From a virus (Duplodnaviria > Caudoviricetes), in the IMG/VR virus record IMGVR_UViG_3300044580_000315, positions 1-47,121 of that record: a stretch of 47,121 nucleotides of DNA, one strand, 5' to 3'. Below, one piece after another: positions 1 through 47,121 of the stretch (position 1 is the stretch's first letter; each line of letters opens with the position of its first letter). A program made the translations under genes and the position numbers. The notes under the pieces are model-generated. The model was not told the DNA's origin. It made no database searches and was given only the letters and a program-made list of their open reading frames with translations.

Positions 1-2
1 AT

Positions 3-290
3 CTTCCCGCCCTTACCTATTCTCTTAGCCTATATAATTGCCCGCTTGTCACTGGTGCATTGCCGGTGCCAACAGCATCTACTTTTAGGGCCTATAAGAT
101 ACATTTACCAGACTGTACAGGCATTCAGGTTGCCAATAGCATTGTCAACATGGCGACGTACTGGAATGGCAAAACTGCTCCTACTGGAGCCGTTTTGAAT
201 ATGGGGTCACTTCGGGCCGAATATGACGTAACCACCGAAGTATCGCAGCTCGTTGCGGCTGGCTTTACTGTTACTTATACGCCTTATTGA
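3..290 (+). CDS. 3' end of the LRR fibre gene (last LRR plus C-terminal cap)
   Basis: Frame 3 is open from the window start: LPALTYSLSLYNCPLVTGALPVPTAS...TYTPY*. It continues the repeat register seen at the window end. Track ORF 60..290 is in this frame. Confidence 0.8.
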   Translation, partial: LPALTYSLSLYNCPLVTGALPVPTASTFRAYKIHLPDCTGIQVANSIVNMATYWNGKTAPTGAVLNMGSLRAEYDVTTEVSQLVAAGFTVTYTPY

Positions 291-302
291 CAGGAGGATT
301 AT

Positions 303-473
303 ATGAAATATCTAAAATATGCTGATTGGATTGCAGCAGACAAGGTACTTCCCGATGACACCGCCGTCCTTTTGTCCTCAGACGAATATTCTTCCCATAA
401 GGACGAGTTACACGGAATTCCCATCTGCGTCTCTCCGACAGGAGAGGCCCCCACTGAAGATGAGGAAGTATGA
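303..473 (+). CDS. Small acidic hypothetical protein (56 aa)
   Basis: AGGAGG RBS upstream. Translates as MKYLKYADWIAADKVLPDD...EDEEV*. Below the ORF-track length cutoff. Confidence 0.65.
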   Translation: MKYLKYADWIAADKVLPDDTAVLLSSDEYSSHKDELHGIPICVSPTGEAPTEDEEV

Positions 474-640
474 CCAGAATCATCGTTTCAATCCACGCGC
501 CCGTCGACGCGGTGCAAGAGTGGCCGGCCGATATTACTTGGCCGGAGCCGCCGGAGCTGGAGACGCAAGAGGCTTTTGCCGCGCGGATTGCGGAGGGCTG
601 GTACAAAGACCCGCAGTGGCCGCAGAAACCAGAGGCGTAA
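470..640 (+). CDS. Small hypothetical protein (56 aa)
   Basis: ATGA overlap with the previous ORF. Translates as MTRIIVSIHAPVDAVQEWP...KPEA*. Confidence 0.5.
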   Translation: MTRIIVSIHAPVDAVQEWPADITWPEPPELETQEAFAARIAEGWYKDPQWPQKPEA

Positions 641-642
641 TT

Positions 643-963
643 GTGGATACTGTCATCGACACTGCCGTGGCGCTGGTAACAACCGCGATACTCACAGGCA
701 CATGGGCGATTGCCCGCAAGCGGTATCGCTTGCTGAATCAAAGAGATGCACTGCTTGCCGAGGTGCAGCAGACGCTGCTTGCCGTGCGTGATGACAATCG
801 CTGCCAGTATACCGCGCTTTTGGCGGTCATTGATGCGCAGGAGCTACAGCTGCACGCGCTGAAAGGCAAAAAGATGAACGGCAATGTTGATGACGCGCTG
901 GAAAGAATACGCGAAGCGCGCGAGGAAATCCAATCACACCTTGTCGAGGCGGGATGCAAATGA
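643..963 (+). CDS. Putative holin/antiholin-like membrane protein (one N-terminal TM helix plus coiled coil)
   Basis: GTG start after GAGG. Hydrophobic AVALVTTAILTGTWAIA followed by RKRYR. Directly upstream of the endolysin with an ATGA overlap. Confidence 0.55.
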   Translation: MDTVIDTAVALVTTAILTGTWAIARKRYRLLNQRDALLAEVQQTLLAVRDDNRCQYTALLAVIDAQELQLHALKGKKMNGNVDDALERIREAREEIQSHLVEAGCK

Positions 964-1415
964 GCAGGAGAGTCGAGGACTTAGACCAGCGCTGTCAAGA
1001 CGCCGCGCGCAAGACGCTCGATGCGCTGACCGCTGATGATGAGTTAAAAAACTCTGGCGTGGCTGGCTGGCTGGTTGTCGAGACGCGGCGCGAGCTGGCG
1101 ACACAAATGGCGTACTTTGCCCGCGGACGCATGGCTCCCGACCATGTGCGGATGATGTACGACGCCGCGGGGATAAAACAACAACTCACCGACAAGGAGA
1201 CGCAGACTGCAATCACGACAACGCTCAAGAGCAGGCACCTGTCAGGGCTGGCAATGGATATAGTGCCCGTCAAGGCCGATGGAACAGTGTGGTGGGACGC
1301 ACCCGCGCGAGTCTGGATGCGTATGGCCACAATCGCAGAGGGTTTTGGCTGGGAGTCGGGTGTGCGCTGGAAAGACTTCCCCGACTTCCCGCACCTGCAA
1401 TGGAGGCTGTCATGA
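960..1415 (+). CDS. Endolysin, M15 family peptidase (L-Ala-D-Glu peptidase-like)
   Basis: ETRR...Q..YFARGR, SRHLSGLAMD, GWESGVRWKDFPDFPHLQ motifs supply the His/Asp/His zinc ligands. Confidence 0.85.
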   Translation: MSRRVEDLDQRCQDAARKTLDALTADDELKNSGVAGWLVVETRRELATQMAYFARGRMAPDHVRMMYDAAGIKQQLTDKETQTAITTTLKSRHLSGLAMDIVPVKADGTVWWDAPARVWMRMATIAEGFGWESGVRWKDFPDFPHLQWRLS

Positions 1416-1801
1416 GCGCAGGCTACACGCAAGAGCAGGACGGTAGCCGCTCGATGCGGAGATTGCTGGCGCTGTACTACTCGCTCTTGTCGGGCGCGCT
1501 CTTGCTTATCGGTGCACTCTATGGCACGACAGCGGGCATTTACGGCGGGCTAGGCTGCGCGCTGGTGGTGCTGGTACTGCTGGGCTTGACGACAATCAGC
1601 GACCTGCGCGGCATCAACTATCCGGTAATACCGGATGGTTCGAGCGGCGTAAAAATGGACAACGGACTGCCTAAATTACGCCAAAATTCGGACAGCGAAC
1701 TAACAGATTTTGATGGCAAAGTCGACAAAGTGTCGACAACCATGACAGGAGCAAGTACGAGCGATGCGCCGGGCAGTTACGAGTACCGGCGCTGGGAATA
1801 G
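1412..1801 (+). CDS. Two-TM membrane protein, holin candidate
   Basis: GGAGG RBS. Two hydrophobic segments after SMRR. Lies within the lysis cassette. Confidence 0.55.
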   Translation: MSAGYTQEQDGSRSMRRLLALYYSLLSGALLLIGALYGTTAGIYGGLGCALVVLVLLGLTTISDLRGINYPVIPDGSSGVKMDNGLPKLRQNSDSELTDFDGKVDKVSTTMTGASTSDAPGSYEYRRWE

Positions 1802-1810
1802 GAGGGCTAG

Positions 1811-2146
1811 ATGAATGACAAAATCGGCAAGGACATTGCTATCGTTATTGTTTGCATTTTGCTTATTATCGCCGCTTACAGCGCAATCACAACCAGCCGC
1901 GAGCTGGGAGACATTCGACGAGCTAATAACGAGCTTGCAGAGCGAAATCGACAACTTGAACTCTCAAATACTGTCTATTCAAACCAACTTAATGCAATCA
2001 CAGATCGAATCCGAAACGCTCAAGCAGCAGCTCAAGGAGCGGGAGATAGCGTACAGCGAATTAAGCGCATCGTTAGTGAAATCCAAGCAATCTCTCTCAT
2101 TCTACGAGAAAATAGTAATCCCCCTAGCGGCAATCCTAGCCCTTAG
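1811..2146 (+). CDS. i-spanin-like protein (N-terminal TM plus coiled coil)
   Basis: AGGAGG RBS. IAIVIVCILLIIAAY anchor followed by heptad-rich sequence. Downstream of the endolysin. Confidence 0.55.
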   Translation: MNDKIGKDIAIVIVCILLIIAAYSAITTSRELGDIRRANNELAERNRQLELSNTVYSNQLNAITDRIRNAQAAAQGAGDSVQRIKRIVSEIQAISLILRENSNPPSGNPSP

Positions 2147-2180
2147 CATCGGCTTCAATGTCTATCAGATGGTTCATTAA
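1815..2180 (+). CDS. Overlapping spanin-like protein (signal peptide, coiled coil, C-terminal TM)
   Basis: +1 frame relative to 1811..2146. Signal-like MTKSARTLLSLLFAFCLLSPLTAQ and C-terminal IVIPLAAILALSIGFNVY. Confidence 0.55.
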   Translation: MTKSARTLLSLLFAFCLLSPLTAQSQPAASWETFDELITSLQSEIDNLNSQILSIQTNLMQSQIESETLKQQLKEREIAYSELSASLVKSKQSLSFYEKIVIPLAAILALSIGFNVYQMVH

Positions 2181-2218
2181 AATGCAGTTCAAACCACTTC
2201 GCAGTAAAAGAGGACACA

Positions 2219-2998
2219 ATGCCACGCAAAGTTGTAGTAATCTCGGATTCTCACAGTGGGCACCACTTCGGCTATGCGCAGGAAAAATATTGGCCGAGAC
2301 AGTCAGATGATGAAAGATATGAAAAAGTGAGGATTTGGCAGGAAAAAACAAATGAGTGGCTTAGGGTCAAGGCCCGAGAACTTGGCCCCATAGATAAGCT
2401 AATTTGCAACGGCGACATGATCGAAGGCGACGGCTACCGCTCTGGCGGCGTTGAGCTTTTCACCACTGATAGATTAAAGCAAGTTGAGATGGCCTCGGAG
2501 CTTATCTCTCTATTTGATTATAAAAGCCTTACCATTGTCGACGGCACCGACTCCCACACTGGCCTCTCAGAAAATTACGAAGAGACCCTCGCCCAAAACT
2601 TCGGCCTCCACGCACAAGATCATGCCTGGGTAACTCATGCAGGCGTCACTATAGAGTTCAAACACCACATCGGCAGCACGCAGACTCCTCGCGGCACGCC
2701 GCCTGCCTTGTCTCGAGATGCAGTGTGGAACTTGCTGTGGGCCGAGAAAAAAATGCAGCCCAAGAGTGACATTATAGTGCGCTCGCATCTGCATCATTTA
2801 CACTTTACCGGCGACTCTGGCTTCTTAGGCATAGTAACTCCAGCACTCCAGGGCTGGACTCGCTATGGCGCCCGACGAATGAGCAAAACGATAGACTTCG
2901 GCCTATTGGAAATAACTATCTTTGACAATGGAGACTACTCATGGAAGACACATATTCTGAATCCACTTTTTGCGGCGGCCAAGGCAGAACAACTGTAA
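2219..2998 (+). CDS. Calcineurin-like metallophosphoesterase
   Basis: ISDSHSG, CNGDMIEG, GTDSH, KHH and RSHLHH metal-binding motifs. Confidence 0.8.
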   Translation: MPRKVVVISDSHSGHHFGYAQEKYWPRQSDDERYEKVRIWQEKTNEWLRVKARELGPIDKLICNGDMIEGDGYRSGGVELFTTDRLKQVEMASELISLFDYKSLTIVDGTDSHTGLSENYEETLAQNFGLHAQDHAWVTHAGVTIEFKHHIGSTQTPRGTPPALSRDAVWNLLWAEKKMQPKSDIIVRSHLHHLHFTGDSGFLGIVTPALQGWTRYGARRMSKTIDFGLLEITIFDNGDYSWKTHILNPLFAAAKAEQL

Positions 2999-3237
2999 CA
3001 GTTCCCTTTACTGCCGAGGAAATCCTCTTGTCTCTCAAGGCTCTTGAGCCGCAGCATTTTGGCGTCCTCCTCTCTCCTGAGCAGGAGTGGGTGCTATGGA
3101 CTTCTTATCCTAAGTATAGAAAAATCGATATTGCGAAAGCTTTTGGCCTTAGCAGAACGACAGTACAGCGTCTTTATAAAGAACTTGTCAAATCAGGTGG
3201 GCCTAGAGGCGAAAAGCCCTCTTATATAAAGGAGTAA
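2941..3237 (+). CDS. Small helix-turn-helix protein (start uncertain)
   Basis: KIDIAKAFGLSRTTVQRLYKE HTH pattern. Confidence 0.65.
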   Translation: MEDTYSESTFCGGQGRTTVTVPFTAEEILLSLKALEPQHFGVLLSPEQEWVLWTSYPKYRKIDIAKAFGLSRTTVQRLYKELVKSGGPRGEKPSYIKE

Positions 3238-3240
3238 CTT

Positions 3241-3459
3241 ATGGAAACTAACTCTCTTGTGGAGCACCCGCAGCACTACTGCTACGGCAAAGTGGAGCTT
3301 ATTGATCTTATCGAAAACCTTCCTTTTAGTAGGGGCTGCATAATAAAGTATGTGTATAGAGCTGGCCACAAGGAGAGTGAGCCAGAGCTTAAAGACCTTA
3401 AAAAGGCCTTGTGGTATTTGCAGCGAGAAATTGCCAGACTCGAGAACATAGACAAGTAA
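3241..3459 (+). CDS. DUF3310-type protein (T7 gp1.7 / SaV-like)
   Basis: VEHPQHY...IDLIE...F.RG.IIKYVYRAGHK...DLKKALWYL signature. Confidence 0.8.
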   Translation: METNSLVEHPQHYCYGKVELIDLIENLPFSRGCIIKYVYRAGHKESEPELKDLKKALWYLQREIARLENIDK

Positions 3460-3477
3460 ATCTTCTTGTGGTATGAT
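3449..3477 (+). promoter_or_regulatory. Sigma70-type promoter
   Basis: TAGACA-17nt-TATGAT with TG extension, upstream of the gene at 3509. Confidence 0.5.
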
Positions 3478-3508
3478 CTTAAAAGAGAGGATTAAAGGAG
3501 GCTATCAA

Positions 3509-3691
3509 ATGCCTATCAAGAAGACAGGTTCTTACAGAGGAAAATCCAACAAGCTCGGTTATGGCGGCAGAAGCGCGCAGCTGCGAGACCAAGGTGTTCC
3601 TGAAGGTGTTATAGGCCAGCTCGCCCGCAAAGCACAGGCAGCCCCAGGCCAAAAAAATTACCATGGCGGCAAAAAGAAAGGTAAGAAGTAA
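3509..3691 (+). CDS. Small very basic protein (possibly DNA-binding or virion-associated)
   Basis: AAGGAGG RBS. K/G/R-rich, ends GGKKKGKK. Confidence 0.65.
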   Translation: MPIKKTGSYRGKSNKLGYGGRSAQLRDQGVPEGVIGQLARKAQAAPGQKNYHGGKKKGKK

Positions 3692-4347
3692 TGGCTTACT
3701 TAGATATCTATAAAGGTGGGGCTACTAAGTCAATTGTTCCACTCTCCACTTCAGATATAAGTACTTCGGCATTTCCTTATATCAACAAGTTTTTGAAAGT
3801 GAAAAAAGGAAGTTATTACAATAGCTATACTGCCGTAAAGCATTCTTACAACCACCCTAATCCTTCAGGCTTGAGAGTCCAAGCTGACGGCATAGAGTAT
3901 GACATAATATCGGGATCACCTCTTGTCGATGATGGGGTTTTAGGATCGGCGCCACACTTCGCATGGTACGGCCTTGGAGCAACTTTTGACGTGAATGCTT
4001 ATTATGAGTCTAGAACTGTGATTTACAGTAGCTTGGAGCCTATCAGCAAATTTTACACTTACCACCTTAGCGGACAAACTATGAAGTATAGAATGCAAGT
4101 GCAATTCAAGTTGACTTGTAAAATTGCAACTCATGTTTATGGCTTTGTAAGAATACAGTACACTGACGAGCATGGAGCATTCCGTCAAATAGATTCAGAT
4201 ATTTATGATGCTGGTTGGCCAGCAGCAGCTCAGGGGACAGTAAATTTTTCTGACGTATTTCCGGCAAATAACTATGCGACTGTTCAGATCATAGCGTATG
4301 GAACAATAGCTGGAAGCAACTATGTCCACATCTATAAGCCAACTTAA
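3691..4347 (+). CDS. Hypothetical beta-rich protein, possibly tail-associated
   Basis: 218-aa ORF coupled by TAATG. Tyr/Ser/Gly-rich. Adjacent to a fibre gene. Confidence 0.55.
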   Translation: MAYLDIYKGGATKSIVPLSTSDISTSAFPYINKFLKVKKGSYYNSYTAVKHSYNHPNPSGLRVQADGIEYDIISGSPLVDDGVLGSAPHFAWYGLGATFDVNAYYESRTVIYSSLEPISKFYTYHLSGQTMKYRMQVQFKLTCKIATHVYGFVRIQYTDEHGAFRQIDSDIYDAGWPAAAQGTVNFSDVFPANNYATVQIIAYGTIAGSNYVHIYKPT

Positions 4348-4358
4348 AGGAGATTTTC

Positions 4359-5411
4359 ATGTATACAAGAATGCTTGCAAGGGCTGCTACTTTAGCTGAA
4401 TGGACTGCCAATCAAACCACTGTTTTGGGCCAAGGCGAGTTTGGCTACGTCATTGGAACTTCCCAGCTCAAAGTAGGTGACGGAGTCACTCCCTGGGCTT
4501 CCCTTCCTTACATTTCTTCAGGAACTGTTGACCCTTCAGGCATTACTCTCGACGATATTGCCGACGGCAGCTCTACCACTCGAATCCTTGCTGCGATAGC
4601 TGCAGTCTTGAACAGCGGCCACCTCAACTCCCTTGTCGATGACGCCACTACCTTAAATGCAGGCAAAGTACTCCTCGCCTCTAACTCAGAAAATGCCTCG
4701 GGCAAAGCAGTCCAAGCCAACGATGCAAGGCTTTCAAACAACAGAAACCCAACTGCCCACGCTGCAACCCACGAGGCAGGTGGCTCCGATCCTATTACCC
4801 TTTCCTTTTCTCTCGATGACATATCCGAAGGAGTAACTTCTAAAAAAATAGATGCTGCAAAAGCGGATACTATCAATAGTGGTGACGTTTCTTCCCTTGT
4901 TCCCGACGCTTCTACGAGCGTGAAAGGTAAGGTTCAGCTCGCAGCTTCAGGCAGTAGCGACGCCGGCAAAGCAGTCCAGGGGAATGACACTCGCCTTTCC
5001 AATGCGAGGACTCCTCTGACTCACGCAGCTACTCACAAAACAGGTGGCTCTGACGCTCTTACTGCTGCTGACGTAGGAGCTGCTACCTCAAGTGATATCA
5101 CAACTGCAGTAAATAACCATGCAGCAGTAACCACTTCTATTCACGGTATTGCAGACACTTCTGTCTTAGCCTCAAAACCTAAAACAGGTGCAGGCAGCGG
5201 TCACATTGAACCTCTTTCAGGAGCTGCCAACTCTACAGTGACTTTGCCGGGGACTTCTGCCGATAGCTACTTCTACTTCATTTTGCAGATGAAAACTGAT
5301 GGCACCCTTTATGCGGCAGAACCTATGCTGTGCAGTGTTGCGGCAGGAGCCACAGTCCTCGGCACCGGTAGGTCAGGCTATAAATATATCGGTTTCTGCT
5401 ACAAAAACTAA
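4359..5411 (+). CDS. Tail fibre with hyaluronidase/Mtd-type N-terminal anchor and an internal ~88-aa duplication
   Basis: AEW...VLGQGEFGY...QLKVGDGVTPWASLPY motif. Two copies of LDDI...GKAVQxNDxRLSNxRxPxxHAATHxxGGSD. Confidence 0.75.
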   Translation: MYTRMLARAATLAEWTANQTTVLGQGEFGYVIGTSQLKVGDGVTPWASLPYISSGTVDPSGITLDDIADGSSTTRILAAIAAVLNSGHLNSLVDDATTLNAGKVLLASNSENASGKAVQANDARLSNNRNPTAHAATHEAGGSDPITLSFSLDDISEGVTSKKIDAAKADTINSGDVSSLVPDASTSVKGKVQLAASGSSDAGKAVQGNDTRLSNARTPLTHAATHKTGGSDALTAADVGAATSSDITTAVNNHAAVTTSIHGIADTSVLASKPKTGAGSGHIEPLSGAANSTVTLPGTSADSYFYFILQMKTDGTLYAAEPMLCSVAAGATVLGTGRSGYKYIGFCYKN

Positions 5412-5419
5412 GTAATTAC

Positions 5420-5449
5420 TTGACATAATAATCCCCTCCTCGCTATACT
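5420..5449 (+). promoter_or_regulatory. Sigma70-type promoter of the replication operon
   Basis: TTGACA-18nt-TATACT in the intergenic gap, followed by an AAGGAG RBS. Confidence 0.75.
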
Positions 5450-5484
5450 AAAAGTGTCCATTTAATTCATACAAGGAGAAAAGT

Positions 5485-6039
5485 ATGCAGGTAAATCTTC
5501 CTAAGAACCTTTTCATTAAGGAAGCAGAAGTCGGTTTTTTCAAAGGAGGCCTCTACGATGGGGCGTATGGCCTTACTCTCACCTTTTCAGGGCAGGATTT
5601 CGACTCTACCGACATTCTTGCAGAGGTTATCTACCCGATAACCAAGTTGCAATTCCCGCAGCGCAAGCTCGTTCGTCTCCAAGGCCTTTTCCCTGTAAAG
5701 AGTCCTTTGATGAAAGTCTTCCTTCAGACCCTCAAGTCGTGGGGGTTTACGATCCACCTTATCGTCGATCACAACCAGTTAGAGCTGGCCTCAGTGCCCC
5801 TCGTCGACTGGCTCATCTTACGCACGACCAAGCCCTTTATTCCCATTGTTTCCAGTGAACTTTGGTATCTGCCTTTATTGCAGGAGAGAGAAGGAGACGA
5901 TGCGGCCCAGGAAGGACTCGTTGACCCAATAATCCCGCAGCCGGAAAAGACTCTCCTGTACCTCGAGAAGAGTGGGTATAGCATGGGCGCCCTGACCAAG
6001 TTCGTGGTGTCCTCTAAATACAATTGGCTGTTGCTGTAG
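5485..6039 (+). CDS. Hypothetical protein resembling a cysteine-less QueE / radical-SAM activase fold
   Basis: Segments in the same order as QueE motifs (see findings). No Cys in the protein. Confidence 0.45.
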   Translation: MQVNLPKNLFIKEAEVGFFKGGLYDGAYGLTLTFSGQDFDSTDILAEVIYPITKLQFPQRKLVRLQGLFPVKSPLMKVFLQTLKSWGFTIHLIVDHNQLELASVPLVDWLILRTTKPFIPIVSSELWYLPLLQEREGDDAAQEGLVDPIIPQPEKTLLYLEKSGYSMGALTKFVVSSKYNWLLL

Positions 6040-6047
6040 GCTCCAGT

Positions 6048-6245
6048 ATGCAAAGAAAGAAAGTGGGCAAGTTCGTCTCCCTTACAGACGAAAAACCTAT
6101 TGCGATCTATCCGAGCCAACGCGCAGCGGCCCTCATTGAAGGGGTATCGCGTCAGGCAATCAATCAGGCCATTCGATCTTTGTTCAAAGTAAATGGCCAC
6201 TACTTCATGGAGCTGCCCGATGACGAGAACAAAGCAATCTTGTAG
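6048..6245 (+). CDS. NUMOD1-like small DNA-binding protein
   Basis: IYPSQRAAALIEGVSRQAINQAIR...NGHYF pattern. Confidence 0.55.
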   Translation: MQRKKVGKFVSLTDEKPIAIYPSQRAAALIEGVSRQAINQAIRSLFKVNGHYFMELPDDENKAIL

Positions 6246-8814
6246 AGTGTGCCCCTATGCAGGCAAGAGACAGGTCAAGTCGATTACACCTGAAAATCCT
6301 TCTTTTATGGTTATTGGAGAGGCCCCAGGTGCAACCGAAGAGGCTCGAGGAGAGCCTTTTGTTGGCGAGTCTGGCCGCTTCCTCAATTGGGCTTTGGGCC
6401 AAGCTGGGGTCTATCGCCCGAGCGTTTGGTTTTCAAATGTCATAAATTGCCGCCCTCCCTCAAACGACATTACCTCGATAGAGTCCCAGGATGCAATATC
6501 TTGCTGCAAGGCAGGCCTTTGGGAAGAGGTTGATGCCGCTTATGACGCCGGTGCTAGGGTAATTCTCGCCCTTGGCAATACGGCGGCTGGGCTCCTCCTC
6601 TCTCCTAAAGAGTCTCTGACAAAGATAAGGGGCTCTGTTTACACAATCAAAACTCCGAAGCATAACGAGATGCTGGTAGTTCCGACCTATCACCCTTCCT
6701 CTATTATGCGGCACCATTGGAAAAGATCAGGTGGTGGTACTGCTGACGACGCTGTGCTGTGGCTCGCGGACATCAAAAAGGCGGTGAGAATAGCCAAAGA
6801 GGGCTGGTCTATCCCTGAAGAGAAGTTTATTTTAACGCCTAAAATAGAAGATGTAAGGAAGTTCTACAAGTTTGCCATTTCGAAAAAGCCGCTCTTGTCG
6901 GTAGATATCGAGACTACTGGCCTTGATCCTACGAGGAATGAGGTCGTAGTAATCGGATTCGCATGGTCAGAAAGTGAAGCTATATCTATTCCTTTTGTAG
7001 AGAAAGGCAGCCCTTACTGGTCTATTCAGGAAGAGGCAGAAGTCTGGAAAATGGTGACGAATGTTCTCGAGACTTGTCCTCAAATATACCAAAACTGTCT
7101 TTTCGACGTGCCTTTCTTGATAAGGTCGAAAGGGATACCGGCGCATCCACTTGCGGAGCTGGTAGTTCATGACACCTTGCTCTTGCACCACACTTTGGCG
7201 CCTGAGCTGCACCACGACTTAGGAACTATTGCCAGTCTTTACGGAAAGACGCCTTACTGGAAAGAAGTTTTTAAGGGAAGAAAAGTAACTATTCATGAGA
7301 TGGATCAGCTCGAAATGAGAGAGTACAATCTAAGGGACTGTATTGTTCCTTATCAGGCAATAACTCCCATGCTGGCCGACATAGAAGAGAGTGGCCTAAT
7401 GCCTTTCTACAAGGCCGAGGTGCAGCCTCTTCTAGCGCCCCTTATTGAAATGAGCGTAAAAGGCATTTCAATAGACGCAACTCGAGTGACTGCCTTTAAG
7501 AAAAGGATAACCTCTGAAGTAAAAACCTTAGAAGAGAAGCTGCGGGAGTTGGGCAATTTGCCACCTGAGTTCAACCTGGGCTCCGAAGACCATGTAAGGT
7601 ATTTCCTTTTCGGTGAAATTCCTACTTCCTTTAAGCATATTCCTGAGTTGGATAAGAAAAGGGCTGGCACCAAGATTTACCAGCAATTGCTCGAGCTAAA
7701 GAATCTCAGGGATAACACAAAGCCGATCTTTCTACTGCCTTCATGGACTCCACCTAAGACAAAAGAAGGAAAAAGCAGGGTCAACAAAGAGGGATTACTG
7801 TCTTTTCAGATACAGCTCAACAACTATTACCAGAACCATGTGAATAAGGAAAACCTTGCGGCCATAGAGAAGCTCCAAGACTGGCTTATTTTATACAACA
7901 AGTTTAGCGCGGCAAGGAAATTATCGACCTCTTTCTCGGATTACAAGGCCCAAGCAGACGGTCGCATCAGGCCGCAGTGGAAAGTAACTGGTACTGTCTC
8001 AGGCAGACTAAGCTGCGAGAAACCGAACCTTATGCAGTGCCCAAAGCCAAAAGACGACCCCGAAGACCCTGCTTCTCAGGTAAGAGCTTTCTTCAAAAGT
8101 AAAGAAGGATGGTCATATGTTTCTTGTGACTACGTTAACCTCGAAGCACAACTCTTAGCTTACGAGACCCTTGATCCCGTCTTAATAGATATCTTTGAAA
8201 GCGGTAAAAACCTCCATGACATCAATACTCGAGATATGTTCAAGATAGATAAGGAAAACTCTCTCTGGTCAGAAGCAAGAAAAGCAGCGAAGATATTCTT
8301 CTTTGGCGGAATAAGCTATGGTGGCGGCGACATCACTATATATAGAAAATGCTATCTTGCAGCACCAAAGCTGAACCTTACTTTTGCCGACTTTACTAAG
8401 GCGAGGAAAAGCTGGTTTGATGCGCATCCGCATTATGTAGCCTGGAAGAAAGCCCTCACGGAAGAAGTAACTCGAGAAAGGCTTGTGAAAACAGAGTTTG
8501 GCCGAATACGGCAGTTTCTCTCGAATGACGAATCTATAGTGAGAGAAGCCCTTGACTTTAAGATTCAGTCTGCTGGAGCCTCCTTAGTTAATAGAGCTAT
8601 GTCGCGCATCTATAAGGAGAAGATGTCGCGCAACATGCAGGCCTTTTTTGTGTTGCAAATCCACGATCAGTTGGTCATGGAGTGCCCTGATAGCGAAGTA
8701 GAGTCAGTGAAAGAAATGATGGTGCGCCAACTAGAAGCTCCCTTTACCTACAAGGGGTTCACGCGCCATATCCCTGTCGACTGCTCAGTAGGAAAATCAC
8801 TCGCGGAGTTATAA
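6220..8814 (+). CDS. polA: DNA polymerase family A with N-terminal family-4 uracil-DNA glycosylase domain and 3'-5' exonuclease
   Basis: UDG motifs CxxCP, GEAPG, PFVGESG, NCRPP, TYHPS. Exonuclease motifs DIETTG, HDT, YNLRD. Polymerase motifs TVSGRLS, DYVNLE, RKAAKIFFFG..YG, QIHD. Start placed at the ATG after GGAG (track start is 6193). Confidence 0.92.
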   Translation: MTRTKQSCRVCPYAGKRQVKSITPENPSFMVIGEAPGATEEARGEPFVGESGRFLNWALGQAGVYRPSVWFSNVINCRPPSNDITSIESQDAISCCKAGLWEEVDAAYDAGARVILALGNTAAGLLLSPKESLTKIRGSVYTIKTPKHNEMLVVPTYHPSSIMRHHWKRSGGGTADDAVLWLADIKKAVRIAKEGWSIPEEKFILTPKIEDVRKFYKFAISKKPLLSVDIETTGLDPTRNEVVVIGFAWSESEAISIPFVEKGSPYWSIQEEAEVWKMVTNVLETCPQIYQNCLFDVPFLIRSKGIPAHPLAELVVHDTLLLHHTLAPELHHDLGTIASLYGKTPYWKEVFKGRKVTIHEMDQLEMREYNLRDCIVPYQAITPMLADIEESGLMPFYKAEVQPLLAPLIEMSVKGISIDATRVTAFKKRITSEVKTLEEKLRELGNLPPEFNLGSEDHVRYFLFGEIPTSFKHIPELDKKRAGTKIYQQLLELKNLRDNTKPIFLLPSWTPPKTKEGKSRVNKEGLLSFQIQLNNYYQNHVNKENLAAIEKLQDWLILYNKFSAARKLSTSFSDYKAQADGRIRPQWKVTGTVSGRLSCEKPNLMQCPKPKDDPEDPASQVRAFFKSKEGWSYVSCDYVNLEAQLLAYETLDPVLIDIFESGKNLHDINTRDMFKIDKENSLWSEARKAAKIFFFGGISYGGGDITIYRKCYLAAPKLNLTFADFTKARKSWFDAHPHYVAWKKALTEEVTRERLVKTEFGRIRQFLSNDESIVREALDFKIQSAGASLVNRAMSRIYKEKMSRNMQAFFVLQIHDQLVMECPDSEVESVKEMMVRQLEAPFTYKGFTRHIPVDCSVGKSLAEL

Positions 8815-10341
8815 ATGGCTAACTTATGGGAAACATTCAAAATCCCGCTAGAGGTGTCTCCTGAAGAGGAATACCGACCTGAAATCGAAGACAAGGAACC
8901 TAAGAAGCGCCGCAGGAGAGAGAAGGAGACGAAAAAAGACGTCAAGGAAGAAACGGTGCTCATTACTCAAAATGAGGCCGAGATTCTAGCAATGCTAGAA
9001 AGTCAACCTGAGGCATTTGTAGAGCCACTTGTAAAGCCTTATGCACAAGACCCTGCGGATTTCCTAGTGCCGAGAGAGAGCTTTGTGTCTGACTTTGTAA
9101 ATATGGGCCGAGGCACTGAGGCGCCAACACTGTTTCTAATGTGGGGCGCATTGTGGACTTTATCTACGGCTCTCGGCAGAAATGCCTGGATTAAGTGGTT
9201 TCCAAAAGGGCTGTGGCCGAATCTCTATGTCATATTTATCGCGCCGGCGGGTATATGCAGGAAGAGCTTCTCTATTGACTTAGGAAAGCAAATTCTCGAG
9301 GAGTCGGAGAAGTACTGGAGAGATAACATGGAAGCCTTTCAAAATAGCTACAGGTTCATTACCTCGAAAAGCTCGCCTGGAGGTCTCTACATGATGCTCA
9401 AGCCGGAGCAGCATATCTTTATAGACCAAGAGCACAACGCGATTGTACGCAAAGAGAGGGGCTCGAAGGTAGTTATGGCCATTTCTGAGCTAGCGACCTT
9501 TATCTCAAAGCAGCAGTATAATACCGGCCTTGTGAATAACCTTACCGACCTTTATGACTGCAAGGACAAAGACTCTGAGATCACTCGAGACAGAGGCGTT
9601 GAAGAGCTAGAGAATGTATATGTTACTCTTGCTGGAGCAATTACTCCAACAGGAATGGAAGAATCGATACCTAAAGAGGCTCTTTCAGGCGGCTTCGTCT
9701 CGAGGTCAATATTGGTGTATCAGGACTTGCCCACTAAGATATACCCTATGCCGATGCACTTTGACGGCTTTCCCACAATACCTGACTTGGGCAAAAAGCT
9801 GGCCTGGATAGCCCAAGAAAACAGGGGAGAGTATTACTTCACTCCAGAGGCAGAAGTTGCCTTTACACAGTGGTATGTCGAGTGGAAAACGAGGATCATA
9901 ACAGGTGATGCTGGTCTCCGAGAAGACGAGAACAGGCGCGACATTTTAGTACGCAAAACTGCCATGCTCATGAGGGCAGCAGAGTATCGGCGAGGCGGCG
10001 ATATCACCTTGCAAAACTTCAAAGATGCAGAGAACTTGCTCGACTACACTTACAAGGTGAGTGCCAAAATGATGCTTAATATGGGCGGCAGCGAGTTCAC
10101 TAAAAACTTGGCCAAGATAAAAGCCTATATACAAAAGAAGGAAGTTCTTACTAGAAAACAGCTTGTGACGAGGTATTCGAGTTCTATCCCTTCAGTGGAG
10201 ATCACAAGGCTTGTGAATCAGCTTATAGATCAGGGCGAAATAGTGGCAGAGGTGGCTGGCAAAACTATCTATCATTCTATAGGTAACTCGAAAGAGGTTT
10301 ACCACTATACTTCGATAGAGGAATTCTATGAAAAACGGTAA
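8815..10341 (+). CDS. DUF3987/YfjI-type P-loop ATPase, probable replicative helicase with C-terminal winged helix
   Basis: PNLYVIFIAPAGICRKS (Walker A-like), ISELATF, LTDLYD, TLAGAITP and GGFVSR motifs. Directly downstream of the polymerase. Confidence 0.7.
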   Translation: MANLWETFKIPLEVSPEEEYRPEIEDKEPKKRRRREKETKKDVKEETVLITQNEAEILAMLESQPEAFVEPLVKPYAQDPADFLVPRESFVSDFVNMGRGTEAPTLFLMWGALWTLSTALGRNAWIKWFPKGLWPNLYVIFIAPAGICRKSFSIDLGKQILEESEKYWRDNMEAFQNSYRFITSKSSPGGLYMMLKPEQHIFIDQEHNAIVRKERGSKVVMAISELATFISKQQYNTGLVNNLTDLYDCKDKDSEITRDRGVEELENVYVTLAGAITPTGMEESIPKEALSGGFVSRSILVYQDLPTKIYPMPMHFDGFPTIPDLGKKLAWIAQENRGEYYFTPEAEVAFTQWYVEWKTRIITGDAGLREDENRRDILVRKTAMLMRAAEYRRGGDITLQNFKDAENLLDYTYKVSAKMMLNMGGSEFTKNLAKIKAYIQKKEVLTRKQLVTRYSSSIPSVEITRLVNQLIDQGEIVAEVAGKTIYHSIGNSKEVYHYTSIEEFYEKR

Positions 10342-10930
10342 GTGCGGCAGACTCTCTTGCATTGCTGAGGGAGTCTTTACTTTAAGGCAGCTGAGAGAAG
10401 CCTATAAGAAATGTGGCTCTGTCCGCGCAACTGCAGAATATTTAGGTGTAAGTCCTACCACAGTAAAGAAGTATCTCAAAGGAGGCCTATTGCCTCGAGG
10501 CAGGCCCATCCAGCCTTACTTGTGGAAAACTGCTATTGCGAGCGAAGTGGGCCAGTGGTTTGAGCTGCACAAAGAAGAAAGGCTGCCTTCTCATCCTAAA
10601 GACATAGCCGAGTTGTCAGGTTTTACTGTGAATCAGGTAAGGCGCTTTTTATACTCAAGACGAAAAGCAGCGGAGTCTTATCTTAAAACCTTGCCGGAAC
10701 CTACCTCAAAAGTAATAATTTTCAGAGACATAGAAGGGAACCAAGTGCCTTCTTCCTTCATAAAAGCCTTTACTACCGAGGTAAAGCTTTCTTCCTTAGA
10801 TGTCACCTTAAATGTGGTGCTCACTGTCGGTGGGCAGCGAGTAATAAAAATCCCCTTCAGAGAGTATGAAGCTGCTCTGAAAGGGACATCTACTTCGATA
10901 CCTACAATAGGCATTAAAACGGCAAGATGA
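10328..10930 (+). CDS. HTH DNA-binding protein (two HTH-like segments)
   Basis: SVRATAEYLGVSPTTVKKYL and PKDIAELSGFTVNQVRRFL. Confidence 0.7.
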   Translation: MKNGKCGRLSCIAEGVFTLRQLREAYKKCGSVRATAEYLGVSPTTVKKYLKGGLLPRGRPIQPYLWKTAIASEVGQWFELHKEERLPSHPKDIAELSGFTVNQVRRFLYSRRKAAESYLKTLPEPTSKVIIFRDIEGNQVPSSFIKAFTTEVKLSSLDVTLNVVLTVGGQRVIKIPFREYEAALKGTSTSIPTIGIKTAR

Positions 10931-13900
10931 AATGATCCCATGGCCCAGGCGATCTGTGCGCCCCTAAAGCGTTATAGAAAGCACCCCAGCCGTCACCCTT
11001 AGACAATGCGTCCCACGCATCTATCATAGAGTTAACCTGAAGACCGAAGGGGGCCAGCAGCCTTGGATAATTCAAGGTGAGCTGGCCATTTTTCTTTGCG
11101 AGAGGGCCAAAGTTGAGGGCCAACTGATTCACTGTCATTTTACCAACTGTCGTTGTCTGGTCAGTATTGCCCGCAAAGAATTGCGCTATCGAGGTAAACA
11201 AGGGGCCACCATGAAATCTAAAGGGATCAAGAATAGAGAATCCATTGTAGTCGACGCCAACTGCGTAAAAGGCATTGCGCAGCAGCGCAGTGATAGCAAC
11301 AAGCCTCGTGAAAGTAGCGAGGCCTTGGGCCATATCAGGCGCGTGCAGCATCTGATTGTACAGCTGTATCTGATTCACAGAATAAGTGCCGAACTGCCCG
11401 AAAAGCCTGCCTATGGTGCCCCTGAACATTCTCGACTTCATGGAGTACTCATAGTCGAACATCAGCCTGCCAATAGCTTCAGTTTGGGCCAAGTCCCTTG
11501 CCGCTTCCAGTTGCCCTTTTCCCAGCAGCCCTTCTATACTATCAAGGGCTTCCTTCGACATAAAGCTGCTGTAGTGAGTGTACTTTGCAAAGTCCTTAAA
11601 GTCCTTGACAATGCCTTTCTGCCACTTTTCAAGGCCCTCGTCGAACATTTGTGCAGTTACTTTAGCCGTCGCGCCTCTGGTAAGATACTCGGAATTTTGC
11701 TGCCCTCGCATTGCCAGATCGAGAAGATTCTTCCTCACACTCTGATATTCACCAGTAATATTGGAGAAAACTTTCTCGGAGATAATGCCCTTTTCAAACA
11801 TTACTCTCAGCTCTGCATCGGTAAGATCGGTATAAGCCTGAAGTGCTCTACTGCCGAAAATAGCGTAAGTATTCGCAAATTGTGACGAGTTATAAATGAT
11901 CCTCATAGGCCTGAATCCGAGGGTAGAGGCAGCCACTTGCTGCTGCAAGTCGTTAAGTATATCGTCGGTGATAACTTTGGTAGCTCTATTCGCAAAAGCT
12001 CTTCCTACTGCGGTGTCGCCAAACTTCTCGGAAGCCCAGCTAAAAGCCTCAGAAATTCCCTTGGAAAGATTCAATGAAATAGTTCGTAGTTCTTGGCCTG
12101 TTCTGTCTACAGTGCCTCCCAAAATAGCTCCATTAAGGGAAAGCAGCGAGTTATATTGCGAAGGAGTAACCTTATCTTTGAGGCTTTCTACAAAATCTTT
12201 CAACTCTTTAGAAAGTTTTCCTAGATGCAGCTCTCTGTAGCCTTTTTCTACATAGAACTCGGCACTACGGAGTGCATTTCTCTCGACAAACATGTTAACT
12301 ACATCATCGAGCCTACTATTCTTCGCGAAGAATTTTAGTTCTCTCATGTTCTCATATGAGGTGCCAAATGCCTTTTGCGCAAAGTCTACGGCACCTTCAG
12401 TCTCCTTCATTATAGAGGCCAATACTTCGGGATTTTTGAGGTCTCTTAACCTGGGGCCATAGTTTTCCATGAATCCAATGTAGTTGATGCCAAAGAGTTG
12501 TCCTGTAGTGTCATAGAAATTCCTTAGAGCCCACATTCTCCTTGCATCACCACTTGTCCACTCCTTGCCCATCGATTTAGCTACATCGGCCCATTGCTCC
12601 GGCTTATAAAACAGCATTTCCTGATAAAGCTCGCTCACTGCTTCTGGAACTATCTTGCCGTTGTCTCCAGTAAAAATGGCTCTTAGCGCAGTCTTGGCTT
12701 TCAAGATGTCCGCAGCAGCTGCCTTATTGTGCAGGGTAACCCTTCGGCCCATGTTGGCTATCTCAGGTTGATGTAAAAGCTGTGCCAACTTGTCTAGTGC
12801 ACCTTGAGTCGGCCTTCCGATCATCTCCACGTCACTCAAAAACGGCTTGAAAGGATAGTTGAACTGCTTATTGTAAGGGAATGGGCTGACTCCTCCCTCT
12901 CCTAACACCTGGGCCTCGATAGTTGCCCGCAGCTCGTCAGAAAACTCCTTATCGACAAAAGGAGTAAGCTCTCGCCATGTCATGTCAGGAATGCTTGCCA
13001 TGTAATTCTGGAGTTTCTCTAAGCTGTTAAAAGCTATCTCTTTAGAGGGACTTTTTAATACTGCAAGGCCATTTTCATTGAAAGTGAGTCTATAGCCTTT
13101 CCTTGCCGCAGAAAGGGAAAGCCGTGTGGTTTTATCCGCAGCTTCTGTAAGAAATTGCCGTGCCTGCTTCGAGTTGGTAAAGGTTTTCTTGAAGCCAGTG
13201 GAAGGTATTTCGACAAGGATTTCGCCGCCCCTTTTATTCGTCGTCATTTTCCACTTCATTCCGTCACGATAAGTCCCTGAAACTTCACTGCCAGGAGGCA
13301 CTACACTCTTGAAATCTACAGAGTCAGTCCAGTTTCTGTTGACGTAATCCATAATGGACTCGACAGGGCCTGAAATAACAGTCTTGCCGACCATTAACTT
13401 GTCGCCCTCGAGAATGATATCTGGCATCATGGTGTCAGGAAACTTAATGCCGCCAAATGGAGCCCACTGCATTAGCTCACTTATAGACCGCGACTCTTGC
13501 ACAATCTTGCCAAAAGCGTCTCTTGCCACATAGAGCTTTACTCCATCACCTGTAAGAGTCAAATCTACACTATACCCTGTAGTGTTCTTAAAGGCAGCTA
13601 AGGCAGTTGCGTCATCTATAAAGTCGTTCTCAATCAAATGGCCCCAAATGATCTTATTGGCATTATCAACAGAAATGTTATTAAGAGCCCTCCCGTCAGG
13701 AAATTTTATATCTACAAGGTTGCTGCCTTTCTCAATAACCTCACCGCCTCCATAAACCCCAAAAACAGCATTAAGAGCCCTCACATCTTGGGAGAGAGGG
13801 GAGACCGGCAAGCCCTGCCTTTCAAGTAGAGTGTCGAAAAAAGCCCGAGTTTGCGGCTTAGTAATAGTGGAAGGCAACGTCATGTTGCCTTTAATGGTAT

Positions 13901-15455
13901 AGTCCTTAAAAGAAGAGAGAAAAGAGTCTTCGTCAATGAAGTTGATATCGCCAATATAGGGATTCACTTTGCGCAAGACTGTTTCAACTGCCTTTTTATC
14001 CAGCTGGCCAGTCTTGAAGTCCGGCTCAATGAGGCCTCTCCACTGCGAGGAAGGAATGTCGTCAAGGGTTGCCGCAGCAGGTCTATAAACTTTTATCCTA
14101 GCAGGGCCTCCAATTTCTCCAAAATCTACATTCTTGAAGCCCATGTTCTGCATGAAGCTGGCCGCCTCGACCATGCTATCCGCAGTTTTCAGCACTTTAC
14201 CGTCAAGGCTAAAAATATCAATTTTGCCTTGCGGAGTAAACTCGACGTCGAAACCCATAGCCTTGGAAAGAATAGTAAAGCCGCCTTGCGAGTGAGGATT
14301 GAAGTCTTTGACCGATTTCAAGACCTGCATCCTGGCCGCATTGTTGAGAGCTATCTTCTGGTACTCTTCAGGCAACTGCTGAAGTATCTCGCCAGGAACT
14401 TTGCCGTCAATAAGTTGCATCATAGTCTGCATCATATCGTCGGAGCTGCCATTTTTCATTACCTTAACTATGTCTTCCATAGTCTTGGCGTTATTAACCT
14501 TGAAGCCAACTACACCCCTGTGGATAGTGGTCTTCAGTATTTTTGCAGCTTGAGCGGCAGTGTTAAAAAGTATGTCATAAGCAATACCTGTGCCAAAAAC
14601 CATAGCAGTATCCCTAAACATTTGTTTAGTATCTCCAGAAAGCCCCTCTTGAATAAGATCAGGCATTCTCACTGCCAAGTTAGTAAGACCGCCACCGGCA
14701 ACACTCTTCACAAAAATAGGCAAAGTGTTGTAGATAAGTCTGTCCTTAAAGGAAGTACCTAGAGTGGCTTGTACATTTTTGACATAGTTCCAAGCCTTGC
14801 TGGTGAAAAGACCCGGCGAAGCCATAGTTCCTACAAACATTCTATCCAGGGTAGCAAACTCTGCCATCTGCGCAATAGTGCCAGTGACTTGCGCCTTGGC
14901 CTGCGCAACTTCCGCATCTCGAGGATGCATTCTCGACAACATTGCTGAGGAAATATTCGAGTAGTCCTGCACATGAAATGCAAGATCGTCGAACATTTTC
15001 TGATCTTTTCCAAAAAGAGTCTCGAGCGCATCCTTGGCGCCCATCATCACCTTGCCCAGCAGTGTCGAGGTTCTTATGTTGTTGCCAACAATCCAGCCCG
15101 AGGCCCACTGCGTCGCGTCAGGATTTCCTTTGTCCATCTCATTGAGGATGAACATACCCTTTTGGTACTCAGAAATGCCGCTGCCGACCCACGCATTTCC
15201 CCGGTTTTGTAACAGTGACGCTTCCATCTCAGGAGTAAGAGTCACATCTTGTGACACAGTAGGCTTTAGCATAGAGACATTTTTCTTCATAATTGCATTG
15301 AAAGTTGCCTCCTTGTCCGCCGGATTTAGTGCGACAAACTGAGGATCAGCAGCGAGCTTCTTCCTTAAAATATTCGCCACTACTGTCTGCTGATCCCCAT
15401 ACGGCAACTTTCTGTACTCAGGATCACTGAAAAGGCTAGAAAGGTCGATTGCCAT
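10914..15455 (-). CDS. Large internal virion / DNA ejection protein (1513 aa)
   Basis: Last and largest gene of the structural operon. C-terminal region typical of podovirus ejection proteins (GRLFGQFGTYS). Assigned mainly by synteny. Confidence 0.65.
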   Translation of the reverse strand: MAIDLSSLFSDPEYRKLPYGDQQTVVANILRKKLAADPQFVALNPADKEATFNAIMKKNVSMLKPTVSQDVTLTPEMEASLLQNRGNAWVGSGISEYQKGMFILNEMDKGNPDATQWASGWIVGNNIRTSTLLGKVMMGAKDALETLFGKDQKMFDDLAFHVQDYSNISSAMLSRMHPRDAEVAQAKAQVTGTIAQMAEFATLDRMFVGTMASPGLFTSKAWNYVKNVQATLGTSFKDRLIYNTLPIFVKSVAGGGLTNLAVRMPDLIQEGLSGDTKQMFRDTAMVFGTGIAYDILFNTAAQAAKILKTTIHRGVVGFKVNNAKTMEDIVKVMKNGSSDDMMQTMMQLIDGKVPGEILQQLPEEYQKIALNNAARMQVLKSVKDFNPHSQGGFTILSKAMGFDVEFTPQGKIDIFSLDGKVLKTADSMVEAASFMQNMGFKNVDFGEIGGPARIKVYRPAAATLDDIPSSQWRGLIEPDFKTGQLDKKAVETVLRKVNPYIGDINFIDEDSFLSSFKDYTIKGNMTLPSTITKPQTRAFFDTLLERQGLPVSPLSQDVRALNAVFGVYGGGEVIEKGSNLVDIKFPDGRALNNISVDNANKIIWGHLIENDFIDDATALAAFKNTTGYSVDLTLTGDGVKLYVARDAFGKIVQESRSISELMQWAPFGGIKFPDTMMPDIILEGDKLMVGKTVISGPVESIMDYVNRNWTDSVDFKSVVPPGSEVSGTYRDGMKWKMTTNKRGGEILVEIPSTGFKKTFTNSKQARQFLTEAADKTTRLSLSAARKGYRLTFNENGLAVLKSPSKEIAFNSLEKLQNYMASIPDMTWRELTPFVDKEFSDELRATIEAQVLGEGGVSPFPYNKQFNYPFKPFLSDVEMIGRPTQGALDKLAQLLHQPEIANMGRRVTLHNKAAAADILKAKTALRAIFTGDNGKIVPEAVSELYQEMLFYKPEQWADVAKSMGKEWTSGDARRMWALRNFYDTTGQLFGINYIGFMENYGPRLRDLKNPEVLASIMKETEGAVDFAQKAFGTSYENMRELKFFAKNSRLDDVVNMFVERNALRSAEFYVEKGYRELHLGKLSKELKDFVESLKDKVTPSQYNSLLSLNGAILGGTVDRTGQELRTISLNLSKGISEAFSWASEKFGDTAVGRAFANRATKVITDDILNDLQQQVAASTLGFRPMRIIYNSSQFANTYAIFGSRALQAYTDLTDAELRVMFEKGIISEKVFSNITGEYQSVRKNLLDLAMRGQQNSEYLTRGATAKVTAQMFDEGLEKWQKGIVKDFKDFAKYTHYSSFMSKEALDSIEGLLGKGQLEAARDLAQTEAIGRLMFDYEYSMKSRMFRGTIGRLFGQFGTYSVNQIQLYNQMLHAPDMAQGLATFTRLVAITALLRNAFYAVGVDYNGFSILDPFRFHGGPLFTSIAQFFAGNTDQTTTVGKMTVNQLALNFGPLAKKNGQLTLNYPRLLAPFGLQVNSMIDAWDALSKGDGWGAFYNALGAHRSPGPWDHFILPF

Positions 15456-15471
15456 TACTTGCCCCTTTGAC

Positions 15472-18400
15472 TCAATACTTGTTGACCAAATCTTCTATGA
15501 CCTTGCCATTTGGCCCCTGGTTGGAACTTCTCGCCGCAGCAGCTTCCTGTTCTGCCGGTGTATAGAACGACACTCCACCAGACTCGGGAGTCTTTCCAAA
15601 GAGCTTGCCCAACCAGCCCACTGCCTTATCGGGATTTTTCTGAGCCATAGCAATCCACTTGGCAAGCCCATCAAATCCACCTGCTACTGCCATTTGCTGT
15701 AAAAGAGCGTTGTAAGTATTAATTCCTTGGTAAGCTCCAGAAGTTTCCATATACTTGTCAAACTCCTGTTTCGTTTTTATATCGTTCCAATCTACTTTCC
15801 CACCTTTGGAAGAAATAAAGCCTGCTATTGCGTCTTTTCTAAGTGTAGCTGAAGTCGCACTTGCGTCCTCGAGGAACTTCGACACAGCATTGCTCAAGTC
15901 CGCGCTCATCTTAGCGGAGGCAGTCATTTGCTGTGCAATAGCTAACTGAGTATTGGCAATAGCTTCCTTTTCTCTTATCTGCAACTCAGCTTTGGAGAGC
16001 ATTCTTGTCTCTTTATTCGCAACCATAGTTGCATAGTTCTCGCCAAACGCAAAGAAAGACTGCTCAATCGGCATGTTCTGCACATAATCCGTGAGCTTCT
16101 TAATCATCTCAGCTCTGCCCTGCGAGTCAAGGTTATGCCACTCTTGTCGCATCCAGCTGCCGGCCACCGCCGCATCCCTATAGGCCTGAGACTTCTCGGC
16201 AAAGCTTTTAGTGCTACCTGTGAAAAACTGTCTTAGATTCTCAAAAACGCCAACAGCCTTTTCCTGGGAAACCTGCGGGCCAGTGTAAACTCCAGTGCTC
16301 TTCCCGTAGGGAGCATTCTGCGCTTTCTTGTCTATAACAATAGCGTTAAGGTCAGGCAATTCACCAAGTAGTTGCGATGCAGCATCTTTTGAAGTTTGAT
16401 CTGCATTAGGATCATTCATTGCTGCCGCAGCCTGCTGCACTTTCACAGGTTTCTGCTTACTTAGCTCCGAGACAGTTTTCATAGTCTGAGTAACAATATC
16501 GGCTTTCTCCTTATCTGTTTTTGCGCTACTAATCTTCTGCAGCATACTTTTTACTGCGGGGTAGTAAGGAGAATCTGAAGGCAGAGTTTCGATATTTGCG
16601 ACAGAGACACCTATTGTTTTGGCCAATTGTCCAAGATTAGCACTGAAAGCCAGATTGCTATTGACATCAGAACCTTGAGGAGTAAGAAGAGTATTTGAGG
16701 GAGCATTTTTTACATCCAGTGCAGTCTTGAATGCATCTCCCTTATCCACACCCTGAGCCCAAAGGATTTTAATCATCTCTGCAGCTTTGGGGTCTTTTGC
16801 CGCATCGCTGAAAGTAAAATACTTTGTCCCTAGCTGCTTATTGATGCTGCTGAGTTGTGTCTGTAAATACATCGCAGTTCCCTGCAAAGCTCCATTCATT
16901 TGGCCTTTTTCCATAACCCCATCTAAAGAAAGAGCCATGCTATCTGCACTTATTATTCCACTTGAAGGGCTTTTGTCCGCGACACTAATTCCTCTTGCCT
17001 TAAGTCCTTGCTCAAATGCCTGATAACTGGTATCGCCAGCCGCGCTTGACTGCCCTCCAATACTAATAAACATTTTGTCGAAGCCAATAGGAGCATCCTG
17101 AAAATTTTTCCAGCCTTCGGGAGGCGGAGCACCAATAGGCAAGCTAAAGTTCTGAATGATTATTTGGCCTTGGCCTTGCGCCTGCTCAAAATTTGTCGTA
17201 GGTCTCCAGAATACTCTATCAACCACTTTTCCTTTCATGGCAGGGTCTTTGCTTGCAATAGCAAACATGACCTTATCCAGCGGCTTCAAGTCTCCTCTTT
17301 CAGCCAACTTCAAAGCAAACTTAACTCTCGGGTCATCTTTGTTTTGAGCTACATAGCTAAGGTCAATGCCTGAAGGAAGAGTCGCATTCTTCTGACTCCA
17401 TCCCTCTTCAGGAGTAATCTCCCTGCCGCTGATAGCCTTATAGACTTCAGCAATCTGAGCACCTACATTCAACTCAGCTGAGGAGAGAGGAGGAGACGCC
17501 GGTGCGCCGCTCGGGGTAACTTGAGAGGCCTGAGTAGCAGTTTGAGGAGCTACACTTCCAATCACTTTATTTCTATCAGAAAATTGCTGCTCAGCCTGTT
17601 GTCTCTGAAGCATCTGCTGCGAGGCGCTTTCCCACGGCCTTACTTGAGTATATTGTTGTAAATTAGATTGTTGCTGTTGCGGAACTATTTGAGGCTGGAC
17701 TTGCTGTGGGTAAGGAGCCCCTGCATTGCCTTGAGCCTGAGCTTGTGCTCGAGCCTGTTGTGCTGGAGAAGGCCCTTGCGCCATTACACCCTGGCCCGGA
17801 ACTTGCTGCTGTTTTTGGCTTGAAAGCTGCTGGCCAATTCGTGCCATAGCCGCCAACTGAGTTGCCAGGTCTTTACTCAAAGTAATGGTACCGTCCCCAT
17901 TGTCTCTTGCCTGCTGTTGAGGAGAGAGAGAGGAGCCTGCTGCCTGCGGCTGATTTTCTTGAGGAGTTGCTTGAGGTATAACTTGAGGCTGGGCTTGAAT
18001 ATTGCCTTGGCCCTGGCTTTGGGCCTGAGAAACAACCTGTCCGCCAATTCGTGCGAGCGCACCAATCTGCTGGAAAAGATCAGTGCCGAGGGTCACCGTG
18101 CCGTTGCCGTTGTCGACAAGCGGCTGGCCTTGCCCTTGGCTAGGCGCACCTTGTGGCTGAGGAGCGGTATAGCCTGCGCCTTCCATCGGCCTTCCGCCAA
18201 TACCAATCTGCCCAGGGCCTTGCTGAATAGCACCTGGGGCTGTTCTGGCTGGGGCTCCTCCTTCTCTCCTAACGCCAGTGCTTCCGCCTGCTTTACCAGT
18301 GATGTCAGACTCAATACCTGGCCACCAGTAATTAGGGAGGCCGTTACTACTACCGCCACTACCAGTGTTGTCTGAGCCTGTGGGCTTGGGAGGAGTAGAC

Positions 18401-18864
18401 GGTGTAACTGGCTTTTCAGGAGTTGTGGGAGTTGTGGCAGTTTCAGCGGGATTTGGAGGCTTTTCCGCTTGGCCTTGTGAGGTAAAATCAGGCGCCCTGC
18501 TAAACTCATAAACAACCTTGTCGAGAATGGTAGGGTCTTCGGAAATAATTCTATTAACAAACTCATCGAGCTTATTACCTCGAAATAAATCACTACCTGT
18601 GGCGTCACCTAAAACAGACATAGCCGCTTTGAAGAGGTTTTGGCCTTGGGTAGTGTGCGCAATGTAGTCGTGGGGAGTTCCGCCCCATTGAGCCGCGAGA
18701 GCATTGATGGTCTGCATCATTGAAGAGTAGTTACTGAGAGCAGTAGTTTTTGCGGCAGTTTTGTTCTTCTGCAAGTCGGAGAAAAGGGCTCCGAGCTGCA
18801 TAAGAGAGTCTCTAATATCTTTTCCAGCGTCATCAGTTACCACATTTGCACTTATAACTGGCAT
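15472..18864 (-). CDS. Internal virion / ejection protein with a long Q/P/G-rich disordered region (1130 aa)
   Basis: Synteny. Low-complexity middle region containing two DNGxGTxTLxxDL...ARIG repeats. Confidence 0.6.
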   Translation of the reverse strand: MPVISANVVTDDAGKDIRDSLMQLGALFSDLQKNKTAAKTTALSNYSSMMQTINALAAQWGGTPHDYIAHTTQGQNLFKAAMSVLGDATGSDLFRGNKLDEFVNRIISEDPTILDKVVYEFSRAPDFTSQGQAEKPPNPAETATTPTTPEKPVTPSTPPKPTGSDNTGSGGSSNGLPNYWWPGIESDITGKAGGSTGVRREGGAPARTAPGAIQQGPGQIGIGGRPMEGAGYTAPQPQGAPSQGQGQPLVDNGNGTVTLGTDLFQQIGALARIGGQVVSQAQSQGQGNIQAQPQVIPQATPQENQPQAAGSSLSPQQQARDNGDGTITLSKDLATQLAAMARIGQQLSSQKQQQVPGQGVMAQGPSPAQQARAQAQAQGNAGAPYPQQVQPQIVPQQQQSNLQQYTQVRPWESASQQMLQRQQAEQQFSDRNKVIGSVAPQTATQASQVTPSGAPASPPLSSAELNVGAQIAEVYKAISGREITPEEGWSQKNATLPSGIDLSYVAQNKDDPRVKFALKLAERGDLKPLDKVMFAIASKDPAMKGKVVDRVFWRPTTNFEQAQGQGQIIIQNFSLPIGAPPPEGWKNFQDAPIGFDKMFISIGGQSSAAGDTSYQAFEQGLKARGISVADKSPSSGIISADSMALSLDGVMEKGQMNGALQGTAMYLQTQLSSINKQLGTKYFTFSDAAKDPKAAEMIKILWAQGVDKGDAFKTALDVKNAPSNTLLTPQGSDVNSNLAFSANLGQLAKTIGVSVANIETLPSDSPYYPAVKSMLQKISSAKTDKEKADIVTQTMKTVSELSKQKPVKVQQAAAAMNDPNADQTSKDAASQLLGELPDLNAIVIDKKAQNAPYGKSTGVYTGPQVSQEKAVGVFENLRQFFTGSTKSFAEKSQAYRDAAVAGSWMRQEWHNLDSQGRAEMIKKLTDYVQNMPIEQSFFAFGENYATMVANKETRMLSKAELQIREKEAIANTQLAIAQQMTASAKMSADLSNAVSKFLEDASATSATLRKDAIAGFISSKGGKVDWNDIKTKQEFDKYMETSGAYQGINTYNALLQQMAVAGGFDGLAKWIAMAQKNPDKAVGWLGKLFGKTPESGGVSFYTPAEQEAAAARSSNQGPNGKVIEDLVNKY

Positions 18865-18880
18865 TTATTTCTCCTTAGAA

Positions 18881-19750
18881 TTAGAGTACTTTAGAAAGGA
18901 TTGGAGCAGCGGCCCCAACAGCTCCAATAAGATAGTCAAGAGCACCTGGCTGTTTCGCATAAGTCGGGTTGTAATACTGAGGCTGCGAGAGACTGGCAAT
19001 AAGATTCTGTGCGTTTGCTCCAAGTTGAGCTTGGGTCGAGCCAATGTTGAAGAGGCCACTGAGAGCGGCAAGCTGTTGAGTCGATTGTGCATTCATACCT
19101 TGAAGGCCGAGTTGTTGAGCTACTTGGGCCAAGTTAGCTGCATTGGTATAGCCTTGAGTGAGGCCGCTAAGAGAACCTTGCTGCAAGATACCAAGCTGGT
19201 TTTGCATTGCCTGGGCTCTTGTTTGTGCAAGCTGTGTCTCCGCATTGAGAAGAGGGTTGACCATAGCTTGAGTAAGGGCTGAGACACCAGAGCCAGAGTT
19301 GAGAAGGCCAGCAGCTGCCAGCTGATCTGCGGCCTGCTGCTTTGCCTGTTGCGACATGGCCTGGGCTTGCTCTCTTGTAGAAGAGTAAGTATCCGAGAGC
19401 AAGTCATTTACATTCTGATTCGCTTGCCGGGCAATAGCATTCTGTTGCGAGAGCCAAGTGTTGTTGATGGTGTTGGGGTCAAAGTTGTTGGTTGCGCTCG
19501 CCAAGGAAGAGTAAAGGCCACTATTGCCAAGAAGACCTTTTATGAAATTGGAGTAGTTGCTAGTATTGTCGTAAAGCTGCTGGTAATTGCTGCCAAGACT
19601 TTGAAGCAAGCTATTGCCTTGGGAAAAGTTGCTTCCCATAGAAGAGTAGAGGTTTTGTAAGATATTATTATACTCACCACTATTGAGGAGGGTCACATCG
19701 CTTGCAGAGCCTACAGGGACATAACTACCTGTCCAAAAGTTAGTAGCCAT
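18881..19750 (-). CDS. Internal virion / ejection protein (Q/A/N-rich, helical)
   Basis: Composition and position after the nozzle gene. Confidence 0.6.
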   Translation of the reverse strand: MATNFWTGSYVPVGSASDVTLLNSGEYNNILQNLYSSMGSNFSQGNSLLQSLGSNYQQLYDNTSNYSNFIKGLLGNSGLYSSLASATNNFDPNTINNTWLSQQNAIARQANQNVNDLLSDTYSSTREQAQAMSQQAKQQAADQLAAAGLLNSGSGVSALTQAMVNPLLNAETQLAQTRAQAMQNQLGILQQGSLSGLTQGYTNAANLAQVAQQLGLQGMNAQSTQQLAALSGLFNIGSTQAQLGANAQNLIASLSQPQYYNPTYAKQPGALDYLIGAVGAAAPILSKVL

Positions 19751-21654
19751 TATTGAGCCCTCCTATATTCCTTATTCGTTCTCATCTTCAGCCTCATTGT
19801 GATCTCCAAAATGCTCCACGGCGGAGCTATGTTATTCGTTACGCCATCTTCAATTCCCGAAGTTATTCTAAACCGAGCGGTCGAAGAAGTCAACCTGAAG
19901 GACAGCTTATCTTCGTCTTCTTCTGGAGTAAATGACAGCGTGCCGATGTTTTTCCATGTTCTACCCCTGTTGCCACTTGCTTCAACTTTGAAGTTGAGGT
20001 CTTGAGTTATGGGGTAAAGAACTCTGAAACCTATCTCGAGGAAAGTCTTGGTATCTTCAGGGCCGCCGAAGTCAAAGTCCTGAGTCTCTATTTTAGAGTA
20101 AATGGGAAAAGTGCCGCTGACGGTAGTATGCTCTGTGGCCTTGCCGTTGTAATAGTAAACATAGCCATCATAAGTAATGCCGAAGAGCCTGAACTCTTCA
20201 AAAGTTGCCGAGAAAGTATCAATGGCCATAGAAGAGATAGGGCTTACATCATATGACCAGCTAGGGTCTAAGCTGTCTGGAGTATAGAACTTGCTGAAAA
20301 GATTGTATGTAAGGCAGCTCATAGGGAAGCCCGACATTTTTGACCAGCTTTTCGTCTTATAATTGAAGAGCCAAAAATTGTCTAGCTCGGTAGTTTTTGA
20401 GGTGGCAACTACAAGGAAACTGTCAAAAACATCATTCACAATGACTGTTTTCTTAAGGTCTACCTCTGGATCGTAGAAGTCCCTGGTCACAGGCATTCCT
20501 GCCCTTTGAAAGGCAGGAGCAGAGGAGGAGCCCTGCGAAGTTATCGTGTAAAGATCGTCCTGGCCCACGAAAACTATGGCGCCAAGAAGTGTTGAAATAG
20601 CTCTCGGGCTCACTGCGGTGATACCACCTGTGGGTGCCTCATAAAAGACATAGGGTATCCCAATCATGTTGGTTTCAACACCGTAGTAAATAGTGTCTTC
20701 TGCGAAAATTATCAAGATGTCGTTGATGCCGACTATAGTATTGAGGCCACCTTGCCGATAAGGAAGGTCTATATAGTAAGTTGCGCTTGAATAATGCCAA
20801 TCGAGTACTTCTGTCCAGCGTACTCTCTGACGCATTCTTGTCGAGGAGTCTTCCTGCACATTGACAAACCAAAGCCTGTCTTTGAAGAAAAAGATTGACT
20901 TTGCAGTAAGCAAGGTTTTGGTGCTGTCAGTCGAAGACTCTTTTAAAATTATGGAGTTGCAATATTCTGAAGAACTGTCCAGCTCTCCATACACAAAAAC
21001 AAAAGGAGTTGAGTTGTCGACAATAAAAACAGAGTTTTTACCGGTAGTCCAGCTCGGAGTATCCTTGAAAGGCCGGAGCACTTTAAAAGCTGTTGGCGTA
21101 GTAGAAGGCTTTCCTGCGACAGTAATGAGATAGTCTGAACCAGAGACAATTGCGGTCTTCACTTGGTAAATATCGTCAACAAGATAAATCCAGTCATTGT
21201 CCGACAGCTCTGCGTCTGAAAAGTCAGCTGCCGGAGTCGTTATAATAGCATCATCACCACTGCCATTATAGGTGAAAGAAGTAAACTCTTTTTTCCAATA
21301 GATAGGAAACCAGTTGTCGGAGAGGTTTGCATATAAACACTTTGAGGTAATGGCGAGAGTCTGCGCAGAGCCGTTGGCAAGAGAGAAAGTAATAAGACCG
21401 AGAGGCGTCTCGCTCAAATGCCTTGTGGCATCGGGATCAAGGTTTGAGAAGAAAAAAGGTATCTTATTAGCTGAGAAAACCTGGAAGCCGCCTACTCGAG
21501 TGAGGCCTTGTGGCGACACATAAACCCCATCAAGCTCTCTGAAAGAGTCGTAGTCAAGGGCAGAGGAAGGGCCGTCAGAAATCATTCCTTTTTGTAAGGG
21601 CCTTATGCCAAAACTCACTGGAGTTCCAGGAGTAAAATCTTGTTTTGTGACCAT
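19750..21654 (-). CDS. Tail nozzle / DNA stabilisation protein (P22 gp10 / T7 gp12-like)
   Basis: Beta-propeller-like 634-aa protein with FFKDRLWF, RVRWT, FNYKTKSWS and TQDFDFG..K.F motifs. Confidence 0.7.
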   Translation of the reverse strand: MVTKQDFTPGTPVSFGIRPLQKGMISDGPSSALDYDSFRELDGVYVSPQGLTRVGGFQVFSANKIPFFFSNLDPDATRHLSETPLGLITFSLANGSAQTLAITSKCLYANLSDNWFPIYWKKEFTSFTYNGSGDDAIITTPAADFSDAELSDNDWIYLVDDIYQVKTAIVSGSDYLITVAGKPSTTPTAFKVLRPFKDTPSWTTGKNSVFIVDNSTPFVFVYGELDSSSEYCNSIILKESSTDSTKTLLTAKSIFFFKDRLWFVNVQEDSSTRMRQRVRWTEVLDWHYSSATYYIDLPYRQGGLNTIVGINDILIIFAEDTIYYGVETNMIGIPYVFYEAPTGGITAVSPRAISTLLGAIVFVGQDDLYTITSQGSSSAPAFQRAGMPVTRDFYDPEVDLKKTVIVNDVFDSFLVVATSKTTELDNFWLFNYKTKSWSKMSGFPMSCLTYNLFSKFYTPDSLDPSWSYDVSPISSMAIDTFSATFEEFRLFGITYDGYVYYYNGKATEHTTVSGTFPIYSKIETQDFDFGGPEDTKTFLEIGFRVLYPITQDLNFKVEASGNRGRTWKNIGTLSFTPEEDEDKLSFRLTSSTARFRITSGIEDGVTNNIAPPWSILEITMRLKMRTNKEYRRAQ

Positions 21655-21665
21655 TTAACCCCTCC

Positions 21666-21962
21666 TCACAAAGCCAAAGAAATACTTGAGGAAGCCGAAG
21701 AGCCTTTAGTAATAGTGACAGTGCCCAAGCTTCCTGAAATGTCGAGGCCAAAGAAGTTAATAGTAGTGGCATCGACTCTCTCGGCCCTACTGAAAATGAC
21801 AATAGTAGTACCCGTGTTGATAACGCCACTCACTTTCATAGCGTCTCCAGTCGCCTTTATGTAGTTGTTCATAAAAGTAAATATTTCATCGTCGGTTTTT
21901 GATCCGTAAAGGTATCCAGCTGGAGCAAATCCCTGAGATGCCTGAACTTTCCTAGAGTTCAT
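21666..21962 (-). CDS. Hypothetical structural protein
   Basis: ORF fitting tightly within the operon. Confidence 0.55.
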   Translation of the reverse strand: MNSRKVQASQGFAPAGYLYGSKTDDEIFTFMNNYIKATGDAMKVSGVINTGTTIVIFSRAERVDATTINFFGLDISGSLGTVTITKGSSASSSISLAL

Positions 21963-21964
21963 TT

Positions 21965-22582
21965 TTAAGCCTCAAGCCAAATATCGCCGTCAGCTGGAGA
22001 TGAAGGCCTTGAAGTCCTTATCTTCAATGCAGTTGTTGCAGTAGTCGCAGTAGTCGCTGAACTTGCACTCCCTGCTGAAGAGGCGTAATTTACCGACTGA
22101 GAACCTATATTACTTGAAGTAATCGCAGAAGAAGCAGGCTGGTAATAAGAACCGTGGTTGCCGTCGAGCTTATCCGCATTAAGGTCAGTAAGGGGCTGAG
22201 TCGCAAGGCCTACCAAAGCCGCAAGGACATCTGATCCAGTTGTAGGAATTTTTACCCAAGTAGTTCCATTGTGGTAGTAAAGGTCTCCGGTAGGCACATC
22301 GCTACCGTCAACTACTATCCAAATCCTTCCTTTAAGGCCAATATCAGCCGCATCATCAGGCAGCGAAGAAGCGTCAGGAGAGGAGGAGGAGACGAAAACT
22401 CGCGCTGAGCCCTGTTTGTGCATACCTTGCCGAGTAAGCTCTGAAGTGCTGGTGCCAAAAAGGTGCTCTTTCTTAACTCGAGCCCTTACCTCAACACGAG
22501 TCGATCTGATTTCGTCGTCCATAGAGCCCAAAGACTCGGAGCCCGCAGGCTGGCTCTCATAAAGTGATGTCCAGTTCGCCAT
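21965..22582 (-). CDS. Tail-associated (fibre/needle-like) protein
   Basis: YYHNGTTW, LNADKLDG.H and P..PADGDIW motifs, which are common in phage tail fibres. Confidence 0.65.
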   Translation of the reverse strand: MANWTSLYESQPAGSESLGSMDDEIRSTRVEVRARVKKEHLFGTSTSELTRQGMHKQGSARVFVSSSSPDASSLPDDAADIGLKGRIWIVVDGSDVPTGDLYYHNGTTWVKIPTTGSDVLAALVGLATQPLTDLNADKLDGNHGSYYQPASSAITSSNIGSQSVNYASSAGSASSATTATTATTALKIRTSRPSSPADGDIWLEA

Positions 22583-22584
22583 AA

Positions 22585-23493
22585 TTACCTCCCTTCAGGA
22601 TAAATTTTGATTTGACCACTATGCTGCATATCGTCCTGGTGGTCATACTCGGTCATAATGCGCGCAAGAGATTCTTCAAGGTCTTTGCGAACAGCATATG
22701 CCTCATTACTTTCCTGGCTTCGCCTAAGTCCTTTCCAAATGCAATACAAAACAATAGCAGGGTGAAACTGCTCAGGCAGTTCTGGTATATCTGTCGTCGC
22801 AGAAAGTATTGCAGGCCCCCTCGAGTATTCTATGATATAGAGCTTGGCAAGCTCAGGATAAACATCAAAAACAAGGCCGTTGTAAAGTTTGTAGAAGCCG
22901 GTGGGAGTGCCGAGGTCAGTAGAAAAAGCTGGGTAAGAGCTTAACTGGCTCAACTCTGTGCTGGTTTCGGCGTCAATGACTCTCTTAATTTCTATAGGCT
23001 TTCCTTCAGCGGCAGTATAAGGGATTCCGACAAGGGCACTGCCCGCAGTCCATTTGAACTCTCGAGTATAAAAAGAGACCGACTGCCCAGTAGTTATAGA
23101 GCCTTCTTGTATTTGAGCTACAAAGTTTAGGCCATCTTGCCATAGCACTAGGCCATTACCTGTCGCAGATACAATAAGGTCTCCTTTGTGACTGCCAGAG
23201 AAACCCCAGCCACTTACAGAGAAAGTCGGTGTAACGGCAGTAATAGTGGCAGTATCGTGGAGAGCTACTTTCAAGGGGGCCCTTGCCTCGTGAAGGCGCA
23301 TCCTGATAATTCTACCAGAGGGCCATCGCCAATTGGCTATCGCATTGCAGGCCTCATTGACTTTAGCAACAAGCTTCGTCCAGCCAATCTTGGAGGTGTC
23401 GATGACTTGACCAACAGAATCGGAATAAATATCGAGGTCTGAAGGCTCTCCAAGAGCCTCGAAAACGTCAATAACTATGTCTCTTAAAGTCAT
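22585..23493 (-). CDS. Head-tail adaptor (tail tubular protein A-like)
   Basis: MTLRDIV N-terminus and VYP...Y..EY...P...PELPEQFHPAIV motif. Synteny. Confidence 0.7.
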   Translation of the reverse strand: MTLRDIVIDVFEALGEPSDLDIYSDSVGQVIDTSKIGWTKLVAKVNEACNAIANWRWPSGRIIRMRLHEARAPLKVALHDTATITAVTPTFSVSGWGFSGSHKGDLIVSATGNGLVLWQDGLNFVAQIQEGSITTGQSVSFYTREFKWTAGSALVGIPYTAAEGKPIEIKRVIDAETSTELSQLSSYPAFSTDLGTPTGFYKLYNGLVFDVYPELAKLYIIEYSRGPAILSATTDIPELPEQFHPAIVLYCIWKGLRRSQESNEAYAVRKDLEESLARIMTEYDHQDDMQHSGQIKIYPEGR

Positions 23494-23882
23494 TTGGCAT
23501 CCTCCTCACAGTAGTATTTGCCGTTTATTTTAGTCAGCTGAGAAATGGGGAAAAGGTCGTCGCACACTGCGCACACTTCAAGCCTCTCTTTCTGACCTTT
23601 CTTCGCGCCCCAATGCGCCCATGTCATATTGTAAGCCTCATAGCCTAGAGGAGCACTCTGCCCTTCAGGGAGCCACATGAGGTCAGGTAAGTCAGTTTCC
23701 AGGAGCACAGAGCCTTCAGGCTCAACATAATTGTCGAGGTCTCCTGAAGTAGAAGAGTCGCCGCCAAAAAACCACTCGTAACTGTCAAGGGTTTCAGGGT
23801 CTTTGAGGCCTATCTTTTTCCAAGCAAGAAAAGTGGTTGTGCCTACTGTTTTGCTTAACTGCTCGGTTACTAAGTTTTCCAT
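23490..23882 (-). CDS. Hypothetical protein with C-terminal Zn-finger-like segment
   Basis: CAVCDDLFP...GKYYC. Located directly after the capsid gene. Confidence 0.6.
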   Translation of the reverse strand: MENLVTEQLSKTVGTTTFLAWKKIGLKDPETLDSYEWFFGGDSSTSGDLDNYVEPEGSVLLETDLPDLMWLPEGQSAPLGYEAYNMTWAHWGAKKGQKERLEVCAVCDDLFPISQLTKINGKYYCEEDAK

Positions 23883-23897
23883 GTTTGCCTGCCAAAG

Positions 23898-23935
23898 AAA
23901 AAGGCTATCCGCACTTATTTTAGCACAGATAGCCT
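23898..23935 (-). terminator. Intrinsic terminator after the major capsid gene
   Basis: AGGCTATC...GATAGCCT stem followed by a T run on the minus strand. Confidence 0.6.
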
Positions 23936-23956
23936 CTTGTTGAAAGAGATTACAAC

Positions 23957-24922
23957 TTACGCACCAGAAGAACCGTAAGCTCCCTTGTAGTCAAAGGCAG
24001 CCGCCGCGAACCGCATTGTCAGCTTGTAGAGCATGTTGTCAGTGCGGAAGTCCGAAGAGCTCGCCATCGTCGGTTTCTTCTTCCAGTAGAACCTGAAGTC
24101 ATGCTGCGGGGAGAGCAGGAACCACGCGTCAGAGTCAGTAAGGTATCTACTCACAAATACCTTCCAGCCGTCCACAACGCCACTTGAAGGATTCACCGGA
24201 TTCGTCAGAGGGCTATCGCCCGCGAAGTGCTTGGAAGTGCTGTCATCGACAAGGCCCTTGGCAATGTCGGAGTAGTCCCACACCCTGCCAGTCGCCTTCA
24301 GAAGATCATTGGCAAGCCATTTTAGCGCAGTAGGAATCACCAGGAGATTCGGCTTAATCATGAGCTTCACGCCAGCTTCGTCCACTAAGTTGTCGAAATA
24401 CTCAAACGCAGCCTCGAGAGAGGTCGTCGAGAGGTCGGCAGAGCCCACGTTGGCAATGGTCGAGAGCGACTTGAGCGTAGTGTGAGAACCGAAGATTGCC
24501 ACACCATCCCACGCCAACTCGCTTGAGAATCCATTGTTGAACAGATTCCAGAAGTTTGTATCGGCGCAAACTGACGCGCTCCTCGAAAGACTTTCCGGTA
24601 TTTTTCGCGACATGGCGAAAAGCTCGTCCGCGCCCATCTCTTCAGTCACCTGGAAACCGAGGCCGTACTTGACGGTCTGAATAGTTTTCTTGTGGCCCTC
24701 GGCAGGCACATCAAACGTGATGGCCTCGCCCTCACCCATAGCTCTCAGAGAACCAAGACCCGAAATCTCGGCCTCGCTATAGGTTTTACCATCAGGGAAG
24801 TTCTCGACATGCGCAATGGCGGGGAATTCCTTGGGGTAATCTGCGTACTTGCCGTAGACCATCTTAGAGATAGTCTGGTCAAATTGGTACGCATAGTTGC
24901 TTCGATTCATGGGAACAGCCAT
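23957..24922 (-). CDS. Major capsid protein (HK97 fold, Mu gpT-like family)
   Basis: EGEAITFD, YGLGFQVTEE, WDGVAIF..H, PNLLVIP.AL, YLTDSDAWFL and G.YGS.GA C-terminus. Confidence 0.85.
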   Translation of the reverse strand: MAVPMNRSNYAYQFDQTISKMVYGKYADYPKEFPAIAHVENFPDGKTYSEAEISGLGSLRAMGEGEAITFDVPAEGHKKTIQTVKYGLGFQVTEEMGADELFAMSRKIPESLSRSASVCADTNFWNLFNNGFSSELAWDGVAIFGSHTTLKSLSTIANVGSADLSTTSLEAAFEYFDNLVDEAGVKLMIKPNLLVIPTALKWLANDLLKATGRVWDYSDIAKGLVDDSTSKHFAGDSPLTNPVNPSSGVVDGWKVFVSRYLTDSDAWFLLSPQHDFRFYWKKKPTMASSSDFRTDNMLYKLTMRFAAAAFDYKGAYGSSGA

Positions 24923-24935
24923 GTTCTACCTCCTA

Positions 24936-25388
24936 TTAGCCCAAGCAATTGCTGCGCACAAAGTACACAAGATACTTCCTATCCGCAGCCGCGCCGAGCA
25001 CGCCCGCAATAATAACCTTATTACCTTTGTTGGTAATGGTTCCGCCTACCGCAACTTTCATCGAAGTGTCGATGTAAGTCGTCGCCAGAGACGCCTTCGT
25101 GATGTCGGTATCCGCTGCAGCATCCGCCAGCCACACTTCATTTGGGCCACCCTGCACCTTCTGAATGAGAATGCTATCTCCCGCCGAAGAAGCGGCACTA
25201 CATGCCACACCGAAAACAGCGTCAGAGTCGCCCTGACCACCAGTAATCTTAGCAACACGACCAGTCGTATCACCCGAGACACCGGCAGCCATCTTCACAA
25301 CGTCGCCCACAGCAATGGCAGCAGTGGCCTTCATCGTGACCAATTCCTGCGTCGCATCGTTTAGGGGTTTGTACAGTTGAAAAGCCAT
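24936..25388 (-). CDS. Capsid decoration / cement-like protein
   Basis: AIAVGDVV...VFGVA...AGD pattern. Directly upstream of the capsid gene. Confidence 0.6.
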   Translation of the reverse strand: MAFQLYKPLNDATQELVTMKATAAIAVGDVVKMAAGVSGDTTGRVAKITGGQGDSDAVFGVACSAASSAGDSILIQKVQGGPNEVWLADAAADTDITKASLATTYIDTSMKVAVGGTITNKGNKVIIAGVLGAAADRKYLVYFVRSNCLG

Positions 25389-25400
25389 AGCTACCTCCTA

Positions 25401-26054
25401 TCAAGTCCTTTCTTCCCAATCTTGTCCGTTTTTCTCGGACTCCAAAAATCCCTGACCCCCTACGGAGTCAATTTCTGCCTTGCCTGACTTCCTCCAAGAG
25501 CCTGCCATCTCCTGATTCACCTTGACTTTTGCCTTCTGCCTCTCGTTAAAGATGCTTACCGGCACTTTCATGGCGACCAGTTCAGTCTGGCCGAGCTTGG
25601 AAATCTCATAGTGGCCCGCTTTCGCGTCCAGGAAGCTCTTGGCCTCGTCTTTTTTGACCATGCTGTAGCCAAGTTCCTGCATTTTGCTCACGTTATCCGG
25701 CCTAACCCACCTTATCTTGAACTTTCTGCCGTCCACTTTGATGTTAAGGCGATCAGACGCGCTTCCCATGAGCTGTTTATCCACTGTGAACTTCTCCACA
25801 AACTGAGCGTGCTCCTCCCCTCTCCACGCATCGTGAAATTCCTTGGCAAAGGAGTATCTCTGCTTGTTGTCCTTCCCTAATTGCGCGACAACCCTGTCGT
25901 CGAGCTGCACAAAGCCTTCTTTCGCATCGAAGACCAGTACCGCCCCTGCTTGATCCAATTCTACAAGCTCCTCAGGATTGAAGGAATCGGAAACTATAAA
26001 CTTTTCTCCACTTTTCACAGTTTTTGTCCCTTTTTCGGTAACAACAGTACTCAT
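25401..26054 (-). CDS. Hypothetical head-module protein
   Basis: 217-aa ORF coupled between scaffold and decoration genes. Confidence 0.6.
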   Translation of the reverse strand: MSTVVTEKGTKTVKSGEKFIVSDSFNPEELVELDQAGAVLVFDAKEGFVQLDDRVVAQLGKDNKQRYSFAKEFHDAWRGEEHAQFVEKFTVDKQLMGSASDRLNIKVDGRKFKIRWVRPDNVSKMQELGYSMVKKDEAKSFLDAKAGHYEISKLGQTELVAMKVPVSIFNERQKAKVKVNQEMAGSWRKSGKAEIDSVGGQGFLESEKNGQDWEERT

Positions 26055-26854
26055 TTAATCCTCCCTTGCTCTCTCAAATGCTGGTAATAAACGTCATAAT
26101 CGAGGCCAATTTTGTCAGCCTCGGACTTAACCCACTGCGGAACCACTGTTCTGGAGCCACTTTTCTGTGGGTTAACGCTTCTCTGCTCTCCCACAGGCGT
26201 TCTCACTGCCACTTCAGGTGCTTTCTTGTCAGGATCAATGCCATATTGCTTCAGCACTTCCGCAACTTTCAGTGCAACCTGCTCCTGCAAGATGTCATCT
26301 GTATGCCTTGCCCTCACTCTATCCAGAGCTGTCTGGTAAACCCTTGGATTTTGGGCCTTTTCAGCCAGCGACATTTGCGAAACTTCTCTTTCCACCTCTT
26401 CCTGGTACTTCGAGTACACACTTTTTGTCGAAGGATCAGTAAGCGCCAGCTCTTTTGACAGAGTAGTATGTGAGTTAGCAAGCAGTTGCGCGAGGCCAAT
26501 CGCGTTTTCTCTCGCTATCTCTTCGGTTGCCTTCACAGGGTCTTCAAGGTAGAGGTTCCTAAGCCTTTGAGCCCTTTCTTCAGGGCTCTCTATCTGAGGA
26601 GAGGGAGGAGCCGCAGCCTCGGGTTTTTCCCTGGGAGCATTCTGCTGGAACCCTTTCATGAAACCTTCGCTTTGGGCCAGCTTTTCCTGCATTGCCCGCA
26701 GCTGCTCTTTCAGCTCGTCCTTGTCCTGAGGGGCATTTTGCTGCTGCTGTTGCAGCTCGAGAGCCTCAGGGCTACCTTCGAGAACAAACTCCTCAGCCGG
26801 AGCACTTTCCTGCTGCCCTTCCTGGGGTGCAGAATCAAGAATCGATTGCGCCAT
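26051..26854 (-). CDS. Capsid scaffolding protein
   Basis: Acidic, E/Q-rich and helical. Located between portal and capsid. Confidence 0.65.
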   Translation of the reverse strand: MAQSILDSAPQEGQQESAPAEEFVLEGSPEALELQQQQQNAPQDKDELKEQLRAMQEKLAQSEGFMKGFQQNAPREKPEAAAPPSPQIESPEERAQRLRNLYLEDPVKATEEIARENAIGLAQLLANSHTTLSKELALTDPSTKSVYSKYQEEVEREVSQMSLAEKAQNPRVYQTALDRVRARHTDDILQEQVALKVAEVLKQYGIDPDKKAPEVAVRTPVGEQRSVNPQKSGSRTVVPQWVKSEADKIGLDYDVYYQHLREQGRIK

Positions 26855-27104
26855 TTTTCACTCCTTTCTCAATAATCTCATCGAGAGTCACTATGAGGGA
26901 CGTAAAGCCCTCAAATTTGGCCTGTAGCCTGGATAGCTCCAGGGGCTCCCGCTCCTTGCCCATTTGCTCCAAGACTCGCTGCTGCTGCCATTTGAGCAAG
27001 AGCTTGGCCGCCTTGTAGCCCTCCACTACCTCCAACGCCGCCTCCAGCGGCATTTGGTATTCCTCCCTGATTTTCTGGAGGAAGTCCGCCTGACTGCTGC
27101 CCAT
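26835..27104 (-). CDS. Small helical protein overlapping the portal 3' end
   Basis: AAAGGAG RBS upstream of the ATG. Fills the gap between portal and scaffold. Confidence 0.6.
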   Translation of the reverse strand: MGSSQADFLQKIREEYQMPLEAALEVVEGYKAAKLLLKWQQQRVLEQMGKEREPLELSRLQAKFEGFTSLIVTLDEIIEKGVKNGAIDS

Positions 27105-28980
27105 TTATAGCTCCTTTCATTTGAAGAACTTGCTGGCCCCTAATCTGGTCAGCCATTCTCATCTGGAGTTCCATTTGCCCAGTAAAGGGCAGGAAGTCTC
27201 CAGGATTTCCCACATCGAAGTATTGCAGCATAGCTTCCATAAGTTTTGCTTGGCCGACATACATGCTCATAAGAAGCTCTTTCGCCTGAGCATTTTGTGC
27301 TAGCTGTGGATTCGACAAGGCCACAAGAGTTTGCAGAGCTTGCTGCCCATATTGATTGTAAAGTTGGCTCACCATAAGGAAGTTATTTTTCTTGGCAGAG
27401 GCAGTTTCGCTAATATCAGTCGACTTCACAGTGAACCTGAACTTGGTAGGAATGTCTTCCACTCTCATGCCGAGAACTATCTGCATATTGGCCTGATCTT
27501 CAGGTGAAAGCCAGGACAAGTCCACAAGGTCTCTGTTAGCTATCATCTGATAAAGGGCTAATGTATATACATTGGTCATCGACTGCTCAGTGTTTTCCCG
27601 CAAGCTATCAAGAATACTGTTCGCTTGCTGCGCCAGGAACATAGTTCCCGAAGAGGTAGCACCGCTTCCCACTGTCCTGTCGTTAAAACCAGCCATGTAG
27701 TCATTGGCTCCGGTAACTCTGTCTGCGTAACCTTGGGCCAGATTCTCAGCAATTATAGCGCCCTGGCTAATATCAGGGAAATCGATAGCTTTGAAGTCTT
27801 GCGAAGGGTCATCAAGCAGCATCAGCTTAAAAGGATAAAACTCTTCATTCGGGCCAATGCCTGCGCCTTTCTTTGCTATGAACATTTTAAGGAAGGAAAG
27901 TTGAGTCCCATCGAGGCGCATTCTATGCAGTGCAGTGACTTCCTCCTGCAAACTCCTTGTCATGTGCCCAATGCCAATGCCGTAGAGCGAATCAGGATTA
28001 TCCATATAAGTAAAAACTTCGACATCCCGAATACTTAGCGGATTAAACTGAGACCGCAGAAGCGTTTTTGTTTCCGGCTCGACCCACGCTATGACATCTT
28101 CGGGAATACCATCGTTGTCGACATCCCAAAAGGCATACACCTCGTACACTTCGAACTCGTGGTTTTCTTCAATCTGGCCCACAGAGGAAGTGCCAACCTT
28201 CGCTTTTTCCAAGGCGTCTTGCATCGACTCGTCATATTGAGTTACCGGCTGCCCTAGAATATTATCTACATTTTGGAAAAAGCCTTGGCCTTCGAACTGC
28301 TTCAGCTCATGCAAAAAGAACCTGTATCTTGTGGCAAGCCAGGGAGCCCGTTGCATGTCTTTCCAATAAGGCCTCGTGAAAAAGTCCTCGAGTCTAATGG
28401 GAATTATCTCAGGGCCTTGGTGCCGCACAAAAGCTACCTGCTCGAGACCGCCCTGTGGATTCTGCCTCTTAAAGTTCCACTTCTCCACCTTAAAGGGAAC
28501 CCTTACCACAGAAGTTCCCATTCTCACCACATCATAAGCTATCTGCTTAAATACCTTATTAACATTTAGGCCGTATTTGTTAATGGCCATTCCCTTAAAG
28601 CAATTCTCAAGGCTTTGGGCAATGTCTCTATCCGCATCATTAAAGGCCACCACAGTTACCGGAGGGTCTTTCATAGAGAAGGCAGCTACCAGTTTCGCGT
28701 AGATAGTCTGCACTTTCTGCATAGTAAGCGGTGGTTCCACATTTGACGCCTTAATCCAGGGAGTATCCCTCTCTTCGCTTATAGGAATCGCTTGTGAAAT
28801 GCGCCGAAATTCTTTCCACTCTGCGATAAGGTCTTGCCGATCCGAGCCATCCCTCACATCAAGAATCTCGGAGCAGACATAGCTAAGAAATTTGCCCCTG
28901 TCCTCATCTGAAGTAAAAATGTCTGGTGAGACAAGCTCTTGATCTACCCGGCCATTATCGACCACTTTGTTATCCGCCAT
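26911..28980 (-). CDS. Portal protein (podovirus type)
   Basis: 689 aa, directly after TerL. GTSVVRV, VYEVY..WD.D.DG, YGIGIG and DRVTG...AG motifs. Confidence 0.85.
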   Translation of the reverse strand: MADNKVVDNGRVDQELVSPDIFTSDEDRGKFLSYVCSEILDVRDGSDRQDLIAEWKEFRRISQAIPISEERDTPWIKASNVEPPLTMQKVQTIYAKLVAAFSMKDPPVTVVAFNDADRDIAQSLENCFKGMAINKYGLNVNKVFKQIAYDVVRMGTSVVRVPFKVEKWNFKRQNPQGGLEQVAFVRHQGPEIIPIRLEDFFTRPYWKDMQRAPWLATRYRFFLHELKQFEGQGFFQNVDNILGQPVTQYDESMQDALEKAKVGTSSVGQIEENHEFEVYEVYAFWDVDNDGIPEDVIAWVEPETKTLLRSQFNPLSIRDVEVFTYMDNPDSLYGIGIGHMTRSLQEEVTALHRMRLDGTQLSFLKMFIAKKGAGIGPNEEFYPFKLMLLDDPSQDFKAIDFPDISQGAIIAENLAQGYADRVTGANDYMAGFNDRTVGSGATSSGTMFLAQQANSILDSLRENTEQSMTNVYTLALYQMIANRDLVDLSWLSPEDQANMQIVLGMRVEDIPTKFRFTVKSTDISETASAKKNNFLMVSQLYNQYGQQALQTLVALSNPQLAQNAQAKELLMSMYVGQAKLMEAMLQYFDVGNPGDFLPFTGQMELQMRMADQIRGQQVLQMKGAINGQQSGGLPPENQGGIPNAAGGGVGGSGGLQGGQALAQMAAAASLGANGQGAGAPGAIQATGQI

Positions 28981-28989
28981 ACTATCCTC

Positions 28990-30720
28990 CTAGTAACCAC
29001 TCACATTGCTTACACTTCGCCGTGCAGAACTTCTTTTCCTGCTGCAGCTTTCTTCATCGTCGTCATCTTCCTCTTCCAAGCTGTCTGGCTTTATGCTCTT
29101 GAAAATGGCGATCTTTATCATGTCCAAAATATCCATTTTATAAGAAGGGAAAACCCTCAGCTCATCCATCACTATATCGTATATTTCTTCCTTGATAAAG
29201 AGCTTATTTCTTGCGAGGTAAGGCTGTAATATATTTCTTATAGTAGCTTCCTTGTCGCCAAGGGCAGGCACCGGCATCGCGTTAAGCTCTTTTCCTCTTA
29301 TCAAAGCTTCTCTTCTCGCAATAGGTATAAACGCCTTAAAGCCAGCTTGCGCCTCTATATAAGGCCCTCTTAAAAAAGGCCTATATTTGTCCTTATAACT
29401 ATAAAGCCAGTCGAAAAATCTTGTCGGCTCGACATATCCCTTATCCACTTCCAATACAGCTACAGTGTCGTCGGCCCATCTTGCGATAACTCCTGTTGCC
29501 GACTTTGAGGTTCGTATGCCAACCCTTTTAGAAGAGGCGGCAGGGTCTCCCGCAGCCACTACATCCGCGCTCGCGAGTGACCTTTTGGAGGAGAGAGGAG
29601 GAGACGCCAAATCGTCGCCCCCAGGAAAAAGCACATAGTACCGTTCGTCAGAGCTGTCCCAAGTCAACTTGCACTTTTGAGGGCGGTACTGCCCGAAGTC
29701 GCCATCTTTTGCGGAATAGGGCCGGTTAAGGTATTGGGTGTAGTAAAGCCAAGGGTTCTCCTCGCGCATCTTGGCTAGCCGAACAGGGTCATAGGCATCG
29801 GGGTTGATGGACTCGCCGTTTTGCAGTGCGGGCCTGTAGTAAGTGACCCACTCGCCGTTTTCGTCGACAGGGTAGTCGTCAATAAGGTCGTCCCAAAAGC
29901 CCCACTGCTCCCTAGTGTGCTTCATTATAGATTCATAAGGGTCGTCGATAGCATAGCGGGTGCCAAGGACAAGGACTCGGCTCTTTGAAGGGTTGACTAC
30001 AAGGGTGTTCATGTTCTCATGGAGCCAGTTGCCCATCTTCAACATGTCTGCGCCCGAAGCATGGTCGCCGTTGAGCATGTCGTCGCCCACAATGTCGTCG
30101 CAGTCGAAAAGATCAACGTGAATCCCTTGCACAGAGCCGCCTGCGGTAATAGCCTTCAAGTTGGGCTCGACGTAGCGTTTTCTCCTATTGGCTAAGACAA
30201 GCTCGACATCGTCGCGGTTGGCCTTTTGATATTCAGGGTAAAGCCACTGATGGAGCTCATTGTCGCGGAAAGTGCTGATGGCCATAGATACAAAGGACAT
30301 AGCTCTGTCAAATATTTCTGAAGTGCAGCCGATGCGCAAGTCAGGGTTGCGCAGCAATTCCCAAGGATTCGCGCCGTGGGTTCCTATCGTTGACTTATAA
30401 GCTGCGCGGGGCAAGAACATAGCGAACTTCCCACCCGGCCTCTCAGTGACGACTTGGCGGAAGTTACACATGTCGACATGGAGGCCCTCGTTAAGGGCGT
30501 CATAGGGGCCGGAGTAGCTGCAAATAAATCGGAGGTAGAACCACAGGCTGACAAAACCTGTTTGCCGGAGGAGTTGCCGAACCTCTTCTGTCGTTTTGAA
30601 CCCACCTTGGGATGTAATTTCCGAAACCGCCTGCTGAAGTACCAATGCCGGGTCTTTCTCGAGTGAGTACATTGGCGCGAGCGGATGCGGTGATATCCTC
30701 AAAGAGGGCCATTGGATCAT
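28990..30720 (-). CDS. terL: Terminase large subunit
   Basis: LPRAAYKST (Walker A), G.HVDLFDCDD (Walker B), LGTRY..DD, QYLNRP, nuclease GDPA, IEAQAG and DILD. Confidence 0.9.
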   Translation of the reverse strand: MIQWPSLRISPHPLAPMYSLEKDPALVLQQAVSEITSQGGFKTTEEVRQLLRQTGFVSLWFYLRFICSYSGPYDALNEGLHVDMCNFRQVVTERPGGKFAMFLPRAAYKSTIGTHGANPWELLRNPDLRIGCTSEIFDRAMSFVSMAISTFRDNELHQWLYPEYQKANRDDVELVLANRRKRYVEPNLKAITAGGSVQGIHVDLFDCDDIVGDDMLNGDHASGADMLKMGNWLHENMNTLVVNPSKSRVLVLGTRYAIDDPYESIMKHTREQWGFWDDLIDDYPVDENGEWVTYYRPALQNGESINPDAYDPVRLAKMREENPWLYYTQYLNRPYSAKDGDFGQYRPQKCKLTWDSSDERYYVLFPGGDDLASPPLSSKRSLASADVVAAGDPAASSKRVGIRTSKSATGVIARWADDTVAVLEVDKGYVEPTRFFDWLYSYKDKYRPFLRGPYIEAQAGFKAFIPIARREALIRGKELNAMPVPALGDKEATIRNILQPYLARNKLFIKEEIYDIVMDELRVFPSYKMDILDMIKIAIFKSIKPDSLEEEDDDDEESCSRKRSSARRSVSNVSGY

Positions 30721-31064
30721 TCTTCACCTTCCTTAGTTTCATCTTGAGGCTCCTTAGAAACAAGCTTCTGTAAGACGCCCATGCCTCTTACCGCGCTCTG
30801 AATGCCATCCGAGAAAGAGAAGATGAGGGTATTGTTGGGCGAGGCACCTTTGGGGAGAGGAGGAGGAGACGCTTTGCCGATAGCTTGCATTATTTTGTCG
30901 GCGGCGTCTTTTTTGACTTTAGGGTCGACTTTGGAGTCGGTTAAGATGTCAATATAGGTTGAGATAGCTAGCCGCTCGAGGTAGCTCTTCATAGCTTCAA
31001 AAGAGCCTTCAGTAAACTCCTGTGCAGTAGAATCGTCCGACTGGTCGATATTTTTTTCGCTCAT
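30717..31064 (-). CDS. Probable terminase small subunit
   Basis: Overlaps the TerL start. Helical AI..Y.DIL...KVKKDAADKIM pattern. Confidence 0.6.
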   Translation of the reverse strand: MSEKNIDQSDDSTAQEFTEGSFEAMKSYLERLAISTYIDILTDSKVDPKVKKDAADKIMQAIGKASPPPLPKGASPNNTLIFSFSDGIQSAVRGMGVLQKLVSKEPQDETKEGEE

Positions 31065-31194
31065 AGGGCAATTTCTCCTTTACTCAATGATAAAGGGTGA
31101 AGTAATATATGTCTAGGAGAGAGGAGGAGACCGCGACAAAGGTAGTGGGAAAGTAAGGACGCCTTGCGTCTTTCACTGCCTAAGCAGCCCTTCA

Positions 31195-31228
31195 AAGAGA
31201 GAGGCCCTAGATAGGGGCCTCTTTTTTT
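31195..31228. terminator. Hairpin terminator, possibly bidirectional
   Basis: AGAGGCCC-7nt-GGGCCTCT followed by a T run, with an A/G-rich stretch on the other side. Sits at the end of the GroES gene. Confidence 0.6.
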
Positions 31229-31514
31229 ATCCCTCAATGATAGCTTCAATGTGCTTCTCCTTGATAAGCAGGACAGGGGTATTGGCGAAAGTGCCTAACT
31301 CAAGGTTGTCATAAAGGCTCACTAGGACAGTATTGCCTGGGGCGACGAGCTTCACCGAAGGGCCAACGGCGAGAACTTTGCCGTGGGAAGTGATTTGCTG
31401 AGCAAAAGGGGGGAGGAGAAGCCCCGAGGGCGTCGATTGAACGCCAGGGTTCATGTGAACTAACACTAGGTCATCAGTCGGCTTGATCTTCTTGAGGTCT
31501 TCGAGGGTCATCAT
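31227..31514 (-). CDS. groES: Co-chaperonin GroES (Cpn10)-like protein
   Basis: IKPTDDLVLV, TPSGLLLP, GKVLAVGP, V.PG.TVL and LLIKEKHIEAII motifs. Confidence 0.85.
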   Translation of the reverse strand: MMTLEDLKKIKPTDDLVLVHMNPGVQSTPSGLLLPPFAQQITSHGKVLAVGPSVKLVAPGNTVLVSLYDNLELGTFANTPVLLIKEKHIEAIIEG

Positions 31515-31819
31515 TTTAGGACTCCTTTTGCGGTAATAAGGGCCTGGTGGAGCAGGCTGGCAAACACATCGACAAATTTCTCATTTTTCCTAAGATCGTC
31601 TTCGTGCATCGAGTAAAGGATAAAATGAACAAGCTCGTGGAGAAAGACTTGTTCCTCTCGAGAAGTTTTTTGAGGCCAGACAGCAGAGTGGCCAGCGATC
31701 TTGATGGTGTTCTCTCGATAAAGAGCTAGACCTTCTGCATCATCTGAAGCAAGGATAGAGGTATCAATTTTGACTTTGATTTTTTGGCCGAAAAGGACAA
31801 ATTCTTTAGGAATGACCAT
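31511..31819 (-). CDS. Small HExxH zinc metallopeptidase-like protein
   Basis: EQVFLHELVHFIL...NEKFVD. Confidence 0.7.
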   Translation of the reverse strand: MVIPKEFVLFGQKIKVKIDTSILASDDAEGLALYRENTIKIAGHSAVWPQKTSREEQVFLHELVHFILYSMHEDDLRKNEKFVDVFASLLHQALITAKGVLK

Positions 31820-32052
31820 TAAATAACTCCTTGTAGTTCGTCAGGCTCCAGCCAGGTCTTGTGATCGAGAATGTCGCGAATGGTGTGGGGGTCGACATGG
31901 TAGGTGCGGGCGAGGGCTTTGACGGCAGTGCCGTGAGAGGCGGCGGCCCGAATAGCCAGGACGTCGGGCCAGGTGAGGTGGGTCAGTGGGTGCCGGGTGC
32001 CGCGAGGGGGTGCCATGTGTTTAGTATACAGGCGTTTAGGTAAAGAGGTCAA
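31819..32052 (-). CDS. Stand-alone HTH resembling the C-terminal DNA-binding domain of phage HNH endonucleases
   Basis: RG.RHP...LTW.DV.AIR...ALARTYHV...TI.DI...KTW. TTG start with GAGGAGG RBS. Confidence 0.65.
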   Translation of the reverse strand: MTSLPKRLYTKHMAPPRGTRHPLTHLTWPDVLAIRAAASHGTAVKALARTYHVDPHTIRDILDHKTWLEPDELQGVI

Positions 32053-32365
32053 TAACCCCTCCTCTTAAGAAAGATGCAAAATTGTATGGGTACAATACCT
32101 AGTGTAGCGGCGGTAAACTCCCCGAACCCGGTGCGGTATCGCCTCCCTTCCTGCTACATATACTTTCCACTATATATCACAAACAATACCTACGAGTTAC
32201 TGTATATACTTTTCTCTATATATCGCCCTTGCTGTACTCGACGCTGCGTGCATCTTCTTAAAAATTTTCATTTTACCTCTTGCGCACTTTTGAAAAGAGG
32301 TATACAATCTCATATGTAAAGCAAGTGTCACTTGCTACATATCTTTCAATGAAGGAAGGTAAATC

Positions 32366-32764
32366 ATGGGTGTTATGCAAATCAACTTTGAAAGCAAAAT
32401 CGCGCTTTCTCGGCACCAAATACAAGAAATGCTCAACACGTTGCTTGTGGGATGCTTCGTAGACGTCAATACAGTAAATAGTCCTAGCGCGGACAACGGC
32501 ACTACATTCACTGCCCAAATCATTTATACCTTGCCGAACGGCTACATTCTCTCCAGGCTCTTCAGCCTTTCTCTAGTGCTTGGTCAAGACTGCATTGCCT
32601 ATTTCGACAGCGGCTCGTCGGGCGTGGCAAAAGGCTTCGTAGGCCTAAAGCCATATGCCAAATTCGACGACGATCTTTTCATTGAGTTTTTCTCAGGCAA
32701 ACCGTTGTCCGAGGCCGAGAAGACCCAAAATCAGGGAGAGAGGAGGAGCCCTCTTCAGCTTTAA
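32366..32764 (+). CDS. Hypothetical protein
   Basis: AGGAAGG RBS, 132 aa, followed by a terminator. Confidence 0.6.
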   Translation: MGVMQINFESKIALSRHQIQEMLNTLLVGCFVDVNTVNSPSADNGTTFTAQIIYTLPNGYILSRLFSLSLVLGQDCIAYFDSGSSGVAKGFVGLKPYAKFDDDLFIEFFSGKPLSEAEKTQNQGERRSPLQL

Positions 32765-32786
32765 GGTGTGCACAAAAAGATACACC

Positions 32787-32815
32787 AAGGCCGGTCAACT
32801 CCGGCCTTCATTTTT
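32787..32815 (+). terminator. Intrinsic terminator
   Basis: AAGGCCGG-6nt-CCGGCCTT followed by CATTTTT. Confidence 0.65.
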
Positions 32816-32970
32816 ATGCCAATAGTTGACCAATTTACTTTGCTAAACCGGTTTAGCATAGAGTGCGCATAACGTCATAAAATCAAATTATTTTCACACA
32901 AACGCCAAGCTATTTCGACTTGCATGTATACAAAAGTAGACACCACCGTTTCAACTATTGAAATGGTCAA

Positions 32971-33734
32971 TTACTTAAGAAAACTTAAGCATTTCTAGCT
33001 TAGAGCTTCAGGCCTAAAACATATCAACTAGCAAGGGGCGTGCCAAAAGTAAAAAAATCGTTCGCCCAAGTTAATTTTGACCCATTTCAACTATTGAAAC
33101 GCTTTAATTCCTTATAGTATAAAGACAAAAGTCAAATTTTGGGACACTGGGCTGTCCACGATGCCATATGTCATTAATGATGATTTGTGAAATATAGGGG
33201 GTATCGGGCCAGATACGAGAGGCAAGGCGGCAGGTTAAGTGTTTGGCGGGCAATAAATTAAGGCTGGGCGGGGAAAGTGGATAGTTTGTTGTCTATTTAC
33301 TTATATTTATATTTATATATTTATATTACCATCTATTATATATATTATATATTATATATAGTAAACTCCGCATATTGTGTCAAAATGACACACTCCCCAC
33401 ATTACACCACTTTTCACTAACTGCCCCTCGCCCCCATTTTCTCTAATTCCTTACCCCGCCGCCACTTACCTCCCTTTCGCCCCTCTAACTGCCCCCTATT
33501 ACCCCTATATTTTACTACTTTTCATTAATGGAACCCCCCATCGCAGACAGCCCAGTGGCCCAACTTTCGAAATAACTCCTTACCTTACCGCAACTTAGAC
33601 CGTTTCAACTGTTGAAATGGGACAATATTAAACTCCCCGCCCCTTTCCTCTTATTTTGGCACACTTCTTGCTAGCCAAAAGCTGGGCTCTCCTCCTCTCT
33701 CCTAAGTTACTTTCACTTAACAAATGTTAAGTAA
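32971..33734. repeat. Large degenerate inverted repeat around an AT-rich core (axis ~33351); candidate replication origin or packaging/terminus site
   Basis: Five paired blocks whose coordinates sum to 66702 (see findings). G-rich inner left arm, C-rich inner right arm, TA tract at 33294-33365. Confidence 0.85.
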
Positions 33735-33781
33735 AACTGCCTTATTTGTTCTAAAATATTTCACTTTTTCCTTTTTTTCTC

Positions 33782-33817
33782 TTGCATTATTTCCCCTTTG
33801 CCCTTATACTCTATAAT
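33782..33817 (+). promoter_or_regulatory. Early sigma70-type promoter
   Basis: TTGCAT-17nt-TATACT, with TATAAT at 33812 and a T-rich upstream tract. Precedes the first early gene. Confidence 0.7.
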
Positions 33818-33869
33818 GTAAAGCAAAAGAAGCTTTACATCGCCAAGCCTTTAATAAAGGAGTTGTAAA

Positions 33870-34091
33870 ATGGAATACGTTTTATGGGCGACAGCATTTG
33901 GGGCCGAAGATTGGGATGAAACAATTATTACTACAATTACTACAGAAGATATAAAAGAAGCTATAGAAAAATTTAGAAAAGCAAAAGCGTGGGCGCAAGG
34001 TCAAGGATTTAGGAATTTTAGGGTGCAATGCTTGTCCTTAGATCAACCCGAAGAAGTTTTAGAGGCTTTTAAAAAAGCTGTAAACCTTTAA
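33870..34091 (+). CDS. Early hypothetical protein
   Basis: AAAGGAG RBS, 73 aa. Confidence 0.7.
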   Translation: MEYVLWATAFGAEDWDETIITTITTEDIKEAIEKFRKAKAWAQGQGFRNFRVQCLSLDQPEEVLEAFKKAVNL

Positions 34092-34105
34092 TAAAGGAGA
34101 AGAAA

Positions 34106-34423
34106 ATGGCAAGATTCTACGGAACAGTCCAAGGTAACCGTGGCGAGGCCTCTCGTCTTGGCACGACAGCCCTTATGGCAAAAGCAAGCGGTTGGCATAT
34201 CGGCGGCATTGTCTACATGGGAATAAATTCTGATGGCGAAGACTCCGCGCAGCTTGTTCTCACTTCAGGCTCTTCTTTCTGTCTTGAAGGTTCCCATTTA
34301 GTATTTTTCGGTAGCTTCACCCGAGAAGACATGCTCACCTTAAACAAACACGAAACGGCTTTCCAGCTCATCATTCAGCAATTTCTTGAGTCGTGCCGCA
34401 AGCTCGACAAGGAAGGAGCCTAA
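34106..34423 (+). CDS. Early hypothetical protein
   Basis: AAAGGAG RBS. Begins MARFYGTVQGNRGEASRLG. Confidence 0.7.
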   Translation: MARFYGTVQGNRGEASRLGTTALMAKASGWHIGGIVYMGINSDGEDSAQLVLTSGSSFCLEGSHLVFFGSFTREDMLTLNKHETAFQLIIQQFLESCRKLDKEGA

Positions 34424-34424
34424 C

Positions 34425-34727
34425 ATGACGATCTACGAAATCAAACGCCGCTTAGCTCGAGCCAATCCGCCTTGCCCTTACTTCAGCAAAAATAGCATGG
34501 CGTGGTTCGGCCAGACTCTCAAAGACTTCAAGGTCAAAAAGCTCAACAAGGCCCAGCGCTTTGCGCTGCCTATAGCTTACCGAGATTTCACTTGCTACTT
34601 GCTGCGAGCCGACAGCTATGCACTTGCAGGTATGCGGCAAAAGCAAAAGATTGGCACCAGCAGAATAGTTTATGTCGAAGAGCTGAATCAGCTTATCGAC
34701 TGCCCCACAGCCCTCGAAAATATCTAA
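34425..34727 (+). CDS. Early hypothetical protein
   Basis: AAGGAG RBS. MTIYEIKRR...YFSKNSMAWFGQTLKDF. Confidence 0.7.
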   Translation: MTIYEIKRRLARANPPCPYFSKNSMAWFGQTLKDFKVKKLNKAQRFALPIAYRDFTCYLLRADSYALAGMRQKQKIGTSRIVYVEELNQLIDCPTALENI

Positions 34728-34920
34728 AGGTGGAAAATCTATGACTTTGATACAAATTGGAGTAAAGGATCAACTGACAGGAATAATTGTTTATAGATCG
34801 AATTTTGATATATATATGAAAAGTCGCATAAACGCGCTGAAAAATAGTGCAAAAAGAATCTAGGTAGTCGTGGAACTATCGTAGAATTGAAAACTAAAGA
34901 TAGCTTCAAGGAGCAGAATT

Positions 34921-35121
34921 GTGAATATATCAGAAGAACTAGACTTAATCATGGCTTATGAGTGTGGTGACCTAGACGACTTGCAAGTTGTTGAACTTTT
35001 CCAGCACCTCATTGATACCGGCCGCGCTTGGCAACTTCAAGGCCACTATGGCCGTACAGCCGTAGCCTTAATCGAAGCTGGTATCTGCAACGCGCGTAAG
35101 GTGCAAAGGAGTAAAAGATGA
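34921..35121 (+). CDS. Small phage hypothetical protein
   Basis: AAGGAG RBS, GTG start. LFQHLIDTG.AWQLQGHYGRTA motif. Confidence 0.7.
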   Translation: MNISEELDLIMAYECGDLDDLQVVELFQHLIDTGRAWQLQGHYGRTAVALIEAGICNARKVQRSKR

Positions 35122-35237
35122 AAAAGAAGAAGCCGAGGACAAAGGCGCAGCGCATTGCTGCTATAGAGAGAGCGATCCGAAAATTTGGTGATCCGCACGG
35201 CAAGCTTAAAGCTGCCTTAGAGATTCTCAATAAGTAG
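35118..35237 (+). CDS. Small basic protein (39 aa)
   Basis: AAGGAG RBS, ATGA overlap. MKKKKPRTKAQRIAAIERAIRKFGDPHGKLKAALEILNK*. Confidence 0.55.
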   Translation: MKKKKPRTKAQRIAAIERAIRKFGDPHGKLKAALEILNK

Positions 35238-35240
35238 TGC

Positions 35241-35264
35241 GTTTCAATCTACGCGCGGCGCGAC
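35241..35264 (-). repeat. Solitary, internally shortened type I-C CRISPR-repeat-like unit
   Basis: Minus strand reads GTCGCGCCGCGCGTAGATTGAAAC. Type I-C repeats have the form GTCGCGCC...GCGCGTGGATTGAAAC. Intergenic. Confidence 0.5.
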
Positions 35265-35366
35265 AACATTACAACCATATAGTTGTATTCTGTAATTATC
35301 GGGGAGCGAGAGAGGCTCCCTAAAAACCTAAGTCTGCCACCTCAGGGAGGTGGAAAGGAGAGGAAG

Positions 35367-35681
35367 ATGGAAAAACTGGGGACAATTAATGTGGTCCAGG
35401 AGAGGATCGCCACAGGGCGGATGCGGGACGCGGCGACTAAGATATACGTCCTGGTGGGAGCCGAGGCTAAAGAGGCCCTCCATGTCACGGACAATAAGGA
35501 CATGGTAGCCGCAGCAGACGAGGTCATGGGATATTATGATATCGTCCATCCCTCGATTATGGCGGGATCGTGGGAGGAGGCAATTGGGGATTTTATCCGC
35601 GTGGTCGAGCGCCGGCTCCTTAAAGAGGGTCTTGCAGAAGCTAACAAGTATGGCATTCTTTTTAGGCGGGAACAAAACTAA
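35367..35681 (+). CDS. Early hypothetical protein
   Basis: AGGAGAGG RBS before the ATG at 35367. Confidence 0.65.
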   Translation: MEKLGTINVVQERIATGRMRDAATKIYVLVGAEAKEALHVTDNKDMVAAADEVMGYYDIVHPSIMAGSWEEAIGDFIRVVERRLLKEGLAEANKYGILFRREQN

Positions 35682-35719
35682 AAAAAATCTGACAGCAATA
35701 TATCGGTAGGAGGTATAGT

Positions 35720-35938
35720 ATGATGATAACATGCCCACGATGCGGGGGTCAACATCAGGTTGACTATTACCATGGCCCCTATGGATTCGCCTATTGCGGC
35801 AATTATCTTTTACAGGTGTGCAACGGCACACAACGACTAATCATCTCTGATCCACTACTCTATACTTCTGCGCCCGCCCGCACCATGCTCATGACCATAC
35901 GTAATCTGATCCATCCTCCCGCAAGCTGGGATATCTAA
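35720..35938 (+). CDS. Small Zn-ribbon-like protein
   Basis: AGGAGG RBS. CPRCG motif. Confidence 0.55.
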   Translation: MMITCPRCGGQHQVDYYHGPYGFAYCGNYLLQVCNGTQRLIISDPLLYTSAPARTMLMTIRNLIHPPASWDI

Positions 35939-36078
35939 GCGTTTCAGACCACGCCTCTTACTTCGGCGTGGTCTTTAATGCGGGGAGCCGATCGCAACCC
36001 CGGCAATAGTTGCAGTGAGAAAGGGCTTTGTGAGGAGGCCTTAAAATATTTCCAAAGGAGATAACTACGTGTGATTTT

Positions 36079-36849
36079 ATGTCTTGGATCGAAGTGAAAA
36101 GAGGCCCAAAGTTATCTAAAGAACTTTATTACCTCGAAGACGACATCATCGAGTCTCTTCTTGCCTCAAAATCTGATGGTTGTATATTCGACTACGTTGG
36201 TCATAGTGCTATAGAAAATTACTTTGGCAACATTCCTTTAACTGCAGCGCACTGTGAAAGTGTGCTTAAAGTACCACCAGAAATCGCCAAAAAAATCAAT
36301 GCGGGCAATATGAACAAAATGCTCCGCGCCTGGGCCGGAGGTGGAAGCGGCACCCTCAAATACGATGCCAAAGGTTATTTAATTGAGGTCAACGGCTTTC
36401 CCTTCAAAGAAATAAAATCTACCTGCGGAGTACAGTACAACCCCAAAACAAACATCCATGCTTTCGAAAAAGGCGATCTCATTGTCCTCGGTGCGCATCA
36501 ATTCCAAAATGATCTGACTTCAGACGTCATTCGCACGGGAATAGTAAAGTGCGCGTTATTTTACGGCGATGATCCGCAAAATCATATAGAAAGTTGTTCG
36601 AGTGGCGCTTCTTCCACTCGTCAAAATTGGGCCAAAGGTTACATGGATAAATATGTTGGCGCTGTAATTCGCTATCCTGGGCGTAGCGACGATCAAGTCG
36701 ATCACTACGGAATGCCTTGCTTCCGCAAATTTGGTTGGTCTTGGCACCTCGGCGCGTGCCGCAAAGCAACTCCAGAAGAAGCTGCAAAAGCTCTTGCCGA
36801 AGGTCTTTTCGAAGACACTGAAAAGGGCAAAGCTCTTAGCTATAGCTGA
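36079..36849 (+). CDS. Hypothetical protein (256 aa)
   Basis: Long ORF in the early operon. No recognised family. Confidence 0.65.
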   Translation: MSWIEVKRGPKLSKELYYLEDDIIESLLASKSDGCIFDYVGHSAIENYFGNIPLTAAHCESVLKVPPEIAKKINAGNMNKMLRAWAGGGSGTLKYDAKGYLIEVNGFPFKEIKSTCGVQYNPKTNIHAFEKGDLIVLGAHQFQNDLTSDVIRTGIVKCALFYGDDPQNHIESCSSGASSTRQNWAKGYMDKYVGAVIRYPGRSDDQVDHYGMPCFRKFGWSWHLGACRKATPEEAAKALAEGLFEDTEKGKALSYS

Positions 36850-36860
36850 AAGTCTTTTCT

Positions 36861-36931
36861 TGCAGGCTAGTGTAATGGTAGCACGGCAGCCTTTGAAACT
36901 GCTGATAAAGGTTCAAGTCCTTTGCCTGCAA
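36861..36931 (+). tRNA. tRNA-Gln(UUG)
   Basis: Acceptor TGCAGGC/GCCTGCA. D arm GTGT-AATGGTA-GCAC. Anticodon loop CT-TTG-AA, with a C-A mismatch closing the stem. T arm AAAGG-TTCAAGT-CCTTT. No encoded CCA. Confidence 0.85.
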
Positions 36932-36991
36932 AGAGGTTAATAAACCTCCTGACGCTTGCGCGTTAGCAATTTTTCTATAAGGAGCTTCATT

Positions 36992-37261
36992 ATGAGTGAC
37001 AAAAAAGTTCTTTTCGAGGGCAGTGCGCAACTCACCCTCAAAATCGTCGACGACGAGAATTCAGGTCAAATGTCGGATGATCTTGGTCTCAGCGAGAAAG
37101 ACTATGAGGCTTTCGTTATGAGGTGCGCAACCGAAACTTGGGCAGTTCCTGACGAGACAACCTTTACGCAGACCTTTGCCAGACTCATGTCTCAGGGCTA
37201 CTTTACTGCTGAGGAACTTGGCTACTTGGTTGTTTTCGGCTTCAAGTATATGAGCCAATAA
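36992..37261 (+). CDS. Tandem paralog family, member 1
   Basis: LGLSEKD...GYFTAEELGYLVVFG. TAAGGAG RBS. Confidence 0.7.
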   Translation: MSDKKVLFEGSAQLTLKIVDDENSGQMSDDLGLSEKDYEAFVMRCATETWAVPDETTFTQTFARLMSQGYFTAEELGYLVVFGFKYMSQ

Positions 37262-37273
37262 AAGGAGAAGATT

Positions 37274-37561
37274 ATGGACAAGACAATCAATTTCACGGCT
37301 GAAATCACTTTCAACCATGCAGCAGAAGACCTCGACGCTTCCCTCAACTTTACCGAAGAAGAGGTAAATACTCTCTATGACAAAGTGATGCGCCTCTGTG
37401 AAGAGGAACAGGAACGAAGCAATGAAGTCAGTGTTGCTTTTGGCAACGGCCTCAAGAATGGCACCCTCAGCGCCAAGGAACTCGGCCTTATCGGCATGTA
37501 CGGCTTCATCCAGGCTTTCCGATTCGCGCAAAATGCTTGTCGCGCTCGGCAGCGTCAATAG
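37274..37561 (+). CDS. Tandem paralog family, member 2
   Basis: LNFTEEE...GTLSAKELGLIGMYG. AAAGGAG RBS. Confidence 0.7.
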   Translation: MDKTINFTAEITFNHAAEDLDASLNFTEEEVNTLYDKVMRLCEEEQERSNEVSVAFGNGLKNGTLSAKELGLIGMYGFIQAFRFAQNACRARQRQ

Positions 37562-37581
37562 CGACGACAAGGAGGACTAAC

Positions 37582-37887
37582 ATGACGGATGAAACACCAA
37601 AAGAAAAAAGCTCTATTCCCGAAGATGCAGCGCCCTCGGAAAACATTGCCTCTGGTCTCTGTCTCATCGACTATCACAAAGAGGCCATAACAGTCTCGGA
37701 GCGAGTCGGCCTGGGCGACAATGATGCTGTGATCGCCCTTTGCCGCAAGTTTGAAGTCATAGTCTCGTCGACGCCGAGAGCAGTTACGGCGGCAGACTTG
37801 GCCTTTCTCGCCCTGAAGCAAGGAGCTTTGAGCCCTCAAGAAGTAGGGTTTCTTGCCGCGCTTGGCATAAAATGTCTTTTCGAATAA
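37582..37887 (+). CDS. Tandem paralog family, member 3
   Basis: VGLGDND...GALSPQEVGFLAALG. AAGGAGG RBS. Confidence 0.7.
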   Translation: MTDETPKEKSSIPEDAAPSENIASGLCLIDYHKEAITVSERVGLGDNDAVIALCRKFEVIVSSTPRAVTAADLAFLALKQGALSPQEVGFLAALGIKCLFE

Positions 37888-37899
37888 AAGGAGAAAGCT

Positions 37900-38241
37900 A
37901 TGGATGAGAAAACAAGAGCAACGGAAGATGGAATAGCCGGAGGAATCCCTAATGTTCCTCAAGGCTATGTCGAGCGGCTGCCCGAGGACGAAACCTACGA
38001 AGGGAACTTTTCCTTCAGGTTCAGGCAGGCTGCCCCGCACACCCTTACCGGTAAAGTCGGCTTAAGTGGCGACGACGCCTTCGTCAACCTCGTGCAGAAG
38101 ATTGGCACCATCGCCGAGAACAAACTTGGCGGAAGAGGCACACCGGCAGAGCTTGCCTACGCCGTGATTAAATCCGGCGTCATGAGCCCGCAAGAGTACG
38201 CAGCTCTGATCGCTTTCGGCCTCGACAAGCTCACGGAGTAA
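37900..38241 (+). CDS. Tandem paralog family, member 4
   Basis: VGLSGDD...GVMSPQEYAALIAFG. AAAGGAG RBS. Confidence 0.7.
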   Translation: MDEKTRATEDGIAGGIPNVPQGYVERLPEDETYEGNFSFRFRQAAPHTLTGKVGLSGDDAFVNLVQKIGTIAENKLGGRGTPAELAYAVIKSGVMSPQEYAALIAFGLDKLTE

Positions 38242-38245
38242 GCCC

Positions 38246-38301
38246 TTAGGAGAGAGGAGGCGGCCAAACCTTTCGGCGGCGGTTTCCTCCTTCTCTCCTA
38301 A
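38246..38301. repeat. Intergenic hairpin formed by two inverted copies of the dispersed polypurine motif
   Basis: TTAGGAGAGAGGAGG...AAACC-loop-GGTTT-CCTCCTTCTCTCCTAA. Confidence 0.85.
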
Positions 38302-38318
38302 AATAAGGAGAAAGAGAA

Positions 38319-38585
38319 ATGATTTTCAACATACCCGAGAATGCTAAAGTGAGGCTCGGCGGCTTGCGAGAGCTCCGAGAATACTTAAGAGAGCACAGGC
38401 CGGAAAGTGACAGCGGCTACCCGGTAGTGCAGTATAGCATTAGGAGCAAGAAGCTCCAAAAGAAAGACGAGCTTAGGGCTATTGTGCGGCAGCATATTTT
38501 ACTGCCAGGCGGCTCGGTGCAGCCGATTTTCTTCGGTTTCCTTGACGATGTTATCTATAACGTCTGCATGGGAAAATATGAGTAA
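38319..38585 (+). CDS. Hypothetical protein
   Basis: AAGGAG RBS, 88 aa. Confidence 0.65.
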   Translation: MIFNIPENAKVRLGGLRELREYLREHRPESDSGYPVVQYSIRSKKLQKKDELRAIVRQHILLPGGSVQPIFFGFLDDVIYNVCMGKYE

Positions 38586-38602
38586 GAAAAGCCCCTCTCT
38601 AC

Positions 38603-38632
38603 TTGACATAGGGAGGGGATATCTGCTATCTT
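38603..38632 (+). promoter_or_regulatory. Sigma70-type promoter
   Basis: TTGACA-18nt-TATCTT with TG extension. The -35 box is flanked by the inverted repeat CCCCTCTCTA/TAGGGAGGGG. Confidence 0.65.
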
Positions 38633-38650
38633 AAATTGGGAGGTACTGCA

Positions 38651-38899
38651 ATGCGATCTGTGGTAGTAACGGCGGAAGTCGACGGCATAAAGTTCAAAGT
38701 TGAAGGCCATATGATGAAGGACTTCATTATTGCAGATGGTCAGCAAGGAGTGCTACTCACAGCTATTCGGCCTTATTGCGGCTGGCCAACTTTACTGCTG
38801 TCGAAAAGTAAGGAGTTTTTCGAGGTGCTCTATGAGCGCCTTGCTCAGGCAGTTTGGGAAGAAATTGCAAGGAGTGGCAAAATTGAAGAAGACATTTGA
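38651..38899 (+). CDS. Hypothetical protein
   Basis: GGAGG RBS before the ATG at 38651. Confidence 0.6.
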   Translation: MRSVVVTAEVDGIKFKVEGHMMKDFIIADGQQGVLLTAIRPYCGWPTLLLSKSKEFFEVLYERLAQAVWEEIARSGKIEEDI

Positions 38900-39059
38900 A
38901 GCAGAGGTAAAACTGAAAGGTGTTACTCCCTTACTCGTCTTTGTTATTGCTGCACATAACAGGGCAGAGGCAGAAATCATTGCGCGGGAAAACACAATGA
39001 TGTCCACTGATGTCGAGATACAGTCGATTAAAATAAACCTCAAGAAAGGAGAAAGATGA
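38874..39059 (+). CDS. Small hypothetical protein
   Basis: GTG start within track ORF 38730..39059. Overlap-coupled to both neighbours. Confidence 0.5.
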   Translation: MAKLKKTFEAEVKLKGVTPLLVFVIAAHNRAEAEIIARENTMMSTDVEIQSIKINLKKGER

Positions 39060-39817
39060 TGGGTATCCAGCAATTCTGCAAAGAACACAAAATGTGGGGC
39101 GCGGAAGATGCCAATTGCATCTTCTATGCCTATGTTGGAAGACCTCGTCCTAGCAGCGACTTTTGGAGTTCTCCTGATGGAGGATTTATCAGAGTAGGTA
39201 ATGCCGGTGATGAATTTCCTCTCCTCAAGTGGAATGAGTTCCTTATAAATCCCGATGGAGATATCGAGCTGCTCGAACCTATGGAAAAGGCAGGTGAGTC
39301 TGTTGTTGCACCGAAGAAAGAACCTGTTCAGGAATATTGCATAAGAAATCGGTGTTGGGTAGCCAAAGACGCTAATGGCAATAAGTTCGCGTATACCGAC
39401 AAGCCCTACATTCCACAGTCTAAAAAGTATTGGATTGGCCATCTTGGCCGTCTTCTTGAAGAATATTCTCTTGACTTTTCTATTTTTAACTCGGTGGATT
39501 GGGAAAATTCTCTTATTGGGCCTGACGGCATTTTAGTTGCGCTTGGAAAAGAGAAGAAGGAAGTACCGGCACCAAAAATTAAATGGATACCTAAACGCGG
39601 CGACCCAATTTTCGTTTGGGACGGTCATACTGAAGATACAATTCCGTGCTGTGTAAAGTATTTTTACTGTTTTGGAGGCTCACTATATCCAATAACGACG
39701 TTTAATGGAGACCTCAAAGGGGAGAAGGGTGCCAGTTTTTCTCATTGCCGTAAATTCGATCCTTCGCTTGTAGGCATTCCCAGAAAAGACTGGCCGCCGT
39801 CAGAAGATCAATATTAA
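39056..39817 (+). CDS. Hypothetical protein with a duplicated WxAxDxN...Y..(K/R)P...W module
   Basis: MWGAEDANCIFYAYVGRP..W and CWVAKDANGNKFAYTDKP..W. Confidence 0.65.
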   Translation: MMGIQQFCKEHKMWGAEDANCIFYAYVGRPRPSSDFWSSPDGGFIRVGNAGDEFPLLKWNEFLINPDGDIELLEPMEKAGESVVAPKKEPVQEYCIRNRCWVAKDANGNKFAYTDKPYIPQSKKYWIGHLGRLLEEYSLDFSIFNSVDWENSLIGPDGILVALGKEKKEVPAPKIKWIPKRGDPIFVWDGHTEDTIPCCVKYFYCFGGSLYPITTFNGDLKGEKGASFSHCRKFDPSLVGIPRKDWPPSEDQY

Positions 39818-39822
39818 CGTAT

Positions 39823-39904
39823 GGAAGTGGGAGCCTGAGGAGCAGGTACGCCGGAAGGGTTGATCGCCAACCGAAACGCACAGGTTCAAGTCCTGACACT
39901 TCCA
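39823..39904 (+). ncRNA. tRNA-like RNA lacking a canonical anticodon arm
   Basis: Acceptor-like GGAAGTG/CACTTCC. T arm CAGG-TTCAAGT-CCTG. Stems GCCTG/CAGGT and GGTTG/CAACC. Intergenic. Confidence 0.6.
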
Positions 39905-39923
39905 AGAGGGGGAGGGTATAAAG

Positions 39924-40190
39924 ATGAAAGGATTTCTCAGTACTTATCTATGGGCAATTGTTTTTGGGTTTGGATTAAAATTTTTTGGAGGTGTGAGCTT
40001 AAAAGATTATAGATTGTGGATTTTTATGTTTGCCATGGTTTTTTCTGTCGGTTTGGCGAAAAATCAAGCAAAAGACGAGGGATATAGAGAGGCAAAGGAA
40101 GAGTGCAGGAAAAGCCGTAATCTCTTTTTCAATGCTTTTCAAGGTAAAAGATATTTGATATCTAAGCATTTCGTTAAAAAAGGAGGTTGA
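39924..40190 (+). CDS. Small two-TM membrane protein
   Basis: Two hydrophobic segments. GGAGG RBS. Confidence 0.6.
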   Translation: MKGFLSTYLWAIVFGFGLKFFGGVSLKDYRLWIFMFAMVFSVGLAKNQAKDEGYREAKEECRKSRNLFFNAFQGKRYLISKHFVKKGG

Positions 40191-40407
40191 GAAATGAACC
40201 CTAGAAAATGGTGCATTGAAGGACGCGGAAGAGAAACTATGGAGGAGCCGCAAGGGCATTTGCCGCTCTGGGAGCAGCTTGCGCTCGTGGTCGGCCTTGT
40301 CGCAGTGTCGCTCCTTTTTATGGTTTGGGTCGTTGTCTTGTATTTTGCGATGACACCGGCGGGAGGATGAATCGTCTTGACGAAGAATATAGGAAGGAGG
40401 TTAAGGA

Positions 40408-40707
40408 ATGATCCAGCACACAATGCAAGAAATTGCAGACTTTTTTGGATGTTATGCGGCGAAAGATTCACAATATGCGCAGACTTGTGATTATCTTTGG
40501 CTATTCGAAAACAAGCCTTGTTATACAAGTGGAGTGTGGTATTTTACCGATGACTATTGTAAAATTGGGAAAGATTTAATATCCGACTTTGATACCCACG
40601 ATCCCTCTGTACTTGTCGAGCCGCGCAAAAATGTGGACATACTTTTCTGTGAGACTACTGCGGCATGTTATACGCATGGAATAAAGTTTGGAAGCAAGGA
40701 GGATTAA
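40408..40707 (+). CDS. Hypothetical protein with a module related to 39056..39817
   Basis: YAAKD...LWLFENKP...GVW. Confidence 0.6.
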   Translation: MIQHTMQEIADFFGCYAAKDSQYAQTCDYLWLFENKPCYTSGVWYFTDDYCKIGKDLISDFDTHDPSVLVEPRKNVDILFCETTAACYTHGIKFGSKED

Positions 40708-40708
40708 G

Positions 40709-40900
40709 ATGGGAAACGGAAAAGAGGAGTCTATTGAAAACATGAGTCTTCGTGATTATTTTGCAGGTCAGGCGATGCAAGGTTTTATCTTACGGGAGAA
40801 GAGTGGATTGATATTTTTTGCTTCTATAGCAGGTGCGTCTTACGATTTAGCCGATGCGATGCTTAAAGAACGAACAAGACAAACAGGCGAAAAAGATTAG
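40709..40900 (+). CDS. Conserved small phage protein
   Basis: MSLRDYFAGQAMQG...ASYDLADAMLKER, a widespread phage motif. Confidence 0.75.
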   Translation: MGNGKEESIENMSLRDYFAGQAMQGFILREKSGLIFFASIAGASYDLADAMLKERTRQTGEKD

Positions 40901-40943
40901 GAGGGATTATGTCTAAAAAAAATATCTGAGAGTATATGCTCTT

Positions 40944-41267
40944 GTGGATGCAATAGCTATGATAAGGGAAGAGCCTTATCAACAAATAGAAAAAGAAGGA
41001 TGGACACCAGAACATGATGATGAGCATTATCGCGGCGAGCTTGCTAAAGCCGCATGTGCGTATGCTCTCGGGAGGGCTGACCTGTTTCCCCAAAACTGGT
41101 CGCTGGCATGGTGGAAAACCCCAAGGAAGCAAAATGGTGAAATAGATCGCATCCGCGAGCTTGAAAAAGCAGGTGCGCTTATTGCAGCAGAAATTGACCG
41201 ACTATTACGGCTAGCGGCCATTGAAGGCAATGTGGAACACTTTCAGTCAGATTCAAGGAAGATGTGA
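40944..41267 (+). CDS. Conserved phage protein of unknown function
   Basis: Q.EKEGWTPEHDDEH..GELA.AA.AYA...WWK...RELEKAGALIAAEIDRL motif. Confidence 0.75.
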   Translation: MDAIAMIREEPYQQIEKEGWTPEHDDEHYRGELAKAACAYALGRADLFPQNWSLAWWKTPRKQNGEIDRIRELEKAGALIAAEIDRLLRLAAIEGNVEHFQSDSRKM

Positions 41268-41620
41268 GTAAAGAGGCAGAGAAATGAATGTAACTATTTG
41301 CGAGGATAAAGAAGCTCCAATTAAGGTTCATCTTAAATCTGGCAATATCCGATTCTCGGTTGCAAAGGCAATCGAGCTTAGGAATAGACTAGACTCCGCG
41401 ATTCAGCGCGTTAAGAAAAGCAAAGAGGCAGAAAAATGATGGATGATATCGATAGGATTAGAGCTGAAGAATTTATTGCATTGATCTATACGGAAATTGC
41501 ATATGGTGAACAGGAAAATGCCCAAACAGGCTCATGGCAATCTGACCACAGAGAAATTATTTCCGAGTACAAAAGAAGCCTCGATGAAATAATTGCAAAA
41601 TATCGATAAGGAGGCCACGC

Positions 41621-41974
41621 ATGAGTGAAACAATAGGCTCTAAGTTGCTGCTCGGAATAGCGAAAACAGAGGCAAGGAAGATTATTGATAATGCTCCTGC
41701 TGCACTGAAAGCGCATGGACAAATGAATTTGGTGCAGATGCTAGATACACTACTCAATGCCCTCGAAGCGGCAGAGGCGAAGCTGGCAGAGCGGGAGTGG
41801 ATAAGTGTTAAGGTAAGACTCCCCAAGGATGGACAGGAAGTATTGCTGTGTAGCCCGGAAGATACTCCCTGTGTGGGAAGATACTACGCCGATTTGGAAG
41901 AGTTCAGAGACTACGAAGAAGAAATTATCCACGCAACTCACTGGATGCCCTTACCGGAGCCTCATCGAGGATAG
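41621..41974 (+). CDS. DUF551-domain protein
   Basis: WISVKVRLP...VL...THWMPLPEP. Confidence 0.8.
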   Translation: MSETIGSKLLLGIAKTEARKIIDNAPAALKAHGQMNLVQMLDTLLNALEAAEAKLAEREWISVKVRLPKDGQEVLLCSPEDTPCVGRYYADLEEFRDYEEEIIHATHWMPLPEPHRG

Positions 41975-41983
41975 GAGCTAAAA

Positions 41984-42577
41984 GTGAAAGACTACAAAGA
42001 GATGTGGGAAAGGTATCTTGCGATTACTAACTGGCAAGAGGCAGGTAAACATACAGATTATGCTATATATAAAGAAGGCAATAATGTCTTCATATTTTTC
42101 CAAGGCAGTGATGAGCCTATTGATTGGCTCCGTGACCTCATGATTTGGCCTGTGTCTTTCTCTCGGTCACACGATGTCTTTGTTCACGCTGGTTTTGCTA
42201 AAGAGTACCGAGAGTTTGCACGCAAAGAATCGAGCAATATATTAAAAACTCTACATATGCAAGATACTATATATATTATAGGATATTCTTCGGGAGCAGC
42301 TCTGGCAGTTTTATTAGCACGCTCTTTGTGGATAACTAAAAGCGTCAAGGTATTTACTTTCGCCTCTCCAAAATTATTTTGGCTCGAAACTCCCTTTTAT
42401 CCCAGCACTAAAGACGTAATAAATGTGAGGATAAAAGGAGATATAGTACCTAAAATATTCTCTATTTTCGGCTACAGTAAAAACCCAGGCAAGAATATTA
42501 TATTGCCTTCTCCTTATAGGTCGCCCTCTAAAAACCACTTGCCTGTAGCTTATACCACTGCAATAAGGAAGAGCTAA
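41984..42577 (+). CDS. Lipase class 3 (alpha/beta hydrolase)
   Basis: FQGS...DW..D, VHAGF, IGYSSGAALA (GxSxG), FTFASPK, GDIVP and C-terminal NH...Y, giving a Ser-Asp-His triad. Confidence 0.85.
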   Translation: MKDYKEMWERYLAITNWQEAGKHTDYAIYKEGNNVFIFFQGSDEPIDWLRDLMIWPVSFSRSHDVFVHAGFAKEYREFARKESSNILKTLHMQDTIYIIGYSSGAALAVLLARSLWITKSVKVFTFASPKLFWLETPFYPSTKDVINVRIKGDIVPKIFSIFGYSKNPGKNIILPSPYRSPSKNHLPVAYTTAIRKS

Positions 42578-42895
42578 ATGGAAGAGAGAGCAATAGCGCC
42601 GGATAATCAAGGCCGCGACGATGCGACTTGGCGCTTCATAACTTTCGGTTGGCTTCGAGAAAGCCCTCTTGTCGATAAGACTTCAATAGGTGAGGAAAGG
42701 CTTTCTTATGGAATAATCGGCAGATATGAATATATCTGCACTTATGGCACAACTAGAGTAGTAAAAACGACTATAGAGTCGATGCGTCGATTTCTTGGTT
42801 GCAATCGAAGCGTATTGACCGCGCTCAAGCCTGGGGAGCGAAAGGAGGTAACTATTCGACACAGGCACTATGTTTTAGAAAGGAGAATGCTATGA
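42578..42895 (+). CDS. Hypothetical protein
   Basis: Coupled ORF in the operon. Confidence 0.5.
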   Translation: MEERAIAPDNQGRDDATWRFITFGWLRESPLVDKTSIGEERLSYGIIGRYEYICTYGTTRVVKTTIESMRRFLGCNRSVLTALKPGERKEVTIRHRHYVLERRML

Positions 42896-43110
42896 AATTT
42901 TTAGGATCGCTTCTCTGTGATTTCTGCATGCAAGAAGTAAAAGACACTTCTAAAGTCGGCAAGCTCACTTTTGTGACTCCAACCCACACTTACAGCTGGC
43001 TTGATATATGCCCTGACTGCACTCCCCACATTCTTTCTGCCTTGCGCATTGAGGGCAGGCGCCTTACAGAGGAGAGAAGGAGGAGCGAAGATGCTGCCGA
43101 GCAACTTTAG
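42892..43110 (+). CDS. Small Zn-finger protein
   Basis: AAGGAG RBS. CDFC...DICPDC. Confidence 0.65.
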   Translation: MKFLGSLLCDFCMQEVKDTSKVGKLTFVTPTHTYSWLDICPDCTPHILSALRIEGRRLTEERRRSEDAAEQL

Positions 43111-43858
43111 GCTAAGTTACTCTTCAGTCATAGAATTTCTTACTTGTCAGCGCAAGTGGTACTACAACCATCTTATAGGCTTGAAGCCCGTAGAAGGCAA
43201 AAGTGCTGCCTTAGTGCTCGGTTCCTTGTGGCATGAGCTGCTCGAAAGTGGCGGCAACAAGTGGCCGGAAGACGAGACTATCAAGGACAAGTTTGAGAAA
43301 GTGTATCCCATGTGGAAAGAGAAGTTTGACGCTCTTGAGCTGAAAATTCTTTCCTCTGAGATGTGGCTTGAGAAATCTTTCTGCGGCCTAACTTTTGTGG
43401 GAAAAGCTGACGGCCTTGTTGAAGACAGCGCGGGCAGGGTTCACTTGCTAGAGCACAAAAGTACTTCGGCAGCGCTGAACTTTACTATGCAGAGCCTTGA
43501 AGATTCGGATCAGCCGACCACTTACAAATGGCTTTACGATAAGCCGGTTGAGGGTATTGTGGTAACAGCGGCTTCTTTTGGCGCGATACCTTCAGTTGAG
43601 ATGGGCTTCTTGTACCGCAATAGCGACGACATAAAGGCCCTAGAAAAAGGCCTTGAGTCTGTGGTAAGCCAGATGCTGCCGCTTCTAAAAGACTCGCTGC
43701 TCTTCAAAAAGGAGGAAAAATATCAAGAATTCCCGCGAAATGGCAGCGCATGTGGCATGTATGGAGGCTGCCCTTACAGGGAGCTATGTCGACTGGGGCC
43801 AAAAAGAATGGTAGATAGTGGAAATTTCTACTTGACATCTGAGATGGAAGAGGAGTAA
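43091..43858 (+). CDS. PD-(D/E)xK exonuclease, Cas4/RecB-like with four Fe-S-type cysteines
   Basis: LSYS...F.TCQRK, G..WH, GKADG...LLEHKS, Q...Y and C....GCPY..LC. Confidence 0.85.
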   Translation: MLPSNFRLSYSSVIEFLTCQRKWYYNHLIGLKPVEGKSAALVLGSLWHELLESGGNKWPEDETIKDKFEKVYPMWKEKFDALELKILSSEMWLEKSFCGLTFVGKADGLVEDSAGRVHLLEHKSTSAALNFTMQSLEDSDQPTTYKWLYDKPVEGIVVTAASFGAIPSVEMGFLYRNSDDIKALEKGLESVVSQMLPLLKDSLLFKKEEKYQEFPRNGSACGMYGGCPYRELCRLGPKRMVDSGNFYLTSEMEEE

Positions 43859-43861
43859 ATT

Positions 43862-44623
43862 ATGGGAATGGTAACAATAAAACCTGTGGGCTACGAAGAC
43901 CTGCTCGACGACTACACAAGCGGATTCGACGGGACTTTTGCTTGTCTTTTCTACGGCTTTCCCGGCAGCGGCAAAACGCACCTCGCCGCTTCTTTCCCAA
44001 GCCCTTTCTTTATCGACACGGATCGAGGCATGAGGTCGATAAAAACTTCAGAGAAAATCCCTCGAATGCAGCTTGCTAAAGCTTCAAAGCCTTACACTGC
44101 TGTCTTGAGTGTGCTGCTTGATGCTTTGAATGACAGGGGGCCGTGGGCTCCTGGTGGTAAGTTTGCCAATGTGCAGACCATAGTGATCGACACGATAACT
44201 TCACTTGTCGATGATTTCATGCTGCCGGAAGTTATGATAGAGGGTAAAAAAGATGTCCTTGTCGATAAGGCGGGCTACGACGAATATGGCAAGATAAAAT
44301 CTCGGCTTAATACTCTAGCTTCGCTGCTCAAAGACCTTTCAGCAAAAAAATATATTGTAGTGAATGCTCTTGTTGAGGAAGAGAAGGACGAGAATACCGG
44401 TGAGCTTACCGGCAAACCTCTCATTACAGGAAAATACCGCGACAAAGCAATGGCTGACTTCGACGAAGCTTACTACCTTTACAGCCAAACCTCTATGGGC
44501 ACGACAAAGTATTTTCTTCAAGCGCAACCATACAAGTGGTTCAGAGCCAAATCAAGGCTTCTATCGGTAAAATCGATGGAAAGTCCTTCCTTTGAGAAAC
44601 TGCTGCCACTGTTGGGAAAATAA
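43862..44623 (+). CDS. Sak4-like AAA ATPase (single-strand annealing recombinase family)
   Basis: YGFPGSGKT, FIDTDRG, TIVIDTIT and AKSR motifs. Flanked by the exonuclease and SSB-like genes. Confidence 0.8.
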   Translation: MGMVTIKPVGYEDLLDDYTSGFDGTFACLFYGFPGSGKTHLAASFPSPFFIDTDRGMRSIKTSEKIPRMQLAKASKPYTAVLSVLLDALNDRGPWAPGGKFANVQTIVIDTITSLVDDFMLPEVMIEGKKDVLVDKAGYDEYGKIKSRLNTLASLLKDLSAKKYIVVNALVEEEKDENTGELTGKPLITGKYRDKAMADFDEAYYLYSQTSMGTTKYFLQAQPYKWFRAKSRLLSVKSMESPSFEKLLPLLGK

Positions 44624-44660
44624 AAGGGTAATCGTTCCCTACAAAAACGAGGAGGAAATT

Positions 44661-45071
44661 ATGGTTATCAACGTTCAAGGGCTGTCGAGCGCACCTGTCA
44701 ATCAGGCCCTCGATAAAGGTCGGTATCAGGTTCTCATTCAGGGCGCGGAGGCCATTGTCTCGGCGCAGAAGGGAACCCCTGGGGTCAAGCTCGAAGTACA
44801 GGTCACAGATGGCCCCGAGCAGGAAGGCGGTTACTCGCCAGTCGGCAAGAAGATTTTCCCTGTGATCTACTTCCCCGAGGCCGAGGGCCAGGGCAGAACT
44901 ATCGGCCTTTCGCGGCTGAAAAAGCTCTGCATTGCGGCAGGAGTGAGTCCCGACGATAATCTCGACTTGTCGGAGCTTGTGGGAAAAGAGGTCGTGGTAA
45001 GAACGACCCAGCGGGAATACAACGGCGAGCTTCAGGTAGAAGTGGTCGACTATTACCCTGTGAAACTGTAA
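44661..45071 (+). CDS. DUF669-type ssDNA-binding protein
   Basis: GRYQVLI..AE...S.KG.P...L...LK.LC.A.G...LVGK.V...Y.G pattern. GGAGG RBS. Confidence 0.75.
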   Translation: MVINVQGLSSAPVNQALDKGRYQVLIQGAEAIVSAQKGTPGVKLEVQVTDGPEQEGGYSPVGKKIFPVIYFPEAEGQGRTIGLSRLKKLCIAAGVSPDDNLDLSELVGKEVVVRTTQREYNGELQVEVVDYYPVKL

Positions 45072-45141
45072 TGGTTTTCACAGCAATGGTCATTTATGTT
45101 CTTGGATGGGTTCTATTCCACGGCATAAGCGACTGAATTGC

Positions 45142-45177
45142 AAGGCTGCACCTTAATAAGGTGTGGCCTTTTATTTT
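45142..45177 (+). terminator. Intrinsic terminator
   Basis: AAGGCTGCACCTT/AAGGTGTGGCCTT stem followed by TTATTTT. Confidence 0.7.
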
Positions 45178-45188
45178 AGGAGACAACA

Positions 45189-45467
45189 ATGAGAGAATAC
45201 TTACAGTCAATTTATTACGACATGATTCGAGAGCAGCAAAATAGAGAGCCTTATAACCCTTGGCTTGCCTTAGCCCGCGCAGTGATCCAAGAAGCCTATG
45301 AGGACCTTACGCCGCCGAAAAGCACCGGCAACCCGAAAGCCCTTATTGCCGACGCAGTAGACTTTTTCTTAGGCTGGCGCTTTGATGTATGGTCTGACGC
45401 TGCCTACTTGCCCCTCGAAGAAAGAGCCCGGCTAAAAGCTCTGGCCTCCTCCTTCTCTCCTAAATGA
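45189..45467 (+). CDS. Hypothetical protein
   Basis: AGGAG RBS. LARAVIQEAYED...A..FF...F.VW pattern. Confidence 0.65.
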   Translation: MREYLQSIYYDMIREQQNREPYNPWLALARAVIQEAYEDLTPPKSTGNPKALIADAVDFFLGWRFDVWSDAAYLPLEERARLKALASSFSPK

Positions 45468-45509
45468 GACAATATTAAAAAGTAAGTAAAAGTAAGTCAC
45501 TGTAGCTTA

Positions 45510-45539
45510 TTGACTACTTGTCAGATGTTAAGGTATCCT
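45510..45539 (+). promoter_or_regulatory. Sigma70-type promoter of the fibre/lysis operon
   Basis: TTGACT-18nt-TATCCT in the intergenic gap, followed by an AGGAGG RBS. Confidence 0.5.
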
Positions 45540-45565
45540 CTTGGTAAAGGCAGGAGGATACTTTA

Positions 45566-45919
45566 ATGGCAACAATAATTTGGCCCGCAAACACCCGAGG
45601 AACTTCGCGGCCCTACGGTTATTGGGAGCAGCAAACTCAAACCGGTGCTGGCTCTAAAGTAATTGGTGTTCATGCCGATGTGCATAAAATAGGTATGCAA
45701 GTAAAAGTATCTTCCGCTGGCAGCTACTTTGCTGAAGGAACCCTCGACTCTCCGGCGCAGATTGCCGCCGATACCGCTACTTGGTTTGACCTTTATGGCG
45801 ACGGCTCTACCGCACAGACAGCTTCGATACAGTTCCAACTCGACGGCCCTCTTACCGCAGTGAGAGTAAGGGTTGTTTCCGGTACTATGGTGCTTACTGT
45901 TGACGAAAGGAGAGTGTAA
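45566..45919 (+). CDS. Beta-rich small structural protein, probably tail-associated
   Basis: AGGAGG RBS. EGTLD...TWF...PLTAVRVRV. Coupled to the fibre gene. Confidence 0.6.
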   Translation: MATIIWPANTRGTSRPYGYWEQQTQTGAGSKVIGVHADVHKIGMQVKVSSAGSYFAEGTLDSPAQIAADTATWFDLYGDGSTAQTASIQFQLDGPLTAVRVRVVSGTMVLTVDERRV

Positions 45920-47121
45920 ATGGCTGACACTTTAGCTGGTGCTTCTTCCTTTAGGAAAAGATATCTTCCCGGTGGCGGCTCCAACGGCCAATATATAAAG
46001 AATATCAACGGCGTTCCCACTTGGTCGGATGAGACCCCTGGCGGCACTGTCACTGAAGCTGGCGCGAATGCAGCCAATGGCATTGGTGCCGACGCTGGTG
46101 CCACCCTTGCTGACAAGCTCCGAAATATTGTAGGAACTGCCACCCCAGCCGCAAACGCAATACCGAAAGCCGATAGCTCCGGCAAGCTCGACTCGTGGGT
46201 ATCTGACGCCGTGACAGCCACTGCGCTGGCATCCGCTATCGAGGGTGGTACGCCAACAACCACGCCGGACGACACAGACAAACTGCCCGGCGTCAAGAGT
46301 GACCATAGTCGACTGTACTACACATGGGCGAGCGTCAAAACCGCACTCTGGACGGCATGGGGCTCGCTCATTAACAGCGGCACGGCGAAATCTACGCCGG
46401 TAGACGCCGATGCGTTTACTCTCATGGATTCTGCTGCTTCAAACGCAACGAAAAAGCTGACATGGGCGAATCTTGTAGCAACGATAAAGACGGCGCTCGG
46501 AATTACCTATACTTCTGGCACTCTTACGGTAAACGGAAGTGCAAGCACGGCGAATATCCCCACAGCGGCGCCAACAGCGACCCCCACGGCCTCCCGTGTT
46601 CCTATCGCTGACACCAACGCCGAACTCAACGCCTGGATAAACTCCGCAAGCTTGCTTACAAAATTAAAGTCTGCTCCAAAACATATCAGTCGATATTCTG
46701 AATGTGCATCGCTTACACTTGACAAGGTAATGTTTTTCAAGGTCGCTGCTGGACGGTTTAATTTTTCGTGGAATTACGCAACGGGTCGAAGATGGTTTTT
46801 CCCAGCCGGCACCGTTGTTTACGAGACAACTACTCCAATATTAACCTCAACAGACGCACAGCCAGATGTAACAATTCCATCCAACGGCGGTTATGTTGTT
46901 TTAGTATCTGGCGCATGGGAAGGAAGCTATCAACTGAATAGAGGTTCCACATCAACATCGTTAAAAATGACATTGAGTGATCTTCCCGCATTGACCTTTT
47001 ATCTTAACCTAGTTAATTGCTCGCTTGTCACTGGTTCATTGAGTGATCTTCCCGCCCTTACCTATTATCTTGATCTAGGTAATTGCTCGCTTGTCACTGG
47101 CTCATTGAGTGATCTTCCCGC
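45920..47121 (+). CDS. Tail fibre / receptor-binding protein with C-terminal leucine-rich repeats (5' part; runs off the window end and continues at position 3)
   Basis: ATG at 45920 follows the stop of 45566..45919 and the frame stays open to the end (my translation; absent from the ORF track). Ala/Thr/Gly-rich fibre-like sequence (MADTLAGASSFRKRYLPGGGSNGQY...KLTWANLVATIK...) ending in LSDLPALTFYLNLVNCSLVTGS repeats. Confidence 0.75.
   Translation, partial: MADTLAGASSFRKRYLPGGGSNGQYIKNINGVPTWSDETPGGTVTEAGANAANGIGADAGATLADKLRNIVGTATPAANAIPKADSSGKLDSWVSDAVTATALASAIEGGTPTTTPDDTDKLPGVKSDHSRLYYTWASVKTALWTAWGSLINSGTAKSTPVDADAFTLMDSAASNATKKLTWANLVATIKTALGITYTSGTLTVNGSASTANIPTAAPTATPTASRVPIADTNAELNAWINSASLLTKLKSAPKHISRYSECASLTLDKVMFFKVAAGRFNFSWNYATGRRWFFPAGTVVYETTTPILTSTDAQPDVTIPSNGGYVVLVSGAWEGSYQLNRGSTSTSLKMTLSDLPALTFYLNLVNCSLVTGSLSDLPALTYYLDLGNCSLVTGSLSDLP
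46973..47121 (+). repeat. 66-bp tandem repeat encoding a 22-aa LRR (units start at 46973, 47039, 47105; the last continues at 1-59)
   Basis: TTGAGTGATCTTCCCGC recurs every 66 nt, as does AATTGCTCGCTTGTCACTGG. Positions 47112-47121 equal positions 1-10. Confidence 0.95.

Follow-up and report, generated by a model that had tools for sequence, protein, structure and literature searches.

In the tf/Rembedalsseter/LUZ24 group of Pseudomonas phages, a 9-base nick motif (WACTRTGAC) lies on one strand, is unevenly spread and, as far as the accessible sections of the two reports go, is of unknown function (PMC3517423, PMC11780129). There are 8–14 nick motifs per 45 kb, 88% of them in genes regardless of expression, according to the sections available of the latter report (PMC11780129). 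Cluster A mycobacteriophages are described, in the accessible parts of two studies, as carrying 20–30 asymmetric sites of 13–14 bases with lineage-specific spelling, together with a monomeric two-HTH repressor of ~190 aa (PMC6550527, PMC9283540). The active priming sites of T7 are ~1–6 kb apart in the excerpt available (PMC12839067), and Cluster O mycobacteriophages have 17-bp repeats in more than 30 dispersed copies, a third of them in genes, with no known function (PMC4351075). How strands are started in phages that pair PolA with a DUF3987 helicase and lack a primase is stated to be an open question in the accessible part of PMC4889955, where phage 119X is placed among the primase-less viruses that possibly prime non-canonically.

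The window analyzed here, a stretch of 47,121 nt taken as a whole, is a complete 47-kb podovirus-like phage genome, to which phage 119X is a distant relative by its DUF3987 helicase. A gene for a protein of QueE-like fold, without the Fe-S cysteines (5485..6039, +), is conserved ahead of that for a UDG-3'exo-PolA fusion polymerase (6217..8814, +), and is followed by genes for a DUF3987 (SF6) helicase without a primase domain (8815..10341, +) and a 200-aa HTH-PRGRP-HTH protein with a C-terminal beta domain (10328..10930, +), the candidate reader of the motif considered below. Genes for a PD-(D/E)XK nuclease, a Sak4-like annealase and an SSB-like protein are found at 43091..45071 (+), and bear on a recombination-based alternative. 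The original prediction saw no evident primase, and PHROG, Pfam and NCBIfam profiles agree, returning DUF3987 only. The 23 helicase homologs are 454–560 aa long with no longer fused form among them, AEP and RNAP signatures were absent from nine records, and the only TOPRIM-like string in those records lies within a portal gene. PHROG/Pfam scans of the window found no integrase or partition genes, and locus searches with single PolA and helicase sequences gave no matches. Rfam and ARAGORN detected a tRNA-Gln only. An RNA guide or primer was considered and rejected: the tRNA-Gln lacks the word, G001 and G006 have no tRNA, and no master copy was found. Genes for an M15 peptidase and GroES in the window point to a bacterial host; among relatives, the named record BK063670.1 lists Methanomicrobiales, and the contig of G014 is in a Dissulfurispiraceae bin.

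About 22 copies of a polypurine motif had been predicted in the window, and 22 are present (14 on the + strand, 8 on the −), lying no more than 1–5 bases from the positions first given. The core is RGGAGAG, a purine linker and GGAG, 14–18 bases in all with length variants of ±1; the purine core of the predicted consensus held, but its TT prefix belongs mostly to minus-strand copies (6/8 vs 1/14 on the plus strand). A pattern composed with the copies already known gave 22 matches, compared with a mean of 1.4 and a maximum of 6 in 60 protein-preserving synonymous shuffles, and the codon-preserving shuffle suggested as a check gave a mean of 1.2 and a maximum of 6 (1000 shuffles) against 18 in-gene copies. 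A pattern-free count of 12-mers found CCTCCTCTCTCC in 8 dispersed window copies, where 0.02 were expected, and the window has 4 copies of the 17-mer AGGAGAGAGGAGGAGMC, found in only 6 further IMG/VR stretches, none related to the window. As predicted, most copies are within genes (18/22, the other four being intergenic), two pairs are identical (5880/8912 and 17480/29588), and identical copies are read in different frames. All copies are polar, and both strands are used regardless of gene direction (6 sense and 12 antisense in the window). From 10.9 to 33.3 kb, ten of the 13 copies do share the + orientation, but this is no rule: across eight records with 125 sites, 41 are sense, 57 antisense and 27 intergenic. 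Strand-specific spelling was also rejected as a general feature (in the window, TTA at 6/8 minus vs 1/14 plus copies, and AC at 0/8 vs 8/14), being seen in none of six other records.

The leftmost copy (3065..3078, −) is antisense within a small HTH ORF (2995-3237). That at 5882..5896 (+) falls within an insertion in the QueE-like gene (QEREGD; a gap in 3/3 homologs) and shares 21 identical bases with the copy at 8914..8928 (+), located in the variable N-terminal part of the helicase, while the copy at 6592..6606 (−) is antisense to the UDG domain of PolA. The gene for a 1513-aa putative ejection protein has a sense (12890..12903, −) and an antisense copy (13790..13803, +), and that for a 1130-aa protein has two antisense copies (17481..17495 and 17920..17935, both +) and one sense copy (18255..18270, −). 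Directly after the 17481 copy are 48 bases (17496-17543) with 17 substitutions in two other strains (runs X1 and X2). Also antisense are a copy with one extra C (20515..20530, +) in a 3-residue insertion of a 634-aa tail protein; one (22376..22391, +) at which the homologs' S-E/D-T-x-P has become SSSSP with length unchanged; one in a scaffold-like gene (26597..26610, +); one in a 9-residue insertion of TerL (29586..29603, +); those in gene 30717-31064 (30853..30868, +) and small ORF 31061-31249 (31115..31129, +); and one at the end of ORF 45189-45467 (45446..45461, −). A sense copy at 25812..25826 (−) is built on a conserved WRGxE peptide, and ORF 32366-32764 carries a copy at its end (32734..32748, +), which strain L080 keeps in another spelling. 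A large non-coding region holds the copy at 33687..33703 (−), and two intergenic copies, 35 bases apart, form the left (38246..38260, +) and right (38283..38301, −) arms of an inverted pair. The copy at 43070..43085 (+), 5 bases ahead of the ATG (43091) of the PD-(D/E)XK nuclease, is the only one in the window at a ribosome-binding-site-like position.

Conservation had been proposed to act on nucleotides rather than protein, and this is borne out at synonymous sites. In the G006 lineage, 2 of 50 four-fold sites are changed within the word compared with 1421 of 5931 elsewhere (p = 0.0002); two other lineages show 0/24 and 0/19 changes in the word, each non-significant alone. Alignment with homologs had been suggested as a way of seeing whether the encoded peptides are loop insertions, and often they are: 26 of 64 in-gene word sites fall in gapped alignment columns, compared with 6.5% of 2182 windows drawn at random. 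As a DNA signal, the word is polar, under selection and conserved at the nucleotide level, with strength enough to have forced insertions on terminase, portal and polymerase.

When the motif was sought in related phages, the window's spelling was absent, but relatives carry a word of their own, of 11–15 bases, at a like density. A strong word is present in five of nine long records and in most close fragments, with one copy per 1.7–2.8 kb in 7/7 word-bearing records, the spellings being unrelated. Three complete relatives have 18–23 copies, to the 22 of the window. Both strands are used in all seven, the plus to minus counts in four genomes being 14:8, 6:12, 12:7 and 12:11. These words include CAGGCCGGACGAGC, CCCCCCCGTCAG and AAATGCCCCCCAAA, and are not Shine-Dalgarno-like; those of G000, G001 and G002 share A-G-x-N6-GAG ends, those of G006 and G014 differ, and all words found are asymmetric, without dyad symmetry. 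The whole site set is respelled between lineages. The word of G014 occurs 21 times without mismatch in the phage contig and not once in the remainder of its 3.7-Mb bin, which may not be the host; signals of the genome-wide host type, such as Chi, uptake sequences and KOPS, are words that abound in the host chromosome. No word of comparable strength was detected in long records G010, G015, G016 and G018 (4/9) or in six of six named distant phages, primase-less PaP2 included, so the primase-less module does not require it. Close fragments G011 and L054 also gave none, although the motif finders missed the genuine word of G017 once. L156 was rejected as a carrier: its eight loose matches reflect coding sequence of low complexity on a single strand. 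The original prediction recognized no described element of this sequence, and the literature searched likewise yielded no description of such a word.

Spacing was tested by holding word positions fixed and shuffling strand labels. Per-strand evenness had p values of 0.012 in the window, 0.05 in G001 and 0.009 in G014, and was absent in G006 (0.48), the joint value being 0.0004; three further linear records jointly gave p = 0.004. Spacing with strands pooled was not unusual (Fisher p = 0.14), in contrast to that per strand (p = 0.0003). The minus strand of the window has 8 gaps of 3.5–7.9 kb (CV 0.25), and mean per-strand gaps are 3.4–6.9 kb, with some strands having gaps of up to 10–15 kb. The window, G006 and G014 contain opposite-strand copies separated by 35–70 bases, and there is no avoidance of close pairs. 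Convergent close pairs were rejected as a rule, being significant only in G001 (p = 0.013), one of four genomes. The genome-wide cis-acting DNA signal first proposed is thereby supported; its lineage-by-lineage respelling across the clade and its spacing per strand had not been part of the original prediction.

Four kinds of function had been offered for it, and priming or loading sites fit best because of the even spacing on each strand. Our tentative reading is that the words mark fixed points at which the replication module of the phage starts a strand, the HTH protein possibly being their reader. As with priming sites, a start would be needed on each strand before some maximum distance is exceeded, and words are ~3–7 kb apart per strand. 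A phage factor would read the word with its polarity, and PolA, the DUF3987 helicase and possibly the two-HTH protein would start or restart each strand there. The two-HTH protein, encoded directly after the helicase, may bind the duplex site and, once bound, could load the helicase or a priming activity, which would be PolA or the DnaG of the host. New sites would be gained at loops, termini or pre-adapted codons able to accommodate them, and old ones would decay as the specificity of the reader drifts. No T7- or DnaG-type trinucleotide at the word end is common to all lineages, and three of four genomes show no hairpin excess at the words.

As to the candidate reader, HTH helix 1 (SPTTVKKYL) is invariant in 10/10 proteins of one subclade with an overall identity of 45%, which covers G000, G001 and G002, the three lineages with common word ends, and it differs in G006 and G014, whose words are others; helix likeness among these proteins also follows kinship. 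Of 18 HTH sequences, five come with a word. Presence of the protein does not track the word: G015, G016 and G018 have it without a strong word, and G017 has a word but only a non-alignable HTH gene at that slot. A structural model of the protein gave no Foldseek match at E ≤ 0.001; with VIA-align the best Z was 4.3, for the N-terminal HTH only, Atlas matches were below 0.9, and the fit to 7tz1 was that of a generic HTH (42 residues, Z 4.1, rmsd 2.5). A broader claim, of a primase-less podovirus family in which the two-HTH protein reads a ~14-base word every few kb per strand, through essential genes, with reader and ~20 sites respelled together in each lineage, we regard as doubtful.

The words are unlikely to be programmed nick sites in virion DNA, as in tf/Rembedalsseter, phiKMV-like phages and T5, extended to both strands. 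Nick motifs are likewise asymmetric, spelled by lineage and mostly in genes irrespective of expression, but all those described in the accessible text of the reports are on one strand (PMC11780129, PMC3517423), and they are unevenly spread (PMC11780129, same sections). Here both strands carry words, and cutting both of two opposite copies 35–70 bases apart would sever the molecule. The phage was present in assembled contigs only, the single raw-read run (X10) containing no reads of it.

Also unlikely is a Chi-like polar signal for recombination by the phage nuclease, Sak4 and SSB, or for another directional translocase, leading to recombination-dependent replication. It would suit a word that is polar, on both strands and spaced per strand, in a clade that conserves these three genes, and some strain-difference tracts begin or end at a word (17496-17543 in X1 and X2; a tract in L080 ending at 32734). 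However, synonymous change beside the word shows no excess on either side in two lineages, there is no general 5'/3' asymmetry, and the word is about twice the length of Chi sites, which are 5–8 bases. Polarized hypermutation 3' of the word was rejected for want of a general asymmetry or synonymous halo.

The stoperator analogy, in which the two-HTH protein would block or tune transcription genome-wide, holds for size, number (22 sites, resembling the Cluster A system) and the 200-aa candidate protein, but not for orientation or location, and we consider it quite unlikely. Word orientation ignores transcription, 98 of 125 sites are in genes, the model does not predict spacing by strand, PHROG/Pfam scans found neither an integrase nor a partition gene, and the Cluster A repressor has no sequence match to the window HTH protein. 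A self-propagating sequence, copied by microhomology recombination and functionless in itself, is improbable. Sites are often in insertions, rare spellings are common to window pairs, two G014 pairs share 11–13 further 3' bases (p = 0.003), and a block substitution accounts for the gain or loss of one G006 site; flank sharing is, however, clearly significant in only one of seven records, and synonymous purifying selection, per-strand spacing and constant density need selection. Shine-Dalgarno or anti-SD-like RNA elements, suggested by the two AGGAGs of the window spelling and by the 43070 copy, are refuted by the non-SD words of relatives and an orientation independent of the mRNA strand, and packaging or ejection signals found no support.

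In this clade one signal occurs in at least seven natural spellings, some members have near-invariant 14-mers, and there are five word–HTH pairs, which puts reader and function within reach of cross-binding and in-vitro replication tests. Like the nick motifs of tf/LUZ24, phiKMV-like phages and T5, the word is asymmetric, phage-specific, mostly in genes and direction-independent; unlike them, it is 11–18 bases long, on both strands, spaced per strand and found in close opposite pairs. With Cluster A it shares site number, asymmetry, lineage spelling and a phage-encoded two-HTH protein of ~190–200 aa, but stoperators, found in temperate phages, follow the direction of transcription and sit in promoters and short gaps between genes, whereas only 27/125 of the sites here (4/22 in the window) are intergenic, and the HTH gene here is in the replication operon. 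The T7 priming sites are similarly strand-specific, with kb-scale spacing across a 40-kb podovirus genome, but consist of a pentanucleotide with weak flanks read by a phage primase, whereas the word here is long and near-invariant with no primase encoded; as for the T7 template core, 5'-(G/T)2GTC-3', GAC follows only 8/22 window copies, and the words of G014 and G017 lack it. Cluster O phages also combine a dispersed repeat with a DUF3987-family helicase (Corndog, in the accessible part of PMC4889955), but their repeats are palindromic with no orientation, crowd towards one end and are identical in all members, whereas the words described here are asymmetric.

All 22 copies of the word claimed in the original prediction, an asymmetric dispersed motif (RGGAGAG, a purine linker and GGAG; 14 plus, 8 minus), were found in the window. 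They also exceed the codon-preserving background, with 22 copies versus 1.4 in 60 protein-preserving shuffles, a count made with a post-hoc pattern. Within genes there are 18 copies against 1.2 expected (maximum 6 in 1000 protein-preserving shuffles). The exact 17-mer occurs four times in the window and elsewhere in IMG/VR in six stretches, all unrelated. TTA starts 6/8 minus copies and AC follows 8/14 plus copies; no such strand-specific spelling was seen in six other records. Two copies 35 bases apart make an intergenic inverted repeat (38246-38301), and close pairs are also present in the related phages G006 (26479/26541) and G014 (8484/8554). Between strains, a hairpin adjoining an inverted word pair is swapped for a different one (G006 26430-26620, fragment L041; G007 1-250, L043), the replacement carrying a different UNCG-type loop, which hints at structured RNA.

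The window spelling is absent from all five close relatives tested, each of which has its own word instead. Among related phages and fragments, the words are CAGGCCGGACGAGC in G001 (18 copies), CCCCCCCGTCAG in G006 (19), AAATGCCCCCCAAA in G014 (23), AGGACCCCCGAGC in the G002 lineage (14 in 24 kb), CCCCCCCAGGAGCC in L004 (8) and CCCTCCCCCAA in the distant G017 (14), while G005, L003, L026, L027, L028 and L029 carry variants of the G014 word. L022 has three copies of CAGACCGAACGAGC, two bases different from the word of its sister G001. The G006 word is similar to CCCCCGTAG, which we take to be a word of crAss-like phages; the named record BK063670.1 has the same sequence as G006 and does not represent an independent strain. 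Spelling tracks the capsid, TerL and portal trees (the last a quick tree), the G014-type word corresponding to a supported clade, and density is one word per 1.7-2.8 kb in 7/7 records.

Across eight records, 41 words are sense to genes, 57 antisense and 27 intergenic, so that orientation is independent of transcription. Gaps along each strand are more even than under random placement (Fisher p=0.0003 for eight strands, 0.018 without the best strand); with both strands pooled they are not (p=0.14). When strand labels were shuffled and positions kept, per-strand evenness gave p=0.0004 over four complete genomes, without significance in G006 alone, and p=0.004 in three further linear records. Judged from these sequence patterns, the word is polar and read per strand.

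At four-fold degenerate sites of the G006 lineage, 2/50 changed inside the word versus 1421/5931 elsewhere (p=0.0002), and none changed inside the word in the G002 (0/24) or window (0/19) lineages. We mapped 71 in-gene word sites on core-gene alignments; 26 of the 64 with at least two homologs lie in mostly gapped columns, versus 6.5% of random windows. In the window, the motif peptides of the TerL and QueE-like copies are insertions, and at other copies residues were overwritten or pre-adapted codons used (WRGEE). Word positions are generally not homologous from lineage to lineage; strains 94% identical differ at one word site, by block substitution, and within the G014 bin the G014 word is found in the phage contig only. 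On this comparative evidence, the word is selected at the DNA level. Two unrelated words occupy the same Gly-Gly codons in the C-terminal domain of the HTH gene that follows the helicase (L040:526, G006; L085:8554, G014).

No strong word was seen in four of nine long records (G010, G015, G016 and G018) and none in the close fragments G011 and L054; L052 has only a candidate 8-mer, five times. None of 32 distant helicase loci has more than four dispersed copies of any 11-mer, and 0/6 named distant phages, including PaP2, carry a comparable word. These absences are weak evidence, because the motif finders used have low sensitivity for degenerate words (the G017 word was missed in one run). G015 (L138-L140) has CCTGAGGGCA at five dispersed places, all on the plus strand (98, 12187, 12583, 28310 and 33514), and again in its terminal repeat; it is possibly a weak one-strand word. 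In L148 (Desulfofustis phage LS06-2018-MD01), TATGTCCCAA and CCAATTTGGGAC are scattered over both strands (5-8 copies) and resemble a family of palindromic operators.

The window, an entire virus record of 47,121 bases (G000), has a podovirus-like gene set: portal and adaptor of SU10 type, a capsid gene, TerL, a pair of very large proteins with a putative ejection role, and a block of nuclease, Sak4 and SSB genes. The sole tRNA is tRNA-Gln(TTG), at 36860-36932. The 66-bp terminal repeats of the record are coding and one gene spans 45920-47121 and 1-290, which places the circular cut of the record within a gene that contains repeats; the encoded 22-residue repeats, without a Pfam match, are presumably LRR-like. 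A near-palindromic 22-mer, ACCGTTTCAACTATTGAAATGG, occurs three times in a large non-coding region (32945-32966, 33081-33102, 33599-33620) and is a candidate operator or origin element. A 61-aa basic protein (3506-3691), without a family match, shows 82-96% identity in G001, G006 and G007, adjoining core genes 40-55%. The replication operon runs from a QueE-like protein through a UDG-PolA fusion and a DUF3987 protein to an HTH protein of 200 aa. The QueE-like protein (5485-6039) has a radical-SAM fold (Atlas TM 0.62-0.67), lacks every cysteine motif, is encoded directly upstream of PolA in 6/9 long records, and is possibly an inactive accessory subunit. The DUF3987 protein, labelled 'primase' by PHROG, has a helicase domain only; its 23 homologs range from 454 to 560 aa, and no larger fused version was found. 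The accessible text of PMC4889955 describes DUF3987 as an SF6 helicase mostly partnered by a primase and lists phage 119X, by this helicase a distant relative, among viruses without one; for one member, the available part of PMC11724360 gives 5' to 3' unwinding.

A polar, strand-wise, gene-independent, phage-specific signal that co-evolves as a set matches what fixed strand-start sites predict, and this is the reading we tentatively favour. Beyond a polar, per-strand, selected signal, we infer each step: either strand would need a copy at no more than some maximum distance, and the word would load or license the phage helicase or polymerase, with a primer from host DnaG or PolA. Active priming sites of T7 lie 1-6 kb apart in the portion of PMC12839067 available. 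Against strand-start sites, primase-less relatives without the word exist, and the lack of any primase trinucleotide common to all words weakens the reading. Nick sites on both strands are unlikely, the nick motifs described so far, in the accessible parts of PMC3517423 and PMC11780129, being on one strand only. A Chi-like signal for the phage nuclease/Sak4 is just as improbable: some tracts of strain difference end at words, but a synonymous halo around them was not found. At 17496-17543, runs X1 and X2, which hold other strains of the window phage, differ at 17/48 bases, the tract starting immediately 3' of a word copy; this was not a general pattern in further comparisons. Stoperator-like sites, as defined in the available text of PMC9283540 and PMC6550527, seem slightly less probable still. 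Selfish copying is less probable again, flanks being shared between copies but clearly so in G014 only. SD elements are scarcely credible, and the little probability left falls to packaging, ejection or DNA-organising roles.

The candidate reader of the word, not a result, is the two-HTH protein encoded 3' of the helicase (10328..10930, plus strand; 18 homologs), modelled as HTH-PRGRP-HTH plus a beta domain (pLDDT 70, pTM 0.51). We take it to resemble paired/Tc1-type bipartite domains; structure searches support a generic first HTH only. Across 10 proteins of 45% overall identity helix 1 does not vary, while helix 2 is as variable as the remainder. Three lineages combine this helix 1 with a known word (the window, G001, and G002 via L154), and their words have A-G-x-N6-GAG in common; in G006 and G014 both helix 1 and word differ from theirs. 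Kinship confounds this comparison, which covers five pairs. G015, G016 and G018, all without a strong word, encode the protein too, and in the word-bearing G017 the same slot holds only a non-alignable HTH gene. It is only a candidate because the five pairs are kin-confounded and it occurs without a strong word.

A search of a full-text library with few subscription papers found no description of such a word. Each of the closest families on record has a defining feature that the word lacks. Stoperators follow an orientation rule that the word of the window clade lacks, and described nick motifs are on one strand, the word on both. T7 priming sites have a phage primase and a core, both missing here, and Cluster O repeats are symmetric (PMC4351075, available text), whereas the word is asymmetric. 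This case contributes a clade that lacks a primase, spells the word in many ways and includes word-free relatives as controls, together with a named candidate reader.
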